Origin: Escherichia phage APCEc01
Sequence record: NC_029091.1
DNA length: 64,000 nucleotides
Strand: one strand, 5' to 3'
In this document: piece by piece, positions 1 through 64,000 of the stretch
How the letters are laid out: each line of letters opens with the position of its first letter
How positions within the stretch are numbered: the first letter of the stretch is position 1
Made by a program: the position numbers and the translations under genes
The notes under the pieces: generated by a model
Told to the model about the DNA's origin: nothing
The model's input: the letters and a program-made list of their open reading frames with translations, nothing else
Database searches by the model: none

Positions 1-976
1 CTGTTTGGTCCATTGCCATAATAACAGGTGGTCGGTTTTCCATATAAATCATTTCACCGGAATGATGTTGCAGGTCTCTAGGGTCGTAATAATCCTTTTC
101 TGCTTTAACATTAGGGTCATTTGGATTTTTCTTAGCTTCTAACGGGTTTGCGATAATTGATATCTGTCTAAAACCCTTGTTACCAGGCAAAGCTGCCTCA
201 GGGAAATAAACAGAATCAAAATATGCTTTAAACCGCATCGTATTAGCTTTAACACGGTAAATCAAACCGTAGTCATCTTGTTGCCAAGTTAAGTTATTTT
301 CATATCCCCAACGGGTGGGGTCTTCTTTAATTTCTTCCGGCCATGGAACTACAAGATATTCGTTAGTGCAACGGTTAATTGACACATCGGCAGGAATCTC
401 ATAAAGATATTCCCAAATATATCCATCACCGGTTTCGATAACCCCATTAGCATCGCCTCTGCCTTCAGGAGGAGACATAGAACGAACAGACGGAGTCCAT
501 TTACCACCCAATTTAAGACATTCATCTTTATTATCTAAAGATTCTATTGAACAGAGCCCTACGTCAGGGACATCTAAACAACGGTAAATTAACCAACCAG
601 CTCCAACTTCTGTCGCGTTGTACGGAGCAGTATTACATGCGACTATATCGTTAATTCTAAACGTGTAAGGGTCTGGATATCGCACATCTCCCCAATCACG
701 TCTAGGAATAACAGAATCTAACATTGAAGGTAAAACTTTAACGGTGCCCATCATATGGGTCCACATATCAGTAACACCAAGAACAGAATCTGTAGGATAA
801 GGTGGGGCGAAGCCCACCTCATTTTCATTTGACGCCCAAGGCTCTGAACGTCCAAACGTAATATAAATGGAGTTCTTATCATCTCCATCCCCAACTGAAT
901 TATAAAAATTCAGCATTTTCTCTGTTCTAAATTTTGATGTAACTATTGCACGATAGATAACACTTGAATCATTCAT
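1..976 (-). CDS. 8: baseplate wedge protein gp8 (C-terminal end cut by window edge)
   Basis: Minus-strand ATG at 976-974; translation begins MNDSSVIYRAIVTSKFRTEKMLNFYNS, the T4-type gp8 N-terminus; start overlaps gp7 stop; ORF runs to position 1. Confidence 0.9.
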   Translation of the reverse strand, partial: MNDSSVIYRAIVTSKFRTEKMLNFYNSVGDGDDKNSIYITFGRSEPWASNENEVGFAPPYPTDSVLGVTDMWTHMMGTVKVLPSMLDSVIPRRDWGDVRYPDPYTFRINDIVACNTAPYNATEVGAGWLIYRCLDVPDVGLCSIESLDNKDECLKLGGKWTPSVRSMSPPEGRGDANGVIETGDGYIWEYLYEIPADVSINRCTNEYLVVPWPEEIKEDPTRWGYENNLTWQQDDYGLIYRVKANTMRFKAYFDSVYFPEAALPGNKGFRQISIIANPLEAKKNPNDPNVKAEKDYYDPRDLQHHSGEMIYMENRPPVIMAMDQT

Positions 977-3900
977 CTAATTTAACCTGTGGTGGATTCA
1001 CGGGGTCTCTTGGATTTCCTACATTATCGATTAACCGTTGTTCAACCAAATCTCTAAATCTAGAGAATGTTGTTCCGGACGCATCAAATAATGGGCTCAT
1101 CAGTTTACGTCGTTCCGATGGAAGTTGACCTTGAAATATGGAGTTATTGTTTTCAGCGTTATAATCTTCAGGTAATGGATAATCTTGACCAGCCATAGGG
1201 CCTATTTCATATATCGCTTTACCTGTAATAGGGTCAAACTCAACATTTCCTTGTGGGTCTAATTTAGCCACTCGGTCTGCATATTTAGTCGGTAATCCAG
1301 AATCCCACTTATAGTTTTTGTATTTATTAATAATGGTTTCAACATGTTTAAGTGTTAATCCGGTGTTAATAAACATTGTGAGAAGGGTAATTGCGATAAA
1401 TCCAAATCCAACCGGATGAACAAAACGTAATACGTCTGATTTCCAACGAGATGATGGAAGTTTAGATTTAATCTTCATTACGTAGTATGCTCTACCACGA
1501 TTTATGTAATCGATGTTGTTCTGAGAAAGCTCTTTACCTTTAATACCACGAACAATTTCGCCTTCAAAACCAGGGAGTCTTTCAGCTTTAACTTCCTGTC
1601 CTTGGATTAAACGACCTAAGAGGTTGTGAATTGTTACAGTCCATTGTAATTTACCTTTAGAGTAACTTCTCTCGATATACGTCACATTACAACGTCCTGT
1701 AGCGGTGTATATGGTTTGTCCGACCAAATCTTCTGTCAACGAATCAGATTCAATGATGATATCATATTCGGTCCCGGAACTAGATTCAATTTCAATTTCA
1801 ACATCTTCGTTATAAAGCACTTTAAACAAGAATTTATACGATGCTTCAGTTCCTTTAGTTGAATAGAAGTCATAACTTCTTGATTCAAAGAAACGAGACA
1901 CTAAATCGCGTTTTTCGGCGTTTAAGTAAATGTTTCGTTTATAAATCTCAGACCATAAATATTCCCACGCATGTTCTTCGCGCGGATATTGATTTTTAAT
2001 AAGATTTAAAAGGTTGTTATAATGGGTCCCATAACCGTCAGAAAGATACTGAATATAAGCCTCGCAGAATGCTTCAAAGTTTGTATTATCTAAAAGATAA
2101 GACTCCGGCATCATTGTAGTGAGCAATGGTCGTAAATCCGGGTCTGCAATACCGTCCTCTTCTACAGGAGTCCATGTGGTATCTTTTTCTTGGTTTTGTA
2201 ACGATGCTGTTAAGAATATATTAGTAGGCTTCCAAATTATAGAAACATTATCTCTAACACGATAACTAAAATCATAATAAGAAATAATCTCACCTGATGA
2301 TTTATAGAAAATCATGCCGGATGCATATTTTTTAAATCCGGCGAAATCTACGTTAGGCATCACTATTGTACAGTCACCGTCCTTCCAATATTCATGAACT
2401 TCACGGTCTGAAGAACTAAGTGGATGATTCTCAATAACCTTAGTGTAAAGTAAATCAGAATAAATTACAACAGCCTTGTCTGAGTTATTAATCCAACATC
2501 GAGTACCGGACTTTCTAGAATAACTAAAGAATGGCTCAGCATAGTATTCCATCGGTTGAGGAGTGAACGATTCCCATTGAGAGTCTTCAGTTGAAATAAA
2601 TGCCATCATATGATAATGTTTATCAGCCAACCATTCGCGAGGATACTCATATTTAACAGCACCGATTAAACCGTACTTGATTTGTGTTTTTGGGTCATCA
2701 ACAATATCCGATTCTAGAAATTTAAAATTACTAGATGAAATAGATAACTCAACACCATCAGTAGACATACTGGTGTACCCAGGTTCAATACGACGGCGTT
2801 CTTCTTCAGTATTACCAAACACACGTTTAAATGTGCCAGCATCATGGTCTAGAACGTAAACGCCCTTATCAGCAGAATCAACAATAGGAGTAGTCCTCGG
2901 GTCGTCATTAAGATTAACAACTTCACCGATAATCAGTGCAAATATTTTACCGCCGACAGAATCCATTTTATAGCAAACTGCCTTAGGGTTACCTGTGATG
3001 TTAAATGTTTCTTGTTCAAACAAACGTTCGGAATACGTCGGAGATAACGGGTCTGAATCAATAGGGGCATTACTAGTTTTAATAAAACGAACTTTATCTC
3101 GAGCAGCAACGTATACATAATCGTCATTGCAAACGATAGCTTCTGCAATACGTGACACGTTAGCAGGTAATGATGCGTAGTTACCAAATATTTCTACATC
3201 AAATCCTAAATTTAACTGGTCACCAATTTTAGCAAATGTTATATCTTGAGAACTAAATCTCACATCACCAGCAGACCAACGAACGTCAGTTGATTTACGG
3301 CCGTAAAATAATTTATCATACCCAAGAACATACGTGGTATAACCTGTCTGGTAATACACTGTTCTTGATACAGGGTACCCTACACGGTCATTAAACAATT
3401 TAACCGATTTCCAGGTTTGTCCCTTATCATTAGAGACTTTAACCACAGGCTGATACCGTTCAAACAAATAAAGAATTCCTTCGGATTCCATCAAATAAAC
3501 ACGGTTTATATCATGACACACCTGTTGAATCGAACCTTGAATTTCATGATACTCATTTTCGCCAATAATGAAATTTTTAATAGATGAAATATCCGCATAA
3601 GCAGGGCTAAATTGGAACGATTCATTCATTAGAGCTGCCATTATAGTGTCGTTATTAAAATCGACATAAGACATGTTGTTATTTGTAAATTTTTCTCTAA
3701 TAAAAGTGTTAGCCAATTGCATTTCAATCATATGTTGAAATGTATACGCGTTAGTCTGAAATGATTCAAATATTTCGGTATATACCCAATCAGATCTCTC
3801 GAAGCCTTCGGCGGCAGTTGATACACGAATAATATAAGAAGTTAATGGGTCTAAGCTACTTTCGAACCAGTTGCTATTAGGAGTATATCCTAAATTTATC

Positions 3901-4067
3901 CATCTGTAGCTGGCAGGGGGAATTATTTCCCCGTCTGCCGTTTTAGTCTCAGCGATTTCTACGAAATAGTAGAAATTAGCACCAACGTCATCCCAGCGTA
4001 TTTGAACTTGGTTAGCGGACAACTTGGATATTCTGAGACTTGTGACTGCTGGCGCTTTTACTGTCAT
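969..4067 (-). CDS. 7: baseplate wedge initiator protein gp7
   Basis: 1032-aa ORF, same length as T4 gp7, in conserved 53-5-6-7-8 order with overlapping stop/start junctions. Confidence 0.9.
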   Translation of the reverse strand: MTVKAPAVTSLRISKLSANQVQIRWDDVGANFYYFVEIAETKTADGEIIPPASYRWINLGYTPNSNWFESSLDPLTSYIIRVSTAAEGFERSDWVYTEIFESFQTNAYTFQHMIEMQLANTFIREKFTNNNMSYVDFNNDTIMAALMNESFQFSPAYADISSIKNFIIGENEYHEIQGSIQQVCHDINRVYLMESEGILYLFERYQPVVKVSNDKGQTWKSVKLFNDRVGYPVSRTVYYQTGYTTYVLGYDKLFYGRKSTDVRWSAGDVRFSSQDITFAKIGDQLNLGFDVEIFGNYASLPANVSRIAEAIVCNDDYVYVAARDKVRFIKTSNAPIDSDPLSPTYSERLFEQETFNITGNPKAVCYKMDSVGGKIFALIIGEVVNLNDDPRTTPIVDSADKGVYVLDHDAGTFKRVFGNTEEERRRIEPGYTSMSTDGVELSISSSNFKFLESDIVDDPKTQIKYGLIGAVKYEYPREWLADKHYHMMAFISTEDSQWESFTPQPMEYYAEPFFSYSRKSGTRCWINNSDKAVVIYSDLLYTKVIENHPLSSSDREVHEYWKDGDCTIVMPNVDFAGFKKYASGMIFYKSSGEIISYYDFSYRVRDNVSIIWKPTNIFLTASLQNQEKDTTWTPVEEDGIADPDLRPLLTTMMPESYLLDNTNFEAFCEAYIQYLSDGYGTHYNNLLNLIKNQYPREEHAWEYLWSEIYKRNIYLNAEKRDLVSRFFESRSYDFYSTKGTEASYKFLFKVLYNEDVEIEIESSSGTEYDIIIESDSLTEDLVGQTIYTATGRCNVTYIERSYSKGKLQWTVTIHNLLGRLIQGQEVKAERLPGFEGEIVRGIKGKELSQNNIDYINRGRAYYVMKIKSKLPSSRWKSDVLRFVHPVGFGFIAITLLTMFINTGLTLKHVETIINKYKNYKWDSGLPTKYADRVAKLDPQGNVEFDPITGKAIYEIGPMAGQDYPLPEDYNAENNNSIFQGQLPSERRKLMSPLFDASGTTFSRFRDLVEQRLIDNVGNPRDPVNPPQVKLDE

Positions 4068-6037
4068 TGTGAAATAGGCTCCAAATCTATAGTTAAGTAC
4101 TGAGGACGTAAGTCATTTTCGAATACGATTAAAGAACCATCCTTTGTAAAAATAATATCATCTGCAGGGTCGGAATAAAGTTCAATTGTTTGAACTTCAA
4201 AACGGTCTGAAGTGAGGTCAATTTTAGCAATGTTCCAATAAATCGAATCGGCAGGATAATTCACTTCACCAATTGAATAGTATTTGTTTCGTCCGTCAGT
4301 AACAGTAAGTTTATTAAAATCATTACCTGTATAAGGTTGTATATTTTCGTTTTCAACAACATCACCGTCCGCAAATGGACCAATAATAACTTGACCTATG
4401 CCACGGTCATTACGGTCAGAAGATACTATGCGAACACCATATTTAATAGTTTCGTTTGCATTTTCTGGATTAGGTCTGTGCGAATCAAACGAGAATATAT
4501 TAGATTCCATCGATCTATCTTTAATCTGATTATTGTATTTAATACCGGCCTCAGGCGTTTTATAGAAGTTTTGTACTTCGCGAACCATTTGAATAGTAGC
4601 TGAAGAACCAATAATAGAAATATCTGCATCATCGACATAAGTTAGCATTTTAGATTTTGCAAACGATGAGTTAAAAATTTCTACATCTTCAATATAATAT
4701 CGGTCAATTTTATTAATAATTTGCCCTTCAAGATATTGCTCTGATTCTTGAAGTTTATTCAACGCGTATGTAACTTTGATATTCATTTTGATAAACAAAT
4801 AATCAGGCGAAATAACAACAGGTGTAATAGTCCCTAAGTTATAATCATTCAAATAGTTTTTGATATCATCACGTTGGACAGAAGTCAAATACAATCCAGA
4901 TTTAGGCTTAGCAGCAATATATGCGTACCCTGGTTTAGATGAATCTGTGAATGTTTGAACCGCCTGAATAATAGAACCAAACCGCTCAGAAACGAATGTG
5001 TCATAGTCGGGAGCGGTTACACAACGTTGTTGAGTTTCGCGTTTAATTGTGCCTAATTCGCGGATACGTTCAATATCTTCAGGGTCACCACCGCCGTCGG
5101 CCCCAACAAAGTCTGGGTTATTGCTAGGGTTCTCATTAATATCTATTACCGTGATATTAGCTAATGTATCAGCATAAGAAAATCCTACAGCACCGTTAGC
5201 ATCTGCGCCATTAGTAGAAATATACTCAATTACGATTTTAGAACCCTGAACAGGTTTAAGGCCACCAATATAGTTAGATGTTAACGCACCTTCTGACGTG
5301 TTAATAGAGATTTCGCCTTCACCAAAATAAAATTCGGTGTTCCCATCAACTGTTTCACGCATATAATAGATTGTTGACGTAGAACCAGCGTGAACCATCG
5401 ACTTACGAGTCCAGTTAATCCATTCTGCTCCGTCAACATACAACTTAACCAAATTACGGTCAATATTCTTATCACGAATAATGATAGGTTTTAATCTATC
5501 AAATGTTAATTCAGTGCGAACAATACGTCCTTGAGCTAATCGAAGACGTGGAAAATATTGGTTATTTTTGTCTTTAACTACAATGACATCTTCAGTAGAA
5601 ACAAAGTTATACGGGTTAACAGAAGTATCTTTAGCGTATGCTAAGAAACGAGTGCCACGTGGAATGGTGATATAGTTTCTATTTAATGCATCTGTACATG
5701 TGAGCATAATTTCTGTTTGTGCTGCTGATTTAGATGAAGGCAGATATCCGTTATCTTGAGCCGCTTGTACAACAGAACTACGCAAGTTTGCAGTACGCAT
5801 AAAACTTTCATACACTGCACTATTACTGAACTGTTGGATGTAAAGAGTGTTATATGCTAAAAGGTCGCACAATACGTTTAAGCGTGAACCTTCAAAATCA
5901 TAATCAAGAAATTCATTCTGTCCATTGAGCCATTCGATAATGTTCTGTTTGATTTCGGCAAATGTGCCCCCGATAAAAATCTCGGGAATAGCATTCGCTG
6001 TTCGGGTTAATTGATAATTTACAGGAGTGTTTGCCAT
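4064..6037 (-). CDS. 6: baseplate wedge protein gp6
   Basis: ORF track 4064..6094; in-frame ATG at 6037 gives MANTPVNYQLTRTANAIPEIF..., the T4 gp6 N-terminus; 657 aa. Confidence 0.9.
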   Translation of the reverse strand: MANTPVNYQLTRTANAIPEIFIGGTFAEIKQNIIEWLNGQNEFLDYDFEGSRLNVLCDLLAYNTLYIQQFSNSAVYESFMRTANLRSSVVQAAQDNGYLPSSKSAAQTEIMLTCTDALNRNYITIPRGTRFLAYAKDTSVNPYNFVSTEDVIVVKDKNNQYFPRLRLAQGRIVRTELTFDRLKPIIIRDKNIDRNLVKLYVDGAEWINWTRKSMVHAGSTSTIYYMRETVDGNTEFYFGEGEISINTSEGALTSNYIGGLKPVQGSKIVIEYISTNGADANGAVGFSYADTLANITVIDINENPSNNPDFVGADGGGDPEDIERIRELGTIKRETQQRCVTAPDYDTFVSERFGSIIQAVQTFTDSSKPGYAYIAAKPKSGLYLTSVQRDDIKNYLNDYNLGTITPVVISPDYLFIKMNIKVTYALNKLQESEQYLEGQIINKIDRYYIEDVEIFNSSFAKSKMLTYVDDADISIIGSSATIQMVREVQNFYKTPEAGIKYNNQIKDRSMESNIFSFDSHRPNPENANETIKYGVRIVSSDRNDRGIGQVIIGPFADGDVVENENIQPYTGNDFNKLTVTDGRNKYYSIGEVNYPADSIYWNIAKIDLTSDRFEVQTIELYSDPADDIIFTKDGSLIVFENDLRPQYLTIDLEPISQ

Positions 6038-6045
6038 TTTAATTC

Positions 6046-6339
6046 CTATTTTATAAAGACTTTTGACGAGGCCTGAGAAACAGTATCCCCGCATGAAATT
6101 GGGTCAGCCATTTGAACGGCCTTTTTACCGGTGACGTATACTTTAGATGTACGAGGTTCAGTAACACCTCCATGAGTCTCGTATGGTTTTTTAATTTCTG
6201 TATGAGGTGTTATTTGGTCTCCTGCCACAAGAACAGGAATACCACCGGTGAACACTTTAGATTGGGAAGCATTTATTACAGTAGGAGGCCATGCTTCATG
6301 ACCTGTTGTAACACACTTGTCGTAACTTAAGCCAGACAT
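6046..6339 (-). CDS. 5.4: PAAR-repeat spike-tip protein gp5.4
   Basis: 97-aa product from in-frame ATG at 6339 ([19 protein letters not shown]...); size and position just downstream of gene 5 match T4 gp5.4. Confidence 0.75.
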
Positions 6340-6341
6340 TT

Positions 6342-6857
6342 TCACGGCCTCACATAAACATAGTTTCGTAATTGATGAGCCCATTTGCTCCAATTTCCTA
6401 CTATAGTTTTTGTATAAACCTTAGTAAGAGTTTTTTGTACTGGAGCCGGTGGAGGTTCTGTACCAGAGTCACTTCTAGAACCGCCTGATGAACTTTCTTC
6501 TTGGTAGTTATAAATCATTTCAACCGTATAACTAAACACTTTACGAAGATTCTGAGGAGCTCTCCACAAATATAACTGTGTGGACTCATCTTTTGGTAAA
6601 TCATCCCATGAAGATGCGGTTTCAAAATCATCATTTAATCGGTATTTCAATGCGTCCGAAGAAAAGCTAAACACACTTTCATATGTTCCATATAAACGAT
6701 TACCATCTACCGTAATGCCTTGTGTCGGTTCATAATCTGTTATATTTATTGACACTAAAGTTTCGGTTGTTTCTAACTGTGGAGTAAAAAGGGCGTCTAT
6801 TGACGCCCCTTCCATGTCTTCTCCTAAGTCGGTATTTAAAGGAAGTATTTGTGCCAT
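6342..6857 (-). CDS. conserved baseplate-region protein (gene 5.1-like by position)
   Basis: 171-aa acidic ORF packed between gene 5 and gene 5.4. Confidence 0.55.
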
Positions 6858-6860
6858 ATA

Positions 6861-8594
6861 TTACCCAATATCAATACGAGATCCGTCAACAGTGTATTGT
6901 CCTGAAGCTACTGAGCTCATTGTAGACATTGTTTCTGCCCAATCCCCGGCAACAGTCATATCAACATTACCATTAACAGTCCATTTAACGTTTCCGTTGA
7001 CGGTGTAATCATGATTCCCTTCGACCTGAGTTTTTGCATCACCTTTAACAAGAATATCTGCATTTCCGTCAACAACTATTTTGATATTACCCTTAACGTA
7101 AAGAGTTCCATCGCCTTCAACAGTTTTAGATTGATTACCACGAATAAAGATTGTGTCATTGCCGTCTATTTGATGGAGGCGGTCTGCCATGTTATAATAT
7201 ATTTCATTAGCACCAACGTTAACAAGCTTATCGCCAGAAATCAAAAAGTTCCCATCGCCATTAGTGATGTCAAAAAGGTCTTCTACAGTTTTACGAGTAC
7301 GACGCCCAGACGGAGAAACTTCCTCATATGACCCTGTTGGATGAACTAAGCGATAACGTTCATTACCTGGAGTATCGTCAAATTCTTGGATATGACCGCT
7401 TTCTGTTTCCATAGCATGAACGTATGGATACTCACCACGATAACTTGATTCCGGTTCTTTAAAAAGGATGCGTGAATCTAATGGAACAGGAGGACCAGCT
7501 GGGTCTTCTGGATCGGTATTTCTAGTAACTAAATCGGCACCAACTCCTGGTGAAGGCGGCGTTTTAACAGGAACACCATATGATTCCATGTTACCGGTTA
7601 AAATAATTGTTGTTACACGTGAAGCGCGTCCTTTAGTCTGTTGGAACCATAATGAATCGCGTCCAGATTTGTATGCAGTTTTCCAATCGCCTGCGGCCAT
7701 TGCTTTAAGCATAGTATTGAATTTTGCTACACCACCAACGCCCATTTGGAAACACATGTTTTCTAATGCCATTTGACGAGACCTGTTCATTTTAGCATAA
7801 ACAGGACCTACTTTAGAATTAGAACGAATGTCTTTCTGCATCTTAGCAAGGTCTTTCTCAAATAACGCTGTTGCTTCTTCTAATGTAATAGTTCCCGGAT
7901 TTCCTGTTACTTCACGCCCTACTTGATCGGATAACAATTTATTAATTCGAGACATATCTCGGGTCTTTTCCATTACGATAAGGTGTCCAATACCTACGGT
8001 AGGATATCCGAGATGGTCCCAATACACTTTATCACGAAGACCTTCGTCACGACGTAACATTTCTGTTATTGTAAAATTAGGGTCATCATCTTCTGGAATA
8101 TTTGCTAAATCTGTATCATCTGGGTTTATACCATAATCCAAGTTGTTATCTTGAATTACGTTAGAGTTTGAATAATAACCAGCTTCACCACCTTGGTTTA
8201 ATACGTTCGTATCATTACCTAAACGTCGTGGATACTGGCCTGTCGGGTCTGAAAAACCTTCAAGTCTATTAGGCTTTTCACGTACGATTCCACCGTATGT
8301 ACCAAGTACAATCCCGTTTGTTTTCCATTTGTCTAAGAAATGACCATATACTCGAGTTCCTTCAACAGGACCTGTAACAGAACCACCAATACCTGACATT
8401 GATGCAGACGTAATAGGTTGAATAACAGTCATCCATGGAAGTTTTTCTGTAGGAATACCTTGTACATCACCTTGTGCTCTCTGTGCTGGATGAAGACCAA
8501 CGACTCGAACTCGAACTCGCCCTTGTTTTAATGGGTCCATTCTGTCCTCGACAACACCCACGAACCAATTAAGGCTACTGCTAATCATTTCCAT
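6861..8594 (-). CDS. 5: baseplate central spike / tail lysozyme gp5
   Basis: 577-aa ORF with a T4-lysozyme-like domain (YPTVGIGHLIVMEKTRDMSRINKLLSDQVGREVTGNPGTITLEEA) and C-terminal VxGNxxxxVxGN beta-helix repeats. Confidence 0.92.
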   Translation of the reverse strand: MEMISSSLNWFVGVVEDRMDPLKQGRVRVRVVGLHPAQRAQGDVQGIPTEKLPWMTVIQPITSASMSGIGGSVTGPVEGTRVYGHFLDKWKTNGIVLGTYGGIVREKPNRLEGFSDPTGQYPRRLGNDTNVLNQGGEAGYYSNSNVIQDNNLDYGINPDDTDLANIPEDDDPNFTITEMLRRDEGLRDKVYWDHLGYPTVGIGHLIVMEKTRDMSRINKLLSDQVGREVTGNPGTITLEEATALFEKDLAKMQKDIRSNSKVGPVYAKMNRSRQMALENMCFQMGVGGVAKFNTMLKAMAAGDWKTAYKSGRDSLWFQQTKGRASRVTTIILTGNMESYGVPVKTPPSPGVGADLVTRNTDPEDPAGPPVPLDSRILFKEPESSYRGEYPYVHAMETESGHIQEFDDTPGNERYRLVHPTGSYEEVSPSGRRTRKTVEDLFDITNGDGNFLISGDKLVNVGANEIYYNMADRLHQIDGNDTIFIRGNQSKTVEGDGTLYVKGNIKIVVDGNADILVKGDAKTQVEGNHDYTVNGNVKWTVNGNVDMTVAGDWAETMSTMSSVASGQYTVDGSRIDIG

Positions 8595-9169
8595 TATGCA
8601 ATCTCCATCTCACGAATCAAATCAGTAATAAACGAGTTTATATCTTCTTTTGCAACAATTTTTATTTTACGAAGTTTTTCGTTATCTAATACAGCCGCTT
8701 CATAAATATCTACTGCAGCTAAAGGTCCTTTATATTGCGGATACTTACGAGCTTCATCACCTTTATCGTACCACACTAAAGGCTCGTCAGGATATGAAAC
8801 TAAATTGTAAAATTTCTCACGGTTCTCGTTAATATGATAAAGAATTTGGTCGCCGCCTGCATTAGCATATTTCTGAATAGAAGCTTGATACGCTGCTTCC
8901 TGAGATGTAATCCAACCATAATACGGGTCGTAGTTGTCATTACACATCAAAAGGACCCAGTATAATTGAGGGTTGCCATAAATGATATTCGCTAGTTCTT
9001 CAGGACGCGGAGAGCCTTTAATATAATAAGAACGTAATCTATAATTGGCAGCAACACGCTTAAAGTACTCTTTATAGTTACGAAATATGTCTGTCATAGG
9101 AATAGTAGGTGCATTCTTATCAACTGTTTTAGCACTATATCCTATTGGGTCGAAGAATGTAAATAACAA
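8594..9169 (-). CDS. 53: baseplate wedge protein gp53
   Basis: 191-aa ORF immediately upstream of gene 5 with 1-nt overlap; apparent TTG start preceded by GGAGG-like RBS; size and position match T4 gp53. Confidence 0.8.
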   Translation of the reverse strand: MLFTFFDPIGYSAKTVDKNAPTIPMTDIFRNYKEYFKRVAANYRLRSYYIKGSPRPEELANIIYGNPQLYWVLLMCNDNYDPYYGWITSQEAAYQASIQKYANAGGDQILYHINENREKFYNLVSYPDEPLVWYDKGDEARKYPQYKGPLAAVDIYEAAVLDNEKLRKIKIVAKEDINSFITDLIREMEIA

Positions 9170-9196
9170 GATAGTCTCCTTCCAATATGAAATTGG

Positions 9197-9204
9197 TATA
9201 AATA
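9197..9204 (+). promoter_or_regulatory. T4-type late promoter (TATAAATA) for gene 4
   Basis: Exact TATAAATA octamer about 27 nt upstream of the gene 4 ATG. Confidence 0.6.
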
Positions 9205-9211
9205 ATAATAC

Positions 9212-9219
9212 TATTTATA
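9212..9219 (-). promoter_or_regulatory. T4-type late promoter (TATAAATA on minus strand) for gene 53
   Basis: Plus-strand TATTTATA is TATAAATA on the minus strand, about 43 nt upstream of the gene 53 start; divergent from the gene 4 promoter. Confidence 0.55.
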
Positions 9220-9230
9220 AGGAGGACAAC

Positions 9231-9680
9231 ATGGCCTACTCTGGTAAATGGGTCCCAAAAAATTTAAAAAAATACCGTGGAGACCATACCAAAATAACGT
9301 ATCGTTCAAACTGGGAAAAATTCTTTTTCGAATGGTTGGATAAAAATCCAGAAATTATTGCATGGGGTAGTGAAACAGCAGTAATTCCATATTTTTGTAA
9401 TGCTGAAGGTAAGAAACGTCGATACTATATGGACATATGGATGAAAGATGCATCAGGTCAAGAGTTCTTTGTAGAAATAAAACCAAAGAAAGAAACTCAG
9501 CCACCTATTAAACCGGTGAATCTTACAACTGCGGCTAAGAAACGTTATATGAATGAAATCTACACGTGGTCTGTGAACTGTGACAAATGGAAAGCTGCCT
9601 CAGCTGTTGCTGAAAAGAGAAATATAAAATTTCGAGTTCTAACCGAAGATGGTCTTAGAAAACTCGGATACAAGGGGTAA
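9231..9680 (+). CDS. 4: head completion protein gp4
   Basis: 150-aa product from ATG at 9231 ([11 protein letters not shown]...) after RBS AAGGAGG; divergent from gene 53 as in T4. Confidence 0.8.
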
Positions 9681-9682
9681 TT

Positions 9683-10504
9683 ATGAGCATATTCCAAATT
9701 ATATCTGAAGGCGTACAAGCCCCTAAGATTGCTCAGTCTATGAATGAAAGAAAATGGATTGAGATAGGATTAGAATACAAGAAAGCTAAAGAGAAAGGAA
9801 TCACTGCAAAAGCATTTGCAGAATCAAAAGGAATAAAATACTCGTCGTTTACATCTGCAATGTCTAGATATGCATCATCTATTAAGACTGCACAGAAAAT
9901 TGAAACGCTTGAATCTAAACCTAAAAATAAACTCAATAAGCAAGAACGTCAACTTCTGATGATAAACTCGTTTCGCAGTTCAATACGAGAAAAGATTAGA
10001 AATGAAGGCGCAGCAGTAAACAACAAATCATCTAAGTGGTTTGTTGAAACAATTAAAAAAAGTGTAAAAGGTCATAAAGTAGTCAAGCCTACGCCAGGCA
10101 AAATTTATACTTACGTGTATGATGCTAAACATAAAGATACTCTGCCATACTGGGACCGATATCCTTTGATTATTTATTTAGGATTAGGTAAACATAATTT
10201 GATGTATGGGTTAAACTTGCACTATATCCCACCTAAAGCACGTCAACAGTTTCTTGAAGAATTGCTGAAGCAATATGCTAGCACAACTACTATTACTAAT
10301 AACACAAAGTTGAAGATAGACTGGAGCAAGGTGAAAGGATTTCAAGGTGCTGACAAAATGATTAAAGCATACCTGCCAGGCCACATTAGAGGAACAATAA
10401 CAGAAATAGCTCCTAAAGACTGGGCTAACATAATCATGTTACCTACTCAGCAGTTTATGTCAAAAGGAAAACGTTTCTCTGCGAATACTGTTTGGAAATC
10501 TTAA
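9683..10504 (+). CDS. 2: DNA end protector protein gp2
   Basis: 273-aa ORF (T4 gp2 is 274 aa) in conserved 4-2-3-1 order. Confidence 0.8.
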
Positions 10505-10606
10505 TTCTATTCTCTTCCGTTCTTCTGATATTCTGTTGAACCGGATTAATGGAAGAGACCTAAAACCATTATACTGCATTTTTATTAAAGCGTTTTTGAG
10601 GTGCTT

Positions 10607-11191
10607 ATGACTCGTCCAACGAGACAGATTTTTAACCAAACAAATATAACAAACTTTGTTGTGGATATCCCAGATAGTACACGAACTTCAGGTTTTGTGC
10701 TCAATGCCCAAACAGCTCCATTGCCAGGTGTGAGAATTCCTGTTGTTGAAACTGTGACAGGCACAATGGGGTTAGGACGTGCAATGCGTGCAGGCACCAC
10801 ATTTGAATACGACCCTTTTGTTGTACGATTTATAGTTGATGAAGACATGACGTCCTGGATGAACATGTATAAATGGATGCTCAGCACTAATAACTATATA
10901 ACCGGACATAATACGGCCCACTCCGATGGTCCTGAGTTTGTTACTTTGCACATTTTAAACAACAATAAGACTGAAGTAGTTTTGACGGCGAATTTCTATA
11001 AACCATGGATTTCTGATTTGAGTGAAATTGAATTTAGTTACACCGAAGACTCTGACCCTGCCGTTACGTGCGTAGCAACTATTCACTATGCGTACATGAC
11101 GATAGAAAAGGATGGTGAAGTCATTGTATCTCAACAACCACGTCAAGCAGTCGAATCTAAATCCATTTCTAGACACCCTTCCTTGCGTTAA
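10607..11191 (+). CDS. 3: tail completion / sheath stabiliser protein gp3
   Basis: 194-aa product from first ATG; position after gene 2. Confidence 0.7.
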   Translation: MTRPTRQIFNQTNITNFVVDIPDSTRTSGFVLNAQTAPLPGVRIPVVETVTGTMGLGRAMRAGTTFEYDPFVVRFIVDEDMTSWMNMYKWMLSTNNYITGHNTAHSDGPEFVTLHILNNNKTEVVLTANFYKPWISDLSEIEFSYTEDSDPAVTCVATIHYAYMTIEKDGEVIVSQQPRQAVESKSISRHPSLR

Positions 11192-11244
11192 TCGCTTCTA
11201 GCTCCGTATGTTATAATCACTCATAAATTATATGAGGAAAACCT

Positions 11245-11979
11245 ATGGAGCTAATCTTTTTAAGTGGCATCAAACGTAGTGGTAAAGACACCACTGCTGA
11301 TTACATCAATTCAAACTTTAAATCCGTAAAATACCAATTAGCATATCCAATTAAAGACGCTCTAGCAATAGCCTGGGGACGTAGGCATGCTGAAAATCCT
11401 GATGTATTCACAGAGTTGAAATACGAATACTTTGAAGGCATTGGATACGACCGTGAAACACCATTAAATCTCAATAAGTTGGATGTTATTGAATTATTGG
11501 AAGAAGCGCTAATTTATTTGCAAAGTCAATATTTACCGATTAATAATGTTAAAGTATTATCATCGTTAGAAGGTGGATATTCGTATCTAGATATTAAACC
11601 ATATGAAGCCCTGCGTGAAGCTATAAATAATATCAACGACACATGGTCAATCCGCCGTCTTATGCAAGCCCTCGGTACGGATGTTGTCGTTAATTTATTT
11701 GACCGTATGTATTGGGTTAAACTTTTTGCATTAAACTATATGGATTATATTGGAAGTGATTTCGATTACTATGTTGTGACCGATACACGCCAAGTCCATG
11801 AAATGGAAACCGCTAGAGCGATGGGTGCTACAGTTATTCATGTGGTTCGCTCTGGTACGGAATCCACCGATAAACATATTACAGAAGCTGGGTTGCCTAT
11901 TGAAGAAGGCGATTTAGTTATTACAAACGACGGCTCTTTAGAAGAGCTTTATTCTAAAATTGAAACAATCTTAAGGTAA
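11245..11979 (+). CDS. 1: deoxynucleoside monophosphate kinase gp1
   Basis: 244-aa ORF starting MELIFLSGIKRSGKDTTADYINS with P-loop GxKRSGKDT, as in T4 gp1. Confidence 0.9.
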   Translation: MELIFLSGIKRSGKDTTADYINSNFKSVKYQLAYPIKDALAIAWGRRHAENPDVFTELKYEYFEGIGYDRETPLNLNKLDVIELLEEALIYLQSQYLPINNVKVLSSLEGGYSYLDIKPYEALREAINNINDTWSIRRLMQALGTDVVVNLFDRMYWVKLFALNYMDYIGSDFDYYVVTDTRQVHEMETARAMGATVIHVVRSGTESTDKHITEAGLPIEEGDLVITNDGSLEELYSKIETILR

Positions 11980-11983
11980 TAAA

Positions 11984-12669
<686 letters not shown>

Positions 12670-12682
12670 TTTTCACAAAACA

Positions 12683-12716
12683 GTTTACATAAAGATGATG
12701 GTGTGTTACTATCATC
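12683..12716 (+). promoter_or_regulatory. early promoter with stem-loop (GTTTACA -35, TACTAT -10)
   Basis: GTTTACA at 12683-12689, 17-bp spacer carrying inverted repeat GATGAT/ATCATC, -10 at 12707-12712. Confidence 0.55.
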
Positions 12717-12746
12717 CTATCAAATAAACAGCCTCAAGGAAATAAA

Positions 12747-13034
12747 ATGAAATCCTATAAAGAATTTATATCACCTTTTGCTAACGTTTCTACTCTGACC
12801 GAAGCAACCCTTACTTCCGAAGTTATTAAAGCAAATAAAGGACGTGAGGGTAAACCAATGATTAGCCTGGTTGACGGCGAAGAAGTAAAAGGTACTGTTT
12901 ACTTAGGGGATGGATGGTCTGCTAAGAAAGACGGCGCTACTATTGTTATCTCTCCGGCCGAAGAGACTGCACTGTTTAAAGCTAAGCATATTTCTGTAGC
13001 TCAGCTTAAAATTATTGCAAAAACTCTTCTGTAA
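12747..13034 (+). CDS. internal protein candidate with capsid-targeting N-terminus (IPI-like by position)
   Basis: 95-aa ORF starting MKSYKEFIS, resembling the T4 internal-protein leader MKTYQEFIAE; sits next to 57B where T4 has ipI. Confidence 0.7.
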   Translation: MKSYKEFISPFANVSTLTEATLTSEVIKANKGREGKPMISLVDGEEVKGTVYLGDGWSAKKDGATIVISPAEETALFKAKHISVAQLKIIAKTLL

Positions 13035-13037
13035 GTA

Positions 13038-13080
13038 GTTTACATGCTGATAGGACTATGTTATAGTAGTCCTATCAAAA
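13038..13080 (+). promoter_or_regulatory. early promoter with stem-loop, repeat family A
   Basis: GTTTACA at 13038-13044, TATAGT at 13062-13067, palindrome ATAGGACTAT...ATAGTAGTCCTAT spanning the -10. Confidence 0.6.
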
Positions 13081-13104
13081 CAAATGAGTAAATGGAGAAA
13101 TAAA

Positions 13105-13290
13105 ATGAAACGCGCTGAACTGATTCGTAATGTTGCTGTAGTAATTGCTTCAATGGCTTTTAGTTTTTCGATGTTTGTAGGATTCATTTGCGGACTACTG
13201 ACAACAACTGAAAATTCTATCTCATTGGTAGTAGCATTTCTAATCGGTTTAATCGCTATCGTTATGGATAAAATTGCAAAAGGTGAGTAA
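13105..13290 (+). CDS. small hydrophobic membrane protein
   Basis: 61-aa product from ATG after GGAG; single hydrophobic segment. Confidence 0.5.
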   Translation: MKRAELIRNVAVVIASMAFSFSMFVGFICGLLTTTENSISLVVAFLIGLIAIVMDKIAKGE

Positions 13291-13291
13291 A

Positions 13292-13654
13292 ATGAAATAT
13301 CACGTATATGCGGATTTTGAAGCAAATCCTTCTAAAGACCCTGATTGTCGTTTGATACGCAAACCATTTGATTCAGCAGCTCAAGCATGGACTTGGATTA
13401 AATCTAAATCGCCTGGTTATATGTTCTTTGAAGTAGTCGATGACAATGGTACACTGCATCCAGAACCTACAGAAACTATTAATTTCCTTCTGTTTGCTGG
13501 TTACGACTGTTATCCTCTTGGTGGTATTGATGATCTTGTTGCTACAGGAAAAACTGTTGAGGCTCTTCGCGAAATTTATAAAAACGCAGAAGAAAATTTT
13601 GACTGGTACCAGATTGTCAGTGCACATACTTTTGAAGTGGTGGAACACTCATGA
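13292..13654 (+). CDS. hypothetical protein
   Basis: 120-aa product from ATG after GGTGAG RBS; no recognisable family. Confidence 0.55.
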   Translation: MKYHVYADFEANPSKDPDCRLIRKPFDSAAQAWTWIKSKSPGYMFFEVVDDNGTLHPEPTETINFLLFAGYDCYPLGGIDDLVATGKTVEALREIYKNAEENFDWYQIVSAHTFEVVEHS

Positions 13655-13941
13655 TTCTTTACGCTAAAGTAAAATCTGTCGAGAACGGATATGAAAGCGA
13701 TCAACGTGCAGCTAAAGCACTAGTCGATGACTATGGTATTTTGACTAATTTTGAAGTTGAAAAGGTTTATATCGACCGTTCATCTTCGCAAGTTAAATTA
13801 CTCTGTGAAGATGATAAATTTAACACAGTTAACTTTGATTTCTTTATTGAAACAGAAAAAGGCCCTCTTGAATATGATATTTTCAAGAATCCTTTGAAAT
13901 TACGTTGCATTGAATATAATTACATTAATATGGTACGGTGA
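13651..13941 (+). CDS. hypothetical protein
   Basis: 96-aa ORF, start overlaps upstream stop. Confidence 0.5.
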   Translation: MILYAKVKSVENGYESDQRAAKALVDDYGILTNFEVEKVYIDRSSSQVKLLCEDDKFNTVNFDFFIETEKGPLEYDIFKNPLKLRCIEYNYINMVR

Positions 13942-13945
13942 GTAA

Positions 13946-14461
13946 ATGAATATTTGTTTAGGCAGTACAATTCCTAAGGGTTACGTAATTGATGTCACTA
14001 CTTGGGAAAATGACGGCGACAACTATAAAACTAAAACGTTGTTTGGTGTAGAAGAGCATGAGCTCCAACAGTTTAAATATCTCTTGAAGAAATTTAAGAG
14101 TCGTCATTCCAGCACTAAAGCTGAACGTTACTGTGGTAATACACCATTCAGTGATTGCTCGCTTTTAATCTATGAATACTTGGTTGAAGGACTGTTCTCA
14201 GACCAGCTTTATCCAGAATTCATTAAAAAGGTCTTTGGTATTGAAGTCGACCTTGGTAATAAATCTGAAGAAGACGAATCGCGTGTATTTGACCTGTTCC
14301 ATGAGAATGGATATTTAGTATCAGAAGGTCTCATTGATATTCTTGGCCATGCTTCTGAATATTATGATTATGATTTCTTGCGTGTAGTTGAATGTGTTGA
14401 ATTTGCTTATATTGAAGAAGAAATCGTTTTGCCGACTGTTAAAATGATTGATTTGCTTTAA
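13946..14461 (+). CDS. hypothetical protein
   Basis: 171-aa ORF after GGTGAG RBS. Confidence 0.55.
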   Translation: MNICLGSTIPKGYVIDVTTWENDGDNYKTKTLFGVEEHELQQFKYLLKKFKSRHSSTKAERYCGNTPFSDCSLLIYEYLVEGLFSDQLYPEFIKKVFGIEVDLGNKSEEDESRVFDLFHENGYLVSEGLIDILGHASEYYDYDFLRVVECVEFAYIEEEIVLPTVKMIDLL

Positions 14462-14540
14462 GAATTATGTGTTATTATTAATTCATACCCTCTATTACCA
14501 AAGGTGCTCTAAAGTGCCTTTCATAATAGAAAGTTATTTA

Positions 14541-14614
14541 GGCCCTGTAGCTCAATGGTTAGCAGCAGTCCCCTCATAAGGGAAAGGTTACCAGTTCGAA
14601 TCTGGTCTGGGTCA
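14541..14614 (+). tRNA. tRNA with CAT anticodon (Met, or Ile if C34 is modified)
   Basis: Cloverleaf: acceptor GGCCCTG/CTGGGTC, T-arm ACCAG-TTCGAAT-CTGGT, anticodon loop CTCATAA; no encoded CCA. Confidence 0.75.
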
Positions 14615-14620
14615 TATATT

Positions 14621-14697
<77 letters not shown>

Positions 14698-14715
14698 ACT
14701 TTAAGTGAGGAAAAT

Positions 14716-15060
14716 ATGAAAGGTAATATTTATCTGGTAGTTCATGATTTAACGTTTTATTTTAATGAACAGGATACAGTTATTTCCGACCGGTTGATTA
14801 ATTCGTTATATCAACACGCTGATTACGTTTATTTCCAAAATGAATTTGGCCATTGGAAGTTTCTTAAAAACCGTTCCGGGTTAACTAGTTTTGAATACTT
14901 TGACCGTAAAGACCTTTTAAACGAAATTCCATTACAACATCGGTTCCAGAAACGCGAATCACTATACTATTGTCGTCATATACCAAATGCTGAATGTGTT
15001 TATGAAGCGATTAATCTATGGCGTCGGCGTCGAGAGCAAATTGATGATATGCCAAAATAA
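14716..15060 (+). CDS. hypothetical protein
   Basis: 114-aa product from first ATG after RBS; the upstream ORF-track extension overlaps tRNA-Arg and is rejected. Confidence 0.5.
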   Translation: MKGNIYLVVHDLTFYFNEQDTVISDRLINSLYQHADYVYFQNEFGHWKFLKNRSGLTSFEYFDRKDLLNEIPLQHRFQKRESLYYCRHIPNAECVYEAINLWRRRREQIDDMPK

Positions 15061-15371
15061 GAAGCCGGGTCGCTACCGGCAAGTCGTCGGACTGATGTTC
15101 CCTGAGTAAGGACTGGTCTTAATAAATCTTTACGATTTGTTAATATCCCCTTACATCACAGCAGAAACGGCGCACAGAATTATCGATTCGAGGAAATATC
15201 TTTGTCGTAAGCCGAGTAGCGTTTTTGACGGAACGTTCGGATATGGTCGAGATATGGCCTTTTAAAAATATTGAGTAGCGTCAACTGCTTAATAACCGGG
15301 TTCGAATCCCGGCGTTTCGTACAAACACTTGCCTTAGCAGGTGGAACCCCGACAAGGTTGCCGCAAGGCTT
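15061..15371 (+). ncRNA. candidate small stable RNA region
   Basis: About 300 bp without a credible ORF, GC-rich paired segments and a tRNA-like T-arm (CCGGG-TTCGAAT-CCCGG), closed by a terminator; T4 has small stable RNAs next to its tRNAs. Confidence 0.3.
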
Positions 15372-15399
15372 AGCCCCTTCCGAAAGGTCGGGGCTTTTT
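15372..15399 (+). terminator. intrinsic terminator (GCCCC..GGGGC plus T5)
   Basis: AGCCCCTTCCGAAAGGTCGGGGCTTTTT. Confidence 0.7.
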
Positions 15400-15444
15400 G
15401 GCATAATAATAAATAGATAAGTTAATTAACTTAGGAAAAGCAAC

Positions 15445-15909
15445 ATGAAATCATACGCTGAATTTTTGACTGAACAATCTAGTTCAGATGTAAAAGCCGC
15501 TGCGATTGCAGCAATTCAAGCAGGTAAATATTCTTACAAAGACGCCTCTGATGAAGAACGTTTCCGTTTTATTAGAGATTTTAAAGCCGAAGGTTTTACT
15601 AATGCTAATACTGTTAGCCGAGTTTTTAAAAGCCTAGCTGCATCAGGTGAATTGTTCCAGAAAGCTACAGGTAAAGCACCTGCGCCAAAAACAGACCCTA
15701 AAGCAGCTCAAGAAAAAAATATCGCCAAAGGAATTATTTCTAAGTATGAAGCAATTCTTAAAGAGCTTTTAGTAATCAAAACAGAAGGCCAGAAACTGGC
15801 ACGAGCACATAGCTTCAAAGATAATCCTCACGCTCATAGCCTTGAGTATGTTGAAGATATCCAAAAACTTATTAAAGACCGTATCTGGTCTGCTAAACAA
15901 ATTAAATAA
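15445..15909 (+). CDS. internal protein candidate with capsid-targeting N-terminus
   Basis: 154-aa ORF starting MKSYAEFLTEQ. Confidence 0.65.
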   Translation: MKSYAEFLTEQSSSDVKAAAIAAIQAGKYSYKDASDEERFRFIRDFKAEGFTNANTVSRVFKSLAASGELFQKATGKAPAPKTDPKAAQEKNIAKGIISKYEAILKELLVIKTEGQKLARAHSFKDNPHAHSLEYVEDIQKLIKDRIWSAKQIK

Positions 15910-15914
15910 TAGAA

Positions 15915-15942
15915 TGCCCCTTCCTTATGGTTGGGGCCTTTT
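15915..15942 (+). terminator. intrinsic terminator-like hairpin
   Basis: TGCCCCTTCCTTATGGTTGGGGCCTTTTGG, variant of the hairpin at 15372. Confidence 0.5.
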
Positions 15943-15975
15943 GGTATCTAGGGCATAAAAATATTTCATAAAGAT

Positions 15976-16010
15976 GTTTACTTCTTCTAAGGACATGATA
16001 CTATAGACTT
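15976..16010 (+). promoter_or_regulatory. early promoter (GTTTACT -35, TACTAT -10)
   Basis: GTTTACT at 15976-15982, TACTAT at 15999-16004. Confidence 0.5.
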
Positions 16011-16032
16011 ATCAACCATAGAGGAAAATGTT

Positions 16033-16536
16033 ATGAGTCTTTACACTGAACTGAATAAAAAATCTGAAGAATCTGCTGAAACTATTTTTAAAAACGTGCA
16101 AAAGCGTATTTTGGAAAAGATGTACGATGCAGCATCTAAAGGTGAAAAATCTTGCCGGTTTCCGATGAGGTGTTCTTCTGATTTATGCGCAAATACTATT
16201 GAATGGCTGGAAAGTGAAGGTCTTACGGTAGAGAAAAACCCGGCGACTTCTATTGACGGCGAATCATATATTAGTATTTCTTGGGATAAATCAAGGGTAG
16301 AAGAGAAAGATGGTGATTGGGTTGTAGATGTTAAAACTTCTGATGGTGGACGTTCTGTTGAAGTTTCAGCTGTAGTTAAAGGCACCCACGAACAAAGGAC
16401 TTGGGGTTGGGGTGGTGAAGAAAAAGAAATTGTTCTTAGTGTGATTGCCAGGTCAACTAGTAATAAAATTGCACAAAGCATCATTGACGCTGCAATTGCT
16501 GAAGCAGAAAAAATTTGCAAAATTAAAAATAAATGA
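16033..16536 (+). CDS. hypothetical protein
   Basis: 167-aa ORF after AGAGGAAA RBS. Confidence 0.55.
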   Translation: MSLYTELNKKSEESAETIFKNVQKRILEKMYDAASKGEKSCRFPMRCSSDLCANTIEWLESEGLTVEKNPATSIDGESYISISWDKSRVEEKDGDWVVDVKTSDGGRSVEVSAVVKGTHEQRTWGWGGEEKEIVLSVIARSTSNKIAQSIIDAAIAEAEKICKIKNK

Positions 16537-16570
16537 TGTACAAACGCCAAGGATGGTGGTACTATAGACT
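16536..16570 (+). promoter_or_regulatory. early promoter with stem-loop
   Basis: ATGTACA -35, 17-bp spacer containing CCAAGGATGGTGG, TACTAT -10 at 16560-16565. Confidence 0.45.
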
Positions 16571-16595
16571 TATCAACTACAGAGGAGTAAACAAA

Positions 16596-16760
16596 ATGAC
16601 TACTTTAATTATTTGGTTCGATGAAAATGAAGAAACATACTGTGTGAATATTGGTGAAAGTCCAATGCCTGAATTTGAATCCTCGGATAAAAACTCTGTT
16701 GTATCTTGGGCTGAAGGTTATAAAGCAGCTAAAGGTGACGTTGAAATAATTTACATCTAA
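16596..16760 (+). CDS. hypothetical small protein
   Basis: 54-aa product from ATG after AGAGGAG; the longer ORF-track version would overlap the promoter. Confidence 0.45.
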   Translation: MTTLIIWFDENEETYCVNIGESPMPEFESSDKNSVVSWAEGYKAAKGDVEIIYI

Positions 16761-16806
16761 GTAAGTTTATGTTATAGTAATCACATCAAATCAAGAGGAA
16801 AATAAA

Positions 16807-17034
16807 ATGGCTAAAGTTAGTATTGATGTCGTTGATTATGAATACACCGAAGAAGTTATTCGCAACCGACACCCTGAAGTTCGTATCGATTCAGTCCAAG
16901 ATTCCAAGTTCTGGACAACTGAGCTTAATCTGAGTGGTCCTTATGAAGCTGTTAAGAAGTTCATGGTTGAAGAATACTGCGAAGGCATGCACCCCGAAGA
17001 CGCCAAGTTTTATGTCAATTTGATTAAAAAATAA
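16807..17034 (+). CDS. hypothetical protein
   Basis: 75-aa ORF after AGAGGAAAA RBS. Confidence 0.5.
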   Translation: MAKVSIDVVDYEYTEEVIRNRHPEVRIDSVQDSKFWTTELNLSGPYEAVKKFMVEEYCEGMHPEDAKFYVNLIKK

Positions 17035-17071
17035 TTTACAAACTCTTGAGAGCAGAGTATAATGCTCTCAT
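17034..17071 (+). promoter_or_regulatory. early promoter with stem-loop
   Basis: TTTACA at 17035-17040, TATAAT at 17058-17063, inverted repeat TGAGAGCA/TGCTCTCA across the -10. Confidence 0.55.
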
Positions 17072-17104
17072 CGGATAACAAACCACCAATTGAAAGGTAA
17101 TAAT

Positions 17105-17698
17105 ATGAACACACTGAAGAAACTTGTTGAATTCATCCGCACTAAACTTGGTACTGCTATGGCTAAAAATCTGACTGTCGAAGAACAGTATAACGCAGCT
17201 GCAGATAAGTTGATTACCCAAATCAAAGAACTAAAAACGGCTTCTGTTAAATCTATTAATGAAGAAAAACGTATTCGCGAACTTGTTAATGAAAAGAACA
17301 AACAAGCCGCTTCTAAGGAACGTGAAATTCGTAAGCTCTTGGCTGAAGGACAAGATGTTACCATGCATGCTAAGCTTGGTCTTCTGTATCGTCGAACTGC
17401 CGAACAACTTAATACAAAGGCTGACGGGTATGCCGCTATGCGAATTGAAATTGCTCGTAAGGTGGTTGAACTTGATGATGCTCGTCAGAATCTGGCAATC
17501 AAACTCGAATACATTCGTGAAACTCGAGCAGCCAATGCCCTTGGTATCTCTACGGCTGATGATGTAATTGAAATCGCTGCACTGACTAAGGTTGATATCG
17601 AAGACACTCTGACTCGTGTTGAAACGTTCAATGGCACTCCAGCCGGTGTCGAAACCACTTCTGCTGATGTACAAGAATATATTAACTCTTTGAAATAA
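17105..17698 (+). CDS. hypothetical coiled-coil protein
   Basis: 197-aa product, Lys/Glu/Ala-rich heptad-like sequence. Confidence 0.55.
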
Positions 17699-17705
17699 AA
17701 TAATA

Positions 17706-17728
17706 CGGAGGACTCCGGTCCTCCTTTT
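17706..17728 (+). terminator. intrinsic terminator
   Basis: GGAGGAC-TCCG-GTCCTCC followed by TTTT. Confidence 0.65.
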
Positions 17729-17747
17729 GGATAATAAAGGAGTTAAC

Positions 17748-18350
17748 ATGCGAAACCAAAATAATGATATTGACTCAATGTTCGAAGAGTTCCGAGATAA
17801 GGTAAATCCACCTACGTCTTTAGTTGATTCATTACGATATGTTGCAACCGGACGTAAATGGTACTGGTCGTCTTCTTATGAGACTACTGAGAAAACGGCT
17901 AGCCATAGCAGAAAATCTTTATTAGCCCCAGGTATTATGATTCATGATATCGGAGCTATTGCTAAACTAGTTGCAGACCATGATATTAGATTCACCGATT
18001 TCGTTGCTCCTACATGGTCTGTTTGTTGTTTAAACACTGAATGGGAATATATCAGCGAACGCTCTAAAGATTATTATGGTTTTAGAGATAAGCTTCTGAG
18101 GTCTAACATGTTTTATATTGATACAGAAGTTCTGGTCAATAATAAAAAATACTACTTCACTTTAATCGTCGATTCTGAAACTATGTATGAAGGCGGGCCT
18201 TTGCTTAAGAGAGTTGATGCTTTAAGTGCTATTGATGCGCTTTATGAAACTATGGTTGTTAGTCCTAATTTCACTAACAATTTAATCCTTGAGCAATTTA
18301 TTATGGAATGTAGAGAATATGTCAAAGCCAACCCTGTACATGCCAATTAA
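17748..18350 (+). CDS. hypothetical protein; C-terminus has FIMECR motif
   Basis: 200-aa product from ATG after GGAG; ends ...EQFIMECREYVKANPVHAN. Confidence 0.5.
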   Translation: MRNQNNDIDSMFEEFRDKVNPPTSLVDSLRYVATGRKWYWSSSYETTEKTASHSRKSLLAPGIMIHDIGAIAKLVADHDIRFTDFVAPTWSVCCLNTEWEYISERSKDYYGFRDKLLRSNMFYIDTEVLVNNKKYYFTLIVDSETMYEGGPLLKRVDALSAIDALYETMVVSPNFTNNLILEQFIMECREYVKANPVHAN

Positions 18351-18714
18351 GCCCTGGGCATACGAATACAAGCGTAAATTAATCCCAAATGAAGTACTAT
18401 TTGGCCCTATTTTAGCTTTAGCATTTTTAATCTTTATGATTATAGGAGCTGTTTTAGATTCCAATAAAGTTATATCGTCTGATGCAGCATTTTCATTAAT
18501 GTTCGTCGCACCACTTATTGTACCGTTTTTATTAATGCCTATTAATTGGGTAGGATATTGGCACCAAGGCCGTCATCACAGAGCTCGAGTAAGAGAATGG
18601 AAAGTTCAGTGCGCAAAAGCCCAAGCTCAGTATGATGAAGCTGTTAAAAAGTATGAATATGAAGAAGCTATGGAATTCGTTAAGGAAATAAGATGCAAAA
18701 GCCTCAACTCTTAA
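18319..18714 (+). CDS. hypothetical membrane protein
   Basis: 131-aa product with two hydrophobic segments; overlaps the upstream gene end. Confidence 0.45.
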   Translation: MSKPTLYMPIKPWAYEYKRKLIPNEVLFGPILALAFLIFMIIGAVLDSNKVISSDAAFSLMFVAPLIVPFLLMPINWVGYWHQGRHHRARVREWKVQCAKAQAQYDEAVKKYEYEEAMEFVKEIRCKSLNS

Positions 18715-19052
18715 CCGTATGGCCTTCTCTTGGTGAGAACATTCTAATTTTTATTATGAGTATTGGCATGGGATTTGCCTTTGGATTAGTTGGATTTCTT
18801 ATTGACGGCGTTGTGTTAGGATTTATAGGGAACACTGGTGGATTCACAGACCAATGGCAGGACTTACGGTATACCCAAGCCTTTGCATCCATCGCATCAT
18901 TTTGTACTGTAGTCTATTTTTACTACGATTTTATAAACCACAACAAGAAAAATAAAAAGGTTTACGCTTCTCAAATGATTAGTTATAATGAACTCCTAGC
19001 TAGACGTGAAAATGAAACAATCGAAAACTTTATTAAGGAATGTAGAAAATGA
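18693..19052 (+). CDS. hypothetical membrane protein; C-terminal NFIKECR motif
   Basis: 119 aa, hydrophobic N-terminal half, ends ...ETIENFIKECRK. Confidence 0.5.
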   Translation: MQKPQLLTVWPSLGENILIFIMSIGMGFAFGLVGFLIDGVVLGFIGNTGGFTDQWQDLRYTQAFASIASFCTVVYFYYDFINHNKKNKKVYASQMISYNELLARRENETIENFIKECRK

Positions 19053-19354
19053 GTAAGATTATTGAAATTAAAGTACCAGAGTTTAATGATGCCAAATCCG
19101 CTTCAGATGCAATTTATAAACTTCTGAATCAAGCTGAACGTATCGAAGAAGAAGCAACAAAGATCGCAGACCAATATGCCGTATCATTTTCTGTAGGTGA
19201 TTATGGTAGCGGTCGTACTTATTATCCTAAGGGTGAAATCGTATCCCAGTGGATGAAAGATGAAATTGAAAATAATGGCGGCGATGTTAAGCGTGAAGGT
19301 AATGGATACGTTATTACTGAAGGTGCTTGGGTTTCGTCTTCTGCGTTGTGCTAA
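19049..19354 (+). CDS. small protein, tandem paralog A (C-terminal GAWVSSSALC)
   Basis: 101 aa; shares DYGSGRTYYP and GWVxSS..C motifs with the next two ORFs. Confidence 0.5.
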   Translation: MSKIIEIKVPEFNDAKSASDAIYKLLNQAERIEEEATKIADQYAVSFSVGDYGSGRTYYPKGEIVSQWMKDEIENNGGDVKREGNGYVITEGAWVSSSALC

Positions 19355-19363
19355 GGAATCATT

Positions 19364-19636
19364 ATGTCTAAAGAACAAACCGAACTGGCTGAAGCTGTAG
19401 CAAAAATCTATGCAGCTATTGAGGCTGCCAAAGAAATTGCTGATAAACAAAACACAACATTCAACTTGTACCCAGCTTATGGTATGGGTGGAACCTATCA
19501 TTCACCCGGACATCTTAAAGCCGATCTTGAACGTTGTACAAAAAACGGCTATGCTGAATGGGCTGACGTTTACCAATACGACTACAACCTGAGCCTCGAA
19601 ACTGGTGGTTGGGTCGCATCTTCTCACACTTGCTAA
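19364..19636 (+). CDS. small protein, tandem paralog B (C-terminal GGWVASSHTC)
   Basis: 90 aa; gene junction TGCTAAGGAAnCAnTATGTCT identical to paralog A. Confidence 0.5.
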   Translation: MSKEQTELAEAVAKIYAAIEAAKEIADKQNTTFNLYPAYGMGGTYHSPGHLKADLERCTKNGYAEWADVYQYDYNLSLETGGWVASSHTC

Positions 19637-19645
19637 GGAAACAAT

Positions 19646-19843
19646 ATGTCTCGTGAATTAGATTGTGCTGTACGTACGGCAGTAGCTGCTCTGGAAAACC
19701 TGTTCCAAATTGCAACAGAAGAACGCGAAGAAGTTACATTATGGATTGAAGATAACGCAGGTCTGAATCTCCAGGACGCGATCTCATTATCCCACAATAG
19801 TATCACTGTTCAAGGCTGGGTATCATCTAGTTATTCTTGCTAA
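19646..19843 (+). CDS. small protein, tandem paralog C (C-terminal QGWVSSSYSC)
   Basis: 65 aa, same C-terminal motif. Confidence 0.45.
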   Translation: MSRELDCAVRTAVAALENLFQIATEEREEVTLWIEDNAGLNLQDAISLSHNSITVQGWVSSSYSC

Positions 19844-19847
19844 AACA

Positions 19848-19890
19848 GTTTACAACAAGATAGGGCTATGTTATAGTAGTCCTATCAAAA
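19848..19890 (+). promoter_or_regulatory. early promoter with stem-loop, repeat family A
   Basis: GTTTACA at 19848-19854, TATAGT at 19872-19877, palindrome ATAGGGCTAT...ATAGTAGTCCTAT. Confidence 0.6.
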
Positions 19891-19905
19891 CAAATGGAGT
19901 CCACA

Positions 19906-20145
19906 ATGATTTATTACGAAAGTATCGGAACCAAAGTGGTTAGTAAAACCATTACTCGTGAAAAGTTTGCAAAGATATTCGATATGCGTTATAAAAAATC
20001 TGAACACAAAGGCATCCGATTCGAAGATGCGCACTGTACAATTTGCCCTTATAATGAAGACATAAACGGTACAATCGTTCCATTGGTAGAGGCTTCACAT
20101 GATGACCTCTGGGATGAATATAATATCGCATGTCGTGAAATTTAA
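19906..20145 (+). CDS. hypothetical protein
   Basis: 79-aa product from ATG after GGAG. Confidence 0.5.
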   Translation: MIYYESIGTKVVSKTITREKFAKIFDMRYKKSEHKGIRFEDAHCTICPYNEDINGTIVPLVEASHDDLWDEYNIACREI

Positions 20146-20173
20146 GTTAATGAATTAATCCGAGGAAAATATT

Positions 20174-21130
20174 ATGATGTTAGTTATTGGTTCTCGTGCA
20201 CTTCACTATCACGGTCTTATTGATTCTAGCGCTATTAAAAATAGTGATTGGGACTTTATTGCGGACCAAGGTTCTTGGAATGCATTCAAAAATCAAATGA
20301 TGGGTGTATATGTTCACCAAGATAACCCTGATGTCCAAGTTTTCAAATGCTTCCATAATGGACGCGAAACTCATTTTGAAGCATATATTGTTCCGGCAAT
20401 CACTAATGTCCGTGAATTAGTCGGTGAACTCACTCCTGAAGATTTCACGTCTTCTTATGACCTTTTAAAATACGCCAAGAAAAATTTGACTAAAGACCGT
20501 TTGAACGGGTTTTACTGGGCAACTCCTGAGATATGTCTTGCAATTAAGATGTCTCATCGTTTCAAGAAAAATAATCCATTCTTTTTAAAGACTATGAACC
20601 ATATTCAGTATCTTCGTGGTAAAGGTGTTACACTGAACGATGAACTTACTGAAATTATGCTGAAACGCCAGAAAGAAACCTTGAATTATGCTCACCCAGT
20701 TCTTGACACTTCTAAAAGTGCGTTCTTTAAAGATGACATCTATACATATGACCATGATACTATTCATGAAGCCATTGCACTAACAGACCGTCCAGCGTAT
20801 ACATTTTATATGAAAGATGGTTCTGAAGTCATGACCTCACGCGAGAAGTTCGAATCATTACCAGAAATGGTCAAATTGGCCGGCGTATACGAAGAATCAT
20901 GTGTACTAGCGTTAGAACGTTCTCAGATTCCTAATAACTTTGAAATCCATCCACGTGATAGTTTTATGATGGCCCTTGAAAAGGTCTGTACATCAATCAC
21001 ATCAGGATGGTTCCGTGAGTTCGCTTGGGAAAATTATAGCAAAGTAGTAAGTATGTACCAAAGCTTAGGACACGACGATTACGTCAAGCGTTTCAAACAA
21101 AACTTTCATATGGTAAAACCTTTCAAATAA
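20174..21130 (+). CDS. hypothetical protein, possible minimal nucleotidyltransferase fold
   Basis: 318-aa ORF; N-terminal IGSRALHYHGL...DWDFI resembles a G-S...D-x-D motif (weak). Confidence 0.5.
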   Translation: MMLVIGSRALHYHGLIDSSAIKNSDWDFIADQGSWNAFKNQMMGVYVHQDNPDVQVFKCFHNGRETHFEAYIVPAITNVRELVGELTPEDFTSSYDLLKYAKKNLTKDRLNGFYWATPEICLAIKMSHRFKKNNPFFLKTMNHIQYLRGKGVTLNDELTEIMLKRQKETLNYAHPVLDTSKSAFFKDDIYTYDHDTIHEAIALTDRPAYTFYMKDGSEVMTSREKFESLPEMVKLAGVYEESCVLALERSQIPNNFEIHPRDSFMMALEKVCTSITSGWFREFAWENYSKVVSMYQSLGHDDYVKRFKQNFHMVKPFK

Positions 21131-21142
21131 TTTCACAAAACA

Positions 21143-21185
21143 GTTTACAAGGTCTGTAGTTGTTGATACTATAGACCTATCAAAA
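21143..21185 (+). promoter_or_regulatory. early promoter with stem-loop
   Basis: GTTTACA at 21143-21149, TACTAT at 21167-21172, inverted repeat AGGTCT/AGACCT; upstream TTTCACAAAACAGTTTACA is identical to the 12670 promoter. Confidence 0.55.
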
Positions 21186-21210
21186 CAAATGAGTGAATGG
21201 AGATATAAAA

Positions 21211-21411
21211 ATGACTACTTTGAATAAACGTTTCGGTAAAGCTAAACCTGGTTGTGCAGCAGAACGTCGTTATGTTTTCGCTCAGTTAGAAGATGTAGAG
21301 TATCAGATTAATCAAGTTCACATTACTGGCATCGAGCCTATGTGTGGCCTTGAAGCTCTTCGTGAAGTTCGTGATGGGTATCGTCGTGACATCGAAGAAA
21401 TGTCAAAATAA
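21211..21411 (+). CDS. hypothetical protein
   Basis: 66-aa product from ATG after GGAG. Confidence 0.5.
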   Translation: MTTLNKRFGKAKPGCAAERRYVFAQLEDVEYQINQVHITGIEPMCGLEALREVRDGYRRDIEEMSK

Positions 21412-21455
21412 GTGTACAAACTGATAGGACTATGTTATAGTAGTCCTATTAAAAC
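21412..21455 (+). promoter_or_regulatory. early promoter with stem-loop, repeat family A
   Basis: GTGTACA -35, TATAGT at 21436-21441, palindrome ATAGGACTAT...ATAGTAGTCCTAT. Confidence 0.6.
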
Positions 21456-21469
21456 ATGAGGAGAATATT

Positions 21470-21775
21470 ATGAAATTAGGCGAAACCAACCGAATTGGTC
21501 TTTTAACAATATTTGTATCACTTTTTTACGCAGCTCTTTCTGTTGCAGTATTACAAAAGGCTTACAGTATGGATGGTGTTCCTGGTTTTGTATTCTTATC
21601 GCCGTTTTTGCTATTCGTTGGAGCATTGTTATTATATGCCACGACTAGTTTCGACCATAACGTCTGGGTCAATTATAAATGTAAATTGTCTGAAGAAGAA
21701 CACGCAGAAGCTCGTAAAAAAGCTATTGAATCTACCAATCTAGAAAATTTCATTAAAGAATGTCGAGGAAAATAA
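21470..21775 (+). CDS. hypothetical membrane protein; C-terminal NFIKECR motif
   Basis: 101 aa, two hydrophobic segments, ends ...NLENFIKECRGK. Confidence 0.5.
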   Translation: MKLGETNRIGLLTIFVSLFYAALSVAVLQKAYSMDGVPGFVFLSPFLLFVGALLLYATTSFDHNVWVNYKCKLSEEEHAEARKKAIESTNLENFIKECRGK

Positions 21776-21776
21776 T

Positions 21777-22463
21777 ATGAATAGTTCTAAAGTGTTTAAT
21801 AGTCAAGCTCGTGCAGTAGGTGGTTTTGCTCATGCGATTAAAAATGACCAGATTAAAAACGAGCCTATGTTCTTTAATTGCGATTTGAATTTTGCTTTTG
21901 ATAACGGCGGTCCAATTACTCGTAGCTTTATCCAAAATCTCCCTGACGATTGGAAAGACTCGGATGTAGTATTTGATTCACGAGTCCATATGCTGATGCC
22001 TGGTTGGTATCCTGCTATTCCTGGTTATCACCATGATGACGTACCACGCCCGGATATTCCGGTTGGTCAACATTTTATTACTGCAGGACAACCTGACTAT
22101 GACAATCCTCGCTATTTGTCTGAACATATTCTTGGTCTTGTTAACGCTGATGTGTGTCCTACTCATTTTGCAACAGGAACTGCAGAGTTCAGTCAGATTC
22201 CTGATGGCGAACTTATCTATCGCCAGTGGCACAAAGAAGTCCTCGAAAAAATCGAAAAAGGCGAACTAGAGAAATGGGAAGCTCCAGATCGTACTCTTCT
22301 TCAGTTTGATTGGCAAACATGGCACACTGGTTCTCGTGCAATTAGTAACGGATGGCGTTGGTTCGGACGTGTATCTCGTAATACAGACCGAGTTAAAAAG
22401 ATTACCAATGAAATTCGTGTCAATGCCCAAGTTTATCTGGAATTCCCTATGGAAGGATGGTAA
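21777..22463 (+). CDS. hypothetical protein
   Basis: 228-aa ORF, His/Asp-rich (PGYHHDDVP); no confident family assignment. Confidence 0.55.
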   Translation: MNSSKVFNSQARAVGGFAHAIKNDQIKNEPMFFNCDLNFAFDNGGPITRSFIQNLPDDWKDSDVVFDSRVHMLMPGWYPAIPGYHHDDVPRPDIPVGQHFITAGQPDYDNPRYLSEHILGLVNADVCPTHFATGTAEFSQIPDGELIYRQWHKEVLEKIEKGELEKWEAPDRTLLQFDWQTWHTGSRAISNGWRWFGRVSRNTDRVKKITNEIRVNAQVYLEFPMEGW

Positions 22464-22954
22464 TGATTAACAAAACATATTGGTCTAATATAGACGATGG
22501 CAACGAAGGTATTTCATACTATTCAGTAGATTGGACAGGATGTCCATCCTACTTAGTGAAACATATTTGCCAAGAATTTAAAATCGACCAGCCAGCAGGT
22601 ATTATCGTGAACAGATACATTAATGGATATCAACCTATCGATGAAGTAATACGAACAACTCAAGCTGAGCTTGAAAAGTTTTTCAATAAGTGCCAATGGA
22701 TAACAGGATGGATTATATTTGTACCGTCGGTATGGTTTTTTAGTACTAAGGTGAGTTCTTTCGGTTTTGTTGATATTATTGCTATCTTATTAGCATCTGC
22801 TATCGTAAGTATAATTGGCGGTATAATTGGTGGAGGTACTGTAGGCATCATTATTAATCTTGTTAAAAGTAGTTTACAAGAACGTAAAGACAAGATAAAG
22901 GCCAAGAATAATGAAGTTGAACGTTTTATTACCGAATGCAGGAATTTGAGATGA
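22457..22954 (+). CDS. hypothetical membrane protein; C-terminal RFITECR motif
   Basis: 165 aa, hydrophobic central region with GGxIGG repeats, ends ...NEVERFITECRNLR. Confidence 0.5.
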   Translation: MVMINKTYWSNIDDGNEGISYYSVDWTGCPSYLVKHICQEFKIDQPAGIIVNRYINGYQPIDEVIRTTQAELEKFFNKCQWITGWIIFVPSVWFFSTKVSSFGFVDIIAILLASAIVSIIGGIIGGGTVGIIINLVKSSLQERKDKIKAKNNEVERFITECRNLR

Positions 22955-23187
22955 GTATAGCAATTTACATTAAATCAGAATCATGTGATAGTTATCTGTA
23001 CACATATGATAAAGATGTGTCAGAAGAAAAAATCAAAGACGACCTTAATATGGACCTTGATATGTTCTGTCCTATTGCAGATTACAAACTTGCGGTCTCT
23101 AATAGTGAAAGTCCATCTAAAGAAACGCGCATTGAAGAATTTATGTCCGAATTAATGGCCAAATCATGGGACCGAGATGATGAGTAA
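22951..23187 (+). CDS. hypothetical acidic protein
   Basis: 78-aa product from second ATG. Confidence 0.45.
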   Translation: MSIAIYIKSESCDSYLYTYDKDVSEEKIKDDLNMDLDMFCPIADYKLAVSNSESPSKETRIEEFMSELMAKSWDRDDE

Positions 23188-23635
23188 GAAAAATAAAGTG
23201 AAAGAACTATCAGCCGGTATTATTTTCCTTACCGAAGATAAAGAATTATTCATGGGGCGTGTAACTGGTTCTCGTCCTAAAGGTGCATTAGCTCATCGGT
23301 GGGATATTCCTAAAGGCCGTGTCGAACCTGGCGAATCTCCTATTGAAGCCGCTATTCGTGAATGCGAAGAAGAAACTGGGTTTACACAATATGACCCTGC
23401 CTTCCTGAAAGACCTAGGTGAACATCATTACTCAGACAATAAGAATATTCATCTGTTCCTATATACCATCCCTGTAGAGCACGAGCAATTCAGAAACAGT
23501 GTTTGTAATTCCTATCATACATTCCCAGACGGACGACAGATTCCTGAATTTGATGCATTCGCTTTAATTAAACCTTCTCAATGGGAATATGTAATGGGTA
23601 AATCATTATATAAGGTGCTCACTACACTCCTATAA
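23177..23635 (+). CDS. nudE: Nudix hydrolase (NudE-like)
   Basis: 152 aa with Nudix box GRVEPGESPIEAAIRECEEETGF; directly upstream of lysozyme as in T4 (e.1). Confidence 0.85.
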   Translation: MMSKKNKVKELSAGIIFLTEDKELFMGRVTGSRPKGALAHRWDIPKGRVEPGESPIEAAIRECEEETGFTQYDPAFLKDLGEHHYSDNKNIHLFLYTIPVEHEQFRNSVCNSYHTFPDGRQIPEFDAFALIKPSQWEYVMGKSLYKVLTTLL

Positions 23636-23642
23636 GTAATAA

Positions 23643-23668
23643 ATACCTCCTATAAACGTGGGAGGTAT
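23643..23668 (+). promoter_or_regulatory. hairpin sequestering the gene e ribosome-binding site, late-promoter-like loop
   Basis: Perfect 8-bp stem ATACCTCC/GGAGGTAT; 3' arm is the Shine-Dalgarno 2 nt before the ATG; loop TATAAACGTG resembles TATAAATA. Confidence 0.6.
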
Positions 23669-23669
23669 T

Positions 23670-24158
23670 ATGAATATATTTGAAATGCTTCGTAATGACG
23701 AAGGTCTTAGACTGACTTTATACAAAGACACTGAAGGCTTTTGGACGATTGGCATAGGCCATTTAGTAACAAAGAACCCGTCTTTAGCCGTAGCTAAAGC
23801 TGAACTTGACAGAATGATCGGTCGTAAATGCAACGGTACAATTACCCTTGATGAGGCTGAAAAGCTATTTAATGAAGACGTTGATAAAGCCGTCCGCGGA
23901 ATCTTGGGTAATGCTAAACTTAAACCGGTATATGATTCTTTAGACGCAGTTCGTCGGTGTGCATTGGTCAATATGGTCTTCCAAATGGGTGTAGCAGGAG
24001 TCGCCGGTTTTACTAATTCTCTTCGTATGCTTCAACAGAAACGTTGGGATGAAGCGGCAGTAAATCTAGCCCAATCTAAATGGTATCGTCAGACACCTAA
24101 TCGCGCGAAACGCGTAATCTCAACATTTAAAACAGGAACTTGGAAAGCGTATATATGA
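23670..24158 (+). CDS. e: endolysin, T4 lysozyme family
   Basis: 162-aa product [32 protein letters not shown]..., close to T4 lysozyme. Confidence 0.95.
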
Positions 24159-24436
24159 AAACATATAGTGAATTTTTATCAGAATCTATTCTTAACGAAG
24201 CTACTGACACATTTGCAACTAAGCTAGGTGCAGCTTTGGTTGAAGCTGAAAGTCTATTAGCACGTATTTCTGAACTTGCTAGTAAGATAGATACTCGCAA
24301 ATTTGAACGTACCAGCGATATCGCTAAGCTTGAAGCCTTGTTGCGTATGTGCGATAAACCAGAAGAAATCGCTAAGAACGGCTCGCTGATGAAACAACGT
24401 CTTGAAAAATATATTTCAGGCGCTTCAGAAAAATAG
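24155..24436 (+). CDS. internal protein candidate with capsid-targeting N-terminus
   Basis: 93 aa starting [11 protein letters not shown]; start overlaps lysozyme stop (ATGA). Confidence 0.65.
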
Positions 24437-24437
24437 T

Positions 24438-24490
24438 GTTTACTTCCTCCAAGGGTTTTGATACTATACATTCATCAACTACTTGGAGGA
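24438..24490 (+). promoter_or_regulatory. early promoter with stem-loop
   Basis: GTTTACT at 24438-24444, TACTAT at 24462-24467, inverted repeat TTCCTCCAAG/CTTGGAGGAA whose 3' arm is the denV RBS. Confidence 0.55.
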
Positions 24491-24494
24491 AATT

Positions 24495-24908
24495 ATGACT
24501 CGTATCAATTTAACACTTGTTTCTGAACTGTCCGACCAACATCTTATGGCTGAGTATCGTGAATTACCACGCGTATTTGGTGCAGTCCGTAAACATGTTC
24601 AAAACGGTAAACGTGTAAAGGATTTTAAAATCTCTCCAACATTTATCTTAGGCACAGGTCACGTAACATTCTTTTACGACAAACTCGAATTTTTACGTTT
24701 ACGTCAAATCGAGCTAATCGCTGAATGCTTGAAACGTGGTTTCAAAATCAAGGACACGACTGTCCAGGATATTTCCGACATTCCTGTAGAATTTCGTAAT
24801 AATTACGTCCCGTCCGAAGCGTCCATTGCGATAAGTCAAGCACGCTTAGATGAAAAAATTGCTCAACGTCCGACTTGGTACAAATACTATGGTAAATCAA
24901 TTTACTAA
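24495..24908 (+). CDS. denV: endonuclease V (pyrimidine-dimer DNA glycosylase)
   Basis: 137-aa product [34 protein letters not shown]..., close to T4 DenV. Confidence 0.92.
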
Positions 24909-24915
24909 GGAAAAA

Positions 24916-25176
24916 ATGAAAATGTATCAAGAATTTATCATTGAAGTAGATGCCAAAGACCCCAAATTTAAAGTTAAAGCTTTCATTGGTGATGCGGAAG
25001 ACTTTGGCTCATTAAAACGTAATGGGTATTCTTTCTTGGGTGGCGATGGTAAAGAAATCAACACCTATGCAAAACGTAGTGAAATTGCTTATGTTGTAGT
25101 AAGTCCTAAAGTAGATGTTGACGATATTGGATACGATTTTAACAACTTCGGAATTATTTCTGGCGGTAAAGCTTAA
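24916..25176 (+). CDS. internal protein candidate with capsid-targeting N-terminus
   Basis: 86 aa starting MKMYQEFIIEV. Confidence 0.6.
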   Translation: MKMYQEFIIEVDAKDPKFKVKAFIGDAEDFGSLKRNGYSFLGGDGKEINTYAKRSEIAYVVVSPKVDVDDIGYDFNNFGIISGGKA

Positions 25177-25179
25177 ATT

Positions 25180-25215
25180 GTTTACGCTTAAGTATTAATA
25201 TGGTATAATTACTCT
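25180..25215 (+). promoter_or_regulatory. early promoter (GTTTACG -35, TATAAT -10)
   Basis: GTTTACG at 25180-25186, TGGTATAAT at 25201-25209. Confidence 0.55.
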
Positions 25216-25239
25216 ATCAAAACAAACAAGGAAACAAAA

Positions 25240-25554
25240 ATGAAAACGTATAAAGAATTTATTGCAGAATCCGCCAACCAACGCGTTGAAGGTGGTTATA
25301 TTTGGATTGAACAAGTTGAGCCACCGAGCCGCACTTCTACAGGTAAATGGAAAATTACTGTTGACGGTCCTGGCGGTAAACGTAGGACTCTTAAAGAAAT
25401 TAACGGGTACTATGAAGAAGCTCTTTCGGATGCAGGAACTTACATGATGCAAATCATGATTAAAAACCCTGAAAACCGTTTTGCAGCTAAAGTCTTCCGT
25501 CGTATTGGTAATAAACTTTATGATGCATACTCTAAAAACTTCCCTAAAGAATAA
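25240..25554 (+). CDS. internal protein candidate with capsid-targeting N-terminus
   Basis: 104 aa starting MKTYKEFIAES. Confidence 0.65.
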   Translation: MKTYKEFIAESANQRVEGGYIWIEQVEPPSRTSTGKWKITVDGPGGKRRTLKEINGYYEEALSDAGTYMMQIMIKNPENRFAAKVFRRIGNKLYDAYSKNFPKE

Positions 25555-25579
25555 CATAAATTAAAACAATAGGAACAAA

Positions 25580-25909
25580 ATGAAAACATATCAGGAGTTT
25601 ATCACTGAAGTTACATTATCTGCGGAACAGAAAGCTGCTATCGAAGAAGGTAAAAATCCCAAAGTAACATACAAAGTAAATAGTAAAGGCGTTTTTGATG
25701 GCTTGGTTCAAGACCCTGAATTGAAAAAAGCTCTTTCTAAAACTAATGCGTACTTTGCTCCTAAATTTAACACAGCCGGTGTACTTATTGGATTGGACGT
25801 ATTCAACTCTAAAGGTGTTCTATCTAATGCCTTTGGTTATGCCGCTAACAAAATTACCAAAGCAGCATGGGAATCCAATACCAAACAAGCTCAAAAGCCT
25901 AGAGTATAA
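25580..25909 (+). CDS. internal protein candidate with capsid-targeting N-terminus
   Basis: 109 aa starting MKTYQEFITEV. Confidence 0.65.
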   Translation: MKTYQEFITEVTLSAEQKAAIEEGKNPKVTYKVNSKGVFDGLVQDPELKKALSKTNAYFAPKFNTAGVLIGLDVFNSKGVLSNAFGYAANKITKAAWESNTKQAQKPRV

Positions 25910-26082
25910 TTCTTGCCTAATAAAGGGAAACGCAACCTCTCCTCATGAACGTCGAGTCCTCTGAGTGATGTACCTTTTCCAACCTGTAATAAGGTCGAGC
26001 CCAAGTGCGGTAATGGGTTTACATAGCGAGTCGAAGGACCTAACATGTGCCACGGAATGGCCCAAACCTTAAGAGAAATAAT

Positions 26083-26622
26083 ATGAGAACATTTTTAACT
26101 GGACCTTATCTATCCCTGATGAATGCTTTTACACACCATTCTGATGCTAGAGTAGAAGAAATTTGTAAGAACGGTTATGTCCCACCATTTGAAGACGTAC
26201 TCAAGCAGTACTGTACACTTCGTTTAGACGGCGGCCGACAATCAGGTAAATCAATTGCTGTGACTAACTTTGCTGCTAATTGGCTGTATGATGGCGGAAC
26301 AGTTATTGTTCTTTCTAATACTTCAGCTTATGCTAAAATTTCTGCTGGCAACATTGAAAAAGAATTTTCGCGTTATTCTAGCGACGATATTCGATTCCGT
26401 TTATTTACTGATTCTGTTCGTAGTTTTATTGGCAATGAAGGTTCTAAATTCCGTGGATTAACGCTTTCTCGTATTCTGTATATAATTGACGAGCCTATTA
26501 AAGCTCCTGATATGGATAAGATTTACAATGTACATATTAAAACAGTCCAACACTGTTGCAAAAGCAAATATTGCATCGGCGGTAATGCTCGTCCTCAATT
26601 TTTTGTGATTGGAATGCAATGA
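26083..26622 (+). CDS. hypothetical protein with P-loop-like motif
   Basis: 179-aa product; LDGGRQSGKSIAV resembles a Walker A motif. Confidence 0.5.
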   Translation: MRTFLTGPYLSLMNAFTHHSDARVEEICKNGYVPPFEDVLKQYCTLRLDGGRQSGKSIAVTNFAANWLYDGGTVIVLSNTSAYAKISAGNIEKEFSRYSSDDIRFRLFTDSVRSFIGNEGSKFRGLTLSRILYIIDEPIKAPDMDKIYNVHIKTVQHCCKSKYCIGGNARPQFFVIGMQ

Positions 26623-26927
26623 TGACCACTATTGAAGTTTTTGAATATTGTTATAACAGCCCAGTATGCAATAAAAGGGCCCTTGTAGAAAATTACGAGA
26701 TTTACCATTTTAAACCTAAACGATACCGTTTGACTAAAGGTCCGTTCGCAGGGCAGCAGGTTCTTTGTACTGCTCCTAATGCACGGTTGATGACTAGTAT
26801 TCCACATTTCAAAATGGAATTTATTGACGGGCCATTTAAGGGATTAATCACTCAAAGTTTAATGGCGTTTAATTCCGACCCATTTTTGATTAAAGAAAAA
26901 ACTTGGATAAATTTATTTTCTAATTGA
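26619..26927 (+). CDS. hypothetical protein
   Basis: 102-aa ORF, start overlaps upstream stop. Confidence 0.5.
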   Translation: MMTTIEVFEYCYNSPVCNKRALVENYEIYHFKPKRYRLTKGPFAGQQVLCTAPNARLMTSIPHFKMEFIDGPFKGLITQSLMAFNSDPFLIKEKTWINLFSN

Positions 26928-26933
26928 GGTTAT

Positions 26934-27296
26934 ATGAAAGCATATCAAATTCTTGAAGGCACACACAAAGGCACTATTTATTTTGAAGACGGTACTCAAG
27001 CCCGGATTATTGTCTCTAAGACTTTTAAAGAAGACGCTATTGTAGACCCGGAAATTTTCTACGGTTTGCATGCCCGTGAAATTGAAATTGAACATCACCC
27101 TAAAGTTAAAATTGAAGGTGGTCAACATCTGAACGTTAACGTTCTGCGTCGTGAAACTCTAGAAGATGCAGTTAAGCATCCAGAAAAATATCCGCAGCTG
27201 ACCATCCGTGTATCTGGTTATGCAGTTCGCTTTAACTCTCTGACTCCGGAACAGCAGCGCGACGTTATCGCTCGCACCTTTACTGAGAGTCTATAA
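26934..27296 (+). CDS. autonomous glycyl-radical cofactor (GrcA/YfiD-like)
   Basis: 120 aa; C-terminal [20 protein letters not shown] carries the glycyl-radical fingerprint RVSGYAV. Confidence 0.75.
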
Positions 27297-27520
27297 TGGC
27301 TAAATTGATTATAGAAGGGTCTGAAGATGTTTTAAAATGTTTTGCCGCCTGGTTTAGTTGCTCAGGCGAGCAATCATTCACTGAAGCATTTAGAATGGGT
27401 GATATTACCGGAAACTATCCGGCAACTGATATCACTGTACGTGGATATGGTATTAATGAGCCTATCCAATTGGTCGAATATGACCTTGCCACTGATGAGG
27501 AAATTCCTTATGTCGATTGA
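27296..27520 (+). CDS. hypothetical protein
   Basis: 74-aa ORF. Confidence 0.45.
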   Translation: MAKLIIEGSEDVLKCFAAWFSCSGEQSFTEAFRMGDITGNYPATDITVRGYGINEPIQLVEYDLATDEEIPYVD

Positions 27521-27776
27521 AGACATCAAAGGCTACAAGCCGCATACCGATGATAAAATCGGTAAAGTGAACGCTATTAAAGATGCAGAAGTCCGTCTTG
27601 GATTGTTGTTTGATGCTCTGATTGAAGAAGCATATATCTTGAAAGAAAATGAAACAGAGCAACAAACCAAAGAAGATATGGATGCAGTGCAGGCTCTTAA
27701 GTATGCTAAGCAACATCTAAAAGAAGCCAGCATGTGGGCGTGTCGTGCAGTATTTCGACCTGAGGAAAAATACTAA
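27510..27776 (+). CDS. hypothetical protein
   Basis: 88-aa product from internal ATG (MSIEDIKGYKPHTDDK...). Confidence 0.45.
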   Translation: MSIEDIKGYKPHTDDKIGKVNAIKDAEVRLGLLFDALIEEAYILKENETEQQTKEDMDAVQALKYAKQHLKEASMWACRAVFRPEEKY

Positions 27777-27991
27777 TGGCTTCTACTATTACTGGGTTAT
27801 TGGACTTTCAAGAAAAGGTCAACAAAATTTGTAGTGAATACTTAAAGTATCTTGAAGAAGACCTTGAAGATTGTAAGGAAGAAGGCGAAGAAGACTATGC
27901 TGACCAGCGTCGACGCCAAATCGAAGAGATGAGGCATTTCGCCAATATGGTATCTAAAGAATCTTGGGCTTTAACTCCATTTTATCAATAA
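27776..27991 (+). CDS. hypothetical acidic protein
   Basis: 71-aa ORF. Confidence 0.45.
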   Translation: MASTITGLLDFQEKVNKICSEYLKYLEEDLEDCKEEGEEDYADQRRRQIEEMRHFANMVSKESWALTPFYQ

Positions 27992-27995
27992 AGTA

Positions 27996-28046
27996 GTTTA
28001 CTTCTCCTCTAGTTGTGTTACTATAGACCTGTCAACTAGAGGAGAA
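27996..28046 (+). promoter_or_regulatory. early promoter with stem-loop
   Basis: GTTTACT at 27996-28002, TACTAT at 28019-28024, 13-bp inverted repeat TCTCCTCTAGTTG/CAACTAGAGGAGA; 3' arm contains the regB RBS. Confidence 0.6.
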
Positions 28047-28052
28047 ATCAAA

Positions 28053-28511
28053 ATGACTATCAATTCAGACGTTTTTATCCGCCGTAATAAACTCCGTCGA
28101 ATCTTTGAAACGGAGTTCCGCAAAATAAATGCCGGTATAAAAGATGCTGCAAAGTCTCTTGGACTACCAGGCTTTCATATCAAGTATTCTCAACATCTCT
28201 TAGATCGTGCCATCCAGAGAGAAATAGATGAGAATTACGTTTTTGAATTATTTCATAAAGTAAAAAATCATGTTAAAGAAGTTGCAGAATTTTTATCAAT
28301 GCCGGCACGTCCAGATGTTGATGAAGATTTTGTCGAAGGTGTCGAATATCGCCCAGGCCGTTTAGAAATAACTGATGGAAATCTTTGGTTAGGACTTACA
28401 GTTTGTCGCGAAAATCCGGCATTCAAAATGAAGACTCTTCAATGCAGAATGGCTATTATTAACAATAAACGACTACCAGGAAAAGCTTCTAAAGCAGTGA
28501 TTAAAATCTAG
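28053..28511 (+). CDS. regB: site-specific endoribonuclease RegB
   Basis: 152 aa, MTINSDVFIRRNKLRRIFETEFRKIN...AIINNKRLPGKASKAVIKI, close to T4 RegB. Confidence 0.9.
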   Translation: MTINSDVFIRRNKLRRIFETEFRKINAGIKDAAKSLGLPGFHIKYSQHLLDRAIQREIDENYVFELFHKVKNHVKEVAEFLSMPARPDVDEDFVEGVEYRPGRLEITDGNLWLGLTVCRENPAFKMKTLQCRMAIINNKRLPGKASKAVIKI

Positions 28512-28519
28512 AGGTAAAC

Positions 28520-29062
28520 ATGAGAAAAGCACTACTCGCTGGTCTATTTGCTCTTTCATTATCAGCACATAGCTCCGAGCATACTTTTAGTAATGTCCAA
28601 CTCGATAACTTGAATTATGCTTATCAGTTTGGGGAACAGTTTTCTAAGGATGGAAAATTTAAAACGCATGAAAATATGCATAAGAAAGGACTTGGATACA
28701 TAATGGCCGCAATACTATGGCAGGAATCATCTGCCGGTATTAATCTTAAAGATAAGAAAGGTCACCATGCGTATGGAATGTTCCAAAATTATCTACCGAC
28801 AATGAGGGCAAGAATTAACCAGCTTGGTTATAATATGACTGATGCCCAAATTAAGAAAATGCTATCTAAGCGGTCTAATTCAGCCAGATGGGCTTATATC
28901 GAATTTTCTTATTGGTTAAATATACATAACGGGGATATAAGAAAAGCTATATCCTCATATAATGCGGGATGGAAGACAAGTGCCGGAAGTAAATATGCTT
29001 CTGAAGTCCTAGAAAAGGCTAATTACCTTAAATCAAATAAACTACTGGAAATAAAAGAATGA
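28520..29062 (+). CDS. secreted lytic-transglycosylase-like protein
   Basis: 180 aa, N-terminal signal peptide, WQESSAG...YGMFQ resembles the SLT catalytic motif. Confidence 0.55.
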   Translation: MRKALLAGLFALSLSAHSSEHTFSNVQLDNLNYAYQFGEQFSKDGKFKTHENMHKKGLGYIMAAILWQESSAGINLKDKKGHHAYGMFQNYLPTMRARINQLGYNMTDAQIKKMLSKRSNSARWAYIEFSYWLNIHNGDIRKAISSYNAGWKTSAGSKYASEVLEKANYLKSNKLLEIKE

Positions 29063-29406
29063 CCAAAATGTTGGCTTTAATAGTTGGCTTGGTTTCATTT
29101 AACGCTCTTGCTAATACTACATATACTGATGTAACGGAGTATACAAACAGAACGGCGTCTGATTACTGTGGTAAAAGTCAAGAGTGTAAAGTAGATTTTT
29201 CACAAAAATTGTTATATGCGTATAAAGACGGAGAAAAAGACGGGGCGTCTAGTAGGTTCAAGGCGTCTACCTTAATTAAAAGATACTATAAAAAATGGCA
29301 AATATTAGAATGCTCGGTGGCGGAACCTAAAGATAAGGCAGCATGCAATTCTATGGTGGACCGTCTAGTTGACTCTTATAATAGAGGACTTGCAGCAAGT
29401 GATTAA
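29059..29406 (+). CDS. small secreted protein (Vs-like by position)
   Basis: 115 aa with signal peptide, several Cys; adjacent to regB. Confidence 0.5.
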   Translation: MTKMLALIVGLVSFNALANTTYTDVTEYTNRTASDYCGKSQECKVDFSQKLLYAYKDGEKDGASSRFKASTLIKRYYKKWQILECSVAEPKDKAACNSMVDRLVDSYNRGLAASD

Positions 29407-29866
29407 AAACTATATCAAGGGCGATATTGTCGCCCTGTTTTCTAAAGGTAATAATATTGCTCATGGGTGTAATTGTTTTCATACAATGGGCGCGGGTGTG
29501 GCAGGACAATTAGCAAAGGCTTATCCAAAAATTCTGGAAGCCGATAAACTTCAAACCGAATTCGGAGACGAGTCTAAACTCGGGACTTATTCGGTTTATG
29601 AAAAATATTTTAAGACCCATAAAGCTTATTGCTTTAATCTTTATACACAGTTTGAGCCGGGACCTAATTTTGAGTACTCTGCTTTAATGAATTGTATAAT
29701 AGAATTAAATGAATTCGGAAAGAATAAGATAATAAAGCCTGTAATTTATATGCCAAGAATTGGTGCAGGTATTGGTGGTGGAAACTGGGATGTCATCGAA
29801 GAGATTTTAGATACGTATTCTACTAAACTAGAAATTGTGATTGTTGATTGGGAACCGTTATTATGA
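29399..29866 (+). CDS. macro-domain protein (ADP-ribose binding/processing)
   Basis: KGDIVALFSKGNNIAHGCNCFHTMGAGVAGQLAKAYP matches the macro-domain pattern GDI...N..N...GxGVxG.L..A; no in-frame ATG near the N-terminus, GTG at 29399 assumed. Confidence 0.5.
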   Translation: MIKNYIKGDIVALFSKGNNIAHGCNCFHTMGAGVAGQLAKAYPKILEADKLQTEFGDESKLGTYSVYEKYFKTHKAYCFNLYTQFEPGPNFEYSALMNCIIELNEFGKNKIIKPVIYMPRIGAGIGGGNWDVIEEILDTYSTKLEIVIVDWEPLL

Positions 29867-30075
29867 ATATACATTATCCACATCCATATGACCCAAAGAA
29901 TAAGGCAGTAATTATTCGTCAATGGGAACGCATTTGTCGTACCAAATGTCCAATTAATAGTCCACATGATGTAGATAAAGACTACATCGGAACATTCGTT
30001 GAATATACCTTTATTGATAAGAAAGGCCGTAAACAACATGTAGAAGAATATTGCTTAAAGGTGACATGGCTATGA
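29863..30075 (+). CDS. hypothetical protein
   Basis: 70 aa, start overlaps upstream stop. Confidence 0.45.
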   Translation: MNIHYPHPYDPKNKAVIIRQWERICRTKCPINSPHDVDKDYIGTFVEYTFIDKKGRKQHVEEYCLKVTWL

Positions 30076-30278
30076 GTCAAACAAAAATTCTTACAGGTGC
30101 TAAATGCGAAAAATGCGAATGGCCTGTAGTTTTTGCTTTATGCAATGACGAAATGGCTTGTGATTTTGATTATTGGTGTTACTGTTCGAACAAAGGTTGT
30201 AGCAATCATAAAGGTGAAGGGTTTTACTCAGGATTTTACCCTTACCCAGATTTCGTTAAAGAAGGTGAACCTAAATGA
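30072..30278 (+). CDS. small Cys-rich (zinc-binding) protein
   Basis: 68 aa with CEKCEW...CNDEMACDFDYWCYCSNKGC. Confidence 0.5.
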   Translation: MSQTKILTGAKCEKCEWPVVFALCNDEMACDFDYWCYCSNKGCSNHKGEGFYSGFYPYPDFVKEGEPK

Positions 30279-30457
30279 AATTGACTAAAGAAGAGAAAAC
30301 TAAACTGTTCGAACTTATCCATGACCTATTGGATGAGCAAGCAGCCACCAATGCGTACGATGAATATGCTCCTTTGACGGACGAAGAATATCAAGCATTG
30401 TTGGAATCATTTGACAGGAAAGAACAAGAACTCATTGACTATGTGAATTCACTATAA
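30275..30457 (+). CDS. hypothetical acidic protein
   Basis: 60-aa ORF. Confidence 0.4.
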   Translation: MKLTKEEKTKLFELIHDLLDEQAATNAYDEYAPLTDEEYQALLESFDRKEQELIDYVNSL

Positions 30458-30466
30458 GGGACTCTT

Positions 30467-31048
30467 ATGGCTAGTTTAATTTTTACCTATGCCGCTATGA
30501 ACGCTGGTAAGTCTGCTTCATTACTTACTGCTGCACATAACTATAAAGAACGTGGCATGGGTGTATTAGTTCTTAAACCGGCTATTGATACTCGCGATTC
30601 AAAAGGTGAAATAGTCTCTCGTATTGGTATTCGTCAGGATGCCAATATAATTACAAAAGACATGGATATCTTTGAATTTTATAAATGGGCTGCAGCACAA
30701 AAGGATATTCATTGTGTATTTGTTGACGAAGCTCAGTTCTTAACTACTGAAAAGGTGTATCAACTTAGTCGTATTGTTGACGTGTACAATGTGCCGGTAA
30801 TGGCATATGGACTACGAACAGATTTTAAAGGTAATCTATTTGAAGGTTCTCAAGCATTAATGGCTATTGCCGATAAGCTTGTTGAACTTAAAGGTGTCTG
30901 TCATTGTGGTAAAAAGGCCACAATGGTAGCTAGAGTCACGGAAGACGGACTTCCAATTACAGATGGCAGTCAAATTGAAATTGGTGATACCGATAGATAT
31001 GTGTCATTATGCCGGAAGCATTGGAATGATTTGACAGGGTTGTTATAA
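30467..31048 (+). CDS. tk: thymidine kinase
   Basis: 193 aa, P-loop MNAGKSASLL, VDEAQF, C-terminal CHCGKKAT...LCRKH zinc site. Confidence 0.92.
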   Translation: MASLIFTYAAMNAGKSASLLTAAHNYKERGMGVLVLKPAIDTRDSKGEIVSRIGIRQDANIITKDMDIFEFYKWAAAQKDIHCVFVDEAQFLTTEKVYQLSRIVDVYNVPVMAYGLRTDFKGNLFEGSQALMAIADKLVELKGVCHCGKKATMVARVTEDGLPITDGSQIEIGDTDRYVSLCRKHWNDLTGLL

Positions 31049-31075
31049 ATACTAATATCTAACCAAGAGGTATAT

Positions 31076-31288
31076 ATGCAGCAATTAAACGAAAGACAAC
31101 TTCGTAATCTTACTGTAACCCAATTAGATGAAATCCGAAGAGAATTAGGACATTCTATTTCTCATTTAAACGAGGATATCCGTCAAACTGGTTCTAAAGC
31201 TGATTATACACGCAAGCGCAAGCTGGAAAAATACCTCACAGATGTTAAGGCCGTCCAAAGGCGAAAAATAAATACTGGCCAAAATTAA
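31076..31288 (+). CDS. hypothetical basic protein
   Basis: 70-aa ORF. Confidence 0.45.
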
Positions 31289-31300
31289 CAGGAGGCCTAT

Positions 31301-31603
31301 ATGGCCTTAAGAGCGATAGCTGTCATAGCGATGCTGGGGTTTTTTGCAGCAACAACTCCTATCGTTGGTACTGCACATATCGACCCATATTTTGATAACT
31401 TTATGGAATCAGGGATTAAAAACGTATATACTTTGTTTGAAATTCAAAATGTCGAGAATTCTGAAAAATTCTATAAGTATATGGCAAAGCATTACAAAAA
31501 TAGCCCCTGTGATGATGCATTTGAATGTCATGAACAAGGCATAAAAACTGCCAGACAATTTGCCGAGTTCATGAAAATAAAATTAGAGCCTACATCTATC
31601 TAA
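31301..31603 (+). CDS. rI: lysis inhibition regulator rI
   Basis: 100 aa, N-terminal membrane anchor, ...DPYFDNFMESGIKNVYTLFE...CDDAFEC..., close to T4 RI. Confidence 0.88.
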   Translation: MALRAIAVIAMLGFFAATTPIVGTAHIDPYFDNFMESGIKNVYTLFEIQNVENSEKFYKYMAKHYKNSPCDDAFECHEQGIKTARQFAEFMKIKLEPTSI

Positions 31604-31609
31604 TTTACT

Positions 31610-31637
31610 AGCCCCTTCCGAAAGGTTGGGGCTTTTT
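31610..31637 (+). terminator. intrinsic terminator, near-copy of the 15372 element
   Basis: TAGCCCCTTCCGAAAGGTTGGGGCTTTTT. Confidence 0.7.
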
Positions 31638-31648
31638 GGCATCTATCA

Positions 31649-31700
31649 GTTTACTTCTCCTCAGGTTGTGTTATAGTAAACCTTACTTACTAGAGGAGAA
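31649..31700 (+). promoter_or_regulatory. early promoter with stem-loop
   Basis: GTTTACT at 31649-31655, TATAGT at 31672-31677, inverted repeat TTCTCCTC/GAGGAGAA. Confidence 0.55.
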
Positions 31701-31704
31701 CGTT

Positions 31705-31884
31705 ATGTCACGTAAAGAAAAAATTTCTAAGTTAATGTTTTTGATTGAAGAGTACGCTAATGCGGTATCTGATTGGGAAAATGCTCATGGTTGCGAAGAT
31801 GGAGACATCGACATTAACAGAGCTATGAAAAAGATGGCTGAAGCCCACACCGAATTGCAAATGTATGTTAACGAGATTATGTGA
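31705..31884 (+). CDS. hypothetical small protein
   Basis: 59-aa product from ATG after AGAGGAGAA. Confidence 0.45.
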   Translation: MSRKEKISKLMFLIEEYANAVSDWENAHGCEDGDIDINRAMKKMAEAHTELQMYVNEIM

Positions 31885-31891
31885 GGATATT

Positions 31892-32098
31892 ATGCTTTAC
31901 GATTATACTGGAAAATCTGAAGACGGTGTACTTGAACTTTTACCTGAAAGCGCTGAAGATGATGATACGGTGGTGATGTTTTGTAAAAATGGCCCTGGGG
32001 ATAAGGGATGGATTTATCTTCGTCAAGAAAATGACTTAATTGTTTTGGGCCCAAAACAAGTTGAAGAACTTTATCAACATTTAAAACACAATCGGTAG
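31892..32098 (+). CDS. hypothetical acidic protein
   Basis: 68-aa product. Confidence 0.45.
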   Translation: MLYDYTGKSEDGVLELLPESAEDDDTVVMFCKNGPGDKGWIYLRQENDLIVLGPKQVEELYQHLKHNR

Positions 32099-32140
32099 TT
32101 TACATCTTGGTAGGACTATGTTATAGTAGTCCTATCAAAA
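32098..32140 (+). promoter_or_regulatory. early promoter with stem-loop, repeat family A
   Basis: GTTTACA at 32098-32104, TATAGT at 32122-32127, palindrome TAGGACTAT...ATAGTAGTCCTAT. Confidence 0.6.
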
Positions 32141-32443
32141 CAAACGGAGAACAAAATGAAACTTTTGCTTATCGCTTATGTTGTAGTACAATACAATTAT
32201 CCGATGTTTACTTATAACATGGTAAACGGCATAGTGAATCTTATTGAAACGAGTATGGTAAAATGACCCGTGAACAAGCTAATAAATTGATGGAACTTAT
32301 CCGTAACTTACGTGAAGCCGATTCAGATTTGAATGATGTAGCTTATCATGCAGTAAATGATAACGAAGACTTTTATGAAAATCAGGTTGATGCTTGTCTG
32401 AATGATTTGGTGAATTTTGTTGAAACTTTAATTGGTGAATAAT

Positions 32444-32974
32444 ATGAAAACTGTAATTGAAACAACCGAGTTGTTTGGCGATTTATGTATCGAAAAACGT
32501 GGTTATGCTTACGTTCTGACACAAGAAGATGATGCTGTTACTATTCTTCCTATGGAACTGGACAAGATTTTGAAACTCAATCCGCCCGGCCATGCATCTG
32601 TAATTAACATTGATGAAGACCTTCAAGTTCGTTTTTATCACGGTCTTTATAGTGGGGTTAATATCGAAACAGAAGATGAATGCCTTTCTATCAATAATTG
32701 GAAAACATTCGTCACTAAGGTGAAAGAATTCATAGAATCTGAAACTGCCAAAAAGGCCAAACTTCAATGGGCTAAATGCCGTAATGCTTTTATTACAAAT
32801 CAGGACCGCCCTGACTATACAACAGTCCTAGGCGTTAATCCTTCTTATGAAGACGGTGATGTCGTAGTTATTCGCCAAATTGATGACCTTCGTCAACATA
32901 TCATTACATTAGACAAAGATGAAGCAGTTGCTCTTAAAGCTTATCTTGATTCTATTATCCCAACCTTGAAATAA
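32444..32974 (+). CDS. hypothetical protein
   Basis: 176-aa product. Confidence 0.5.
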   Translation: MKTVIETTELFGDLCIEKRGYAYVLTQEDDAVTILPMELDKILKLNPPGHASVINIDEDLQVRFYHGLYSGVNIETEDECLSINNWKTFVTKVKEFIESETAKKAKLQWAKCRNAFITNQDRPDYTTVLGVNPSYEDGDVVVIRQIDDLRQHIITLDKDEAVALKAYLDSIIPTLK

Positions 32975-32984
32975 GGAAATTATT

Positions 32985-33458
32985 ATGATTATCAATGAAA
33001 ACTCTTGGCACTTTAAAATTTATGCCGCGTTCAATAGTACATGGAATCGTCCGAAAACGTTGTGTGCTTATTTTTGGAAAACGCTAATCCCGGTATTGGC
33101 TGCTTCAATTATTGGATTTGCGATTTTAGCAGCAGTCACAATCATTGGCCAGGAAATTTTAACTAAATTCTTTGTTTTTAGCAGTCTATGGACATTAGTT
33201 CCAGCCTCAATTGGTGTAGGCATTTTGATTGTAGCAGTCATGGCTTTTATTGCTACCGGGTTGGTAATTGGTCCGTCTTGGTTGTTAGACAAATATAACG
33301 ACAGAAAATATTATAAAGAAATTGAGCTCATTGCGCAAAACCAAGAACGAATTAAAAATGGACTTGAGCCTATTGAACGTAAGAAATCATTAATAGGCGA
33401 ATACCTTAAAGCTCGTAAAGAAAAAGTCTGTCCTACTCTTGAATATAAGGCTAAATGA
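32985..33458 (+). CDS. hypothetical membrane protein
   Basis: 157 aa with three hydrophobic segments. Confidence 0.5.
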   Translation: MIINENSWHFKIYAAFNSTWNRPKTLCAYFWKTLIPVLAASIIGFAILAAVTIIGQEILTKFFVFSSLWTLVPASIGVGILIVAVMAFIATGLVIGPSWLLDKYNDRKYYKEIELIAQNQERIKNGLEPIERKKSLIGEYLKARKEKVCPTLEYKAK

Positions 33459-34444
33459 TGAAAACAATTATGAAAGGCTACTTTGGTAGCCACCTTTATG
33501 GAACGTCTACTCCTGAATCTGACGTCGATTTTAAAGAAATTTATGTCCCTCATGCTCGTGATATCTTGACCGGTAACGTTAAAGAACACATGAGCAAGAA
33601 CACGAATAACACATCTTCTAAGAACACAAAAGACGACGTGGACCATGAGTTATATAGTCTCAAATATTTCTTTAAACTAGCTGCGGATGGTGAAACCGTC
33701 GCATTAGATATGCTTCACACTCCACAAAGTCTAGTAGTTAAATCTGATTTGCCTGATGTATGGAAGTATATTCAAGATAACAGGTCTCGTTTCTATACCA
33801 CTAACATGAAATCTTATTTAGGGTATGTCCGTAAGCAAGCTTCTAAATACGGTGTCAAGGGTTCTCGACTGGCCGTTCTTCGTCAAGCCCTTAAACGTTC
33901 TAATGAATGGGGACAATACTTTGATAATGGTGCAGTAATTCGTTTATCACATATGAAGAATGTTCTGCCCGTAGGTGAATTTGCTTCGTGGGTTGAAACC
34001 GAAAACAAGAAAACAGGTAAGCAAACATTCTATAATCTGTTAGACCGTAAATTCCAAGATACGTTAACCAATAAAGAGTTCAATGCCATCCTGGTTAAAC
34101 TTGAAGAGAACTATGGCGAACGTGCTCGTAAGGCAGAAGCCAACGAAGGTATTGACTGGAAAGCATTGAGTCATGCATGTCGTGGTGGACTTCAATTATT
34201 GGAAATTTACAAAACCGGCGACCTGGTTTACCCACTTCAGGATGCTCCATTTATTCTCGATGTTAAGCTTGGTAAACATACGTTTAAAACTGTACAAGAA
34301 TTCCTAGAAGATATCGTTGACCAAGTTGAACATGCGTCAGAACAAGCCGCTAAGAACGGTATGCAACAAAAAGTAGATATGAGTTTCTGGGATGATTTCC
34401 TTGAGCAAGTCTATCTCGAAAATCATAATTCTTACTATAAATAA
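33455..34444 (+). CDS. predicted nucleotidyltransferase (Pol-beta-like fold)
   Basis: 329 aa; N-terminal GYFGSHLYGTSTPESDVDF is the classic G-S-x(9-13)-D-x-D signature. Confidence 0.6.
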   Translation: MMKTIMKGYFGSHLYGTSTPESDVDFKEIYVPHARDILTGNVKEHMSKNTNNTSSKNTKDDVDHELYSLKYFFKLAADGETVALDMLHTPQSLVVKSDLPDVWKYIQDNRSRFYTTNMKSYLGYVRKQASKYGVKGSRLAVLRQALKRSNEWGQYFDNGAVIRLSHMKNVLPVGEFASWVETENKKTGKQTFYNLLDRKFQDTLTNKEFNAILVKLEENYGERARKAEANEGIDWKALSHACRGGLQLLEIYKTGDLVYPLQDAPFILDVKLGKHTFKTVQEFLEDIVDQVEHASEQAAKNGMQQKVDMSFWDDFLEQVYLENHNSYYK

Positions 34445-34475
34445 ATAGATAAATAACCATTAACTTGAGGTAAAT

Positions 34476-34742
34476 ATGAAAAAATTAGTAATTGGTTTAT
34501 TCGCGGTAATGATGGCATTCTCTGTTGGTGCTACCACGGGCGCAGGAGCTGATGGTAACCAGTCTTCTGCGCCTTCTAACGGTTCGGTAAATGCATCACA
34601 TTCTCAGGGTATTGAGAACATTAAATCAAGCTATATTAATAGCACGGCCGGACAAGCAACTGAAGCATGGTCAAAGGGTCGAGTAGTTACTCGCTCTGTA
34701 TTCTGTGATATGCCTAATTATGTTGCTAAGTGTGATAAGTAA
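34476..34742 (+). CDS. small secreted protein
   Basis: 88 aa with signal peptide MKKLVIGLFAVMMAFSVGA. Confidence 0.5.
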   Translation: MKKLVIGLFAVMMAFSVGATTGAGADGNQSSAPSNGSVNASHSQGIENIKSSYINSTAGQATEAWSKGRVVTRSVFCDMPNYVAKCDK

Positions 34743-34746
34743 ATGT

Positions 34747-34766
34747 GGGGACCTTCGGGTCCCTTT
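34747..34766 (+). terminator. intrinsic terminator-like hairpin (UUCG loop)
   Basis: GGGGACC-TTCG-GGTCCC then TTT. Confidence 0.55.
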
Positions 34767-34793
34767 AGGGGGTTAAAATATTTTTAAAAAGTA

Positions 34794-34830
34794 GTGTACA
34801 TGCTTTTAGGATATGATACTATAGACCTAT
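34794..34830 (+). promoter_or_regulatory. early promoter
   Basis: GTGTACA at 34794-34800, TACTAT at 34817-34822. Confidence 0.5.
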
Positions 34831-34860
34831 CGAAACGAAATGAGTAAATTGGAGAATAAA

Positions 34861-35841
34861 ATGTTCAACGTTCAAATCAAAAAAGGTATCTATCGTAATA
34901 ACGAAATCTCTGGTTCTTATGTTGCCACAAAGACCTGGTTCCCGGCAAAGCTTAATCCTGAATGTTCCCACTTAGGTGATGGTAAAATTTTCGTTATTAT
35001 TGATGGTTCTGAACGTGGAGTATGGGTCTTCAAATCAGACATCGTAATGGAAGGAGTTGAGACATCACCAGTTGCAGTTGTTGAAAGCACTGAAGATATG
35101 AAAACCCGTATCAACAAACGCTTTAAAGTAATGAACATGATGACGAATGGTATTATCGATGGCAAAATTCGTTCACTCATTATTTCAGGTGCAGCTGGTA
35201 TTGGTAAGACGTATTCTCTGGATAAAGCACTTAATAATGCTAATGATAATGGTTTCATCAAATACAAAAGCATTAATGGTAAAATCTCTGGTATTGGCCT
35301 TTACGAACAACTTTGGCTCAACCGTGATGCAGACAGCGTTCTCTTAATCGATGACGTTGACGTATTCTCAGATATGGACATCCTGAACCTTCTTAAAGCA
35401 GCATTAGATACCGGAGATAAACGCAAAGTTTGTTGGAGCACTGCGTCATCTTATCTCGAGGATAAGGGTATTGATAAAGAATTTGAGTTTGAAGGTACTA
35501 TCGTTTTCATTACAAACGTTGATATCGATAAAGAGTTAGAACGGGGTTCGAAACTTGCTCCACATCTTCAAGCTTTAGTATCTCGTTCAGTGTATCTCGA
35601 CCTTGGAGTACACTCTAATGAAGAGATTATGGTTCGAGTTGAAGATGTAATATTATCTACTGACATGATGCAGAAACGTGGTCTGACGGATGCAGAAACG
35701 TATAAAGCATTGTCCTGGATGAAGGCTAACGTATCTCGTCTTCGCAATGTATCATTACGTACGGCTCTTTATGTAGCAGATTTTATTTCAACTGATAAAG
35801 ATGGTTGGGAGGAAATCTCTGAAGTAACTTTACTGAAATAA
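34861..35841 (+). CDS. AAA+/P-loop ATPase
   Basis: 326-aa product; Walker A ISGAAGIGKT, Walker B SVLLIDDVD. Confidence 0.65.
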   Translation: MFNVQIKKGIYRNNEISGSYVATKTWFPAKLNPECSHLGDGKIFVIIDGSERGVWVFKSDIVMEGVETSPVAVVESTEDMKTRINKRFKVMNMMTNGIIDGKIRSLIISGAAGIGKTYSLDKALNNANDNGFIKYKSINGKISGIGLYEQLWLNRDADSVLLIDDVDVFSDMDILNLLKAALDTGDKRKVCWSTASSYLEDKGIDKEFEFEGTIVFITNVDIDKELERGSKLAPHLQALVSRSVYLDLGVHSNEEIMVRVEDVILSTDMMQKRGLTDAETYKALSWMKANVSRLRNVSLRTALYVADFISTDKDGWEEISEVTLLK

Positions 35842-35979
35842 GCTTATAGGAAGTTCTGAGGTAACAAAAGCCATAAAGATGAATAATCATATGGCTTACC
35901 TCAAAGAAGGACACCAGGAACCTACTGAGGGCATAGAAATATTTAAAAATAATGATGTACAAATCAAAGAGGATATGTT

Positions 35980-36267
35980 ATGGATTTTATGCAAAAAATT
36001 AAAGCCGCAGTCGAACTCTATGCTCATCGTATGGTTAGTTCTACAATGCAATATAGCGAGGAGGTTCGCCAGGACTCTTCCTTGAAAGGAAAAACTAAAG
36101 CCTTAATTACCTTAGATCGTTTGCAAAAGAATGCCATAGAGATGCTCCAGTACGACAAGGGTGTATATAAGAAAGAACAGGAAGAGAAACTTAAATCTGA
36201 AAAATTACAAAAAATCCCGAAGTCTGTTTGGTTCAGTGGAAAAAATACCGAAAAAAGTTTCTTTTAG
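35980..36267 (+). CDS. hypothetical protein
   Basis: 95-aa ORF; start uncertain. Confidence 0.4.
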   Translation: MDFMQKIKAAVELYAHRMVSSTMQYSEEVRQDSSLKGKTKALITLDRLQKNAIEMLQYDKGVYKKEQEEKLKSEKLQKIPKSVWFSGKNTEKSFF

Positions 36268-36269
36268 TT

Positions 36270-36310
36270 GTTTACAAGGTCTATGGTTATGTTATTATAG
36301 ACCTATCAAC
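36270..36310 (+). promoter_or_regulatory. early promoter with stem-loop
   Basis: GTTTACA at 36270-36276, TATTAT at 36293-36298, inverted repeat AGGTCTAT/ATAGACCT. Confidence 0.55.
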
Positions 36311-36325
36311 TACTGGAGGTAAAAC

Positions 36326-36853
36326 ATGAACGCTAAAGATATTTTCAACCTGGTAAATTATAACGACGGTAAATTTAAATCTGAAGCACAAAGCAAGTTC
36401 TTTAATGACGTTGCTTATGGTAACGAGATTACCGTGGACGGAGGTCAGATTTTCAAATCTCGCTGGAATTGGATTGTTATCATCGATTCAGTTGGAATTG
36501 TGGAAGTCTACAAAAACACTAACAAAAAACGTACATTATTCTGGTCTCGTGAAACTAACGAGCAGTACAAAAAGGATAAAGCATCTCGTTTATCCAAAGT
36601 AACCCAGGAAGATATCGAGTTTATCAAGAAAGATATCGAGATGTACGAAAATTTAATCGCTGAAGACCAGGCAGTACTCGATAAGTTTGATGAAATTAAA
36701 GCTTCTCGTGAAATCCCTGACTTCATGAAAGAAACAGTAAACGAACGATACGCTCTCACTTCAGAACGTATTGCAAACTATACAAAACAGAAAGCAGAAC
36801 GTATTAGTACTCTTCGGAAATTTGAAGAACGTTTAAAGACGGTTCACGCATAA
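36326..36853 (+). CDS. hypothetical protein
   Basis: 175-aa ORF. Confidence 0.55.
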   Translation: MNAKDIFNLVNYNDGKFKSEAQSKFFNDVAYGNEITVDGGQIFKSRWNWIVIIDSVGIVEVYKNTNKKRTLFWSRETNEQYKKDKASRLSKVTQEDIEFIKKDIEMYENLIAEDQAVLDKFDEIKASREIPDFMKETVNERYALTSERIANYTKQKAERISTLRKFEERLKTVHA

Positions 36854-36881
36854 ACGCTTTACCCAAGGACGGGTTATAATG
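36851..36881 (+). promoter_or_regulatory. MotA-dependent middle promoter candidate
   Basis: MotA-box-like AAACGCTTTA, 13 nt, then TATAAT at 36875-36880. Confidence 0.5.
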
Positions 36882-36915
36882 GTTTTGAGTTCCAATTCAA
36901 TCTGAGGAAATAGTT

Positions 36916-37911
36916 ATGAGCATTACATCTGATGCGGTAAAACATGAAATTAACGGTTTATGTGCTTCACAGATTAAAGTATGGTTTAAAGACCATAACG
37001 ATCGCAGAGCACTTAATTATGAGCAAATTGCTATCCAAGTTCATCAATTACTGACTAGTAAATTTGATTTTCATATGCCGTCTGAAATCTATACTAATCT
37101 GCCGCGAGCACTTATTAAAGCGTGTAAAGGTTATGGAAAATCAATGGCTGATGGAATCTTCAGCGCGCTGAATAAACTTAACGTTCTGTCGATGATTAAC
37201 TCTAACAACATCCTGCGTAATCTAGGACGTACTGATTTGTTCGGCCGTGAACAGGGTAAAATGCCTTTGAAATGGATTGTTGCTCATCTTAACGAGAACC
37301 AAACACGTTTTATGGCCGTAACAGCACGTTTACAAATGGGCCTAGATCGTCAGATGAACTTTAAAACTCATCCATGTTATTCAGGTTCAACAAACTTTTA
37401 TAAATGTGAGCTTCAAAAGGTCGGTGGCAAAACCGTCTTAGTAGTTCGTGTAACGTTTGAAGGACGACGTCAAGGATATTTTGACATAATCGGCTCTGGA
37501 CTTAAACATTGTGGATTTATCGACGAAGTTGATATCAAGCGAGACGGCGTTGGATACCGTATTGGGTATGTTTGTACTCTTAAAGAAGAGATTTCAGGAC
37601 CAGCTCCAGGACTAAAAGACGTTAGATATAAAGACGAGCTCGTTGAAGAAATAAAAGAAGTTGAATATGATATCAACCAAGAAGATGCTCTTAAAGACCT
37701 TATTGATGAACTGAACCAAGACGTTATTCCGGTTCAGAAATTTGAATCAAAACATGCTGAGCAAATCAAATACTTTGAAGCTTTGATTAACGAACTTAAT
37801 GTAACTATTCAACAGACTGACGATGAAATCTCACGATTAGCAGGCTTAAACGGTAAAAATAAAACAGAACGAGCTAATCTTATTCAAGTAGTAAAACTTC
37901 TTAAGGAATGA
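36916..37911 (+). CDS. hypothetical protein with C-terminal coiled coil
   Basis: 331-aa ORF. Confidence 0.55.
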   Translation: MSITSDAVKHEINGLCASQIKVWFKDHNDRRALNYEQIAIQVHQLLTSKFDFHMPSEIYTNLPRALIKACKGYGKSMADGIFSALNKLNVLSMINSNNILRNLGRTDLFGREQGKMPLKWIVAHLNENQTRFMAVTARLQMGLDRQMNFKTHPCYSGSTNFYKCELQKVGGKTVLVVRVTFEGRRQGYFDIIGSGLKHCGFIDEVDIKRDGVGYRIGYVCTLKEEISGPAPGLKDVRYKDELVEEIKEVEYDINQEDALKDLIDELNQDVIPVQKFESKHAEQIKYFEALINELNVTIQQTDDEISRLAGLNGKNKTERANLIQVVKLLKE

Positions 37912-37950
37912 TGTACAACCAAGGATGGTTGGAGTATAATAAATTTTTCA
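37911..37950 (+). promoter_or_regulatory. early promoter with stem-loop, repeat family B
   Basis: TGTACA -35, TATAAT at 37935-37940; 32 bp (ACAACCAAGGATGGTTGGAGTATAATAAATTT) identical to 38911-38942. Confidence 0.55.
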
Positions 37951-37966
37951 ACATGAGGAATATAAA

Positions 37967-38902
37967 ATGGCTTTTATTACACGTAGAGAACTTATCAAAG
38001 AATTTACCTCGAACGCATATACTCCAGGACCTAATCCTATCCGTATGCCTGTAAAGACTCCTGAAGAGATTGAGGAAATCTGTTCGTATTATGGGATTAA
38101 TTCTCGTAAGTTTACTCAATTTGAATGCGTTACTAACACACCCGTTAAAGAGTTCATTAAAAATGGCGAGTTCAGCCGTTTATTGGCCAAACAGAAACTT
38201 CGTAATTTTTGTATTGGCGGTGAAGGACAATATTTCGCTAAGCAGTTCCGGAATAACCTTAACAATCTGATGGCCATTGCTTCTCGTATTCGTCCTCAAG
38301 CAATTAACATGAAACATTTGAAATATACTTACGATAAGTTGGAAATCATGGTTATCAGTGAGAACGAGTTCACTCTCACGTATAAACCTAAGAATGATAA
38401 CGTTGCTCGTGTATTCCACCAAGCGTTGGAAGTGTTAGGTGATAATATTCACCAGATTAAAGCAATTTATTCTCGTGAGCTTAATATTATCAACCCTATC
38501 AAGAATAAGGGCCATATCGCTATCCAGGCTCGTGTATCTATTGGTAAAAAGGTTCCTGCGCCATGGTGGCACAAAGACTCTGAATACTATCAAAATCTTA
38601 AAAAGGAAAATGCAACGTTCGAAGCGTCAATTACTGCAACCCCAATTGGCCATGCTGAAGTTCTAGGTGCATATTCTACTGCTCCATCTATACACATTTC
38701 ACCGTCGACTAAACTGGAAATCTCTAACGGTCTTCTTCCTGCCGAAGATTACCATTATAATCAAATCAAGGCCACTGTAGACCAACTATCCGTTGAACTT
38801 GACAAAGCACAAGCTAAGCTTCGTGATGCTCAACAAGTAGTTACCAAGCTCCAGTTGCAGTACTCTAAACTTTTTAACGCAATGAATGCGTTAAAATCAT
38901 AA
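37967..38902 (+). CDS. hypothetical protein with C-terminal coiled coil
   Basis: 311-aa ORF. Confidence 0.55.
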   Translation: MAFITRRELIKEFTSNAYTPGPNPIRMPVKTPEEIEEICSYYGINSRKFTQFECVTNTPVKEFIKNGEFSRLLAKQKLRNFCIGGEGQYFAKQFRNNLNNLMAIASRIRPQAINMKHLKYTYDKLEIMVISENEFTLTYKPKNDNVARVFHQALEVLGDNIHQIKAIYSRELNIINPIKNKGHIAIQARVSIGKKVPAPWWHKDSEYYQNLKKENATFEASITATPIGHAEVLGAYSTAPSIHISPSTKLEISNGLLPAEDYHYNQIKATVDQLSVELDKAQAKLRDAQQVVTKLQLQYSKLFNAMNALKS

Positions 38903-38906
38903 ATCA

Positions 38907-38945
38907 GTTTACAACCAAGGATGGTTGGAGTATAATAAATTTATC
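38907..38945 (+). promoter_or_regulatory. early promoter with stem-loop, repeat family B
   Basis: GTTTACA at 38907-38913, TATAAT at 38931-38936. Confidence 0.6.
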
Positions 38946-38964
38946 TTAACGAGAGGAAAATATT

Positions 38965-39915
38965 ATGACACGTTCACATTACATTGAATACTTTGCAGGT
39001 CTTATCGCTAACGTTCATGCCCAACGTGCTTCTGGTGTACTAGGATTTGATGTTCCACACCGAGATGTAGTAAGTGGTATTCTTCGAGATTTTGGTACAT
39101 ACATAGGCCAAGAAAATCATATCTGTAAAGATACTCAAAATGCATATTCTCATTCATTAGGGACACTGCTTCAATGGTTCAAACGTTCTCGTTTATTATC
39201 TTCTACTGTAGCTCGCGATAACATTAAAAACTTTATGAAGCCGAGCTTCATTAAATCTGTGACATCTAAAACCGATTTGGTTGAATTCACTATTGTTAAT
39301 GATGTTAAAAAGACTCATTTGGCTGATTGGTTATCTACCATTCCTGAAACTAAATTTGCTGATAAATTTGCTTGTGAATTCAATAACCAAGTGAATATGC
39401 TTTTTAAACATTCTCGTAAATTATTCACAGGCGGCGATGATCGTACAAATACAGTTCATGCTAAAGATTGGGTTACTGCAGTGTTCAAACCAACCGGTAA
39501 TGGTACCGCATCATTATCAATTGATATTCAGGTTCCTTATTATTACTCACGTAATCTCGGCACCATGAAAGCTGAAGAAATTAAGAAGCACAATAAAACC
39601 ATTCGTTCGCTGTCTTATAAACTTCGCATGATGTTAAGAGTCATGGACGTGGTAGAAATGTATGATGAAACCGAAGATAATGGTTCAATGTTATACAGTT
39701 CTCGCATTCAAATTAAGTTGAAGAACCCTAACGAGTATAAGCCTAAGCCTATTAAAGAGCCTAAAGCAGAAAAAGTTGATAACTTAAGAGAAGAACGCGA
39801 ATATCTCAAATCTCGTCTGAAAGAAGTCGAAGCCCAGATTGCAGAACAAACTAAATCGTTAAAAGCTCTGAATGCGAAAGCGGATGGTTTACGAAATGCC
39901 ATTGAGGTGTTATAA
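38965..39915 (+). CDS. hypothetical protein with C-terminal coiled coil
   Basis: 316-aa ORF. Confidence 0.55.
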   Translation: MTRSHYIEYFAGLIANVHAQRASGVLGFDVPHRDVVSGILRDFGTYIGQENHICKDTQNAYSHSLGTLLQWFKRSRLLSSTVARDNIKNFMKPSFIKSVTSKTDLVEFTIVNDVKKTHLADWLSTIPETKFADKFACEFNNQVNMLFKHSRKLFTGGDDRTNTVHAKDWVTAVFKPTGNGTASLSIDIQVPYYYSRNLGTMKAEEIKKHNKTIRSLSYKLRMMLRVMDVVEMYDETEDNGSMLYSSRIQIKLKNPNEYKPKPIKEPKAEKVDNLREEREYLKSRLKEVEAQIAEQTKSLKALNAKADGLRNAIEVL

Positions 39916-40220
39916 TGAAACTACGTCTTTTAGAGGATATTGATATGAGCACTAATCATGGCTTGGTTAAGTTTATTGACGATAGTTCAAAGATTGAATT
40001 TGTTCAGCGAGATAAAATCCACGGTGAAGAAGAGTTTGTTCCTCCGGCATGGAACGAAATAATGAAAATGGTTGAACGACGTGAAAATGCTGCCAAATCG
40101 GCAGCAAAACATCCATGCCCGGAATGTGGAACTATCCAAGTCCAACTGGTTAACTGGACAACTGATAACTTGAAATTGAAATGCCGTAAATGCTTCCACA
40201 AATTTGAGAGAACATTATAA
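39915..40220 (+). CDS. small zinc-ribbon protein
   Basis: 101 aa with CPECG...CRKC. Confidence 0.5.
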   Translation: MKLRLLEDIDMSTNHGLVKFIDDSSKIEFVQRDKIHGEEEFVPPAWNEIMKMVERRENAAKSAAKHPCPECGTIQVQLVNWTTDNLKLKCRKCFHKFERTL

Positions 40221-40633
40221 TGAGATATAGCCTTCGTTGTTTTATCGCAGCTTTAGTTTTTGCTATTATTCCATTCATTTGGAACAGCCAGAATACTTAC
40301 ATGGAAACTAAAGTAATTCCTGTGGAGGTAGTGGAATTAATCTCAGGCCAATCTACAGGAAAATATTCTAAATTAGAATTTATTGCAGTCTATAAAGATG
40401 AGCAAGGACGAGTTTTTGACAGGCATGTATCACCGTCGTTTTATACGCTTCTGAATAAAGGTGATACGATAGCTATAGAAATTCGTGAGATGGATATCAA
40501 ACAAACTACTAAAGATAACTTGATTTGGTTCTTTGGTACGGTGTTGTTGGTTTCTATCTGTATCACAGGTTTTATTACATGTATTGTATTTGGCGTTGCA
40601 TATTTAATCGATGAAAGGAAAAATAATGTTTAA
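40220..40633 (+). CDS. hypothetical membrane protein
   Basis: 137 aa, N- and C-terminal hydrophobic segments. Confidence 0.5.
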   Translation: MRYSLRCFIAALVFAIIPFIWNSQNTYMETKVIPVEVVELISGQSTGKYSKLEFIAVYKDEQGRVFDRHVSPSFYTLLNKGDTIAIEIREMDIKQTTKDNLIWFFGTVLLVSICITGFITCIVFGVAYLIDERKNNV

Positions 40634-40889
40634 AGTGTACGGGTATGACTCTACTATTCATAAATGCGTTTATTGTGATAATGCGAAACGATTGCTGACT
40701 GTTAAGAAACAGCCATTCGAATTCATTAATGTTATGCCAGAAAAAGGTGTGTTCGACGATGAGAAAATTACTGAGCTTCTGACTAAGCTCGGGCGTGAAA
40801 CAAAAGTCGGATTGACAATGCCACAGGTATTTGCTCCTGATGGAACTTTGATCGGCGGATTTGACCAACTGCGAGAATATTTTAAATGA
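40626..40889 (+). CDS. nrdC: thioredoxin/glutaredoxin NrdC
   Basis: 87-aa product MFKVYGYDSTIHKCVYCDNAKRLL... with CVYC active site, close to T4 NrdC. Confidence 0.9.
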   Translation: MFKVYGYDSTIHKCVYCDNAKRLLTVKKQPFEFINVMPEKGVFDDEKITELLTKLGRETKVGLTMPQVFAPDGTLIGGFDQLREYFK

Positions 40890-41182
40890 GTATTGATTTA
40901 ACTTTCCCGGGCCCTTATGACCTGGGTGAATTAGAAGCTTTATTATATCAAGAAATGTGCTCTCGTGCTAAGAACGATATTCAGTATGCTATCGATAATC
41001 CATGGGGTGAATTTCGTATATTAATGGGTAATCGAATCATCGGTGTCCAATGGCGATTCGTTGGCCTTGAGCCTGAGGACTATGAAGAAAACGAGCACGG
41101 TGACTGGATTCCTGTTGGTGAATACCACTGGGAATACGGTGGTCCTGATTTTGAAGTCTCTTGTTCATGGGTAGAACAATAA
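40886..41182 (+). CDS. hypothetical acidic protein
   Basis: 98-aa ORF. Confidence 0.5.
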   Translation: MSIDLTFPGPYDLGELEALLYQEMCSRAKNDIQYAIDNPWGEFRILMGNRIIGVQWRFVGLEPEDYEENEHGDWIPVGEYHWEYGGPDFEVSCSWVEQ

Positions 41183-41200
41183 CCTGCGAGAAAATTTTAA

Positions 41201-41557
41201 ATGACATATTCATTAAATCTTAAAGATTTCCAAGATGTATACGAAGTTTGTGCCAATGAACTTGGACCTGATGCTCCAACTATTATTGAAGTTTTAAATG
41301 TGCTCCCTTCATCATTAGCTTACGAAGCCAAATCATGGGGTTGGAACGACACTGTCGTTCGTGATGACCTTTACGTCCTGATGAACGATATGATGGTTAA
41401 AAAGGCAGAACCGGTTGCGCCAATGGTTACCATTACCGTTGAAGAATATAATCGCCTGCAAGCCATTGAAGAGCTTCTGTGGAACATTGAATGTGACCTG
41501 CCGTCAGGGCTAGAATCCTGGATTGATTATGAAGAGCTCAATAAACTCCGGGGTTAA
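41201..41557 (+). CDS. hypothetical protein
   Basis: 118-aa ORF. Confidence 0.5.
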   Translation: MTYSLNLKDFQDVYEVCANELGPDAPTIIEVLNVLPSSLAYEAKSWGWNDTVVRDDLYVLMNDMMVKKAEPVAPMVTITVEEYNRLQAIEELLWNIECDLPSGLESWIDYEELNKLRG

Positions 41558-41857
41558 ACCGTGGTATTCTGCTCGATGGGAGACTGTCGAGCCAGACGTC
41601 GAAACGGTTTACAACGACGAAGAACCATGTTATGATGAACCTTCAATAAATGAATTAATTGATATGGAAATGGGAAGAGATTATTATGCAAGTTAAATTA
41701 TTGTACCGTTTATTAAAAAATGGCAAACACGATTGGTATTTGCTTATTAAAACCGATCCGAATTTTTTCTCTGGACAACCATTTACAGTTCGTCCTACTA
41801 AACGTCAGCTTCGCAAAGCTAAACGTTCTCATCGTAACTTTTATAGAGAATATTGAT

Positions 41858-42283
41858 ATGAATATTTCTGAAACTCGCGGTAAATGGTTCAAGATTGTTA
41901 AAGAAGATGAAGAACTACAAGTCAAGTTTCCTGAATTAAAGAAAGATACGATCATCAAGGTAATTGGTACTACTACCGAAGATGGTTATGGCGACCATGG
42001 CATTATTGAAGTGATGTTGTCTACCGGTGAGAAACTTTGCATCTATGACCGTGATACTTCTCTTTGGTGCTTCTGGGAATCACATTCAATAGATGAACTC
42101 GAAGAAATTGATTCGGCTGATATTGCGGATGTGCTAGGTAGTAAACTTGGTGAATTCGAAGGTGAACGAATTTCTTATGCATTAGCTAAATTAGCTGGAC
42201 AAGAAAATAACGACGGCTATGAAGGTAACCTGATGCAAGCAGCCGCAGAATACATTGAATATTTAGAAAGACGTTTAAGTTAA
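41858..42283 (+). CDS. hypothetical acidic protein
   Basis: 141-aa product from internal ATG (MNISETRGKWFKIVKE...); directly upstream of gene 49. Confidence 0.5.
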   Translation: MNISETRGKWFKIVKEDEELQVKFPELKKDTIIKVIGTTTEDGYGDHGIIEVMLSTGEKLCIYDRDTSLWCFWESHSIDELEEIDSADIADVLGSKLGEFEGERISYALAKLAGQENNDGYEGNLMQAAAEYIEYLERRLS

Positions 42284-42288
42284 TAAAT

Positions 42289-42313
42289 ACCCTTATCTAT
42301 TTAAGGTAAGGGT
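42289..42313 (+). promoter_or_regulatory. hairpin over the gene 49 translation initiation region
   Basis: 7-bp stem ACCCTTA/TAAGGGT; the 3' arm overlaps the RBS 6 nt before the ATG. Confidence 0.5.
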
Positions 42314-42318
42314 TTATC

Positions 42319-42792
42319 ATGTTATTATCAGGCGCAAAATATAAAGAAGAAAAACAAAAATTTTATGATGCACAGAACGGTAAGTGTCCTATTTGCCACC
42401 GTGAATTAGACCCTGATGTTCAAGGTAACCATCTTGACCACGACCACGAATTAAACGGGCCAAAAGCCGGTAGAGTTCGTGGATTACTCTGTAATCTGTG
42501 CAACGCAGCAGAAGGCCAAATGAAGCATAAGTTCAATCGTTCCGGTCTTAAAGGACGTGATGTTGACTACCTCGAATGGCTTGAAGCTCTTCTTGCTTAT
42601 TTGAAACAAGATTATTCTGATAATAATATCCATCCTAATTTTGTTCCAGACAAAACTAAAGAGTTCTCAAGACTAGGTAAAGAGGAAATGATGGCTGAGA
42701 TGCTTCAAAGAGGATTTGAATATAATGAATCTGACACCAAAACACAGTTAATAGCTTCATTTAAGAAGCAGCTTAGAAAGAGTTTAAAATGA
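42319..42792 (+). CDS. 49: endonuclease VII (Holliday junction resolvase) gp49
   Basis: 157 aa, MLLSGAKYKEEKQKFYDAQNGKCPICHREL...HLDHDHELNGPKAG..., close to T4 gp49. Confidence 0.93.
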   Translation: MLLSGAKYKEEKQKFYDAQNGKCPICHRELDPDVQGNHLDHDHELNGPKAGRVRGLLCNLCNAAEGQMKHKFNRSGLKGRDVDYLEWLEALLAYLKQDYSDNNIHPNFVPDKTKEFSRLGKEEMMAEMLQRGFEYNESDTKTQLIASFKKQLRKSLK

Positions 42793-44606
42793 CAATTGAA
42801 AAAGAAATTGAAGGATTGATTCATAAAACTAATAAAGACCTTTTAAACGAGAATGCTAATAAAGATTCTCGTGTTTTTCCAACTCAACGGGACCTTATGG
42901 CTGGTATTGTGTCTAAACACATTGCCAAAAATATGGTCCCGTCTTTTATTATGAAAGCACATGAAAGCGGAATTATCCATTTCCACGATATTGATTATTC
43001 CCCTGCTCTTCCGTTTACTAATTGCTGTTTAGTCGATTTAAAGGGGATGCTTGAGAACGGATTTAAATTAGGCAATGCTCAAATTGAAACGCCTAAATCT
43101 ATTGGCGTTGCTACTGCAATTATGGCACAAATTACTGCACAAGTTGCTTCCCATCAATACGGCGGAACGACTTTTGCTAATGTAGATAAAGTACTTTCTC
43201 CTTATGTTAAACGCACCTATGCAAAACATATTGAGGATGCAGAAAAATGGCAAATCGCTGATGCGTTAAATTATGCTCAATCTAAAACAGAAAAAGACGT
43301 ATACGATGCATTCCAAGCTTATGAATATGAAGTAAATACTCTCTTTAGTTCAAACGGACAAACGCCTTTTGTAACAATTACATTTGGTACGGGAACTGAC
43401 TGGACTGAACGAATGATTCAGAAAGCAATTCTGAAAAATCGTATTAAAGGTCTTGGTCGTGATGGGATAACTCCTATTTTTCCTAAACTTGTTATGTTCG
43501 TTGAAGAAGGTGTTAATCTTTATAAAGACGATCCGAACTATGATATTAAGCAGCTTGCGTTAGAATGTGCAAGCAAAAGAATGTATCCTGACATTATTTC
43601 GGTTAAGAATAATAAAGCTATCACCGGCTCATCTATTCCTGTTTCTCCAATGGGTTGTCGTAGTTTCTTGAGTGCATGGAAAGATTCAACTGGAAATGAA
43701 ATTCTTGACGGTCGTAATAATCTTGGCGTTGTAACACTGAATCTTCCTCGTATAGCATTAGATTCTTATATTGGAACACAGTTCAATGAACAGAAATTTG
43801 TTGAGCTATTTAACGAACGAATGGACCTGTGTTTTGAAGCCTTGATGTGTAGAATTAGTTCCTTAAAAGGAGTTAAAGCGACTGTTGCTCCTATTCTTTA
43901 CCAAGAAGGTGCATTCGGGGTTCGTCTTAAACCTGATGACGACATAATTGAGTTATTTAAAAACGGTAGAAGTTCAGTGTCTTTAGGATACATTGGTATT
44001 CACGAATTGAATATTCTTGTCGGTCGTGATATTGGGCAAGAAATTTTAACTAAAATGAATGCTCATCTTAAACAGTGGTCCGAAAGAACTGGATTTGCTT
44101 TTAGTTTGTATTCTACTCCTGCTGAAAACCTTTGTTACAGCTTCTGTAAACTTGATACAGAAAAATATGGAAGTGTAAAGGATGTTACTGATAAAGGTTG
44201 GTACACTAATAGTTTCCATGTTTCAGTAGAAGAAAATATTACTCCGTTTGAAAAGATTTCTCGTGAAGCGCCATATCATTTCATAGCGACAGGTGGTCAC
44301 ATTTCTTATGTTGAACTTCCAGATATGAAAAACAATTTAAAGGGACTTGAGGCCGTCTGGGATTATGCTGCACAACATTTAGATTATTTTGGTGTTAATA
44401 TGCCAGTGGATAAATGTTTTACATGTGGAAGTACCCATGAAATGACTCCTACTGAAAACGGATTTGTTTGTTCTATTTGTGGAGAAACTGATCCTAAAAA
44501 GATGAACACAATAAGAAGAACATGTGGTTATTTGGGAAATCCGAACGAACGCGGATTTAATCTCGGTAAAAATAAAGAAATCATGCATAGGGTTAAACAC
44601 CAATGA
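42789..44606 (+). CDS. nrdD: anaerobic ribonucleoside-triphosphate reductase NrdD
   Basis: 605-aa uninterrupted ORF (same length as T4 NrdD); C-terminal glycyl-radical motif RRTCGYLG. Confidence 0.93.
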   Translation: MTIEKEIEGLIHKTNKDLLNENANKDSRVFPTQRDLMAGIVSKHIAKNMVPSFIMKAHESGIIHFHDIDYSPALPFTNCCLVDLKGMLENGFKLGNAQIETPKSIGVATAIMAQITAQVASHQYGGTTFANVDKVLSPYVKRTYAKHIEDAEKWQIADALNYAQSKTEKDVYDAFQAYEYEVNTLFSSNGQTPFVTITFGTGTDWTERMIQKAILKNRIKGLGRDGITPIFPKLVMFVEEGVNLYKDDPNYDIKQLALECASKRMYPDIISVKNNKAITGSSIPVSPMGCRSFLSAWKDSTGNEILDGRNNLGVVTLNLPRIALDSYIGTQFNEQKFVELFNERMDLCFEALMCRISSLKGVKATVAPILYQEGAFGVRLKPDDDIIELFKNGRSSVSLGYIGIHELNILVGRDIGQEILTKMNAHLKQWSERTGFAFSLYSTPAENLCYSFCKLDTEKYGSVKDVTDKGWYTNSFHVSVEENITPFEKISREAPYHFIATGGHISYVELPDMKNNLKGLEAVWDYAAQHLDYFGVNMPVDKCFTCGSTHEMTPTENGFVCSICGETDPKKMNTIRRTCGYLGNPNERGFNLGKNKEIMHRVKHQ

Positions 44607-45073
44607 ATTATGATAGATTTTATCCTTGCGATTTTGTGAATGGCCCTGGATGCAGGGTCGTTCTTTTCGTTACGGGTTGTTTGCATAAATGCGAAGGGTG
44701 TTATAATAAATCAACATGGAATGCTAGAAATGGTGTTCCATTCACTGGTGAAACACTAGAACAATTAATTGAATGTTTGAATAATGATTATATAGAAGGA
44801 TTAACTATAACCGGAGGTGACCCTCTCTATCCTGATAACCGAGATGTTATTCATTGCATTGCTCAAACAGTAAAAAATCTTTATCCCAATAAAAGCATTT
44901 GGTTGTGGACAGGATATAAGTTTGAAGATATTAAACAACTAGAAATGCTTAAATATGTTGATGTTATTATTGATGGGAAGTATGAGAAAAATCTTCCGAC
45001 TAAAAAGCTGTGGCGAGGATCAGATAATCAGCGACTTTGGTCAAATACCGATGGGGTGTGGAAACATGATTAA
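44603..45073 (+). CDS. nrdG: anaerobic RNR activating enzyme NrdG (radical SAM)
   Basis: 156 aa with CLHKCEGC cluster motif; start overlaps nrdD stop. Confidence 0.9.
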   Translation: MNYDRFYPCDFVNGPGCRVVLFVTGCLHKCEGCYNKSTWNARNGVPFTGETLEQLIECLNNDYIEGLTITGGDPLYPDNRDVIHCIAQTVKNLYPNKSIWLWTGYKFEDIKQLEMLKYVDVIIDGKYEKNLPTKKLWRGSDNQRLWSNTDGVWKHD

Positions 45074-45183
45074 ATTGAATTACATTATGGATACTATAAA
45101 TGATATGATTTTTCGTTTTGGTCCAGAATTTTATTCGCAATATAGTTTAATGATTATCAATGTTTAGTTAATTAAGGGTAAAT

Positions 45184-45399
45184 ATGTACAAATTTCGTAA
45201 AGGTTTAGCTGATTTTCTTACATCTGTAACGTTCTTTTTGTTTATGGCAGTTGGAGCTATTTTTCTTATTCCTTTTACTGGTGTATTTTTCGTGATTAGT
45301 TTAATTTCTCCAGAAAAGGGTTTATCCTCCAGCGAATTCAATGAACGTTTGGACAAAATTACTAATAAACTGAATTCTGTTCTTGATAAAAAGGCTTAA
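45184..45399 (+). CDS. small membrane protein
   Basis: 71 aa, two hydrophobic segments. Confidence 0.5.
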   Translation: MYKFRKGLADFLTSVTFFLFMAVGAIFLIPFTGVFFVISLISPEKGLSSSEFNERLDKITNKLNSVLDKKA

Positions 45400-45401
45400 T
45401 T

Positions 45402-45719
45402 ATGATTAGTTTTGAGCGGTATGTAGTAGAGAGTTGGAATGGTTTTGATATGTTCGGTAATGACTATTATTTCTATGAATGTAGTCTGAACCCAAGCTTC
45501 TGGGCTGGACGTGAACAAGACCTCGAAGAAATCAACGCTCGTGCCGATTTGTTAGGTGAACTGCCTACGGTTTATTTTACCTTTGATGAATCCGGCTTCG
45601 TTATCCAGGTTTATTTTCCTGAAGAAAACTCTGGTGAGGATTCTGTTAATCCTCCTTATTGGGCTTACCAAGGAATTATTTCTCGTGGAACAAAACTCGA
45701 ACTTAAAGAACAAGATTGA
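45402..45719 (+). CDS. hypothetical protein
   Basis: 105-aa ORF. Confidence 0.5.
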   Translation: MISFERYVVESWNGFDMFGNDYYFYECSLNPSFWAGREQDLEEINARADLLGELPTVYFTFDESGFVIQVYFPEENSGEDSVNPPYWAYQGIISRGTKLELKEQD

Positions 45720-46008
45720 AATTTATGGCATCCCTGAAGAAGTAGGACGTTGTCCAGGATGTTATGCTGTTACAAAACTTTTAAAGGATCTCAATGCTCC
45801 TTATACATTTTATAAAGTCCTCACTAATAATGGTAAGATTGAATATGACCGTCCTTTAATCGTATCTCTTGCTAAACGTGCAGGATTCACTTCACTTAAT
45901 ATTCGTTATCCTGTCATATTTTTAAATGATAAGAAACAAAAGAATATTGCAGAGTTTAAAAAGTCCTTGATTTCATTAGGATATGACTCTGATATCATAG
46001 AAGATTGA
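45715..46008 (+). CDS. glutaredoxin-like protein (NrdH-like); start codon unresolved
   Basis: Thioredoxin-fold sequence KIEIYGIPEEVGRCPGCYAVTKLL with CPGC site; no in-frame ATG at the expected N-terminus. Confidence 0.5.
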   Translation: MEIYGIPEEVGRCPGCYAVTKLLKDLNAPYTFYKVLTNNGKIEYDRPLIVSLAKRAGFTSLNIRYPVIFLNDKKQKNIAEFKKSLISLGYDSDIIED

Positions 46009-46035
46009 CCAGGTGCCGCCTGGTCTTCTTTATCT
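46009..46035 (+). terminator. terminator-like hairpin
   Basis: CCAGG-TGCCG-CCTGG followed by a T-rich run. Confidence 0.45.
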
Positions 46036-46176
46036 CATTTCTAATATAATCCATTGGAATCTTCACTTCACTATCTCCTTGTGCCCCTCTCAAATCAAAA
46101 AATATTTTCATAAAACCAGTTTACATCCTCGATAGATATGTTAAGATTAACACCATCTACCGCAGAGGAAAACAAA

Positions 46177-46359
46177 ATGACAATTGAAGATAAAGAAATT
46201 AAGGTTGACCAGTACTATTCTGTCAATGGTAATGCCATACAGATAACCAGAGTTTCAAGCCTGGATGTTTGGTACCGTTCAATCAAATATCCAGAAATTG
46301 GTGAAATGCTTTGTGACCGTGGTATATTCTGTTCAATTGCGAAGGAAATTAAGTCATGA
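46177..46359 (+). CDS. hypothetical small protein
   Basis: 60-aa product from ATG after GAGGAAAA. Confidence 0.45.
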   Translation: MTIEDKEIKVDQYYSVNGNAIQITRVSSLDVWYRSIKYPEIGEMLCDRGIFCSIAKEIKS

Positions 46360-46604
46360 TTAGTTTAGATTCAAAGAAAGTTGTTCTATCTCTTAATGTA
46401 AATAACGAACGTCCGATATTCATTACCATTTCCGATTTGAACGTTGAAATTGCTAATGGAGTCCGTACTTATCAAACGTCTAAAACACATTGGGATTATA
46501 TCCCGATGTTGACGCTTACTCAGCGTTTAGAATCAATCGGTCTTAAAGACCTTTCAGTAAGTGAAGTGAATTTTATCAAACGCGTTGTATCAATCAACCT
46601 CTGA
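46356..46604 (+). CDS. hypothetical protein
   Basis: 82-aa ORF. Confidence 0.45.
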   Translation: MISLDSKKVVLSLNVNNERPIFITISDLNVEIANGVRTYQTSKTHWDYIPMLTLTQRLESIGLKDLSVSEVNFIKRVVSINL

Positions 46605-46611
46605 GGTACTT

Positions 46612-46905
46612 ATGGGTAAAACATATCGTCGTAAAGATTTGAAAGTTCGCGATTACGACTATTTTGGTAAGCGTAAAGCTCCTGATGGTGTTAGCCACAA
46701 AGACATGGTTGAAAACATTTTCCGCTCAGATAAATGGAAACGTATGAAAGGCGTTGATTCTGAAGTCAAGAATGAAATGAATCGACAACTCCGCAAAGAA
46801 GTTCGTAAGTTGAAAAAAGATGTTTACAGTAAAGAAGAGTATGATTATAATACTTCTCATACTGAAGCCAAACGTAAAGCTAACGAATGTTATCGTTACA
46901 GTTGA
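46612..46905 (+). CDS. hypothetical basic protein
   Basis: 97-aa Lys/Arg-rich product. Confidence 0.45.
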   Translation: MGKTYRRKDLKVRDYDYFGKRKAPDGVSHKDMVENIFRSDKWKRMKGVDSEVKNEMNRQLRKEVRKLKKDVYSKEEYDYNTSHTEAKRKANECYRYS

Positions 46906-46912
46906 GGAAATT

Positions 46913-47047
46913 ATGAATATCAAACGAATGCTTTTTAAGCAGGGATTATATACTTTAAATGTTAATCCAAAGGGTGATACAACTAAATGGTCTGTAAATG
47001 ACTGGATTAAGTTCATCGATGAAAATGGGGCCTGGAACACAAAATGA
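46913..47047 (+). CDS. hypothetical small protein
   Basis: 44-aa product from ATG after GAGGAAA. Confidence 0.35.
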   Translation: MNIKRMLFKQGLYTLNVNPKGDTTKWSVNDWIKFIDENGAWNTK

Positions 47048-47244
47048 ATCCTGAATCTATGTTATCGCAAAAGCTTCGTGAAGAACGTGCCGAATTCTTT
47101 GCCAATATGAAACTCAACGGCGTTGAGGATGAAGACTTCTTACGCTGGTTCTGGATTTACAAATACAAAGAATGCCAGCACGCTGTACTACTGACTTGTG
47201 CAGTTATGTACGAAGGCTGGAAAGGCGCTAAAAAGTTCGGTTAA
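47044..47244 (+). CDS. hypothetical protein
   Basis: 66-aa ORF. Confidence 0.45.
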   Translation: MNPESMLSQKLREERAEFFANMKLNGVEDEDFLRWFWIYKYKECQHAVLLTCAVMYEGWKGAKKFG

Positions 47245-47246
47245 TA

Positions 47247-47290
47247 ATGTACAACGATAGGAAGATATGTTATTATCTTCCTATCGTCTT
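47247..47290 (+). promoter_or_regulatory. early promoter with stem-loop
   Basis: ATGTACA -35, TATTAT at 47271-47276, 12-bp inverted repeat GATAGGAAGATA/TATCTTCCTATC. Confidence 0.55.
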
Positions 47291-47307
47291 AAAATGAGGA
47301 AAATATC

Positions 47308-47547
47308 ATGGCCCAAGAATTAGATTTTATCAAATTCAAAAAACACCTCGACGTTAAAATTGGGGATTCAATTGTTAGGATTGAGTATGACATTTTAACA
47401 GATGCTATTACTGTTGGTTGTGATGGAAATAGTTTCAGCTTCGATACAACCGAAAACAAATACCCAATCTATAAAGGCATCTTTGATATGGGTGTTGATA
47501 TTACTCCACGCGATACAAATTACTTGCTTTTCATGCTTAAAAAATAG
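47308..47547 (+). CDS. hypothetical protein
   Basis: 79-aa ORF. Confidence 0.5.
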   Translation: MAQELDFIKFKKHLDVKIGDSIVRIEYDILTDAITVGCDGNSFSFDTTENKYPIYKGIFDMGVDITPRDTNYLLFMLKK

Positions 47548-47590
47548 TATACAAACTCTTGAGAGCAGAGTATAATTCTCTCGTTGGATA
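47547..47590 (+). promoter_or_regulatory. early promoter with stem-loop (near-copy of the 17034 cassette)
   Basis: GTATACA -35, TATAAT at 47571-47576, shared core AAACTCTTGAGAGCAGAGTATAAT. Confidence 0.55.
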
Positions 47591-47613
47591 ATAAAATAAC
47601 CGAGGAAAATAAT

Positions 47614-47946
47614 ATGTCTACTAAAATCAAAAACGTAGTTAATTCTTTCGCTTTCGATAAAGTTGTTGCTCTTCTGGAATCTGGCAATATTGTTACTCCT
47701 CAAGTTCTTGACGCATGGGAATTCCGTCTTTATGAAATCATGCAAAAACACAACCAGAAAATTGGACGTAATTCTATTCGTGAAATTCTAGTGCAATATA
47801 TTCTTTCTGAATTTGACGTTGCTGCGTTTGGTGTTGAATCTAAAGCTTATCAGAAACATGAAATCTCTGAAAAGACTATCCGTCGTATGAAAAATCAACG
47901 TAAGAAAAAATTCGTTGACCTGAAAATTGTTAAGGCGGCAAAATGA
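47614..47946 (+). CDS. hypothetical protein
   Basis: 110-aa product. Confidence 0.5.
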   Translation: MSTKIKNVVNSFAFDKVVALLESGNIVTPQVLDAWEFRLYEIMQKHNQKIGRNSIREILVQYILSEFDVAAFGVESKAYQKHEISEKTIRRMKNQRKKKFVDLKIVKAAK

Positions 47947-48170
47947 GCGTATTAACAGAAACTTTGATTAATGACCTGCGTCTAGCTGGTTACGAAGTTG
48001 GTACAAATAGTCTAGGTCTTCCTCAGATTGAAGGTCCTGGATTTATTCTAGAATACGAATTCAAACAATGGTGGTTATATGCTACGGTTGACGATGCGTT
48101 GAATATTGATTTCGTTGACCAATTTGATTCGCTGGATGCTGCTCTTGAAGCAGCAAAGGAACTAGAATGA
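47943..48170 (+). CDS. hypothetical acidic protein
   Basis: 75-aa ORF. Confidence 0.5.
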   Translation: MSVLTETLINDLRLAGYEVGTNSLGLPQIEGPGFILEYEFKQWWLYATVDDALNIDFVDQFDSLDAALEAAKELE

Positions 48171-48436
48171 AATTAACTCGAATCAGTATAACTGAAGAAA
48201 AGCTGGGCGAATTTTATGTTGACGAATACATGAAAGTCACGTATTTTCCATTCGTTAAAGGTGTTGGTTTTTGGGAAACTCATGTATCTCAATTAAACGA
48301 AGGCGACTATAACGAAACACATGAGAACTTTTTAGATTTTCTTTATAATGCCGGTCTTACTGAGCTTTATATCGATATCCATGAGTTCAAACGTTTAATG
48401 GAAAAAGTGTTTCAGGCTTATTGTTTGCTCCGATAG
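48167..48436 (+). CDS. hypothetical protein
   Basis: 89-aa ORF. Confidence 0.5.
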   Translation: MKLTRISITEEKLGEFYVDEYMKVTYFPFVKGVGFWETHVSQLNEGDYNETHENFLDFLYNAGLTELYIDIHEFKRLMEKVFQAYCLLR

Positions 48437-48443
48437 TATCTCG

Positions 48444-48490
48444 TGCTTTAAGATAGGTCTCTAAATATTATGATATAATAGACCTATGAA
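48444..48490 (+). promoter_or_regulatory. promoter with stem-loop upstream of gene 55
   Basis: TGCTTTA at 48444-48450, TATAAT at 48474-48479 flanked by inverted repeat ATAGGTCT/AGACCTAT. Confidence 0.4.
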
Positions 48491-48508
48491 TTGAGCCAAG
48501 AGGTACTT

Positions 48509-49066
48509 ATGACTGAACAAAAACCTAAAAATAACTATGTGAATAATAAAGAGCTTCTCGCCGCTATAATCGAGTGGAAAAAGGAGCTCTTAAATAATAA
48601 AGACCCAAACAAAATTATTCGTCAGAATGATACCATCGGTTTAGCAATTATGCTTATCGCCGAAGGCCTGTCCAAACGTTTCAACTTTTCAGGATATACC
48701 CAGTCTTGGAAGCAGGAGATGATTGCAGATGGGATTGAAGCCTCTATTAAGGGACTTCATAATTTCGACGAAACTAAGTACAATAACCCACATGCATACA
48801 TAACTCGAGCTTGTTTTAATGCTTTTGTCCAACGTATCAAAAAAGAACGTAAGGAAGTTGCAAAGAAATATAGTTACTTCGTTCATAATGTCTACGACAG
48901 TCATGACGATGATATGGTAGCGTTGGTAGATGAAACGTTTATTCAAGACATCTACGATAAAATGACGCATTATGAAGAATCCGCTTATAAAGCTCCTGGG
49001 GCTGAAAAGAAGGAAGTTGTTAGCGATTCGCCTAGTTTGGATTTTTTATATGAGGATGACAATTGA
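48509..49066 (+). CDS. 55: late-transcription sigma factor gp55
   Basis: 185-aa product [35 protein letters not shown]...[44 protein letters not shown]..., close to T4 gp55. Confidence 0.93.
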
Positions 49067-49266
49067 CATCTCTAACTACTTAGAAGAACCTTTTGACGAA
49101 GCAATCCCTTATTTGGTAAAACTGTTGGGTCGTGAATTTAAAATTAATTTTGACATCGACCCTTTGAACCCACATGACGTGTCATTTTCGATAAATGGGA
49201 CTCCGGTTGAGTATGAGTTCTGTATTGAAGAGGATGGACGTTTTTATTTTAATTTAATGAGATAAT

Positions 49267-49590
49267 ATGACTACCGAGATTATTGAAAATAAAGAAGCAG
49301 AAGATGCAGTAGCTAAAATGCTACAAGAAATCCAAAAGAAAAATGAAGCTGAAGCACGTAAAAAATCCGAAAAGATTCTTAAAAAGAATCGTTTTGAACT
49401 AAACCGTCTTTATGCTCATGCTCAAGAAGCAGCAATTCAAAACAACTTCGAAGCTTACGAATATGCTATTAAGAAATCTCGGGATATTCTACGACAACCA
49501 TATAATGACAAGTTAATTAAAATCCAGTGGGTTACTACTCGTCAGGCTATTGAGGACATCATTAATGGCGCTAGTTCAAACAAAGTTTAA
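49267..49590 (+). CDS. hypothetical protein
   Basis: 107-aa ORF. Confidence 0.5.
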   Translation: MTTEIIENKEAEDAVAKMLQEIQKKNEAEARKKSEKILKKNRFELNRLYAHAQEAAIQNNFEAYEYAIKKSRDILRQPYNDKLIKIQWVTTRQAIEDIINGASSNKV

Positions 49591-49810
49591 ACGTCTAAAG
49601 CTGAACGCAGGGTTCACCCTTAAATTGGGAGGTCCTCTTTGTGTTAAAATCTCTGAAAAGGAATATCACGACGGTTCTATTACAGAAATTTGTCCGCCTA
49701 TTGTAAAGGCAGACCCAAAACAACTCGTGTGGGTTGATTCATTTCAAGTTAAGAAATGGTGGAAACGATGAGAGAAATCGGTTTAGGTATTTTCTGAGAG
49801 GTGCTTATGC

Positions 49811-49984
49811 ATGACGAACATCCCGACTTCTGAAAATTTCGATAAAATCCGTAAAGGCAAAGCAGAAAGAATGAGACGTTTTAAAGAGTCTTATGATAAA
49901 GCTAAAGCCGAAGGAACTATTACATACAAGCCCATTCGATTTAAAAGTTCAAATGAGCCTCTGTACGGTGTACTATGTGGATAG
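49811..49984 (+). CDS. hypothetical small basic protein
   Basis: 57-aa ORF ending at the terminator hairpin. Confidence 0.35.
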   Translation: MTNIPTSENFDKIRKGKAERMRRFKESYDKAKAEGTITYKPIRFKSSNEPLYGVLCG

Positions 49985-50011
49985 GAACTCTTCGGAGTTC
50001 CTTTTTTTTTT
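49984..50011 (+). terminator. strong intrinsic terminator
   Basis: GGAACTC-TTCG-GAGTTCC followed by T10. Confidence 0.8.
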
Positions 50012-50034
50012 GCTTTATAAACGGATGATAAAAT
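50011..50034 (+). promoter_or_regulatory. MotA-dependent middle promoter candidate for gene 47
   Basis: TGCTTTA at 50011-50017, 11 nt, TAAAAT at 50029-50034. Confidence 0.45.
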
Positions 50035-50057
50035 GAATTAACTAATGAGGAAATAAT

Positions 50058-51077
50058 ATGAAAATTTTGCACTTAGGCGACTTCCATATCGGAGTCAAAC
50101 AAGACGACCCATGGGTTCAAGATATTCAACGTGATGGTATTCGTCAAGCAATTGAATACTCTAAGAAACACGGGATTAAAACTTGGATTCAGTACGGTGA
50201 TTGGTTTGACGTCCGTAAAGCAATAACACATCGTACAATGGAATTCAATCGTGAAATCGTTGATATGATTTCTAAAGCAGGCATTCACGTTCATGTCACG
50301 ATAGGAAACCATGACATGGCGTTTAAGAATACAATAACACCTAACACTGTTTCTGAATTGTTAACTCAATTTGAAAACTTTACTATTTATGAACATCCAA
50401 CTACTGTAGATTTTGACGGATGTCTGATTGATATCGTTCCATGGATGTGTGAAGAAAATACAGGTGAAATCTTAGAGCACATCAAGACTTCTTCCGCAGC
50501 GTATTGTGTTGGGCACTGGGAACTGAATGGCTTTTATTTCTATAAAGGAATGAAGTCTCATGGGCTTGAACCTGATTTCTTAAAGACCTATAAACAAGTC
50601 TGGTCTGGCCACTTCCACACAATCTCTGAAGCTGCTAACGTCAAATATATTGGGACACCATGGACCCTTACTGCAGGTGATGAGAACGACCCGCGCGGAT
50701 TCTGGGTATTTGACACTGATGTTGAACGTATGGAATTTATTCCTAATGAAACAACATGGCATCGACGAATCACTTATCCGTTTAAAGGCAAAATCAATTA
50801 TTCTGATTATACTAATCTAGCCTTACGTGTTATAGTATCAGAAATTGATTCAGAGTTGACTAAGTTTGAATCTGAACTTGAAAAAGTAGTTCACTCTCTT
50901 CGTATGGTTTCTAAAGTTGATAACAGTGTTGAATCTGATGACGACCAGGAAATCGAGATTAAATCACTTCAAGATATCATTAAAGAATATATTGACGCGA
51001 TTCCAGATATCTCAGACGAAGACAGAGAAGCGCTGGTCAAATATTCCAACGAACTTTATATTGAGGCAACACAATGA
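50058..51077 (+). CDS. 47: recombination nuclease subunit gp47 (Mre11/SbcD-like)
   Basis: 339 aa (same as T4 gp47), MKILHLGDFHIG phosphoesterase motif. Confidence 0.93.
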   Translation: MKILHLGDFHIGVKQDDPWVQDIQRDGIRQAIEYSKKHGIKTWIQYGDWFDVRKAITHRTMEFNREIVDMISKAGIHVHVTIGNHDMAFKNTITPNTVSELLTQFENFTIYEHPTTVDFDGCLIDIVPWMCEENTGEILEHIKTSSAAYCVGHWELNGFYFYKGMKSHGLEPDFLKTYKQVWSGHFHTISEAANVKYIGTPWTLTAGDENDPRGFWVFDTDVERMEFIPNETTWHRRITYPFKGKINYSDYTNLALRVIVSEIDSELTKFESELEKVVHSLRMVSKVDNSVESDDDQEIEIKSLQDIIKEYIDAIPDISDEDREALVKYSNELYIEATQ

Positions 51078-51331
51078 CTTTAGATGAATTTAATAATGCT
51101 GGGCTTGGACTTGAAGTTGAAATGGACGTTAAAGACGATGATGGATTCGAGAACACTATCAAGTATTGGATTGAGCCATTACGCGTTGAAGGCAATGAAG
51201 TTAAAGCAGTTCATGTCTGCACCGACTGGGCTATTGAATTTAGCTTTAATATAATGGACAACGATACTCCCGGCTCTATTCTTAAAATGGCTGAAGCGTG
51301 TATTGAGGATGCGTATAATGACGAAGACTGA
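51074..51331 (+). CDS. hypothetical acidic protein
   Basis: 85-aa ORF between genes 47 and 46. Confidence 0.5.
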   Translation: MTLDEFNNAGLGLEVEMDVKDDDGFENTIKYWIEPLRVEGNEVKAVHVCTDWAIEFSFNIMDNDTPGSILKMAEACIEDAYNDED

Positions 51332-51557
51332 TTATGAAATCCATCGTCATGAATTTAGTATTGGTGACGGTTATATTGGTATCGTTGAATGGACTGAGAA
51401 TTACGAGGAATCAACTCCTCGTTTCTTTGGAACAATGTATGTTACCTGTGAGTATGCACCAGGTGTTGTTATGTATGCAGAACTAGATGAATATTTTGCT
51501 GATAGAGATGACATGTTAAAATATGTAGAGGACTTCATTCGAAGAGAATACATATGA
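51318..51557 (+). CDS. hypothetical protein
   Basis: About 79 aa; start ambiguous (ATGs at 51309 and 51318). Confidence 0.45.
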   Translation: MTKTDYEIHRHEFSIGDGYIGIVEWTENYEESTPRFFGTMYVTCEYAPGVVMYAELDEYFADRDDMLKYVEDFIRREYI

Positions 51558-53242
51558 AATCATTTAAATTAAATCGTGTTCGTTATCAAAACATCATGTC
51601 GGTAGGTGGGAATCCTATCGATATCCAATTAGATAAAGTCCAAAAGACCTTAATCACCGGTAAAAATGGCGGTGGTAAATCTACGATGTTAGAAGCCATT
51701 ACTTTCGGACTTTTCGGTAAACCATTTCGTGATGTTAAGAAAGGACAAATCATTAATAGCACGAACAAGAAAGAGCTCTTAGTTGAGCTTTGGATGGAAT
51801 TCGATGATAAAAAATACTTCATTAGACGCGGCCAAAAGCCCAATATTTTCGAAATCTCCGTTGACGGTGTTCGTCTCGATGAATCTGCCAGCAGTCGTGA
51901 CTTCCAAGAAGAATTTGAACGTAGCATCGGAATGTCATACGCGTCTTTTAAACAGATCGTTGTGCTTGGGACGGCAGGGTATACCCCTTTCATGGCTCTT
52001 AGCACCCCTGCTCGTAGAAAACTTGTCGAAGACCTTTTAGAAGTCGGCACACTCGCTGAAATGGATAAAATCAATAAGTCTCAAGTTCGAGAACTTAATT
52101 CCCAGGGACAAGTTCTCGATGCTAAGAAAGATGGTGTTATCCAACAAATTAAGATTTATAACGAGAATATCGAACGTCAAAAGAAATTATCTGGTGATAA
52201 TGTAGCGCGTCTACAGAATATGTATGACGACCTAGCCAAAGAAGCTCGTTCATTAAAAGCAGAAATCGAAGAAGCTAATGAGCGACTACTTAATATCGTT
52301 CTTGATGAAGACCCTACTGAGGCATTCAACAAGATAGGACAAGAAGCATTCTTGATTAAATCTAAAATCGACTCATACAACAAAGTTATTAAGATGTATC
52401 ACGATGGCGGTACATGTCCTACTTGCGCATCACAGTTGCACCAGGGTGACCCTATTGTCTCTAAGATTACCGATAAGCTTCACGAATGTAATCACTCATT
52501 CGAGCAACTTACATGTCACAGAGATAACCTGAGTGTCCTAGTGGACGAATATAGAGCTAATGTTAAGACTAAACAGGACCTTGCATCTGATATTCGTACC
52601 AAGAAACAAGCAATGATTGCCACTATTGATAAAGCTAAGAAAGTTAAAGCTGCAATAGAACAAGCCTCGGCGGAATTTATCGACCATGCCGATGAGATAG
52701 CTTTGCTTCAAAAAGAACTTGATAAAATCATTAAAACAAAATCAGATATCGTTCTTGAAAAATACCATCGTGGTATTATTACAGATATGTTAAAAGATTC
52801 TGGTATTAAAGGTGCTATCATTAAAAAATATGTGCCTCTGTTCAACAAGCAGATTAACCATTATCTTAAAATCATGGAAGCCGATTACGTGTTTTCTATT
52901 GATGAAGAATTCAATGAATCTATAAAATCACGTGGCCGTGAAGATTTTAGTTATGCTTCATTTAGTCAAGGTGAAAAGGCACGTATCGATATCGCATTGT
53001 TGTTTACATGGCGAGATATTGCTGAAAAGGTCTCTGGTGTTAAAATCAACACTCTGATTCTTGATGAGGTTTTTGATGGGGCAGTTGATTCTGAAGCTGT
53101 TAAGGCTATAGATACCATTCTTGGAAGTTTACAAAATACTAACGTGTTCATTATTTCTCATAGGGACCATGACCCTCAACGTTATGGACAACATTTGCAA
53201 ATGAGCAAAGTTGGACGATTTACTGTAATGACTGTTTCATAA
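51554..53242 (+). CDS. 46: recombination ATPase subunit gp46 (Rad50/SbcC-like)
   Basis: 562 aa, Walker A GKNGGGKST, central coiled coil with CPTC zinc hook, C-terminal LILDEVFDG. Confidence 0.93.
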   Translation: MKSFKLNRVRYQNIMSVGGNPIDIQLDKVQKTLITGKNGGGKSTMLEAITFGLFGKPFRDVKKGQIINSTNKKELLVELWMEFDDKKYFIRRGQKPNIFEISVDGVRLDESASSRDFQEEFERSIGMSYASFKQIVVLGTAGYTPFMALSTPARRKLVEDLLEVGTLAEMDKINKSQVRELNSQGQVLDAKKDGVIQQIKIYNENIERQKKLSGDNVARLQNMYDDLAKEARSLKAEIEEANERLLNIVLDEDPTEAFNKIGQEAFLIKSKIDSYNKVIKMYHDGGTCPTCASQLHQGDPIVSKITDKLHECNHSFEQLTCHRDNLSVLVDEYRANVKTKQDLASDIRTKKQAMIATIDKAKKVKAAIEQASAEFIDHADEIALLQKELDKIIKTKSDIVLEKYHRGIITDMLKDSGIKGAIIKKYVPLFNKQINHYLKIMEADYVFSIDEEFNESIKSRGREDFSYASFSQGEKARIDIALLFTWRDIAEKVSGVKINTLILDEVFDGAVDSEAVKAIDTILGSLQNTNVFIISHRDHDPQRYGQHLQMSKVGRFTVMTVS

Positions 53243-53270
53243 ACGCTTTAACACGATGTGGTTATAATGA
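53243..53270 (+). promoter_or_regulatory. MotA-dependent middle promoter candidate
   Basis: AAACGCTTTA at 53241-53250, 12 nt, TATAAT at 53263-53268; inverted repeat GATGTGGT/ACCACATC around the -10. Confidence 0.5.
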
Positions 53271-53296
53271 CCACATCAAATTAAATGGAGAACAAC

Positions 53297-53485
53297 ATGG
53301 AGTATTCAACTGGACAACATCTTCTCGTTGTCCCTGAAATTAAAAAATATGTTTTGACCAATACGTTTTCAGGTGAAGAACATATTGTTACTGAACAAAT
53401 GCTCAAATCTGCTTTTAAAGATGAGTATAATAAAATAATGTCTAATCGCAATTCCGCATGGACAGTTACCGACTTCTACGAATAA
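53297..53485 (+). CDS. hypothetical protein
   Basis: 62-aa product from ATG after GGAG. Confidence 0.45.
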   Translation: MEYSTGQHLLVVPEIKKYVLTNTFSGEEHIVTEQMLKSAFKDEYNKIMSNRNSAWTVTDFYE

Positions 53486-53497
53486 GAGAGAAATAAT

Positions 53498-53914
53498 ATG
53501 TTTACTACTGCTAAAGGTTTTACCGCTGCTGATCTGAAAGTTACTTCTATCCGTACTGACGCTAACCCGCATAACCATAATCGTGTTCGTAAAGCATGGG
53601 TCCTGCATTGTGATGACGCAAGTGCTAAAAAACTCCAATCTTTGCCACAAGAAACTCGTTTTATGATTTATGGTTTTATTGATAACGATGTGTCTGATAT
53701 GTGGATTCATTTGATGCGTAAGCACTATAAAGATTCTATCGAAGCAGGTGCTAAAATCGTTCTTGATAAAGACGGTTCTGAACGCCTTGAAGATTTTTAC
53801 TGTGTTGATGCCGACGAACAACTAATTGCAGCTGGCGAAATTGTTGCTTCTAAAATTCCAGAATATATTGAATCACTGCCTGAAGCTATTAAAAAGCAGA
53901 TTGTTGCTGCATAA
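53498..53914 (+). CDS. rpbA: RNA-polymerase-binding protein RpbA (by position)
   Basis: 138-aa ORF immediately upstream of gene 45. Confidence 0.6.
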   Translation: MFTTAKGFTAADLKVTSIRTDANPHNHNRVRKAWVLHCDDASAKKLQSLPQETRFMIYGFIDNDVSDMWIHLMRKHYKDSIEAGAKIVLDKDGSERLEDFYCVDADEQLIAAGEIVASKIPEYIESLPEAIKKQIVAA

Positions 53915-53956
53915 TAAATTTGTTATAAACTTTGAATTGTCTTGAAAGGAAATAAA

Positions 53957-54643
53957 ATGAAACTGTCTAAAGATACTATCGCTATTCTGAAAAACTTTGC
54001 CTCTATTAACTCTGGCATTCTGCTGAGTCAAGGTAAATTTATTATGACTCGTGCAGTTAATGGCACCACTTATGCGGAAGCAAATATCTCTGATGAAATT
54101 GATTTTGACGTAGCACTTTATGATTTGAATAGCTTCTTAAGCATTTTGAGTCTAGTGTCTGATGATGCCGAAATTTCAATGCATACTGATGGCAATATTA
54201 AAATTGCAGATACACGTTCCACAGTTTATTGGCCTGCTGCCGACAAGAGCACCATTGTTTTTCCTAATAAGCCAATTCAATTCCCAGTGGCTTCTGTGAT
54301 TACTGAAATTAAAGCTGAAGACCTTCAACAATTGCTTCGAGTTTCACGTGGACTTCAGATTGATACAATTGCTATTACAAATAAAGATGGTAAAATTGTT
54401 ATCAATGGCTATAATAAAGTTGAAGATTCCGGACTAACTCGTCCTAAGTATTCTTTGACTCTTACTGATTATGACGGTTCTAATAACTTTAACTTCGTAA
54501 TCAATATGGCTAATATGAAAATCCAGCCAGGTAACTATAAAGTAATGTTGTGGGGAGCTGGTGATAAAGTTGCAGCTAAGTTTGAAAGCTCTCAAGTAAG
54601 TTATGTTATTGCGATGGAAGCCGATTCTACTCACGACTTCTAA
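53957..54643 (+). CDS. 45: sliding clamp gp45
   Basis: 228-aa product MKLSKDTIAILKNFASINSGILLSQGKFIMTRAVNGTTYAEANISDEIDFDVALYDLNSFL..., T4/RB69-type clamp. Confidence 0.95.
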   Translation: MKLSKDTIAILKNFASINSGILLSQGKFIMTRAVNGTTYAEANISDEIDFDVALYDLNSFLSILSLVSDDAEISMHTDGNIKIADTRSTVYWPAADKSTIVFPNKPIQFPVASVITEIKAEDLQQLLRVSRGLQIDTIAITNKDGKIVINGYNKVEDSGLTRPKYSLTLTDYDGSNNFNFVINMANMKIQPGNYKVMLWGAGDKVAAKFESSQVSYVIAMEADSTHDF

Positions 54644-54647
54644 GTCA

Positions 54648-54675
54648 AAGCTTTACGTTTATTGTGATACGATTA
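54648..54675 (+). promoter_or_regulatory. MotA-dependent middle promoter candidate for gene 44
   Basis: AAAGCTTTA box ending 54655, 12 nt, TACGAT at 54668-54673; followed by hairpin TGGAGGA-GAAA-TCCTCCA at 54676-54693. Confidence 0.5.
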
Positions 54676-54718
54676 TGGAGGAGAAATCCTCCAGTTTAAT
54701 GATAATGAGGAAAATTAC

Positions 54719-55681
54719 ATGATTACTATCAATTCCAAAGAACACATTCTAGAACAGAAATATCGTCCTTCTTCCATTGACGAATGTATTCTGCCTGCGT
54801 ATGACCATGAAACATTCAAGTCTTTAGTATCTAAAGGAAAACTTCCTCATATTATTTTACACTCTCCATCTCCTGGTACCGGTAAAACAACCGTAGCAAA
54901 AGCATTATGTAATGATATCAATGCCGAAATGATGTTCGTCAACGGTTCTGATTGTAAGATTGATTTTGTGCGTGGTCCATTAACTGCATTTGCTCGTTCA
55001 GTCTCAATGGAAGGCAAGCCTAAAGTTATCGTTATCGATGAATTTGACCGTAGTGGCCTTGCTGAATCACAACGGCACCTTCGTACGTTTATGGAAGAAT
55101 TCTCTAGTAACTGTTCTATTATTATTACTGCCAACAACATCGATGGAATTATCGAACCATTACGTAGTCGTTGTCGAGTTATCGAATTCGGACGTCCGAC
55201 TGAAGAAGATAAAATCTCGATGATGAAGAAAATGATTCATCGTATGGTTGAAATCTGTAAGAACGAAAATATCGAAATCGCTGATATGAAAGTTGTTGCA
55301 GCTTTGGTTAAAAAGAACTTCCCGGACTTTCGTCGTACAATTGGCCAATTAGACCAGTACTCGTCTAAAGGTGTTCTTGATGCAGGTATTTTGTCAATTG
55401 TAACCAATGATCGTGGCACGGTAGATGATGTCATAGAAGCAATGAAGAACAAAGATATCAAACAACTTCGTGCATTAGCTCCAAAATATGCTGCAGATTA
55501 TTCATGGTTCATCGATAAATTAGTTTCTGAGTGTTATGACAAAGTTGCACCAGGTAAAAGTATTATTTCGCTTTATGAAATTGCAGGCGAAAATAATAAG
55601 TTTCATGGATTAGCAAGTAATATTGAATTACATGTTATGTATATGCTTCTTCAACTGACCTGCGAACTAACTTGGAAATAA
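54719..55681 (+). CDS. 44: clamp loader large subunit gp44
   Basis: 320 aa, Walker [11 protein letters not shown], Walker [10 protein letters not shown]. Confidence 0.95.
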
Positions 55682-55682
55682 T

Positions 55683-56246
55683 ATGAACTTATTCGATGAT
55701 GACGTCCAGCTTAACGAGCACCAAATTGCATGGAAGTCTAATGACGCTGATGCGATTCAAAAATGTGCTGATATGTTTAAAGAAAAACCTGAGAATGAAT
55801 TCTTTAAAATCATTAATGCTATTAATGAAAAGAAATCTATGTCAATTGCTCAGGTCGACTACTCAAAATTTATGGTTGAGAACTCATTATCCCAGTTCCC
55901 GGAATGTATGCCAGCTGTTTACATGATGAACTTAGTCGGTTCTGAATTAAGTGATGAAGCGCACTTCAACTATATGATGGCTGCAATTCCGCGTGGTCGT
56001 CGATTCTCTAAATGGGCTAAACTAGTTGAAGACACTTCAGAGTTACTAGTTATCAAACTGTTGATGAAACATTACACAATCAACATGAATGATGCTACCG
56101 AGTATAAGCGGCTCCTTGAAAAAAATAACAAGTTGCCAATAGTCCTTAAAGAACTGAAGGCCATGGTCACTGATGAGTTTCTCAAAGAAGTTACAAAAAA
56201 TGTGAAAGAACAAAAACAATTTAAAAAATTAGCATTGGAATGGTAA
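55683..56246 (+). CDS. 62: clamp loader small subunit gp62
   Basis: 187 aa (same as T4 gp62). Confidence 0.9.
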
Positions 56247-56248
56247 AA

Positions 56249-56617
56249 ATGATCGAAATTAAATTGAAGAACCCCGAAGATTTTCTGAAAGTCAAAGAGA
56301 CTCTGACCCGTATGGGCATCGCTAATAACAAGGATAAAGTTCTTTATCAGTCCTGTCATATCCTCCAAAAGCAAGGTAAATATTACATCGTCCACTTTAA
56401 AGAAATGCTGCGTATGGACGGACGTCAGGTTGATATTGATGGTGAAGACTATCAGCGACGTGATTCGATTGCTCAGTTGCTTGAAGACTGGGGCTTGATT
56501 GTTATTGAAGACTCTGCTCGTGAAGATCTGTTTGGCCTTACTAATAACTTCCGTGTTATCTCTTTTAAACAGAAAGATGACTGGACTTTGAAAGCAAAAT
56601 ATACAATTGGTAATTAA
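56249..56617 (+). CDS. regA: translational repressor RegA
   Basis: 122-aa product MIEIKLKNPEDFLKVKETLTRMGIANNKDKVLYQSCHILQKQGKYYIVHFKEMLRMDGRQ..., close to T4 RegA. Confidence 0.93.
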   Translation: MIEIKLKNPEDFLKVKETLTRMGIANNKDKVLYQSCHILQKQGKYYIVHFKEMLRMDGRQVDIDGEDYQRRDSIAQLLEDWGLIVIEDSAREDLFGLTNNFRVISFKQKDDWTLKAKYTIGN

Positions 56618-56621
56618 AGCA

Positions 56622-56641
56622 ATGGGACTTCGGTCCCATTT
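56622..56641 (+). terminator. hairpin (UUCG loop) after regA
   Basis: ATGGGAC-TTCG-GTCCCAT followed by TTGG; TATAAT 6 nt downstream. Confidence 0.45.
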
Positions 56642-56698
56642 GGAGTATAATAAGTTCATCAACAAACAAAAGACAATAACTCGTCTAAAGGAAATTAA

Positions 56699-59410
56699 AT
56701 GAAAGAATTTTACTTAACGGTTGAACAGATTGGTGATTCAATTTTTGAACGTTACATCGATTCTAATGGCCGTGAACGTACTCGTGAAGTAGAATATAAA
56801 CCATCACTGTTTGCTCATTGTCCAGAAAGTCAGGCTACGAAATATTTCGATATCTACGGTAAGCCGTGTACTCGTAAGTTGTTCGCTAATATGCGTGATG
56901 CCTCCCAATGGATTAAACGCATGGAAGATATCGGACTTGAAGCACTTGGCATGGACGATTTCAAATTGGCGTATTTGTCTGACACTTATAACTATGAAAT
57001 CAAATACGACCATACAAAAATTCGTGTGGCTAACTTCGACATCGAAGTAACATCTCCGGACGGGTTCCCTGAGCCGTCACAAGCAAAACATCCGATTGAT
57101 GCTATCACCCATTATGACTCAATTGACGACAGGTTCTACGTATTTGATCTATTGAATTCTCCATATGGTAATGTAGAAGAATGGTCTATTGAAATCGCTG
57201 CTAAGCTTCAAGAACAAGGCGGTGATGAAGTTCCATCTGAAATTATCGATAAAATCATTTATATGCCGTTCGATAACGAAAAAGAATTGTTGATGGAATA
57301 TCTCAACTTCTGGCAACAGAAAACTCCTGTCATTTTGACTGGATGGAACGTTGAGTCATTTGATATTCCATATGTGTATAACCGAATCAAGAATATTTTT
57401 GGCGAATCTACTGCGAAACGTTTATCGCCACATCGTAAAACTCGTGTTAAAGTTATCGAAAACATGTATGGTTCTCGTGAAATCATTACATTGTTCGGTA
57501 TCTCTGTTCTTGATTACATTGGCCTTTACAAAAAATTCTCTTTTACCAATCAACCGTCGTATTCTCTGGATTACATTTCAGAATTTGAATTGAACGTTGG
57601 TAAACTGAAATATGACGGCCCTATTTCTAAGCTTCGTGAAAGCAATCACCAACGATATATTTCTTATAACATTATCGACGTGTATCGTGTATTGCAAATT
57701 GATGCTAAGCGTCAGTTCATCAACTTGAGCTTGGACATGGGTTATTATGCTAAGATACAGATTCAATCTGTGTTTAGCCCAATTAAAACATGGGATGCTA
57801 TTATTTTTAATAGCCTTAAAGAGCAGAACAAGGTGATTCCACAAGGTCGTTCTCACCCGGTTCAACCTTATCCCGGCGCTTTTGTTAAGGAACCTATTCC
57901 AAATCGATACAAATATGTAATGAGTTTCGACCTTACATCTCTGTATCCAAGTATTATTCGCCAAGTGAATATTAGCCCGGAAACAATAGCAGGAACGTTT
58001 AAAGTAGCTCCATTGCATGATTATATTAACGCAATCGCTGAACGTCCTTCAGATGTGTACAGTTGCTCTCCTAACGGCATGATGTATTATAAAGACCGTG
58101 ATGGTGTAGTTCCAACTGAAATCACTAAGGTCTTTAATCAACGTAAAGAACATAAAGGTTACATGCTTGCAGCTCAACGTAATGGTGAAATAATTAAAGA
58201 GGCATTGCATAATCCTAATCTTTCTGTTGACGAACCATTAGATGTTGATTATCGTTTCGACTTCAGTGATGAGATTAAAGAAAAGATTAAAAAGTTGTCT
58301 GCTAAATCTCTTAATGAAATGTTGTTTAGAGCTCAACGTACTGAAGTTGCAGGTATGACCGCACAAATTAACCGTAAATTGCTTATCAACTCACTTTATG
58401 GTGCACTTGGCAACGTTTGGTTCCGTTATTATGATTTGCGTAATGCTACTGCAATCACAACATTCGGGCAAATGGCTTTACAGTGGATTGAACGTAAAGT
58501 TAATGAATATCTGAATGAAGTTTGTGGTACAGAAGGTGAAGCTTTCGTTCTATATGGTGATACAGACTCTATTTACGTATCTGCTGATAAAATTATCGAT
58601 AAGGTTGGTGAATCTAAATTCCGTGATACCAACCATTGGGTAGACTTCTTAGATAAGTTTGCACGTGAACGTATGGAACCTGCTATTGATAGAGGTTTCC
58701 GTGAAATGTGTGAATACATGAACAATAAACAACACTTAATGTTCATGGACCGAGAAGCTATCGCTGGTCCTCCGCTCGGTTCTAAAGGTATTGGTGGATT
58801 CTGGACTGGTAAGAAACGTTATGCATTAAACGTGTGGGATATGGAAGGAACCAGATACGCTGAGCCTAAACTCAAAATCATGGGTCTAGAGACTCAGAAA
58901 TCTTCGACCCCTAAAGCAGTACAGAAAGCTCTTAAAGAATGTATTCGTCGTATGCTTCAAGAAGGTGAAGAATCATTACAAGAATATTTTAAAGAGTTTG
59001 AAAAAGAATTCCGTCAATTGAATTATATTAGCATCGCGTCGGTATCTTCTGCGAATAACATTGCTAAATACGACGTAGGTGGATTCCCGGGTCCTAAATG
59101 CCCGTTCCATATTCGTGGAATTCTGACATATAACCGAGCTATCAAAGGTAATATTGATGCACCACAAGTTGTAGAAGGTGAAAAAGTATATGTTCTGCCT
59201 TTACGTGAAGGAAACCCATTCGGTGATAAATGTATCGCATGGCCTTCTGGTACTGAAATCACAGATTTAATTAAAGACGATGTACTTCATTGGATGGACT
59301 ACACTGTTCTCCTTGAGAAGACATTTATTAAACCACTTGAAGGATTCACATCAGCAGCTAAACTCGATTACGAGAAGAAAGCATCTCTGTTCGATATGTT
59401 TGATTTTTGA
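56699..59410 (+). CDS. 43: DNA polymerase gp43 (family B, RB69-type)
   Basis: 903 aa; MKEFYLTVEQIGDSIFERYIDSNGRERTREVEYKPSLFAHCPESQATKYFDIYGKPCTRKLF..., exo motif FDIEV, pol motifs DLTSLYPS and YGDTDS, C-terminal SLFDMFDF. Confidence 0.97.
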   Translation: MKEFYLTVEQIGDSIFERYIDSNGRERTREVEYKPSLFAHCPESQATKYFDIYGKPCTRKLFANMRDASQWIKRMEDIGLEALGMDDFKLAYLSDTYNYEIKYDHTKIRVANFDIEVTSPDGFPEPSQAKHPIDAITHYDSIDDRFYVFDLLNSPYGNVEEWSIEIAAKLQEQGGDEVPSEIIDKIIYMPFDNEKELLMEYLNFWQQKTPVILTGWNVESFDIPYVYNRIKNIFGESTAKRLSPHRKTRVKVIENMYGSREIITLFGISVLDYIGLYKKFSFTNQPSYSLDYISEFELNVGKLKYDGPISKLRESNHQRYISYNIIDVYRVLQIDAKRQFINLSLDMGYYAKIQIQSVFSPIKTWDAIIFNSLKEQNKVIPQGRSHPVQPYPGAFVKEPIPNRYKYVMSFDLTSLYPSIIRQVNISPETIAGTFKVAPLHDYINAIAERPSDVYSCSPNGMMYYKDRDGVVPTEITKVFNQRKEHKGYMLAAQRNGEIIKEALHNPNLSVDEPLDVDYRFDFSDEIKEKIKKLSAKSLNEMLFRAQRTEVAGMTAQINRKLLINSLYGALGNVWFRYYDLRNATAITTFGQMALQWIERKVNEYLNEVCGTEGEAFVLYGDTDSIYVSADKIIDKVGESKFRDTNHWVDFLDKFARERMEPAIDRGFREMCEYMNNKQHLMFMDREAIAGPPLGSKGIGGFWTGKKRYALNVWDMEGTRYAEPKLKIMGLETQKSSTPKAVQKALKECIRRMLQEGEESLQEYFKEFEKEFRQLNYISIASVSSANNIAKYDVGGFPGPKCPFHIRGILTYNRAIKGNIDAPQVVEGEKVYVLPLREGNPFGDKCIAWPSGTEITDLIKDDVLHWMDYTVLLEKTFIKPLEGFTSAAKLDYEKKASLFDMFDF

Positions 59411-59450
59411 TATAATGCCAAGGACGGCCAACTAATTAAATGAGAGAAAT

Positions 59451-60086
59451 ATGAAAACTACTCCTATTACTATCGCTATTGACGCAATCGTAAAACAAGC
59501 TTCATCTCTTGCCACTATGGCTAAAGTAATTAGTCAAAACCCTGCTCGTTATAATGCTATTCTAGAAACTCTTCGACGCCCTGGACTTAGTAATTATGAA
59601 AGCCGGGTAATTATTACAGGTGTTGGTAAGAATGCTAATATCGCAACTAAAGCTTCCGAGACTTTTGCTTCACTAGGTATTCCTAGCATGTATTTGAACA
59701 CCGGGCATTATTCTCATGGTGACGCAGGATTTATTGCGCCTAATGACGTGTTGATTCATATTAGTCGTTCTGGTAAAACTGAAGAAATGATAGGTGTTGC
59801 TAAACATCTTCGTATGATTCGTCCTCAGGTTAAACAGATTCTGTTACATTGTAACCCAGACATTCCACAAGAATACGAAGCTCTTTTTGATTATACGTTC
59901 TGTACCGGTATCGCGGTAGAAGTTGACGAGAACTCTTTAGCTCCGACTATGTCCACTACATTGTTGTTAGCGCTTATCGATACGTTTGCTATCAACCTTT
60001 CGTCTGAACGTGGATTTACCTCTAATGATTTCCTTAAGTTCCATCCAGGCGGTGCACTAGGTGCCATGTTACGAGGCGAACAATGA
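59451..60086 (+). CDS. D-arabinose-5-phosphate isomerase, SIS domain only (KdsD/GutQ-like, no CBS domains)
   Basis: 211 aa; VIITGVGKNANIATKASETFASLGIPSMYLNTGHYSHGDAGFIAPNDVLIHISRSGKTEE and LAPTMSTTLLLALIDTFAINLSSERGFTSNDFLKFHPGGALG parallel the KdsD SIS domain. Confidence 0.8.
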   Translation: MKTTPITIAIDAIVKQASSLATMAKVISQNPARYNAILETLRRPGLSNYESRVIITGVGKNANIATKASETFASLGIPSMYLNTGHYSHGDAGFIAPNDVLIHISRSGKTEEMIGVAKHLRMIRPQVKQILLHCNPDIPQEYEALFDYTFCTGIAVEVDENSLAPTMSTTLLLALIDTFAINLSSERGFTSNDFLKFHPGGALGAMLRGEQ

Positions 60087-60226
60087 AAGCAATAACAATA
60101 GGACTTTTACTATTGATGCTTGTCATGACTATCTACTGGAGCTTAACGGCTCCGGTAATGATTCCAACACTTGTAATTGGATGGATTATGATTGGACTAC
60201 AAGCAAAGTATGAATGCTTTAACTAG
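60083..60226 (+). CDS. small two-helix membrane peptide
   Basis: 47-aa ORF (MKAITIGLLLLMLVMTIYWSLTAPVMIPTLVIGWIMIGLQAKYECFN); start overlaps isomerase stop (ATGA); below the ORF-track length cut-off. Confidence 0.35.
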   Translation: MKAITIGLLLLMLVMTIYWSLTAPVMIPTLVIGWIMIGLQAKYECFN

Positions 60227-60267
60227 AATAGTGTACAATACTCCTACTTACCAATGAGGACTTCAAC

Positions 60268-61953
60268 ATGAAAAAAGCTGTTATTCTTGGTGCTGGACTG
60301 GCAACTCGTTTGTATCCAATAACGCATCATATTCCTAAGGTGCTTGTTAATTATAAACAAGACACTATTCTGAGCAATTTGTATACAATTTATTCTGACC
60401 TTGGCGCAGATGAAATTATTGTAGTAGTTCATTCAAAATTTGCTGAAACTGTTCGAGCTTATTGTGAGCAAGAAGGGTTCAATGTGACTATTCGTACAGT
60501 TGATGAAGCGTATGGTTCTGCTTATGCTCTTGCTAAATTACACAAAGATTTAGACGGCCATAATGTAATTGTTAACTGGTGTGATATTATTCCTGATTTT
60601 GGTTCATGGTCTTGGAATGTTAACGCAATCTATGTTAAGGGTGACGAATGTCGATATAATTTCGACGGTGAAAATATCACTAACGTAGGTTCAACAGGTG
60701 GTAATGTTGTAGGAATTTATCAGTTCAAAGACTGGGAATTCTATATGGGTTCTACCGATGAGGAAATTCATGAATACTGCAAAGGACGTGATTTCGTAGA
60801 ATTCCTTTACGGCAGCGCATTCAATAAATCAGAGCTTATGAATATAATTGATTTAGGTGATATGCCTAAACTTGAAAAGGCTCATGAAGTTCGTGAACTT
60901 AATCGTAGTTTTAATGCAGTTGAAATTGGTGAAGAAACTGTAACTAAATTCGCATTAACCGAACAGGGTCGAGCTCTTCAGAAAGATGAGATTTCGTGGT
61001 ATTTGAAAGTGAAATCAGATTCAGTTCCTCAGTTAGTTTCTGTTAATGAAAATAACTTTGAAATGGAACGCATTAAAGGTAAGCCAGCATTTGAATATAT
61101 TAAATCCAAATCAAGTCTTGCTCGTCCACAAATTGTTGATGCAATTTTAGATGCACTGAAATTCAGCACAGACACTTATTTTGTAAGTCCTGAAACTGTT
61201 CGTCGTGATTTCACTAAAGAATTCTATACGAAAGTTATTGATCGTTGTGAAAGCATTCAACCGTTGATTGATTCATTTGGTAAAATCACACATGTGAACT
61301 ACACTAAGATTGGACGTCTGAAGCCAATGCTGAAACAAGCTTTAGAACACCTTATTCGGTATCATAACCGTTCTCAGGGACAGTACTCTGTTATTCACGG
61401 TGACCCGAACTTCAGTAATACTATGATTACTGATAACGGCGAAGTCAAGTTTATCGACCCTCGTGGATATTTTGGCGAAACCAAGATTTACGGGCCAAAA
61501 TTGTATGATGAAGCTAAAGTGCTTTATGCTGTTTCAGGTTATGATGAATTCAATGCTAATCCGACCTGGGGGCAGTTTACTATTGATGAAACAACTTGTA
61601 ATGTGACTATTAACATCAATCCATTAGTTTACAAATATGGAAAGATGAGTTCGTTTAACGAGTATCATCATTTGGCAGTGGCAATTATCTGGATTGCATT
61701 AGGTGGTTATTTCAAGAATAATCCACTTAAAGCGGTAGCCGCATATTATAAAGGTATGGAACTTCTGACTAAGCAATTACGTAACATGGGCCGTGTACTT
61801 CAGGACGGCTCTATTAGTTATGACGTAGCAGAACCTGTAACGGCTACTCTGATTACAAAAAATCCTGGTAAATGGGTACTAACTGATAAAGAAACTGGTG
61901 TTTCCTATCGTCCAATCGGTGGCGATATCACTCATCAATGGGAACGAATCTAA
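60268..61953 (+). CDS. bifunctional sugar-1-phosphate nucleotidyltransferase / sugar kinase
   Basis: 561 aa; N-terminal MKKAVILGAGLATRLYPIT is the RmlA/GalU/LicC-type G-x-G-T-R-L motif; C-terminal part has kinase motifs HGDPNFSNTMI and FIDPRGYFG (APH/choline-kinase fold). Confidence 0.75.
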   Translation: MKKAVILGAGLATRLYPITHHIPKVLVNYKQDTILSNLYTIYSDLGADEIIVVVHSKFAETVRAYCEQEGFNVTIRTVDEAYGSAYALAKLHKDLDGHNVIVNWCDIIPDFGSWSWNVNAIYVKGDECRYNFDGENITNVGSTGGNVVGIYQFKDWEFYMGSTDEEIHEYCKGRDFVEFLYGSAFNKSELMNIIDLGDMPKLEKAHEVRELNRSFNAVEIGEETVTKFALTEQGRALQKDEISWYLKVKSDSVPQLVSVNENNFEMERIKGKPAFEYIKSKSSLARPQIVDAILDALKFSTDTYFVSPETVRRDFTKEFYTKVIDRCESIQPLIDSFGKITHVNYTKIGRLKPMLKQALEHLIRYHNRSQGQYSVIHGDPNFSNTMITDNGEVKFIDPRGYFGETKIYGPKLYDEAKVLYAVSGYDEFNANPTWGQFTIDETTCNVTININPLVYKYGKMSSFNEYHHLAVAIIWIALGGYFKNNPLKAVAAYYKGMELLTKQLRNMGRVLQDGSISYDVAEPVTATLITKNPGKWVLTDKETGVSYRPIGGDITHQWERI

Positions 61954-62339
61954 TGCACCGTGTAGAAAACATGCTTAATCTTTGTTTTGATGTCGATGAT
62001 TGTATAACAGAGTGGAATAACAATCGTGATTACGTGAACTTCAAACCTGACGTCGAAATGGTGTCTGCCATTAATGCCCTGTATGATGCAGGGCATACCA
62101 TAACGCTTTACACTGCTCGCGGTATGAAGTCAGTAGGTCCTGGTCGTATAGCAATTGACATTCTCCCAAGTCTTATTCAGAACTTGGCAAACATTGGCTT
62201 GAAGTACCATAATTTGCTAACACATAAACCAGTATATGATTGGATTATCGACGACAAAGCTATGCGTCCTGACGAATTCAAAGCTCTTATGAATAAAGGC
62301 GAATTCGAAACATTTAAATCATATAAACCGAATCTATAA
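61953..62339 (+). CDS. small HAD-superfamily phosphatase
   Basis: 128-aa product from ATG overlapping the upstream stop (TAATG); HAD motifs FDVDDCIT, TLYTARG, K, WIIDDK. Confidence 0.7.
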   Translation: MHRVENMLNLCFDVDDCITEWNNNRDYVNFKPDVEMVSAINALYDAGHTITLYTARGMKSVGPGRIAIDILPSLIQNLANIGLKYHNLLTHKPVYDWIIDDKAMRPDEFKALMNKGEFETFKSYKPNL

Positions 62340-62399
62340 TAATTTAAGTAAGACCTGCAAAAAAAAACCATCGCATCAATTAACGCGAGATGCAAAAAA

Positions 62400-63560
62400 A
62401 TGAATACTTTTAAAATCGGAACGAATTTTGATTTAGCTCTTCTTGATAAAATCGTAGAGCTCAATAAAACTTATCCTAATAGCTTGATAAATGAAGTATA
62501 CGGCTCTACAAGAGAAATGGCTTTTGTAGCAGCCAGACCTGATTTTAGGCTTCCTGACGTTGACAAAAAGATGTTAGAAGATTACGTTAAACGTTGTAAC
62601 GAATTAGGTATTTGCTTTAACTATACACTCAACACGATAAATCCTGGTTCAAAAAGAGAACTAGTTGAGTGGAAGAAGAAAGCTATTCAGGATTATGTTC
62701 AGTATCTTTGGTCAATAGGCGTATGGCGTATTACTATCGCTAACCCTGTTGTTATGGAAATTGTTCGTGAAGTCAATAAAGACATTGAGATTGAAGTTTC
62801 AACAATTCTACATGTCGATGCTGTAACTCAAATCAAATACTTGCATGACCAATATAATATCAAAAAGGTCTGCTGTGGAATTCATAAGAACCGTTCAGTT
62901 TCTTTCCTGAAGCGTGCAGCAGAGTTTTGCAATAAGAACAATATAATATTTGAAGTTCTTGTAAATGAGTTCTGTTCTAATGCTGGTAAAGGGTATACAA
63001 CACATTGTAGCTATCGTGACTCTTGCTATATTTTCCATAGTACTGATGTTACAGCTGATGATGCTAAATCCTTAAACGGATATCCTATGCAGCACTGTAT
63101 TAAAGCTCGTGATACAGACCCATTTAACTGGTTGAGAACTCGTTTTGTTCGTCCTCAAGATTTGAAACTTTATAATGATATTGGTATCACTCAATTCAAA
63201 GTTTCAGGACGTACAGGTAGCACAGACTACATTTTGAAAGTTCTTGAAGCATACGCTTCTGAAAAGTTTGAAGGTAATTTGTTAGAACTGTGGAAGCCTT
63301 TAGAGACTATTTTCACTCTTGAAAACGAAACTGAGTTTTCACATACAGTAAATATTGAAACCTCTTTGTTAGATGGCTTTTTAGAAAAAAGGTGGTTCAG
63401 ACATCCAGATTTCGATTGTGCTAATGAAATCTGCGGGACGACGTGTACATATTGTGAAAGATATTATAAACGTCAATTATCTAAAAACGGGTTAGCAGAA
63501 AACTCTATATCTATTATTGATATAACTAACTCTGATGACGCTTTGAGGTACCCGGAATGA
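62400..63560 (+). CDS. peptidase U32 family protein (Fe-S, RlhA/TrhP/UbiU-like)
   Basis: 386 aa; ANPVVMEIVREVNKDIEIEVSTILHVDAVTQIKYLH...IIFEVLVNEFCSNAGKGYTTHCSYRDSCY parallels the U32 core; extra C-terminal CANEICGTTCTYC cluster; assignment from memory, not HMM-verified. Confidence 0.5.
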   Translation: MNTFKIGTNFDLALLDKIVELNKTYPNSLINEVYGSTREMAFVAARPDFRLPDVDKKMLEDYVKRCNELGICFNYTLNTINPGSKRELVEWKKKAIQDYVQYLWSIGVWRITIANPVVMEIVREVNKDIEIEVSTILHVDAVTQIKYLHDQYNIKKVCCGIHKNRSVSFLKRAAEFCNKNNIIFEVLVNEFCSNAGKGYTTHCSYRDSCYIFHSTDVTADDAKSLNGYPMQHCIKARDTDPFNWLRTRFVRPQDLKLYNDIGITQFKVSGRTGSTDYILKVLEAYASEKFEGNLLELWKPLETIFTLENETEFSHTVNIETSLLDGFLEKRWFRHPDFDCANEICGTTCTYCERYYKRQLSKNGLAENSISIIDITNSDDALRYPE

Positions 63561-63796
63561 TTTCTAGAAAAACTTTTAACCACCAACTTAATGAAGAGAT
63601 TTTGACTATGAAACTGAACACTAATGAACAAATTCTTAAAAAGGCCCATCAGGGCCTTTTTGAAACTAAAGCGGCTAAAGTGATTAAAGAACCTGTTCAA
63701 TTAGAATACTACGCTGATGCATTTCTTCATAGTGTTCTTGGAAGTATCGATGCCGAAGCTTTACGTTATATCAATATTGCCAAGAAATTCAAATAA
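63557..63796 (+). CDS. hypothetical protein
   Basis: 79-aa ORF, start overlaps upstream stop. Confidence 0.5.
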   Translation: MISRKTFNHQLNEEILTMKLNTNEQILKKAHQGLFETKAAKVIKEPVQLEYYADAFLHSVLGSIDAEALRYINIAKKFK

Positions 63797-63820
63797 GCTT
63801 TACGAATTGAGTATATAATA
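63794..63820 (+). promoter_or_regulatory. MotA-dependent middle promoter candidate
   Basis: TAAGCTTTA box ending 63802, 11 nt, TATAAT at 63814-63819. Confidence 0.5.
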
Positions 63821-63837
63821 ATTGTATTGAGGTAAAC

Positions 63838-64000
63838 ATGGGAAAACATAACACAATGAAATATATCAAAGCCGCAGATTTTCAAACCGCATTTAAAGCA
63901 GTCAATCGTGAAATTTTAGAAAACCCGGAATTCGTAACTGATTCTCGTATTGGACGTTGTAATGAAATTGGGTCTATGACAGTAGTTGTTGACACTCCAT
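63838..64000 (+). CDS. 42: dCMP hydroxymethylase (gene 42-like), 5' part only
   Basis: Partial ORF MGKHNTMKYIKAADFQTAFKAVNREILENPEFVTDSRIGRCNEIGSMTVVVDTP; EFVTD...IG...VVVDTP loosely parallels T4 gp42 DFVVDKTGVKTIEIIGASFVADEP; runs off window. Confidence 0.5.
   Translation, partial: MGKHNTMKYIKAADFQTAFKAVNREILENPEFVTDSRIGRCNEIGSMTVVVDTP

Follow-up and report, generated by a model that had tools for sequence, protein, structure and literature searches.

Early-promoter and stem-loop cassettes, probably of the PeSL type, precede small genes in the Mosigvirus coliphage APCEc01

The 64,000-nucleotide stretch of Escherichia phage APCEc01 DNA analyzed here (NC_029091.1; the window) comes from an RB69/JS09-type (Mosigvirus) coliphage and contains approximately 21 repeated cassettes of 60–100 bp, which combine an early promoter with a hairpin and precede small genes. 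The best explanation, and a probable one, is that the cassettes are composite elements of the PeSL type, in which an early promoter, an inverted repeat and recombination come together. Sequence comparison supports their assignment to the known PeSL kind and shows that genes have been acquired, lost or exchanged at several of them in related genomes. The T4-type PeSL architecture proposed in a preliminary description of this DNA matches the published one (PMC2839356, PMC4122927).

A T4-type early promoter, consisting of a GTTTAC-like −35 element, a 16–17 bp spacer and a TAnnnT −10 element, is present at 20 of the 21 sites that the preliminary description had listed. The remaining site, 48444, lacks a −35 element, and one cassette, at 16749, had been overlooked. 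The −35 element of the 20 sites reads G/A-T[T/G/A]TAC(A/T/G) and starts at the cassette coordinate itself, and the −10 element occurs as TACTAT, TATAGT, TATAAT, TATTAT or TAAGAT. A TGn motif is found in 17 of 21 cassettes (the 20 confirmed sites and 16749). Downstream of the −10 element lies a conserved +1 region (..CTATCAA..), followed by the SD, with the ATG 55–70 nt on. The cassettes all lie between 12.7 and 47.6 kb on the coding (+) strand, at 22 of 87 gene junctions, and each occupies an intergenic gap of 46–168 bp that is closed by the SD and ATG.

In a core model built from the −35, TGn and −10 elements, the 20 sites score 13.9–22.6 bits (leave-one-out). Core-model matches scoring at least 12 number 29 on the + strand and 2 on the − strand, compared with 3.5 on both strands in second-order Markov simulations. 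A longer two-block model gives 22 matches on the + strand and none on the − strand versus 0.24 expected, with no match in the window outside 12683–47547. Six extra promoter-like sites are intragenic and lack the layout of a cassette. The predicted promoter identity is backed by PWM enrichment and a strict strand bias. In the syntenic RB69 region, 22 matches correspond to the orthologous early promoters predicted in 2006 (Nolan et al. 2006, PMC1524935), 22 of 22 at a constant 14-nt offset, and matching T4 sites are found upstream of ipI, denV, regB and other genes. T4 early promoters are UP/−35/TGn/−10 promoters (Hinton 2010, PMC2988021). The reading as strong host-sigma70 early promoters is based on sequence and on orthology to the early promoters of T4 and RB69.

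Most cassettes contain a significant inverted repeat, in one of three geometries. In class A, the stem encloses the −10 element; in class B, an anti-SD segment beside the −35 element pairs with the SD; and in class C, a small hairpin lies wholly inside the spacer. The preliminary description had placed the repeat across the −10 element or up to the ribosome-binding site; both layouts are observed, as classes A and B, in addition to a third that it did not describe, and four cassettes have no significant stem. RNAfold z-scores of the 21 cassettes against dinucleotide shuffles average −2.6, with an empirical p ≤ 0.05 in 15. Moreover, the spacer pairs with its own downstream segment at −12.1 kcal/mol and with the segments of other cassettes at −8.1 kcal/mol (permutation P < 5e-5).

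Class A is found at 12683–12749 upstream of ipI (stem 12694–12703/12707–12716 around the −10 element at 12707–12712; ΔG −11.7, z −1.95), 13038–13107 upstream of the tRNA.4 orthologue (13048–13059/13066–13077; ΔG −18.1, z −4.2), 17034–17107 upstream of e.6 (17047–17054/17063–17070; z −3.4), 19848–19908 (19859–19869/19876–19886; z −3.5), 21412–21472 (21422–21433/21440–21451; z −4.2), 32098–32158 upstream of a mobD.2a-like gene (32107–32119/32126–32138; z −4.6) and 47247–47310, where the 14-bp stem is perfect (47254–47267/47274–47287; ΔG −22.9, z −6.3). A second register of class A is used at 21143–21213 (21150–21160/21168–21178; z −3.2) and at 36270–36328 upstream of the nrdC.8 orthologue (36277–36287/36294–36304; z −1.8). 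The cassette at 47547–47616, a paralogue of 17034 with 27 identical bp, has a degraded class A stem (z −0.7).

Class B comprises 15976–16035 (5′ arm 15982–15992 beside the −35 element, SD arm 16016–16026; z −2.4), 24438–24497 upstream of denV (arms 24444–24457/24477–24491; z −4.6), 27996–28055 upstream of regB (perfect 14-bp stem 28002–28015/28033–28046; z −4.5), 31649–31707 (weak arms 31653–31662/31693–31703; z −1.5) and 46119–46179 (short TCCTC/GAGGA plus an inner stem; z −3.7). The SD is predicted to be masked in the denV and regB cassettes. Class C consists of 37911–37969 and 38907–38967, which share 33 identical bp and form a CAACCA..TGGTTG hairpin in the spacer (37916–37931, z −1.8; 38912–38927, z −2.1). 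No significant stem was detected by RNAfold against shuffles at 16536–16598 (a weak hairpin in the spacer, assigned loosely to class C; z −0.97), 16749–16809 (PWM 30.6, z +0.9), 25180–25242 in the internal-protein locus (z −0.6) or 34794–34863 (degraded stem). The half-cassette at 48444–48511, upstream of gene 55, falls below the PWM threshold; it starts with a MotA-box-like TGCTTTA and contains an extended −10 element, TGaTATAAT (48472–48479), and an 8-bp repeat (ATAGGTCT/AGACCTAT).

The comparison with related genomes that had been proposed revealed gene-content differences at cassettes, including deletions, insertions and replacements. Between the window and eight Mosigvirus genomes, 44 distinct indel or replacement endpoints were found, and 15 fall in cassette zones, which make up 8.0% of the region (P = 8e-7). 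RB69 has an additional IP gene plus cassette at the 12683 position, and SA79RD has a 291-bp gene insertion at 17034. Replacements have their right end at 13038 (ipI in EP02SG) and at 27996 (mar005p1 and LNA2), and 15976 is a replacement or insertion endpoint in six genomes. A 262-bp deletion in six genomes has its left crossover at 21143 and its right crossover at 21412, leaving in RB69 and phiC120 a hybrid cassette in which the upstream part and −35 element of 21143 are joined to the stem, −10 element and RBS of 21412. In phiC120, a deletion with 16536 and 16749 as crossover partners produced another hybrid, joined at the +1 box, and a further deletion has its right end at 48432 by the half-cassette. 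Insertions at 34794 in LNA2 and phiC120 have two flanking cassettes; the additional genes of RB69, SA79RD, LNA2 and phiC120 have a cassette on either side. Both ends of an 8,720-bp tract that is identical to SCS57 fall within cassettes, at 12683 and, on the right, at 21412.

The link between cassettes and gene turnover could instead be a by-product, with cassettes marking survivable junctions rather than driving recombination. Cassettes fill nearly all longer spacers (22 of the 29 gaps of at least 46 bp), and only breakpoints in spacers would yield viable phages. With junctions as the null, the enrichment is modest: 14 of 34 junction breakpoints lie at cassette junctions versus 25% expected (P = 0.03). 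Two-thirds of all endpoints lie outside cassettes, and many events are found at junctions that have no cassette (29856/30267; 40901/41184, which has a 34-bp overlap; 42283). Three of the seven genes with cassettes on both sides are variable, as are 8 of the 50 with none, and the gene-level association of the former against all others (13/78) is not significant (Fisher P = 0.12). The view of cassettes as boundaries of gene modules, as first proposed, therefore holds for a share of the breakpoints only. The boundaries of shorter identical tracts are likewise not enriched at cassettes (3/21, P = 0.23). However, several junctions are hybrid cassettes, the crossovers lie inside shared sequence with overlaps of 7–65 bp, and the inserted genes bring a second cassette, which together argue for homologous exchange rather than random end-joining in spacers. 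The by-product reading is possible but doubtful.

In T4 and other T4-like phages, the orthologous cassettes retain pairing with different arm sequences. The denV arms are TTCCTCCAAG/CTTGGAGGAA in the window and TCTCCTGTAG/CTACAGGAGA in T4. Among unique T4-like denV leaders, the SD is fully paired in 26 of 26 versus 39% of shuffles; ten or more variants of the arms occur, spread over two geometries, and the 5′ arm lies upstream of the predicted start in both. Five regB lineages have compensatory variants, with the own duplexes at −15 to −23 kcal/mol and cross duplexes at −7 to −15 kcal/mol. The e.6 arms GAGAGCA/TGCTCTC are replaced by GTGTAGGAG/CTCCTACAC in the orthologue, and at the 17034 position other genera keep the stem with a different sequence. 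The T4 orthologue of 32098 has a 14–15 bp stem of different sequence, and that of 36270 is of class B. The shuffle z-scores, the own-versus-cross complementarity and the pairing kept by orthologues suggest that the hairpins are under selection, and class B stems appear to mask the ribosome-binding site.

The PeSL papers proposed that the stem-loops terminate or attenuate transcription, halting RNA polymerase that comes from upstream and so isolating the cassettes transcriptionally. The hairpins lie exactly at gene boundaries, the RB49 PeSL211/210 stem-loop is reported to lower lacZ expression to the same extent as rrnB T1 (Arbiol 2010, PMC2839356), and the SA79RD depositors called many orthologous sites rho-independent terminators (WebGeSTer, TransTermHP). 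In the window, however, a T-run is absent after all 21 hairpins, where the sequence is A-rich instead (ATCAAAACAAA), and a consensus terminator scan detected none at cassettes. The scan identified separate canonical terminators at 15378, 17707, 34758 and 46007, two of them hairpins upstream of cassettes (34758–34774 before 34794; 46007–46025 before 46119); a fifth, just upstream of 31649 (about 31610–31637), is canonical and visible in the sequence but absent from the scan output. The RB49 stems are G/C tracts, and the published function is not simply transferable to AT-rich stems without a T-run. Termination also leaves unexplained the class B stems, which have loops of 17–30 nt and in which the SD invariably forms the 3′ arm. 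By sequence, the cassette stems are not canonical terminators, and a terminator or attenuator role for the stems as a whole is unlikely.

Action of the inverted repeats in DNA is improbable. Such action, through extruded cruciforms or hairpins or through a bound protein dimer, would modulate promoter firing (e.g. early-promoter shut-off) or create recombination hot spots. Class A stems are centered on the −10 and +1 region, the mechanism of T4 early-promoter shut-off is stated to be unknown (PMC2988021; PMC3014915), and a DNA-binding protein targeting the stems has been speculated upon (Arbiol 2010, PMC2839356). Mismatches inside helices (29 G·T versus 22 A·C) show no RNA-type bias and give RNA-level pairing no support over DNA-level pairing. 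Nevertheless, the arms vary between cassettes and orthologues while pairing is kept, which argues against a sequence-specific protein site; stems of 8–14 bp with 6–30 nt loops extrude poorly; within class A, the −10 element is part of the loop in some cassettes and of the stem in others; and the class B 3′ arm is the SD in every lineage, which makes sense only in RNA. That the repeats are functionless copies of a few ancestral, by chance palindromic cassettes is already disfavored and highly improbable: 13038, 19848, 21412 and 32098 share 20–34 identical bp, and the pairs 37911/38907 and 17034/47547 are almost copies of each other, but the window contains seven or more unrelated arm sequences and orthologous positions in T4 and other genera pair through different arms.

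In the preferred PeSL-type reading, an A/T-rich upstream tract, the GTTTAC −35 element, TGn and the TAnnnT −10 element would form a strong host-sigma70 early promoter, which would start approximately 7 nt downstream of the −10 element, judging from its position, in the conserved TATCAA, and drive the next small gene, the cassette ending with the SD and ATG of that gene. The inverted repeat straddles this predicted start, so both arms would be present only in RNA from an upstream promoter. In class B (regB, denV and three others), read-through RNA would fold and bury the SD, and the gene would be translated only from transcripts of its own early promoter. In classes A and C, read-through RNA would bear a hairpin at the gene boundary. 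Its role is the least certain part of this scheme; it would most likely act as an attenuator and/or, once the A-rich leader has been cleaved, as a barrier at the 3′ end. As direct repeats with identical cores of 15–34 bp spaced 0.2–7 kb apart, the cassettes would serve as homology patches at which recombination deletes, inserts or swaps the intervening genes, a step that rests on the genome comparison above.

PeSLs consist of an AT-rich tract, a sigma70-type early promoter, a variably placed stem-loop, and SD and ATG, and occur in hyperplastic regions (Arbiol 2010, PMC2839356). The window cassettes resemble those of RB49/phi1 (PMC2839356), T4/PST and KVP40/nt-1 (PMC4122927) in the order of these elements, their intergenic location, their clustering in hyperplastic regions before small ORFs and near indels between close relatives, and the deletions between tandem copies. 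Those papers cover other genera, make no mention of Mosigvirus or RB69 and do not discuss SD masking. The −35 element is GTTTAC, as in T4/PST, where the early promoter is TTTACW-N17-TAYWAT (Comeau 2014, PMC4122927), whereas that of RB49 is TTGACA. The window stems lack a G-run/C-run, and they enclose the −10 element or reach the SD, whereas the T4/PST stems are drawn upstream of the promoter. Consensus and genomic positions are identical to those of the T4 and RB69 early promoters (PMC1524935, PMC2988021), and the T4 consensus of Miller 2003, as quoted second-hand, also matches; the T4/RB69 promoter studies treat promoters alone and do not address inverted repeats or a link to gene exchange. 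At T-even IP loci, weak AT-rich stem-loops accompany the early promoters of T4 type that flank the interchangeable internal-protein genes (Repoila et al. 1994, as summarized in PMC2839356). The ipI cassettes 12683 and 13038 and the IP locus at 25180 resemble these elements as summarized there, but the window architecture spans 35 kb, beyond IP loci. Promoter-dependent SD masking has precedents at T4 e, soc, 49 and I-TevI (review PMC3014915), where, as in the regB and denV cassettes, the SD is held in a helix that has its 5′ strand on the upstream side of an internal promoter. By this analogy, long transcripts of class B genes would be silent and promoter-proximal ones translated. The internal promoter of the T4 genes is late (or middle), and masking delays their expression, whereas that of regB and denV is an early promoter inside the loop, and masking would restrict expression to the early period.

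The window is colinear with positions 96001-160000 of Escherichia phage vB_EcoM_SCS57 (OM960734.1; genus Mosigvirus, RB69/JS09 group of T-even phages), and the first 50 kb of the two sequences differ by 924 substitutions and no indels. Roughly 160 Mosigvirus genomes give matches at 95-99% identity. The cassettes, each of which couples an early promoter to an inverted repeat, are located in the stretch bounded by gene 57B/ipI and gene 55, which encodes tRNAs, e, denV, regB, vs, tk, rI, nrdC.x genes, pin, 49, nrdD/G and numerous small ORFs, with all genes on the + strand. All 22 cassettes are intergenic and lie in gaps of 46-168 bp that close with the Shine-Dalgarno sequence (SD) and start codon of the next ORF. 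A cassette is present at 22 of the 87 gene junctions and in most of the intergenic gaps that exceed 45 bp. The cassettes are confined to this hyperplastic region and are absent from the baseplate block (1-12 kb) and the replication block (49-64 kb).

The promoter unit that the preliminary description listed at 21 sites is present at 20 of them. These sites open with (G/A)T(T/G/A)TAC, followed after 16-17 bp by a TAnnnT hexamer, a conserved ..CTATCAA.. box on its 3' side and an SD and ATG 55-70 nt downstream. A two-block weight matrix trained on the listed sites recovered every site with a -35 element, together with a previously unlisted cassette at 16749, against 0.24 matches expected from Markov simulations. 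A genome-wide motif scan had been proposed; run on the window with this matrix, it places all cassettes on the + strand within 12683-47547, with no match on the minus strand or elsewhere in the window. Training bias was checked using a core-only model (-35, TGn and -10) with leave-one-out scoring, in which every site scored 13.9-22.6 bits. At a threshold of at least 12 bits, this model gave 29 matches on the + strand of the window and 2 on the - strand, compared with 3.5 expected. A sigma70-type early promoter, with -35 and -10 elements separated by a 16- to 18-bp spacer, was thus found at 20 of the 21 listed sites and at 16749. The 24 nt upstream of the cassettes are 73% A+T (41% A), versus 63% (33% A) for the region. 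A loose -35/-10 regular expression was dropped in favor of weight matrices as too permissive (38 + and 22 - matches versus about 15 expected per strand), and a generic sigma70 scan could not distinguish the region from shuffled sequence (75 versus 63 and 71 versus 65). The T4 GenBank record has no annotated promoter features, and the literature searched contained no genome-wide TSS or 3'-end data set for T4 or RB69.

The exception is 48444, which opens with TGCTTTA and contains an extended -10 and an 8-bp repeat; it fails as a sigma70 promoter of the promoter-early stem-loop (PeSL) type due to the missing -35. Its spacing likewise does not fit a MotA-dependent middle promoter, and that assignment was rejected. 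The MotA box TGCTTtA of T4 middle promoters is centered at -30, 11-13 bp from the -10, and direct reading of the sequence at 48444 gives a distance from the box of 23 bp to TATAAT and of 15 bp to TATTAT. Early-promoter-core matches of 13.6-21 bits are also observed inside coding sequence at 18960, 22963, 39887, 41607, 44679 and 46822, without the cassette layout of +1 box, SD and ATG. The match at 41607 is the counterpart of the predicted RB69 promoter Pe:48639 (Nolan et al. 2006), and the one at 46822, where the -10 is surrounded by a stem of its own, has an orthologue within T4 gene 55.5.

Gene content differs at the cassettes between related phages. Chained BLAST alignment of window positions 11000-50500 with SA79RD, RB69, EP02SG, mar005p1, LNA2, JS09, phiC120 and ST2 identified 44 distinct indel or replacement endpoints across the eight genomes. 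Cassette zones, at 8.0% of the region, contain 15 of these endpoints (P = 8e-7), and 14 of the 34 endpoints at gene junctions fall at cassette junctions, versus 25% expected (P = 0.03). Genes have been lost between tandem cassettes. RB69 and phiC120 lack the gene at 21211-21411 (deletion 21149-21412) and retain one hybrid cassette, with the upstream tract and -35 from 21143 and the stem, -10 and RBS from 21412. In phiC120, the gene at 16596-16760 is missing (deletion 16631-16785), and cassette 16536 is joined to 16749 at the +1 box. Conversely, extra genes are present in RB69, SA79RD, LNA2 and phiC120; they lie at 12715, 17029 and 34801, each with a cassette on either side. Exact identity within cassette families extends over 15-34 bp.

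A longer exchange is suggested by comparison with SCS57. The 8,720 bp at 12694-21413 are 100% identical to SCS57, versus 1.85% difference over the remainder of the first 50 kb, and look like a recent recombination tract, both ends of which lie inside cassettes (12683 and 21412). Across nine genomes, the boundaries of shorter identical tracts were not concentrated at cassettes (3 of 21, P = 0.23), and the 8.7-kb tract is therefore only suggestive. A second SCS57-identical tract spans 40771-42377. The proposal that the cassettes mark the boundaries of gene modules thus holds in part: endpoints are enriched there and hybrid cassettes are found, but two-thirds of the endpoints lie elsewhere (for example, 29856/30267, 40901/41184 and 42283). 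Gene variability did not differ significantly, with three of seven genes variable when flanked by cassettes on both sides and 8 of 50 when flanked by none (both sides versus all others, 3/7 versus 13/78; Fisher P = 0.12). The gene at 40886-41182 is missing from six related genomes; its junction (40867-41218) has a 34-bp overlap and no cassette, indicating that another short repeat mediated the deletion. Judged from genome alignments, the cassettes are preferred crossover points, though others exist.

To characterize the inverted repeats, the segment from the -35 to the ATG of each cassette was folded and compared with dinucleotide shuffles. The mean z-score was -2.6, and folding was individually significant in 15 of the 21 cassettes. 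The stems adopt three geometries. In class A (12683, 13038, 17034, 19848, 21143, 21412, 32098, 36270 and 47247; degraded at 34794 and 47547), an arm in the spacer pairs with 8-14 nt overlapping or 3' of the -10. In class B (15976, 24438 at denV, 27996 at regB, 31649 and 46119), an anti-SD directly 3' of the -35 pairs with the SD. Class C (37911 and 38907, and 16536 weakly and not significantly) forms a short hairpin entirely within the spacer. Among the 21 cassettes folded, no stable stem-loop was obtained at 16536, 16749, 25180 or 34794, and no meaningful stem is present at 16749 and 25180. Class C is a geometry absent from the preliminary description, which had the inverted repeat spanning the -10 or reaching the downstream RBS.

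The complementarity is cassette-specific and does not reflect a shared motif, since each spacer forms a far stronger duplex with the downstream segment of its own cassette than with segments from the others (-12.1 versus -8.1 kcal/mol; the observed value was reached in 0 of 20,000 permutations, P < 5e-5). Within the helices, G.T and A.C mismatches, compared as an indicator of RNA-level versus DNA-level pairing, occurred at 24:13 and, in a second count, 29:22, which does not favor RNA-level over DNA-level pairing. An Rfam search returned no family matching the cassettes. Several class A leaders (13084-13100, 21190-21205 and 34840-34856) carry GTAAAT or GTGAAT just 5' of the SD. In read-through RNA, pairing of this motif with the GTTTAC of the -35 is possible and would extend the predicted structure toward the ribosome-binding site.

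The arms have changed in other phages while remaining paired. The syntenic 40 kb of T4 contains 13 matching sites, and orthologous downstream genes retain the hairpin with different arms. The T4 ipI arms are GATGAGGTA/TACCTCATC; the denV arms are TCTCCTGTAG/CTACAGGAGA in T4 and TTCCTCCAAG/CTTGGAGGAA in the window, and those of the mobD.2a-like gene are GTTGACAAGATTA/TAATCTTGTCAAC and GGTAGGACTA/TAGTCCTATC, respectively. The regB hairpin is likewise retained in T4 with different arms, and the cassette upstream of nrdC.8 has a class B stem in T4 and a class A stem in the window. Further denV, regB and e.6 leaders were taken from IMG/VR. MAFFT aligned the regB arms out of register, and column-wise pair counts were replaced by an alignment-free test of own versus cross duplexes. 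Five regB lineages each have their own complementary pair (own duplexes -15 to -23, cross duplexes -7 to -15 kcal/mol), and the stem is missing only in the most distant relative. At denV, the SD is fully paired in all 26 unique leaders with a T4-type -35, versus 39% of shuffles. The denV leaders contain at least ten arm variants in two geometries, both of which put the 5' arm upstream of the predicted start site. In the second SD-masking geometry (leaders L043, L048-L050, L058-L063, L065 and L071 from other T4-like phages), a 5' arm from inside or just after the -10 pairs with the SD and start codon, as in TATGATGTCTTCC...GGAGGACATCATG. The stem around the -10 also persists in the e.6 leaders, where its sequence is unrelated. 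Because the arms differ between orthologues yet still pair, these comparisons show, at the sequence level, that pairing of the cassette arms is under selection.

The stems are not terminator-like. In the terminator scan, no cassette stem was a G+C-rich hairpin directly followed by a U-run; no T-run lies 3' of any stem, and the tails are A-rich. Canonical terminators separate from the cassettes were returned by the scan at 17707, 15378, 34758 and 46007, and another was seen by eye just upstream of 31649. A near-identical intrinsic terminator, CCCCTTCCGAAAGGT[C/T]GGGGCTTTTTGGCAT, occurs twice, 16 kb apart (~15365-15400 and ~31610-31640), the second copy directly 5' of cassette 31649. The SA79RD depositors labelled many orthologous sites both 'T4 early promoter' and 'rho-independent terminator', from prediction programs only, and termination has been shown experimentally for only one stem, a G/C-rich one from RB49 (Arbiol 2010, PMC2839356).

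The 384 bp at 15061-15444, 3' of tRNA-Met, tRNA-Arg and one ORF, form a non-coding gap with a T-arm resembling that of a tRNA (GGTTCGAATCCCGG), the terminator at 15378-15393 and several stems rich in G+C. In T4, the small stable RNAs rnaC/rnaD are its possible equivalent; neither ARAGORN nor Rfam returned a match in the gap. The left end of a replacement in four genomes (15399-15406) lies within it.

Sigma70 transcription begins about 7 nt 3' of the -10. The cassette's own transcript would thus lack the 5' arm in every class, and folding would be possible only in RNA arriving from upstream. For class B, we looked for the arrangement of T4 e, soc, 49 and I-TevI, in which the SD and/or AUG is paired with a 5' strand upstream of an internal promoter's start, and the predicted start lies between the arms at 15976, 24438, 27996, 31649 and 46119. 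Read-through RNA would be translationally silent in class B because the 3' arm is always the SD, and the gene would depend on its own early promoter. Class B pairing is conserved at regB and denV through compensatory change. In classes A and C, read-through RNA would carry a boundary hairpin, which could serve as an attenuator and/or, once the A-rich leader has been cleaved, as a barrier at the 3' end; less probably, these inverted repeats act at the DNA level.

A tentative extension of SD masking, which we regard as possible rather than probable, is that class B represents one instance of a general conserved T-even device, an early promoter inside an SD-masking hairpin. Proteins such as RegB and DenV would then be made only from transcripts of their own early promoters, and their synthesis would end at early-promoter shut-off despite read-through and middle-mode RNA over the gene. 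If so, class B masking would be a post-transcriptional part of early shut-off, undescribed for regB/denV-type genes. The masking class, maintained at regB and denV by compensatory change across genera, suggests in a directly testable form how early proteins could be limited to the first minutes after infection. The cassettes also explain the wiring of the accessory-gene region, in which each small gene or short operon has a strong early promoter of its own, and the region's evolution, because genes are swapped at repeated regulatory cassettes. They should be useful for annotating RB69/JS09-type phages and, as natural, tolerated insertion and deletion points, for engineering therapeutic phages.

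The likeness to PeSLs drawn in the preliminary description is borne out by the promoter, the A+T-rich upstream tract, the stem-loop, the intergenic SD and ATG and the association with indels. The cassettes share both the architecture and the proposed evolutionary role of PeSLs (Arbiol 2010, PMC2839356; Comeau 2014, PMC4122927). The criteria for PeSLs also include promoter activity in vivo, in vivo termination or attenuation by the stem-loop and the formation of excised mini-circles. Neither PeSL paper mentions RB69-type phages, and translation is nowhere mentioned in the 2014 paper (PMC4122927). All 22 RB69 orthologues of the cassettes are already among the early promoters predicted in 2006 (Nolan, PMC1524935). 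PeSLs, T4 early promoters and promoter-dependent SD masking are already in the literature, the last as a principle described for T4 e, soc, 49 and I-TevI (PMC3014915). What is modestly new is the SD-masking class and the compensatory change that conserves it across genera. Class B would follow the same principle as those four T4 genes, here applied to early promoters.

Follow-up and report, generated by a model that had tools for sequence, protein, structure and literature searches.

Orthologues of the T4 rnaD and rnaC RNAs downstream of the tRNA genes of Escherichia phage APCEc01 and their comparative structure

Organization of the locus

The window analyzed here is a stretch of 64,000 nucleotides from Escherichia phage APCEc01 (NC_029091.1), and the segment of interest lies at positions 15061–15405, downstream of two tRNA genes. 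A 1,051-bp stretch around this interval was 100% identical to Escherichia phage vB_EcoM_SCS57 and 95–99.6% identical to many T4-like coliphages, one of which (ATK47) is classed as a Mosigvirus, identifying the window by sequence as a T4-like coliphage. The interval consists of an orthologue of T4 rnaD, a 6-nt spacer, an orthologue of T4 rnaC, a structured 3' trailer, and the operon terminator, and the features of the locus are:

14541–14614 and 14621–14697, + strand: two tRNA genes (ARAGORN and Rfam)
14716–15060, + strand: ORF of 114 aa (PHROG 3355) between tRNA-Arg and rnaD, with its TAA stop codon at 15058–15060
15057–15176, + strand: rnaD orthologue (T4 species 2 RNA), 104/120 identical to T4 rnaD positions 1–118
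15177–15182, + strand: 6-nt spacer GAAUUA between rnaD and rnaC
15183–15321, + strand: rnaC orthologue (T4 species 1 RNA), 139 nt, 136/139 identical to T4 70908–71046
15322–15372, + strand: structured 3' trailer in the transcript of the tRNA operon, predicted to fold into three small hairpins (15326–15343, 15345–15359, and 15360–15369)
15373–15399, + strand: intrinsic terminator of the tRNA/rnaD/rnaC unit, with its stem at 15373–15394, a GAAA loop, and U5 at 15395–15399

In the T4 genome (NC_000866), rnaD occupies 71053–71171 directly after tRNA-Arg and is followed, after a 6-nt spacer, by rnaC at 70908–71046. The same annotations are present in RB3 and ATK47, and the latter gives identical rnaC boundaries as ncRNA rnaC. 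The ends of both RNAs in the window were transferred from the T4 annotation. The rnaD copy combined homology to the T4 gene with a position directly upstream of rnaC, and the rnaC copy was homologous to T4 over its full length and lay after the tRNAs, on the same strand, and before the terminator; this order along the + strand was the same in T4 and RB3. The next ORF begins at 15445, beyond the terminator. Approximately 800 phage records contained the rnaD/rnaC segment. The stretch carries no annotation in the APCEc01 database record, and in sister records it is wrongly labeled as hypothetical proteins or over-long tRNAs; automated pipelines label the 3' part of rnaC as a tRNA of 94–95 nt.

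The trailer and terminator made up the remaining 84 nt of the interval. The trailer was conserved in T4, T2, RB3, JS98, and AV109, with its third hairpin reading GCC-GCAA-GGC in the window and ACC-CUA-GGU in JS98 and L019, and an alternative trailer fold that would compete with the terminator stem was also possible. The terminator, which closes the unit, showed a GC-rich hairpin with an adjoining U run, and its stem covaried between the window (GCCCC/GGGGC) and JS98 (GGCCC/GGGCC). The ~1.75-kb primary transcript of T4 is the precursor of eight tRNAs plus the species I and II RNAs, and transcription is reported to end after the species I gene (PMC2330249). For T4 itself, northern blots show RNAC as a discrete stable species of about 140 nt in infected cells and as a late RNA (PMC9697503). 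No dedicated late promoter was evident in the window, where the nearest match to the T4 late promoter TATAAATA was at 11622, and a sigma-70 promoter scan gave chance-level results.

The preliminary description of this DNA had proposed a small stable RNA comparable to the pair beside the T4 tRNA cluster, and the comparative alignment with T4-like phages that it called for shows direct homology with exactly those two genes. RNA genes are thus present, although as two separate RNAs plus a trailer instead of the single candidate envisaged. Its left boundary at 15061 also had to move, as the conserved rnaD block begins at 15057/15059 (AAGAAG at 15059), overlapping the TAA stop of the upstream ORF. 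Its other sequence features were recovered, comprising a T arm (CCGGG-TTCGAAT-CCCGG) read at 15296–15312, a strong terminator found by scan and fold, and GC-rich complementary stretches such as GCCGG/CCGGC at 15064–15080, with a GC content of 0.41–0.50 in the interval vs. 0.31–0.38 in the flanks. The locus therefore very probably encodes two non-coding RNAs, orthologues of T4 rnaD and rnaC, followed by a trailer and the tRNA-operon terminator, and this confidence covers identity and structure, function excluded. The feature itself is already known from T4; what is added here is the comparative structure and chiefly a covarying pair of loops in rnaC.

Structure and covariation of rnaD and rnaC

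The structural elements of the two RNAs are:

15064–15080, + strand: rnaD 5' hairpin, GCCGG/CCGGC stem of 5 bp capped by the invariant 7-nt loop GUCGCUA
15083–15175, + strand: rnaD long irregular hairpin, closing helix 15083–15089 with 15168–15175
15184–15190 (CGAUUCG) with 15313–15319 (CGUUUCG), + strand: rnaC acceptor-like stem, 7 bp with two central U.U mismatches
15192–15259, + strand: rnaC long irregular arm occupying the place of the D arm, with ~23 stacked layers and a 6-bp hairpin at its apex
15225–15230, + strand: apical loop UUGACG of the long arm, proposed kissing partner 1, exact complement of 15279–15284
15269–15294, + strand: rnaC arm in the anticodon position, 10-bp stem with 9/10 pairs covarying
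15279–15284, + strand: 6-nt loop CGUCAA of that arm, proposed kissing partner 2, complement of 15225–15230
15296–15312, + strand: rnaC T arm CCGGG/UUCGAAU/CCCGG, third stem pair G-C in 16 and U-A in 15 sequences
15313–15321, + strand: rnaC acceptor 3' strand CGUUUCG and tail UA, with no CCA encoded

Fold z-scores were -3.35 for rnaD and -2.67 for rnaC. A covariance model of rnaC (R1), built from 28 sequences including the window copy, scored 156.8 bits at 15183–15321, a value high by construction since that copy belonged to the training set; the informative part is the absence of any second match in the window. The two folds, the ~800 records, and this lone match together indicate a signal beyond chance.

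The rnaD RNA forms a long irregular hairpin, conserved at its base and exchangeable at its tip, alongside a small 5' hairpin. Across 18 distinct sequences, 97.8% of the cells in its consensus structure were paired vs. 28–50% in slid controls, and five covarying pairs were identified by RNAalifold and pair counts. In the 5' hairpin the outer pair covaried (A-U in 12/18, G-C in 5/18, and G-U in 1/18) and the other four pairs were constant. The middle and P3 helices of the long hairpin were conserved, the former with a single switch from U-A to A-U and the latter with three covarying pairs. The apical part around 15112–15148 was hypervariable, such that the apical ~50 nt occurred in three unrelated versions (a window/T4 type, a T2 type, and a JS98/L017 type) above a nearly invariant base. 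The spacer that follows rnaD reads AAAUUA in T4; in other genera its counterpart is an AAUUA-type spacer that links the CCA end of a tRNA to rnaC, as in the Karamvirus context tRNA-Trp ...GCCA-AAUUA-UCGG. A candidate interaction of the rnaD loop GUCGCUA with UAGCG of rnaC was rejected on inspection as chance, comprising only five contiguous bp, with rnaD missing where rnaC is most diverged.

Covariation supports a tRNA-shaped four-way junction for rnaC. Pair counts were made on 33 distinct homologues aligned to the covariance model, and 91% of the cells were paired vs. 36–49% when partners were slid by 1–3 columns; two-sided changes were found in 29/52 pairs vs. 3–9 in the slid controls. These counts lean somewhat toward the structure because the alignment was fitted to the model, and a MAFFT alignment gave an agreeing picture. 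The T arm continues directly from the acceptor-like stem, in which the third pair was A-U in 15/33, G-C in 17/33, and G-U in 1/33. Both U.U mismatches were kept in 32 of the 33 sequences; the remaining one, PM2, has two U-A pairs in their place together with an A-U first pair, and encodes U-CCA at its 3' end. The long arm contained 16 pairs with two-sided changes in helices 2–4, and its sequence was largely replaced in Gelderlandvirus, Marfavirus, and PM2 with retention of the arm and of a total length of 138–141 nt.

A candidate tertiary contact is formed by the two complementary 6-nt loops of rnaC. The apical loop was UUGACG in 27/33 homologues, UUGGCG in five Marfavirus sequences, and GAGACG in PM2, where 4/6 pairs remain. 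The partner loop CGUCAA changed to CGCCAA exactly where UUGACG had become UUGGCG, in all five Marfavirus sequences, a joint replacement of A-U by G-C. The 27 homologues that keep both loops unchanged come from Tequatro-, Mosig-, Karam-, Kanagawa-, Moon-, and Gelderlandvirus and from Citrobacter phage Ursula, and include cases in which the supporting stems varied or had wholly diverged. Counted alone, the kissing helix was 99.5% paired vs. 17–50% in slid controls, and two given loops would match perfectly over 6 nt by chance in about 1 in 4,096 cases. This covariation suggests a kissing interaction between the two arms, with support that is suggestive rather than conclusive because the joint change represents a single evolutionary event in one clade. 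The geometry is compatible, as the lower long arm has 23–24 stacked layers and the apical stem (6), kissing helix (6), and anticodon-position arm (10) sum to 22. An intramolecular contact would fit these dimensions, and a dimer would be equally allowed by the pairing data.

Distribution, processing, and possible roles

The rnaC gene was found in at least eight Tevenvirinae genera, always within or at the end of a tRNA cluster. BLAST and pattern scans placed it in Tequatrovirus, Mosigvirus, Karamvirus, Kanagawavirus, Moonvirus, Gelderlandvirus, Mosugukvirus (PM2), and Marfavirus (the Klebsiella phage Marfa group) as well as in Citrobacter phage Ursula, and it was at least 95% identical over hundreds of Tequatrovirus and Mosigvirus genomes. 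Outside the T4 group rnaC was located mid-cluster, usually flanked by tRNA-Trp and tRNA-Gly (Karam-, Gelderland-, Moon-, and Mosugukvirus) and separated from the upstream tRNA CCA by a short A/U spacer of the same kind as that between rnaD and rnaC in T4. The rnaD gene was confined to the Tequatrovirus, Mosigvirus, and Dhakavirus group. Searches for more distant rnaC relatives gave no further groups with the PM2 copy as BLAST query; a loose loop-based pattern returned ~120 chance loci in IMG/VR, with zero true cases among 153 such loci by the covariance model, and a loop-agnostic pattern returned two chance matches in metagenome contigs and none in 185,579 bacterial/archaeal genomes.

Natural losses were also identified. 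In JS98 rnaD is joined straight to the trailer and rnaC is absent; other genera carry rnaC without rnaD; and AV109 carries a fusion within the T loop, to which a tRNA-Asn contributes the 5' part and rnaC the 3' end, with deletion of tRNA-Arg, the ORF, rnaD, and most of rnaC. From these cases rnaC and rnaD are separate modules, neither of which is essential for a viable isolate. The losses in AV109 and JS98 show that the RNAs are dispensable in some settings at least, and fit a weak or cis-only role as well.

The functions of T4 rnaC and rnaD were called unknown in a 2010 review, a 2022 omics paper (PMC9697503), and a 2025 experimental-evolution paper (PMC12685909), and the literature from 2010 to 2025 yielded no function, binding partner, or phenotype for either RNA. 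In the experimental-evolution study every phage line adapted to E. coli ECOR34 gained the same rnaD SNP (PMC12685909), a convergence that hints at a host-dependent role.

The host enzymes of tRNA maturation may excise both RNAs from the long tRNA-operon transcript. RNase P would see the acceptor/T-arm minihelix of rnaC, setting the rnaC 5' end and freeing the rnaD 3' end. Canonical cleavage would place the rnaC 5' end at C15184, 1 nt inside the annotated start; bacterial RNase P favors a U before the cleavage site, and a U precedes C15184. Trimming from the 3' side would halt at the terminal helices, and compact folding would let both RNAs persist. The species 1 RNA of T4 was reportedly cut by RNase III in vitro in the 1970s, which would fit its long double-stranded arm. 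Pairing of the two loops would lock the two non-tRNA arms of rnaC into a closed unit, a fit of ~23 vs. 22 layers.

With low confidence, the RNAs may function as trans-acting tRNA mimics or protein-binding RNAs that engage a host tRNA- or dsRNA-recognizing factor. Such a role would be accessory and host-dependent and not essential, as argued by the lack of both RNAs in AV109, the lack of rnaC in JS98, and the ECOR34 rnaD SNP. A more specific form of this proposal, doubtful at present, is that rnaC represents an unrecognized class of tRNA mimic, in which an RNase P-processable minihelix is combined with a closed two-helix module, locked by the 6-bp kissing helix, that would sequester the host tRNA- or dsRNA-recognizing factor. 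If so, the two-helix module, alone or as an RNA dimer, might sequester an anti-phage nuclease and confer a host-dependent advantage on T4-like phages.

Alternatively, both RNAs might act only in cis, as processing and stability signals that direct RNase P, RNase E, or RNase III to their cuts and shield the 3' end of the tRNA operon transcript, with the stable RNAs as by-products. The T4-type location at the 3' end of the operon beside the trailer and terminator, the abutment of rnaD on tRNA-Arg in T4, and the alternative trailer fold that competes with the terminator stem would suit such signals. This reading is nevertheless unlikely, given the mid-cluster position of rnaC between tRNA-Trp and tRNA-Gly in four genera, the independent occurrence of rnaC and rnaD, and a covarying loop-loop complementarity that a simple processing signal would not need.

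The tRNA-like acceptor stem and T arm and the location within tRNA clusters would also be expected of decaying tRNA pseudogenes, excised by tRNA-processing enzymes and lacking a function of their own. In T4 and RB3 the last letters of rnaD are ...GCACCA, after which comes the spacer that also follows real tRNAs, the losses in AV109 and JS98 are compatible with such an origin, and decades have passed without a known function. The reading fits poorly: constraint is strongest in parts that are not tRNA-like, namely the UUGACG and CGUCAA loops and the rnaD base, whereas neutral decay would give the reverse pattern. It is made quite improbable, in addition, by the identity of at least 95% across hundreds of Tequatrovirus and Mosigvirus genomes and by the retention of rnaC in eight genera with many compensatory changes at a steady 138–141 nt.

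That rnaC might be given a CCA end, charged with an amino acid, and taken into the translation machinery, as an aminoacylatable tRNA mimic comparable to the tmRNA domain or a plant-virus structure, is suggested by its acceptor/T-arm minihelix with a canonical T loop and by the PM2 homologue, which has a fully paired acceptor, G3.U70, and the encoded U-CCA. The window and T4-type RNAs, however, encode UACA and not NCCA, have A3-U70 or G3-C70 and the two U.U mismatches, offer no tag frame or anticodon-type 7-nt loop, and were detected by ARAGORN neither as tmRNA nor as tRNA, so that this possibility appears very slight.

A coding function is extremely improbable. Three ORFs are mechanically present (+ strand 15137–15265 and 15271–15420; - strand 15180–15404, 74 aa), and many GenBank records annotate a "hypothetical protein" across the region, the small-protein reading being assumed by many automated annotations of related phages. 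The minus-strand ORF, the sole frame tested directly, was rejected as unconserved and without a PHROG match: it had no ATG-initiated counterpart in T4, RB3, T2, T6, AR1, and others, was shortened to 33 aa in ATK47 (96.5% identical), matched no PHROG family, and was interrupted among relatives by 1-nt indels (the 138-nt rnaC variants). No ORF of the interval was conserved among relatives, in line with the earlier remark that it holds no convincing reading frame, and the protein from 15180–15404 that the preliminary description had named as grounds against its RNA reading finds no support in the comparison. Substitutions in the RNA helices were compensatory, and tRNA-Gly replaces the downstream part of these frames in other genera.

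As a finding, the locus is ordinary, a rediscovery of the T4 species 1 and 2 RNAs in a T4-like genome. Its value lies in RNAs that have been without a known function since the 1970s and in an rnaC architecture kept across at least eight genera; the minihelix and the two arms with co-varying loops suggest concrete mutants and assays for a 50-year-old question. The comparison would also support one Rfam family per RNA, ending the recurrent mis-annotation.

Comparison with known RNAs

The RNAs in the window are direct orthologues of T4 rnaC and rnaD with matching lengths and the same order of tRNA-Arg, rnaD, 6-nt spacer, rnaC, trailer, and terminator. They differ from T4 in the 114-aa ORF that parts tRNA-Arg from rnaD where the two abut in T4, in the rnaD 3' end (...GCACA vs. 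...GCACC(A) in T4), and in a 2x2 mismatch in the window terminator stem.

The preliminary description had also suggested a covariance-model search, which matched neither RNA, as Rfam 15 contains no family for rnaC or rnaD. At gathering thresholds the whole window returned the two tRNAs only, and a scan of 14900–15500 at E-values up to 10 gave chance-level matches (tRNA-Sec 16.6 bits, compared with its gathering score of 47, isrK 16.5 bits, and plastid 3' UTR 13.5 bits). A tRNA-Sec-like fold at 15228–15320 (stem ACGGAACG/CGUUUCGU), the stretch annotated by some as a tRNA of 94–95 nt, was 87.5% paired but had a covariation score below every shuffle and was broken in 6–15 sequences per pair, so pairing of the two RNA ends with each other was preferred.

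ARAGORN and the Rfam tRNA model (RF00005) detected no tRNA in 15057–15405, only the two upstream tRNAs being found. The absence of a full cloverleaf noted earlier thus holds for canonical tRNA models, although by covariation rnaC would form a four-arm, tRNA-shaped junction. Like a canonical tRNA, it lies in a tRNA gene cluster with tRNA-like spacers and has a 7-bp acceptor stem formed from both ends, leading into a 5-bp T stem with the loop UUCGAAU, both covarying, at a four-way junction. Unlike one, it has 139 nt instead of 76–90 nt, a 68-nt irregular hairpin in place of the D arm, a 10-bp arm with a 6-nt loop in the anticodon position instead of a 7-nt anticodon loop, no encoded CCA, and two conserved U.U mismatches in the acceptor.

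The tRNA-like domains of tmRNA and of the bacterial Y RNA-like YrlA and the tRNA-like structures of plant viruses each attach a non-decoding acceptor/T-arm mimic to a long irregular helix, and tRNA-processing enzymes act on all of them. The acceptor/T-arm mimic of rnaC is likewise joined to a long irregular helix. Neither ARAGORN nor Rfam identified a tmRNA, and rnaC has an A-U 3:70 pair where tmRNA has G3.U70, no CCA end, no tag ORF, and no tmRNA-type pseudoknots. The ends that form the Ro-binding stem in YrlA form the acceptor stem in rnaC. Among the rnaC homologues G3.U70 was present in PM2 only, and the RNA differed from all of these structures in having no Rfam match up to an E-value of 10. 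Substrates of RNase P have been listed (PMC11143913).

For the proposed loop contact, the closest parallels are the kissing complexes of ColE1 RNA I/RNA II and the HIV-1 dimerization site. The two loops of rnaC differ from these in belonging to one molecule and in having no known Rop-like partner protein, and resemble them as two 6-nt loops that are fully complementary and whose sole change is compensated.

Natural losses and variants of rnaC and rnaD

Comparison with related phages revealed natural losses of both rnaC and rnaD, the orthologues of the T4 species 1 and species 2 RNAs, respectively. Escherichia phage AV109 (OR352939, L034 1151-1307) carried a natural deletion chimera whose junction lay in the T loop, with the 5' part of a tRNA-Asn on one side and the rnaC 3' end plus trailer on the other; the deletion took out tRNA-Arg, the intervening ORF, and rnaD, together with most of rnaC. 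This hybrid is labelled tRNA-Asn in the AV109 record and was no longer recognised as a tRNA by ARAGORN. In phage JS98 (NC_010105, L011 701-900), rnaD was present, rnaC was entirely absent, and rnaD abutted the conserved trailer and terminator.

Where rnaC was maintained, its tRNA-like features varied between genera. The rnaC of Pectobacterium phage PM2 (NC_028940, L008 628-770) differed from every other homologue in an acceptor stem, AGGUUCG/CGAAUCU, that was fully Watson-Crick or wobble paired, contained G3.U70, and was followed by an encoded U-CCA; the complementary bases between its two loops were reduced to four. The Kanagawavirus homologues (L004, L013, L025, and L027; e.g., Enterobacter phage IME523) had the T loop UGCAUGC instead of the canonical UUCGAAU and nevertheless retained the T stem, so that the T-loop motif is not a universal requirement.

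In the rnaD hairpin, the apical half (window ~15112-15148) was compared between the window and the homologous part of L029 (T2), L015, L030, L011 (JS98), and L017. It occurred in three mutually unalignable versions (the window/T4, T2, and JS98 types) flanked by 46 and 25 nt of almost invariant sequence, and the tip looks like a part replaced in a cassette-like manner.

Possible pairing between trailer and terminator

In the 3' trailer, CCCCGAC (15347-15353) was perfectly complementary to GUCGGGG (15387-15393), which forms the 3' side of the terminator hairpin, and the terminator's own stem carried a 2x2 mismatch. When enforced, the alternative helix cost 2.2 kcal/mol compared to the terminator fold in the window and 5.1 kcal/mol for the same type of helix in T4. 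According to this folding model, the pairing could constitute a terminator/anti-terminator choice.

Annotation of the locus in public records

Parts of rnaC and rnaD were mis-annotated in public records, including as hypothetical proteins, and the stretch had no annotation in most of them. In the JS98 record neither element is annotated, rnaD included. Mis-annotated loci comprised:

L006 746-840, phage PG7 record: stretch labelled as a 95-nt 'tRNA-Met'
L033 871-964, phage G2133 record: stretch labelled as a 94-nt 'tRNA-Lys'
L029 775-1046, phage T2 record PV648363: mis-annotated rnaC/rnaD locus

Upstream tRNA genes and the 5' end of rnaD

The gene at 14541-14614 was called 'tRNA-Met (CAT)' by ARAGORN, as in most related records. 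It is probably an isoleucine tRNA, because it was identical at 73 of 74 positions to the T4 gene annotated as tRNA-Ile, the CAU anticodon of which is read as Ile after modification. The window tRNA-Arg(UCU) was of the RB3 type and far from that of T4 (identity in 44 of 82 alignment columns). It was followed by:

14716-15060: 114-aa ORF between tRNA-Arg and rnaD, PHROG 3355, similar to RB69 ORF150c

The TAA stop codon of this ORF (15058-15060) overlapped the first conserved bases of rnaD, and therefore the rnaD 5' end in the window must be excised from an mRNA and not from a tRNA trailer. In T4, tRNA-Arg and rnaD adjoin without any gap, whereas in the window the 114-aa ORF intervenes.

Follow-up and report, generated by a model that had tools for sequence, protein, structure and literature searches.

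A conserved C-terminal F-[I/V]-x-x-C-[R/K] motif on dissimilar proteins of the T4-type e.6–nudE region: a candidate cytoplasmic docking helix

A short peptide motif was found to close several dissimilar genes in a 64,000-nucleotide stretch of the genome of Escherichia phage APCEc01 (NC_029091.1), hereafter referred to as the window, whose first letter is position 1. The genes concerned are homologs of T4 e.5, e.3 and e.2, together with a homolog of RB69ORF133c, and a fifth, degenerate copy (EFVKEIRCK, 18676–18693) is present in the e.4 homolog. The observation of the first-pass annotation, that four ORFs finish in a common FIxECR module, is real, and the selection that maintains the motif acts on the protein rather than on the DNA. 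The best reading of the motif, and in our judgement a moderately probable one, is that of a cytoplasmic docking helix for one common partner.

Six-frame translation of the 64 kb window yielded four matches to FI.ECR and no others, each in frame with an ORF on the + strand. The corresponding DNA pattern (TTYATTANNGARTGYMG) also matched four times, compared with 0.00 matches expected from 100 shuffles; with the count confined to the final 27 residues of ORFs no shorter than 60 aa, F[IV]xxC[RK] was found four times versus 0.053 expected (Poisson P = 3e-7). The copies were described as lying a few codons before the stop, which holds for those ending at 19052, 21775 and 22954 (1, 2 and 3 codons, respectively), but not for the e.5 copy, which is separated from the stop at 18350 by 11 codons. 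Their position immediately upstream of the next start was borne out, the next ATG following the motif by 2–10 nt. The features of the locus are as follows.

17105–17698, + strand: e.6 homolog, 197 aa, the invariant upstream neighbour; its predicted structure is a long helical hairpin
17707–17724, + strand: GC hairpin resembling a terminator, with a T run after it, in the gap between e.6 and e.5; a terminator is also annotated in ATK47
17748–18350, + strand: e.5 homolog, 200 aa, soluble (phrog_2607); it overlaps the beginning of e.4 by 32 nt
18297–18314, + strand: motif copy 1, FIMECR (TTTATTATGGAATGTAGA), in e.5; the ATG of e.4 (18319) is 4 nt downstream
18319–18714, + strand: e.4 homolog, 131 aa, with two hydrophobic segments and a K/R-rich tail (phrog_2604)
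18676–18693, + strand: degenerate motif FVKEIR in e.4, with Ile in place of Cys
18693–19052, + strand: e.3 homolog, a 119-aa membrane protein (phrog_2330)
19029–19046, + strand: motif copy 2, FIKECR (TTTATTAAGGAATGTAGA), in e.3; the next ATG (19049) is 2 nt on, and AAGGA is its Shine-Dalgarno sequence (SD)
21470–21775, + strand: 101-aa two-helix membrane protein of the RB69ORF133c family (phrog_9798), confined to Mosigvirus
21749–21766, + strand: motif copy 3, FIKECR (TTCATTAAAGAATGTCGA), in the 101-aa ORF; the next ATG (21777) is 10 nt on
22463–22954, + strand: e.2 homolog, 163 aa from the ATG at 22463 (alternative ATG at 22457; phrog_2203)
22925–22942, + strand: motif copy 4, FITECR (TTTATTACCGAATGCAGG), in e.2; the ATG of the RB69ORF130c homolog (22951) is 8 nt on

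In the two whole phage genomes searched, the motif is restricted to this gene set. Among the real ORFs of ES21 (Tequatrovirus, 166.8 kb), it occurs only in e.2, e.3 and e.5, with a variant in e.4, and among those of TH58 (Mosigvirus, 170.7 kb) only in the same four genes as in the window, plus e.4. In a survey of 14 phages from 12 genera, as many as six genes in one genome carried the more general form h-x-x-F-[IV]-x-x-C-[RK] C-terminally, always between e.6 and nudE, and a soluble carrier directly follows e.6 in all 14. In total, 39 instances at 10 loci were collected, every one of them C-terminal; further instances are found in RB43, EC-F2, avDM5 and Marfa, and a Cys-to-Ala variant in Muldoonvirus. 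The motif generally lies 0–15 codons before the stop, with the next ATG usually 1–25 nt on (range −1 to 65 nt), and in RB43 and EC-F2 it is located 30 residues from the stop. Some families have I, S, V, M or A at the Cys position, which makes a specific thiol chemistry improbable, and the Glu seen in the window copies is not conserved outside four genera, being absent in most.

The suggestion that the module might be a shared protein C-terminal tag gained support from synonymous variation, from invariant alignment columns and from carrier families that have no detectable homology once the tail is removed. Within the window, the copies differ synonymously at TTT/TTC, TGT/TGC and AGA/CGA/AGG; among the collected instances, Phe is encoded by TTT in 26 and TTC in 11, Cys by TGT in 16 and TGC in 15, and Arg by all six codons. 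Usage of the Phe, Ile and Cys codons is close to that of the genome as a whole, the exception being SD-friendly Arg codons, and the motif residues are among the few C-terminal columns that stay invariant when e.2, e.3 and e.4 are each aligned across genera. The operon is tightly packed and the motif stands at gene ends, so that the SD of the following gene falls inside it; how far away the ATG lies decides whether this SD is written across codons 3–4 (AAG-GAA) or with the Arg codon (AGG/CGA-G). Where the next ATG is at most 5 nt away, GGA or GAGG spans codons 3–4 in 12 of 14 cases (Fisher P = 1e-6); at 6–10 nt, all 7 of 7 cases have AGG or CGA for Arg (Fisher P = 2e-5); beyond 10 nt, neither placement was found in the motif codons. 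In the window, e.3 has its ATG at 18693, overlapping the Arg codon of the e.4 variant, and uses AAGGAA at codons 3–4 of that variant as its SD, whereas the SD is GAGGA, from the CGA Arg codon and the codon after it, in copy 3, and AGGA, from the AGG Arg codon and AAT, in copy 4. The Glu at position 4 and the additional DNA similarity of the window copies are explained by this writing of the SD into motif codons, which makes the locus a clean case of dual coding, in which a peptide motif and the ribosome-binding site of the next gene share codons and the solution shifts predictably with spacing.

The carriers are heterogeneous, comprising two-helix membrane proteins as well as soluble ones. With the tails removed, they form at least 16 sequence clusters (phmmer), and hhalign probabilities between carriers do not exceed 14%; the window carriers and e.4 are spread over five separate PHROGs. 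No carrier has a significant match in Pfam or NCBIfam, including the PspB, PspC and LiaI models. The description of the four ORFs as unrelated was slightly overstated in one respect: there is a weak match between the 101-aa ORF and the C-terminal half of the e.2 family (phrog_2203, E = 1.2e-4). Three of the four were correctly called membrane proteins, with two hydrophobic segments each, and the e.5 homolog has none. The membrane carriers in general mostly possess two hydrophobic segments and a basic tail, a K/R-rich linker of 13–45 residues separating the last segment from the motif; in the e.2 homolog, an N-terminal soluble domain precedes the hydrophobic segments and basic tail. The soluble carriers include e.5, for which a beta-rich model was obtained, families of 95–131 aa, and the proteins of 170–315 aa that follow e.6 in every genus. 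In the AF2 model of e.5, which is of low confidence as a whole (pLDDT 59), residues 179–194 (LILEQFIMECREYVKA) are helical (pLDDT 56–68).

These features suggest how the motif may work. The element is a C-terminal short linear motif, h-x-x-F-[I/V]-x-x-C-[R/K], whose hydrophobic positions i, i+3, i+4 and i+7 would form one face of an alpha helix followed by a basic residue, and it terminates what appear to be early proteins: e.5, e.4 (in degenerate form), e.3, e.2 and lineage-specific additions such as RB69ORF133c. The K/R-rich linker and the positive-inside rule together would place the motif of the membrane carriers in the cytoplasm, and the soluble carriers would be cytoplasmic as well, in the same compartment as those tails. 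Most probably, the tail serves as an amphipathic docking helix by which heterogeneous proteins would attach to a single shared partner on the inner side of the membrane. An arrangement of this general type exists in T4, in which gp43, gp33, gp55 and RNase H bind gp45 via C-terminal clamp-binding peptides. The two cases are alike in that unrelated phage proteins end in a short conserved peptide that leads to one hub, which is only proposed for the FIxxCR tail; they differ in that the clamp motif is of the SLDFLF type, whereas the FIxxCR carriers are membrane or small soluble early proteins.

The product of e.6 is one candidate for the partner; a host protein is no less possible. The predicted e.6 structure matches Vipp1, PspA, Snf7 and CdvB2; the fold assignment is not unique, and e.6 has no match to the Pfam/NCBIfam models of PspA, PspB, PspC or LiaI. 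PspA-family proteins are recruited by small membrane anchors: LiaI for LiaH, and PspB/PspC for PspA, are small inner-membrane proteins with cytoplasmic C-terminal regions, encoded beside the PspA/Vipp1/ESCRT-III-type hairpin protein that they recruit (PMC9239133). The order of e.6, with its Vipp1-like model, followed by two-helix membrane proteins with predicted cytoplasmic tails resembles that arrangement; here, however, soluble proteins carry the tail too, and both e.6 and the carriers fall outside the Pfam/NCBIfam PspA, PspB, PspC and LiaI models. As an extension that we consider unlikely, the e.6-to-e.2 cluster might constitute a phage membrane-remodelling or membrane-protection module of the ESCRT-III/PspA type, in which e.6 would polymerise and the FIxxCR tail would be the adaptor by which a varying set of two-helix inner-membrane proteins, together with the soluble e.5-type protein, would bring e.6 to the cytoplasmic membrane or regulate it there early in infection.

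A different account, to which we give some weight while doubting it, is that the motif is a relic of common ancestry, the two-helix membrane carriers being old tandem paralogs whose only recognisable part is the tail; instead of marking proteins for a shared partner, the tail would then act by itself, perhaps as an amphipathic helix that binds the membrane in plane or as a helix for homo-oligomerisation. The membrane carriers are indeed built alike (a pair of hydrophobic segments, then a basic linker, then the motif), their genes lie in tandem, and weak links connect e.3 with e.4 (hhalign P = 0.002) and the 101-aa ORF with e.2. Because of this common architecture and these links, part of the sharing among membrane carriers could reflect old paralogy rather than independent acquisition. 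Nevertheless, the same motif ends soluble proteins of other predicted architecture (e.5, the 95–131 aa families and the 170–315 aa proteins). Membrane-binding amphipathic helices, moreover, usually tolerate far more sequence variation than is seen in the F-[IV]-x-x-C-[RK] core, which is conserved across the sampled genera.

The location of the motif just ahead of the next start, in proteins that are mostly membrane-bound, also recalls arrest peptides such as SecM, MifM and VemP, which control secA, yidC2 and secDF2, respectively; a nascent chain stalling near the stop would control the adjacent downstream start. Like the motif, those elements are conserved C-terminal peptides of membrane or secreted proteins directly upstream of the next initiation region, and the motif's distance of 13–45 residues from the last hydrophobic segment is comparable to the spacing described for force-sensing arrest peptides. 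We nonetheless consider a role in arrest or coupling very improbable, as soluble carriers bear the same motif, the distance to the ATG varies over its whole range of −1 to 65 nt, and the motif of RB43 and EC-F2 is remote from the stop. Unlike in the known systems, no significant SD-sequestering RNA structure was detected at the five junctions that were folded (z-scores −1.1 to +1.8), and the motif sequence is not known to resemble any established arrest motif.

It was also proposed that the motif DNA is a conserved junction, its micro-homology serving recombinational exchange of gene modules. The setting is suggestive, since the region is hyperplastic and carries PeSL promoter–stem-loop cassettes, known shuffling elements of such T4-type regions (PMC2839356, PMC4122927). 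Three PeSL-like cassettes lie within the interval 17748–22954 (at about 19849, 21144 and 21413), one such promoter cassette being directly upstream of the 101-aa ORF. T4 and APCEc01 also have different sets of genes between e.3 and e.2, with the left edge of the difference at the end of e.3. Like the motif, PeSL cassettes are conserved, recur at the borders of genes and occur in variable early regions of this kind, but they are intergenic and conserved in nucleotides, whereas the motif is coding and conserved in amino acids. Its codons are degenerate, including all six for Arg; 12 of its 18 nucleotides are invariant among the four window copies and far fewer across genera; and its frame is always that of the upstream ORF. 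In the one comparison made, the Mosigvirus block between e.3 and e.2 has the motif at its left edge only, the gene before e.2, at the right edge of the insertion, ending in ...EFPMEGW. The nucleotide identity is no greater than the amino acids and the overlapping SD demand, and a junction for module exchange is scarcely credible. Just as implausible, and largely refuted, is the idea that the motif is a mere by-product of the downstream initiation region (SD plus A/U-rich enhancer), for although the next SD does lie within motif codons when the ATG is close and the window copies are similar as DNA (AAGGAATGTAGA), the SD codons shift with spacing and leave the motif beyond 10 nt while F, I/V, C and R/K are still kept, so that SD overlap accounts for positions 3–4 and the choice of Arg codon, not for the motif itself.

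About half of the genes of T4 have no assigned function, although it is the best-studied large phage. In PHROGs, the genes from e.2 to e.6 are annotated only as "unknown function" or with the generic "membrane protein", and they have no model in the copies of Pfam and NCBIfam searched. A docking tag borne by three to six proteins per genome and kept in at least 12 genera would point to action via one common contact, so that a single peptide pull-down could place the whole block of orphan genes in a pathway. If e.6 is the partner, the block would represent a virus-encoded membrane-maintenance system with interchangeable anchors.

The motif was also compared with the capsid-targeting sequence (CTS) of T4 internal proteins (N-terminal MKTYQEFIAE), likewise a short terminal peptide common to hypervariable, unrelated proteins of the same neighbourhood; the resemblance is seen between MKTYKEFITEAR (L014) and ESEEFITECR (L017). 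The CTS stands at the N-terminus of late virion proteins and is removed by the prohead protease, which cuts after Glu, whereas the FIxxCR tag is C-terminal, occurs on membrane and soluble proteins of an apparently early unit and needs Cys-Arg/Lys. Identity of the motif with a CTS (N-terminal MKTY-x-EF[IL]-x-E, cleaved after Glu) was rejected on the grounds that 39 of 39 instances are C-terminal and that most genera lack the Glu; the resemblance is retained as a lead only. The window contains an internal-protein-like ORF at 24140, the N-terminal start of which was cited for the CTS comparison.

Over its full length, the window region shares 97–99% identity with Mosigvirus (RB69-like, T4-type) phages, JK42 and ATK47 among them, and its ORFs were named from the ATK47 and T4 annotations, as follows:

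17105-17698, e.6 (ATK47/T4 annotations)
17748-18350, e.5 (ATK47/T4 annotations)
18319-18714, e.4 (ATK47/T4 annotations)
18693-19052, e.3 (ATK47/T4 annotations)
21470-21775, RB69ORF133c, a 101-aa ORF
22463-22954, e.2 (ATK47/T4 annotations)

Between e.6 and e.5 there is a terminator-like hairpin, and a homolog of RB69ORF130c, nudE and the lysozyme gene e follow downstream of these ORFs. Compared with T4, APCEc01 carries approximately 3.4 kb of additional genes between e.3 and e.2. Three promoter-stem-loop (PeSL)-like cassettes, located at about 19849-19890, 21144-21185 and 21413-21455, each consist of a T4-type early promoter (TTTACA/TGTACA, 17 nt, TATAGT/TACTAT) with its -10 region within a short stem-loop, and each is followed by a block of Mosigvirus-specific ORFs in the e.3–e.2 interval, an arrangement that matches the description given for hyperplastic regions (PMC2839356, PMC4122927). 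Genes for tRNA-Met (CAT) and tRNA-Arg (TCT) are located upstream of the cluster, at 14541-14697, as in related phages.

The first-pass annotation had described a FIxECR sequence at the ends of four ORFs, and this was borne out, since all four copies of FI.ECR in the six-frame translation of the 64 kb window are found in e.5, e.3, RB69ORF133c and e.2, where they stand 11, 1, 2 and 3 codons, respectively, before the stop. A random frequency of occurrence is contradicted both by the degenerate DNA pattern of the motif (four matches in the window versus 0 expected) and by the relaxed motif when the final 27 residues of each ORF are considered (Poisson P = 3e-7). A fifth, degenerate copy, EFVKEIRCK, ends e.4. 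When the search was extended to complete genomes of related phages, the only real ORFs of the Tequatrovirus ES21 with F[IV]xxC[RK] were e.2, e.3 and e.5, with a variant in e.4, and in the Mosigvirus TH58 the motif was confined to the four carrier genes of the window plus e.4; the remaining matches in these two genomes are all in short non-coding frames. The motif is thus exclusive to this cluster in the window and in both complete genomes.

The conserved e.6 gene (1100 phage records) served as an anchor for reading the loci downstream of it in Gaprivervirus, Dhakavirus, Jiaodavirus, Ceceduovirus, Moonvirus, Karamvirus, Pseudotevenvirus, Muldoonvirus, Biquartavirus and Marfavirus. The first ten loci contain 39 motif instances of the general form h-x-x-F-[IV]-x-x-C-[RK], positioned 0–15 residues before the stop, with up to six carriers per genome (Karamvirus). 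The gene directly after e.6 encodes a soluble protein of 170–315 aa with the motif near its C-terminus in 14 of 14 phages (12 genera), the Muldoonvirus protein having Ala in place of the motif Cys. Judged from these sequences, the motif is old and widespread. A profile of the tail compared with 5.8 billion proteins gave four matches, all of them T4-like e-region fragments, in a search that yielded 83 word-index candidates and hence has little bearing on occurrence elsewhere.

The carriers are spread over five different PHROGs, all of them without an assigned function, and no carrier showed a significant match in NCBIfam or in a Pfam copy lacking PF26876 and PF26896; precomputed assignments in the protein database place e.5 in PF26876 and the e.2 C-terminus in PF26896. 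Pfam, NCBIfam and PHROGs provide a functional annotation for no carrier. The e.5 family is narrow, being confined to Tequatrovirus and Mosigvirus in searches of both large protein libraries, and its AF2 model, built from too shallow an alignment, is poor (pLDDT 59), beta-rich and has a terminal helix over the motif. Membrane proteins make up about two thirds of the carriers; in most of these, two hydrophobic segments precede a K/R-rich linker of 13–45 residues that leads to the motif. The remaining carriers are soluble. According to the positive-inside rule, the tail of the membrane carriers would be located in the cytoplasm. The hydrophobic positions -3, 0, +1 and +4 relative to Phe would share one helix face, flanked by a basic residue. 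It is proposed that a short helix borne on unrelated cytoplasmic tails docks onto one common surface; binding to such a surface would best explain why so short a putative helix is strictly conserved on these tails. The main alternative is old paralogy, in which the tail would have a self-contained function. Weak links join e.3 to e.4 (P = 0.002) and the 101-aa RB69ORF133c to the C-terminal half of e.2 (E = 1e-4). They suggest old paralogy for some membrane carriers, so that the earlier description of the ORFs as unrelated was slightly too strong. Without their tails, the carriers fall into at least 16 phmmer clusters, and between-family profile-profile comparison gave probabilities of at most 14%. 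Cys-based chemistry (a metal site, lipidation or a disulfide) was rejected on three grounds: some families have I, S, V, M or A at the Cys position, the tails are predicted to lie in the cytoplasm, and Cys stands anywhere from 1 to more than 30 residues away from the C-terminus. A cleavage site for the gp21 protease (I-x-E) was also rejected, since the Glu is not conserved beyond four genera and is accounted for by Shine-Dalgarno (SD) overlap.

For the proposed docking helix, e.6 would be one candidate partner, because no other gene invariably precedes the cluster. The AF2 model of e.6 (pLDDT 76 overall, above 90 in the hairpin) comprises an N-terminal helix, a long helical hairpin and two short C-terminal helices. 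In a Foldseek search of the PDB, the top eight matches to this model were all Vipp1/IM30, followed by PspA and the archaeal ESCRT-III protein CdvB2, and the best non-orthologs in BFVD were a Snf7-family protein and a PspA/IM30-family protein; a sequence-profile search with e.6 gave Vipp1 matches that were in register but non-significant. Small membrane anchors such as LiaI recruit PspA-family proteins (PMC9239133), and an analogy with candidate recruitment between e.6 and the carrier tails is attractive but unproven. Shared terminal docking peptides are of a well-known kind. No description of the FIxxCR motif was found in the literature and databases searched, in which searches by gene name for e.2–e.6 were unproductive, so that an earlier mention is possible.

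Since the genes are packed end to end, the C-terminal motif falls on the initiation region of the next gene, in agreement with the earlier observation that its DNA lies just upstream of the next start codon. In 30 non-redundant instances, the position of the SD within the motif codons (codons 3-4 counted from Phe) follows the distance to the next ATG.

SD position and residue choice according to the distance from the motif to the ATG of the next gene
Distance; cases; GGA/GAGG over codons 3-4; Arg codon AGG/CGA; Glu/Asp at position 4
5 nt or less; 14; 12; 1; 12
6-10 nt; 7; 0; 7; 4
more than 10 nt; 9; 0; 1; 1

With the ATG 5 nt or less away, the SD lies over codons 3-4 (Fisher test, P = 1e-6), and therefore K, E or M followed by E is encoded; at 6–10 nt, the Arg codon is AGG or CGA (P = 2e-5) and is followed by G or A, giving AGGA or GAGG. 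An SD written into the motif thus largely accounts for the Glu of FIxECR and for the AAGGAATG similarity within the window, and the actual peptide core is F-[IV]-x-x-C-[RK]. The position of the motif also lends some appeal to an arrest peptide, but RNA folding of the junctions revealed no significant secondary structure that would support it, and the soluble carriers would also need explaining.

Codon usage for F, I and C in the motif is near the genome background: across the 39 instances, Phe is encoded by TTT in 26 and TTC in 11, Cys by TGT in 16 and TGC in 15, Ile by all three codons and Arg by all six, with AGG accounting for 21% of the motif Arg codons versus 4–5% genome-wide. Within the window, differences at the five conserved residues are all synonymous, and in ortholog alignments of e.2, e.3 and e.4 across genera the C-terminal half has few invariant columns, the motif residues among them. 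These observations show that selection on the motif acts on the protein and not on the DNA, and of the two readings offered initially, they favor a shared C-terminal protein tag. The other reading, a conserved DNA junction for module exchange, fails on this degenerate codon use and on the one insertion boundary compared. A pure ribosome-binding site of the next gene fails as well, because the motif is kept where the SD is elsewhere.

Several further features of individual genes were observed. The e.5 gene extends 11 codons beyond its motif and shares 32 nt (18319-18350) with the start of e.4; this overlap is conserved in T4 (32 nt) and measures 44 nt in Gaprivervirus. It seems exceptionally long given the tight packing here, where most junctions seen overlap by 1–8 nt, and the e.4 ATG is at the usual 4-nt distance from the e.5 motif. 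The e.5-position protein of Gaprivervirus TH54 (5126-5680 of its locus) contains two tandem motif-like copies (...EYTLECRKRKRKLNRFIAECREY...), and its Dhakavirus counterpart has EYTSEIRK at the first site. In the T4 reference (NC_000866, 67491-67960), e.2 differs from that of Tequatrovirus ES21 by two compensating 1-nt indels 78 nt apart, so that the annotated product (102 aa) stops early and the last ~40 codons (...NNFITECRKLK), back in the original frame, are unannotated; the true T4 product is probably ~161 aa, and the indels stem either from an error in the old sequencing or from two mutations that the laboratory strain acquired. Directly downstream of e.3, three tandem small ORFs at 19049-19354 (101 aa), 19364-19636 (90 aa) and 19646-19843 (65 aa) share the terminus G-x-W-V-[S/A]-S-S-x-x-C-stop, in which Cys is the final residue, and this ending constitutes a second C-terminal motif family. 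It was not found in the Tequatrovirus ES21 genome, and it occurs in two to five tandem copies, including the variants WYPSSC and WFNSSMSC, in the Gaprivervirus, Dhakavirus, Moonvirus, Karamvirus, Marfavirus and Muldoonvirus loci.

Follow-up and report, generated by a model that had tools for sequence, protein, structure and literature searches.

Small phage genes sharing a cysteine-ended tail are arranged in tandem upstream of a gene for a nucleotidyltransferase-like protein

The window analyzed here is a stretch of 64,000 nucleotides from Escherichia phage APCEc01 (NC_029091.1), a T4-type coliphage of the genus Mosigvirus (RB69-like). Between 19049 and 19843 it holds three consecutive ORFs of 101, 90, and 65 aa, all on the + strand, as an earlier note made from the letters alone had stated, and a gene for a 318-aa protein starts on the same strand 330 nt after the end of ORF3 (Table 1). 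The triplet corresponds to RB69ORF139c through 136c, and from 18000 to 21500 the window is 99.9% identical to phage vB_EcoM_SCS57. The triplet sits in an accessory block with a homolog of e.3 on one side and a homolog of e.2 on the other; T4 lacks the whole block, and there e.2 abuts e.3. Motifs resembling T4-type middle promoters occur 11 times in the window, compared with 1.09 expected, and the one ahead of ORF1 is labeled middle-promoter-like at the same site in the annotation of phage SA79RD. That annotation also labels the equivalent of the hairpin that follows ORF3 a terminator; lying between the triplet and the 318-aa gene, the hairpin is possibly an attenuator or an RNA-stability element. 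The window also carries tRNA genes, at 14541-14697.

Table 1. Features of the tail-gene triplet and its surroundings (positions in the window)
Feature	Position	Strand	Details
T4-type middle-promoter-like motif, GCTT N14 TATAAT	18966-18989	+	60 nt upstream of ORF1; consensus match only
ORF1, type 1 tail protein, 101 aa	19049-19354	+	RB69ORF139c; carries DYGSGRTY; end WVSSSALC; phrog_899 HMM 1.3e-22
Invariant tail of ORF1, W94-C101	19328-19351	+	position counts taken in 135 unrelated Cys-ending family members
ORF1/ORF2 junction, 9 nt	19355-19363	+	ribosome-binding site TAAGGAA overlapping the stop codon
ORF2, type 2 tail protein, 90 aa	19364-19636	+	carries AYGMGGTY; end WVASSHTC; phrog_899 HMM 5e-19
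Invariant tail of ORF2, W83-C90	19610-19633	+	
ORF2/ORF3 junction, 9 nt	19637-19645	+	with ribosome-binding site
ORF3, type 3 tail protein, 65 aa	19646-19843	+	RB69ORF136c; end WVSSSYSC; phrog_4882 HMM 7.7e-37
Invariant tail of ORF3, W58-C65	19817-19840	+	
Stable hairpin 3' of ORF3, 11 bp, no U-tract	19859-19886	+	-16 kcal/mol, z -4.4
Partner protein, 318 aa, DUF7277+DUF7275	20174-21130	+	RB69ORF134c

The internal motif that had been reported for the first two ORFs is present in both, and ORF3 is a shortened paralog without this YG-G-TY loop. ORF1 is predicted to form a long helix followed by a small beta sheet. The C termini read GAWVSSSALC in ORF1, GGWVASSHTC in ORF2, and QGWVSSSYSC in ORF3, and thus the tail noted earlier as GWV(S/A)SS is found in each of the three, except that ORF1 has G-A-W in place of G-W. 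Pairwise BLASTP between the three products gave E values of 2e-4, 3e-4, and 1e-3. ORF1 and ORF2 match one HMM and ORF3 another (Table 1), and hhalign joined the ORF3-type profile to the ORF1/2-type profile at 96.2% (E of 2e-9) in an alignment that spans all of ORF3. Judged by these protein comparisons, the three ORFs are true paralogs, and their likeness extends well beyond the junction nucleotides.

The earlier note had described the junctions as identical in DNA and the whole as a recent tandem duplication. Paralogy stands, and the junctions, TGCTAAGGAATCATTATGTCT and TGCTAAGGAAACAATATGTCT, are nearly identical, with the same base at 19 of 21 positions, but three observations leave "recent" unsupported. 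First, orthologs of each type occur separately in Tegunavirus, Karamvirus-like, Klebsiella, Enterobacter, and Aeromonas phages. Second, DNA identity within the genes is about that of shuffled controls (182 against a maximum of 179, 142 against 148, and 143 against 144). Third, the layout of the junction (terminal Cys codon, TAA, GGA(A) Shine-Dalgarno sequence, 9-nt spacer, ATG) recurs in many unrelated phages; the gap is exactly 9 nt at 41 tail-gene junctions and is the commonest gap across phages. What looks like a shared junction is a functional arrangement found repeatedly where one tail gene follows another, and the duplication, as dated by these sequence comparisons, is ancient. Copy number in related phages, which the earlier note had proposed to check, reaches four or five types: four or five tail genes stand in tandem in JS98-like, Karamvirus-like, and Klebsiella phages, a Yersinia Tegunavirus carries orthologs of all three types, one apiece, and a fourth tail gene, and a Pseudomonas phage has two. 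That the ORFs are merely recent tandem duplicates drifting apart with no shared specific function is an idea to which their tandem order, common motifs, and near-identical junctions lend some appeal, but it is refuted by the distant-genus orthologs, the shuffle-level DNA identity, the recurring junction, and the conservation of the tail in the at least 737 clusters described below, and we give it virtually no credence.

For the purposes of this analysis, the tail family was defined as proteins of <180 aa that end in W-x(1-2)-[S/A/P]-S-S-x(0-3)-C-COOH and whose genes precede a DUF7275 gene in the same orientation. All three ORFs fit this definition, and within the 64 kb of the window they are the only ORFs with the tail motif at the C terminus. 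An exhaustive profile search returned 737 representatives at 50% clustering, 123 of them at E ≤1e-10. The best 150 of the 737 matches are all 68 to 175 aa long, in nearly all of these 150 the end of the profile coincides with the end of the protein, and none of the 150 is a fusion of a tail protein with another domain. Among 145 new representatives, Cys is the last residue in 135 and the penultimate one in 8 more, and a YGMGGTY-type loop lies in the middle of the protein in 140. Within the 135 unrelated members that end in Cys, counting from the C terminus, W(-8) is found in 134, S(-5) in all 135, S(-4) in 131, and C(-1) in all 135; position -6 is S, A, or P. To judge from these alignments, the tail is under strong purifying selection across at least 737 clusters. 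The spacing between Ser and Cys varies (WxxSSC, WxSSSxxC, and WxSSSxxxC), G-G is common just before the tail W, and some bodies have diverged to a weak phrog_899 match or none, with the tail still fixed. Tail ORFs taken from genomic loci have a median length of 85 aa, a median pI of 4.4, and a median net charge of -8. Searches of the small proteins against Pfam, NCBIfam, and PADLOC gave nothing, or sub-threshold noise, for known domains. The family is one of virus-specific small acidic proteins.

The association of tail genes with the large downstream gene extends far beyond the window. In two distant phages a gene of ~315 aa follows the small genes in the same order, and in comparison with the Pseudomonas phage the large protein retains 48% identity, whereas the small proteins retain 21 to 28%. 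Among 67 viral loci retrieved by way of the large protein, 60 carry ORFs with the strict motif, one to four each, and a looser pattern rescued four more. All matches to the tail motif in these loci precede the large gene and share its strand: 143 of 1,246 upstream same-strand ORFs end in the motif, compared with 0 of 4,226 other ORFs. Overall, loci hold from one to five tail genes. In the reverse direction, a DUF7275 gene lies within 3 kb of three of four tail proteins chosen by profile, and in two cases its start is 4 to 9 nt downstream of the tail gene. When the ORFs of these loci were clustered, the large protein and the tail proteins were the only ones to travel together between lineages. 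From gene order and content, the tail genes and the large gene look like a two-part phage module whose members are almost always paired.

The large protein is encoded in 733 of 50,697 deposited phage genomes, and its sequences fall into more than 2,200 protein clusters. Acinetobacter Twarogvirinae, Phapecoctavirus, and five MAG contigs also have the module, and a search of 185,579 bacterial and archaeal species genomes found the large protein in five MAG contigs only. All five also carry tail genes and are probably phage derived. Hosts include Enterobacteria, Acinetobacter, Pseudomonas, Vibrio, and actinobacteria, and cyanobacterial and Saccharibacteria-binned contigs are represented too.

This distribution bears on the possibility that the small proteins are independent anti-defense or host takeover factors that merely share an accessory island with the enzyme gene, the tail being directed at the host for stability, metal binding, or recognition of a host factor. 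Such proteins might, for example, be RNA or DNA mimics, or antitoxin mimics acting against host toxins of the AbiE/MenT type. They are small and acidic, probably expressed early or in the middle period, and encoded in a hyperplastic region, all of which is typical of phage inhibitors; T4 does without the block, which is therefore accessory, and frameshifted copies of tail genes are found in isolates P0012 and P0013. However, the adjacency of small and large genes holds in lineages without other synteny, their order and strand are fixed, and translational coupling is frequent. Furthermore, with hosts ranging from Enterobacteria to cyanobacterial and Saccharibacteria-binned contigs, a single host target is unlikely unless it is universal. 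We regard this explanation as rather improbable.

The chemistry of the tail raises another possibility. In their S-x-x-C and G-G elements the tails resemble epidermin-type peptides, and the proteins could be RiPP-like, with the body as a long leader and the eight-residue tail as the core, in which serines would be eliminated and Cys would close a lanthionine- or AviCys-like ring or form a peptide-nucleotide conjugate. The S-x-x-C-COOH spacing and the G-G before W recall lanthipeptide and AviCys cores and the ends of double-glycine leaders, respectively, and several precursor-like genes do precede a single enzyme gene. But the pattern of conservation is the reverse of that in such precursors, the supposed core being invariant and the supposed leader variable; the Ser-Cys spacing is not constant; in the AF2 model G-G falls in a beta turn within a folded domain; and clustering of the loci revealed no dehydratase, cyclase, LanD-type decarboxylase, protease, or exporter that travels with the module. 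The tail proteins, with their invariant C terminus and variable body and with no dehydratase, cyclase, or LanD gene beside them, were accordingly not classed as lanthipeptide or AviCys precursors, and we consider RiPP-like maturation of the tail very improbable.

The 318-aa product of the downstream gene consists of an N-terminal DUF7277 domain (97.2 bits) and a C-terminal DUF7275 domain (265.6 bits; cut-off of 27 for each), with no other Pfam domain at E ≤1. Single-sequence and profile searches of PDB chains returned only a spurious match to PsaB, and a BFVD structure search matched only unnamed or DUF7275 proteins. The best matches in structure comparison were MenT1, MenT3/TglT, and MenT4, and we regard the N-terminal half as a candidate MenT/AbiEii-type Pol-beta nucleotidyltransferase fold. 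The Pol-beta nucleotidyltransferase motif G6-S7...D25-x-D27 is invariant in 36 homologs, and when 80 sequences taken from the loci were compared together with the window protein, the sole exception was a change of Asp25 to Glu at two loci (L075 and L076). K125, H128, H194, D195, H198, E240, E241, E248, and R249 are also conserved throughout the superfamily, and K125-x-x-H128 may correspond to MenT motif III. The helical C-terminal domain is highly conserved. Two other identities were considered and rejected, namely, an HD domain and RlaP, the latter because no PF10127 match was found at E ≤1.

Seven further residues (R129, R165, H174, C272, S277, F280, and R281) are conserved solely in homologs accompanied by tail genes; the five tail-less outlier homologs have lost all seven together but still retain all of the catalytic-type residues, a correlation that is confounded by phylogeny. 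R129 lies directly beside the K125/H128 motif. In at least five independent lineages RNA repair genes for PNKP, Rnl1, or Rnl2 lie within 4 kb of the large gene, although they are absent from the vicinity in most loci and from the module in this window. These neighbors, like the tRNA genes in this window and in a Gordonia phage and a poly(A) polymerase-like gene in phage G, hint that the phage protein acts on RNA ends. Where the earlier note had left the function of the small proteins blank, their proximity to a candidate nucleotidyltransferase-fold protein is an advance; the phrog_899 and phrog_4882 entries add no function.

Partnership between a nucleotidyltransferase and a small protein has precedents. 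In type VII toxin-antitoxin systems, the minimal nucleotidyltransferase MntA oligo-AMPylates its partner HepT. The phage module is similar in pairing a nucleotidyltransferase with a small protein that could be nucleotidylylated on a hydroxyl side chain, but the phage enzyme is a two-domain protein of 318 aa rather than an MNT of ~100 aa, and the candidate acceptor in the tail is Ser, not Tyr. Identification of the tail proteins as members of HEPN/MNT pairs was rejected, as they have no Rx4-6H motif and no HEPN match.

A closer parallel is provided by MenA-MenT and AbiEi-AbiEii. MenT toxins transfer nucleotides to the 3' ends of tRNA and are encoded downstream of short partner genes, and the helix of MenA1, a protein of 68 aa, reshapes the active site of MenT1 and induces Ser/Thr (auto-)phosphorylation (PMC7450476, PMC11375011). 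The phage module shares with these systems the structural matches to MenT, the Pol-beta nucleotidyltransferase motif, and short upstream partner genes on the same strand, with coupling that is often translational. It differs in several respects. The phage protein has no sequence match to Pfam DUF1814 and does not show the C-terminal motifs III/IV of that family (K189 and D211 in MenT3), and it carries instead the distinct, very conserved DUF7275 domain. The phage module belongs to lytic phages rather than cells and has one to five partner genes rather than one, and these partners are unrelated to MenA or AbiEi, in which the C-terminal W-x-S-S-S-x-x-C tail has no counterpart. The architecture of a short upstream partner and a candidate MenT-fold nucleotidyltransferase resembles MenAT/AbiE by analogy; it differs in belonging to viruses, in having multiple partners, in the invariant Cys tail of these partners, and in the additional conserved domain of the enzyme. 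RlaP (PF10127), an RNA ligase-associated Pol-beta nucleotidyltransferase, is described as adding one or two NMPs to damaged RNA 3' ends, in an account that mentions no small tail-bearing partners for it (PMC12776372). The phage protein is likewise a candidate Pol-beta-fold nucleotidyltransferase, with homologs near PNKP, Rnl1, or Rnl2 in several phages, but its association with RNA ligases is occasional and not defining.

Drawing these lines together, we suggest that the three paralogs and the downstream candidate MenT/AbiEii-fold nucleotidyltransferase work as a two-component module. The invariant W-x-S-S-S-x-x-Cys tail, with its free carboxylate, would be a common handle by which each paralog docks on the enzyme, and the divergent bodies would give each paralog a separate role. 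Docking would probably be at or beside the active-site cleft, a location favored because the seven residues track the presence of tail genes and because R129 adjoins K125/H128; arginines in this set could hold the terminal carboxylate, and His and Cys could bind a metal jointly with the cysteine of the tail. The enzyme would most likely add nucleotides to the 3' ends of RNA (tRNA). Tail-less homologs keep the catalytic residues, and therefore the primary substrate is probably not the tail protein; the simplest guess is RNA. By analogy with MenA and AbiEi, the acidic tail proteins would most likely be cognate regulators or pseudosubstrates that restrain or redirect the enzyme, and their tail serines may be phosphorylated or nucleotidylylated in the process. 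This model, in which tail docking is coupled to control of an RNA-directed enzyme, is offered tentatively, as a serious possibility that as a whole falls somewhat short of probable. Its weak point is that it leaves unexplained why several distinct paralogs are retained.

Alternatively, the tail proteins may be the true substrates, their tail serines being O-nucleotidylylated or phosphorylated to switch on or off a set of small effectors, each with a divergent body aimed at a different host target. The same tail is attached to several distinct bodies, and every type is kept across genera. The invariance of S(-5) and S(-4) and the fixation of Cys at the C terminus in more than 130 unrelated members suggest chemistry rather than mere docking, and MenT-type active sites can phosphorylate Ser/Thr beside a bound NTP (PMC11375011). 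However, retention of all catalytic-type residues in tail-less enzyme homologs implies that the ancestral substrate was not a tail protein, the neighboring genes point to RNA ends, and no HEPN or other known effector domain was found in any tail protein, so that we think modification of this kind unlikely to be the main purpose of the module. A more novel version, in which the tail is the dedicated substrate of a new MenT-fold protein modification, possibly followed by elimination and by capture by Cys that would yield a lanthionine-like ring or a peptide-nucleotide conjugate, strikes us as quite improbable. If the tail were so modified, lytic phages would make covalently modified miniproteins or peptides, in a RiPP-like or protein-nucleotide system.

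phrog_899, phrog_4882, DUF7275, and DUF7277, of which the window proteins are clear members, are catalogue entries without function. Our literature search on tail genes, DUF7275/DUF7277, the phrog identifiers, and the RB69 ORFs found no mention of them, and the Aravind survey of jumbo phages does not mention the tail genes or their partner. To all appearances, neither the common tail nor the linkage of small and large genes nor the candidate MenT-like fold has been reported before. The module is common, belongs to viruses only, and has no assigned function for either partner; recognition of the tail turns "ORFan" genes of T4-like hyperplastic regions into one tail-defined family, so that dozens of hypothetical proteins per phage group become one testable system. 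If the enzyme edits the 3' ends of tRNA or other RNA under the control of tail proteins, as in our preferred model, the module would be a viral counterpart of, or countermeasure to, MenT/AbiE-type immunity and tRNA-targeting defenses. If the tail is chemically modified, it would represent a new protein modification, and tail chemistry is potentially the more novel question.

At the outer edge of the superfamily, no convincing tail ORFs were seen beside the most distant homologs of the large protein (Gordonia, Streptomyces, DSS3_VP1, and Vibrio XZ1), and relatives of the large protein are encoded by giant eukaryotic viruses. tRNA genes lie near the large gene in the Gordonia phage. In Bacillus phage G, a poly(A) polymerase-like gene lies near the large gene, and gp204 of this phage ends in ...ETSSSW.

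Copies of ORF1 or ORF2, the first two genes of the triplet, are frameshifted or truncated in some isolates and have lost the C-terminal tail, as in RB69ORF139c (P0013; 71 aa) and in a protein of phage mar005P1 (P0012; 75 aa). These tail-less copies may mean that individual paralogs are dispensable, or else they may be sequencing errors. Only one homolog of the family body, encoded in a comparison locus, L068 (HMM E value, 1e-11), lacks a tail; it has a DYGYGRTYYP loop, its C terminus reads ...SRWYPK, and it may be a decayed copy. In Bacillus phage G, the gene directly upstream of that for gp205, a distant DUF7275 homolog, encodes gp204, an acidic helical protein whose C terminus, ...EEETSSSW, may represent a variant tail without the cysteine.

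Features in and around the module and in comparison loci
Feature	Location	Strand
tRNA-Met and tRNA-Arg genes	window 14541-14697	
Three small predicted membrane proteins on either side of the module, one of them an e.3 homolog	window 18693-19052, 21470-21775, ~22456-22953	+
83-aa ORF (phrog_3723), between triplet and enzyme gene	window 19894-20145	+
Tail-less body homolog	L068 3022-3261	
gp204 of Bacillus phage G	L079 3106-3459	

The ORF that separates the triplet from the DUF7275 enzyme gene belongs to phrog_3723, and the H-C-x-x-C...C pattern in its sequence suggests that it may encode a small zinc-binding protein. Since a phrog_3723 ORF lies between the tail genes and the enzyme gene in only 12 of 68 loci, it is lineage-specific and falls outside the core of the module. 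In the window, the three small predicted membrane proteins that flank the module have in common a C-terminal motif, ...(N/S)FI(K/E)ECR(G)K, that differs from the tail of the triplet; they form, in the same accessory block, a second family of paralogs whose C terminus is fixed.

In Pseudomonas and Phapecoctavirus-type loci (L004, L042, L081, and L085), a NinI-like/Metallophos Ser/Thr phosphatase gene and a DprA-like gene recur 2 to 3 kb upstream of the module. A protein phosphatase adjoining a possible serine-modifying system could be relevant. The DUF7275 enzyme is labeled “prohead assembly scaffold protein” in the records of two phages, vB_KpnM-VAC36 and vB_EcoM_005, and the e.4 homolog is labeled “sulfurtransferase” in the JK42 record; these labels are likely misannotations. 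The enzyme superfamily extends beyond phages, because DUF7275-domain proteins of 508 to 571 aa are present in the giant eukaryotic viruses Sylvanvirus and Satyrvirus (BFVD matches A0A3G5AJ90 and A0A3G5AE53). Across the whole window, the T4 middle-promoter motif GCTT N13-15 TATAAT was observed 11 times, versus 1.09 expected.
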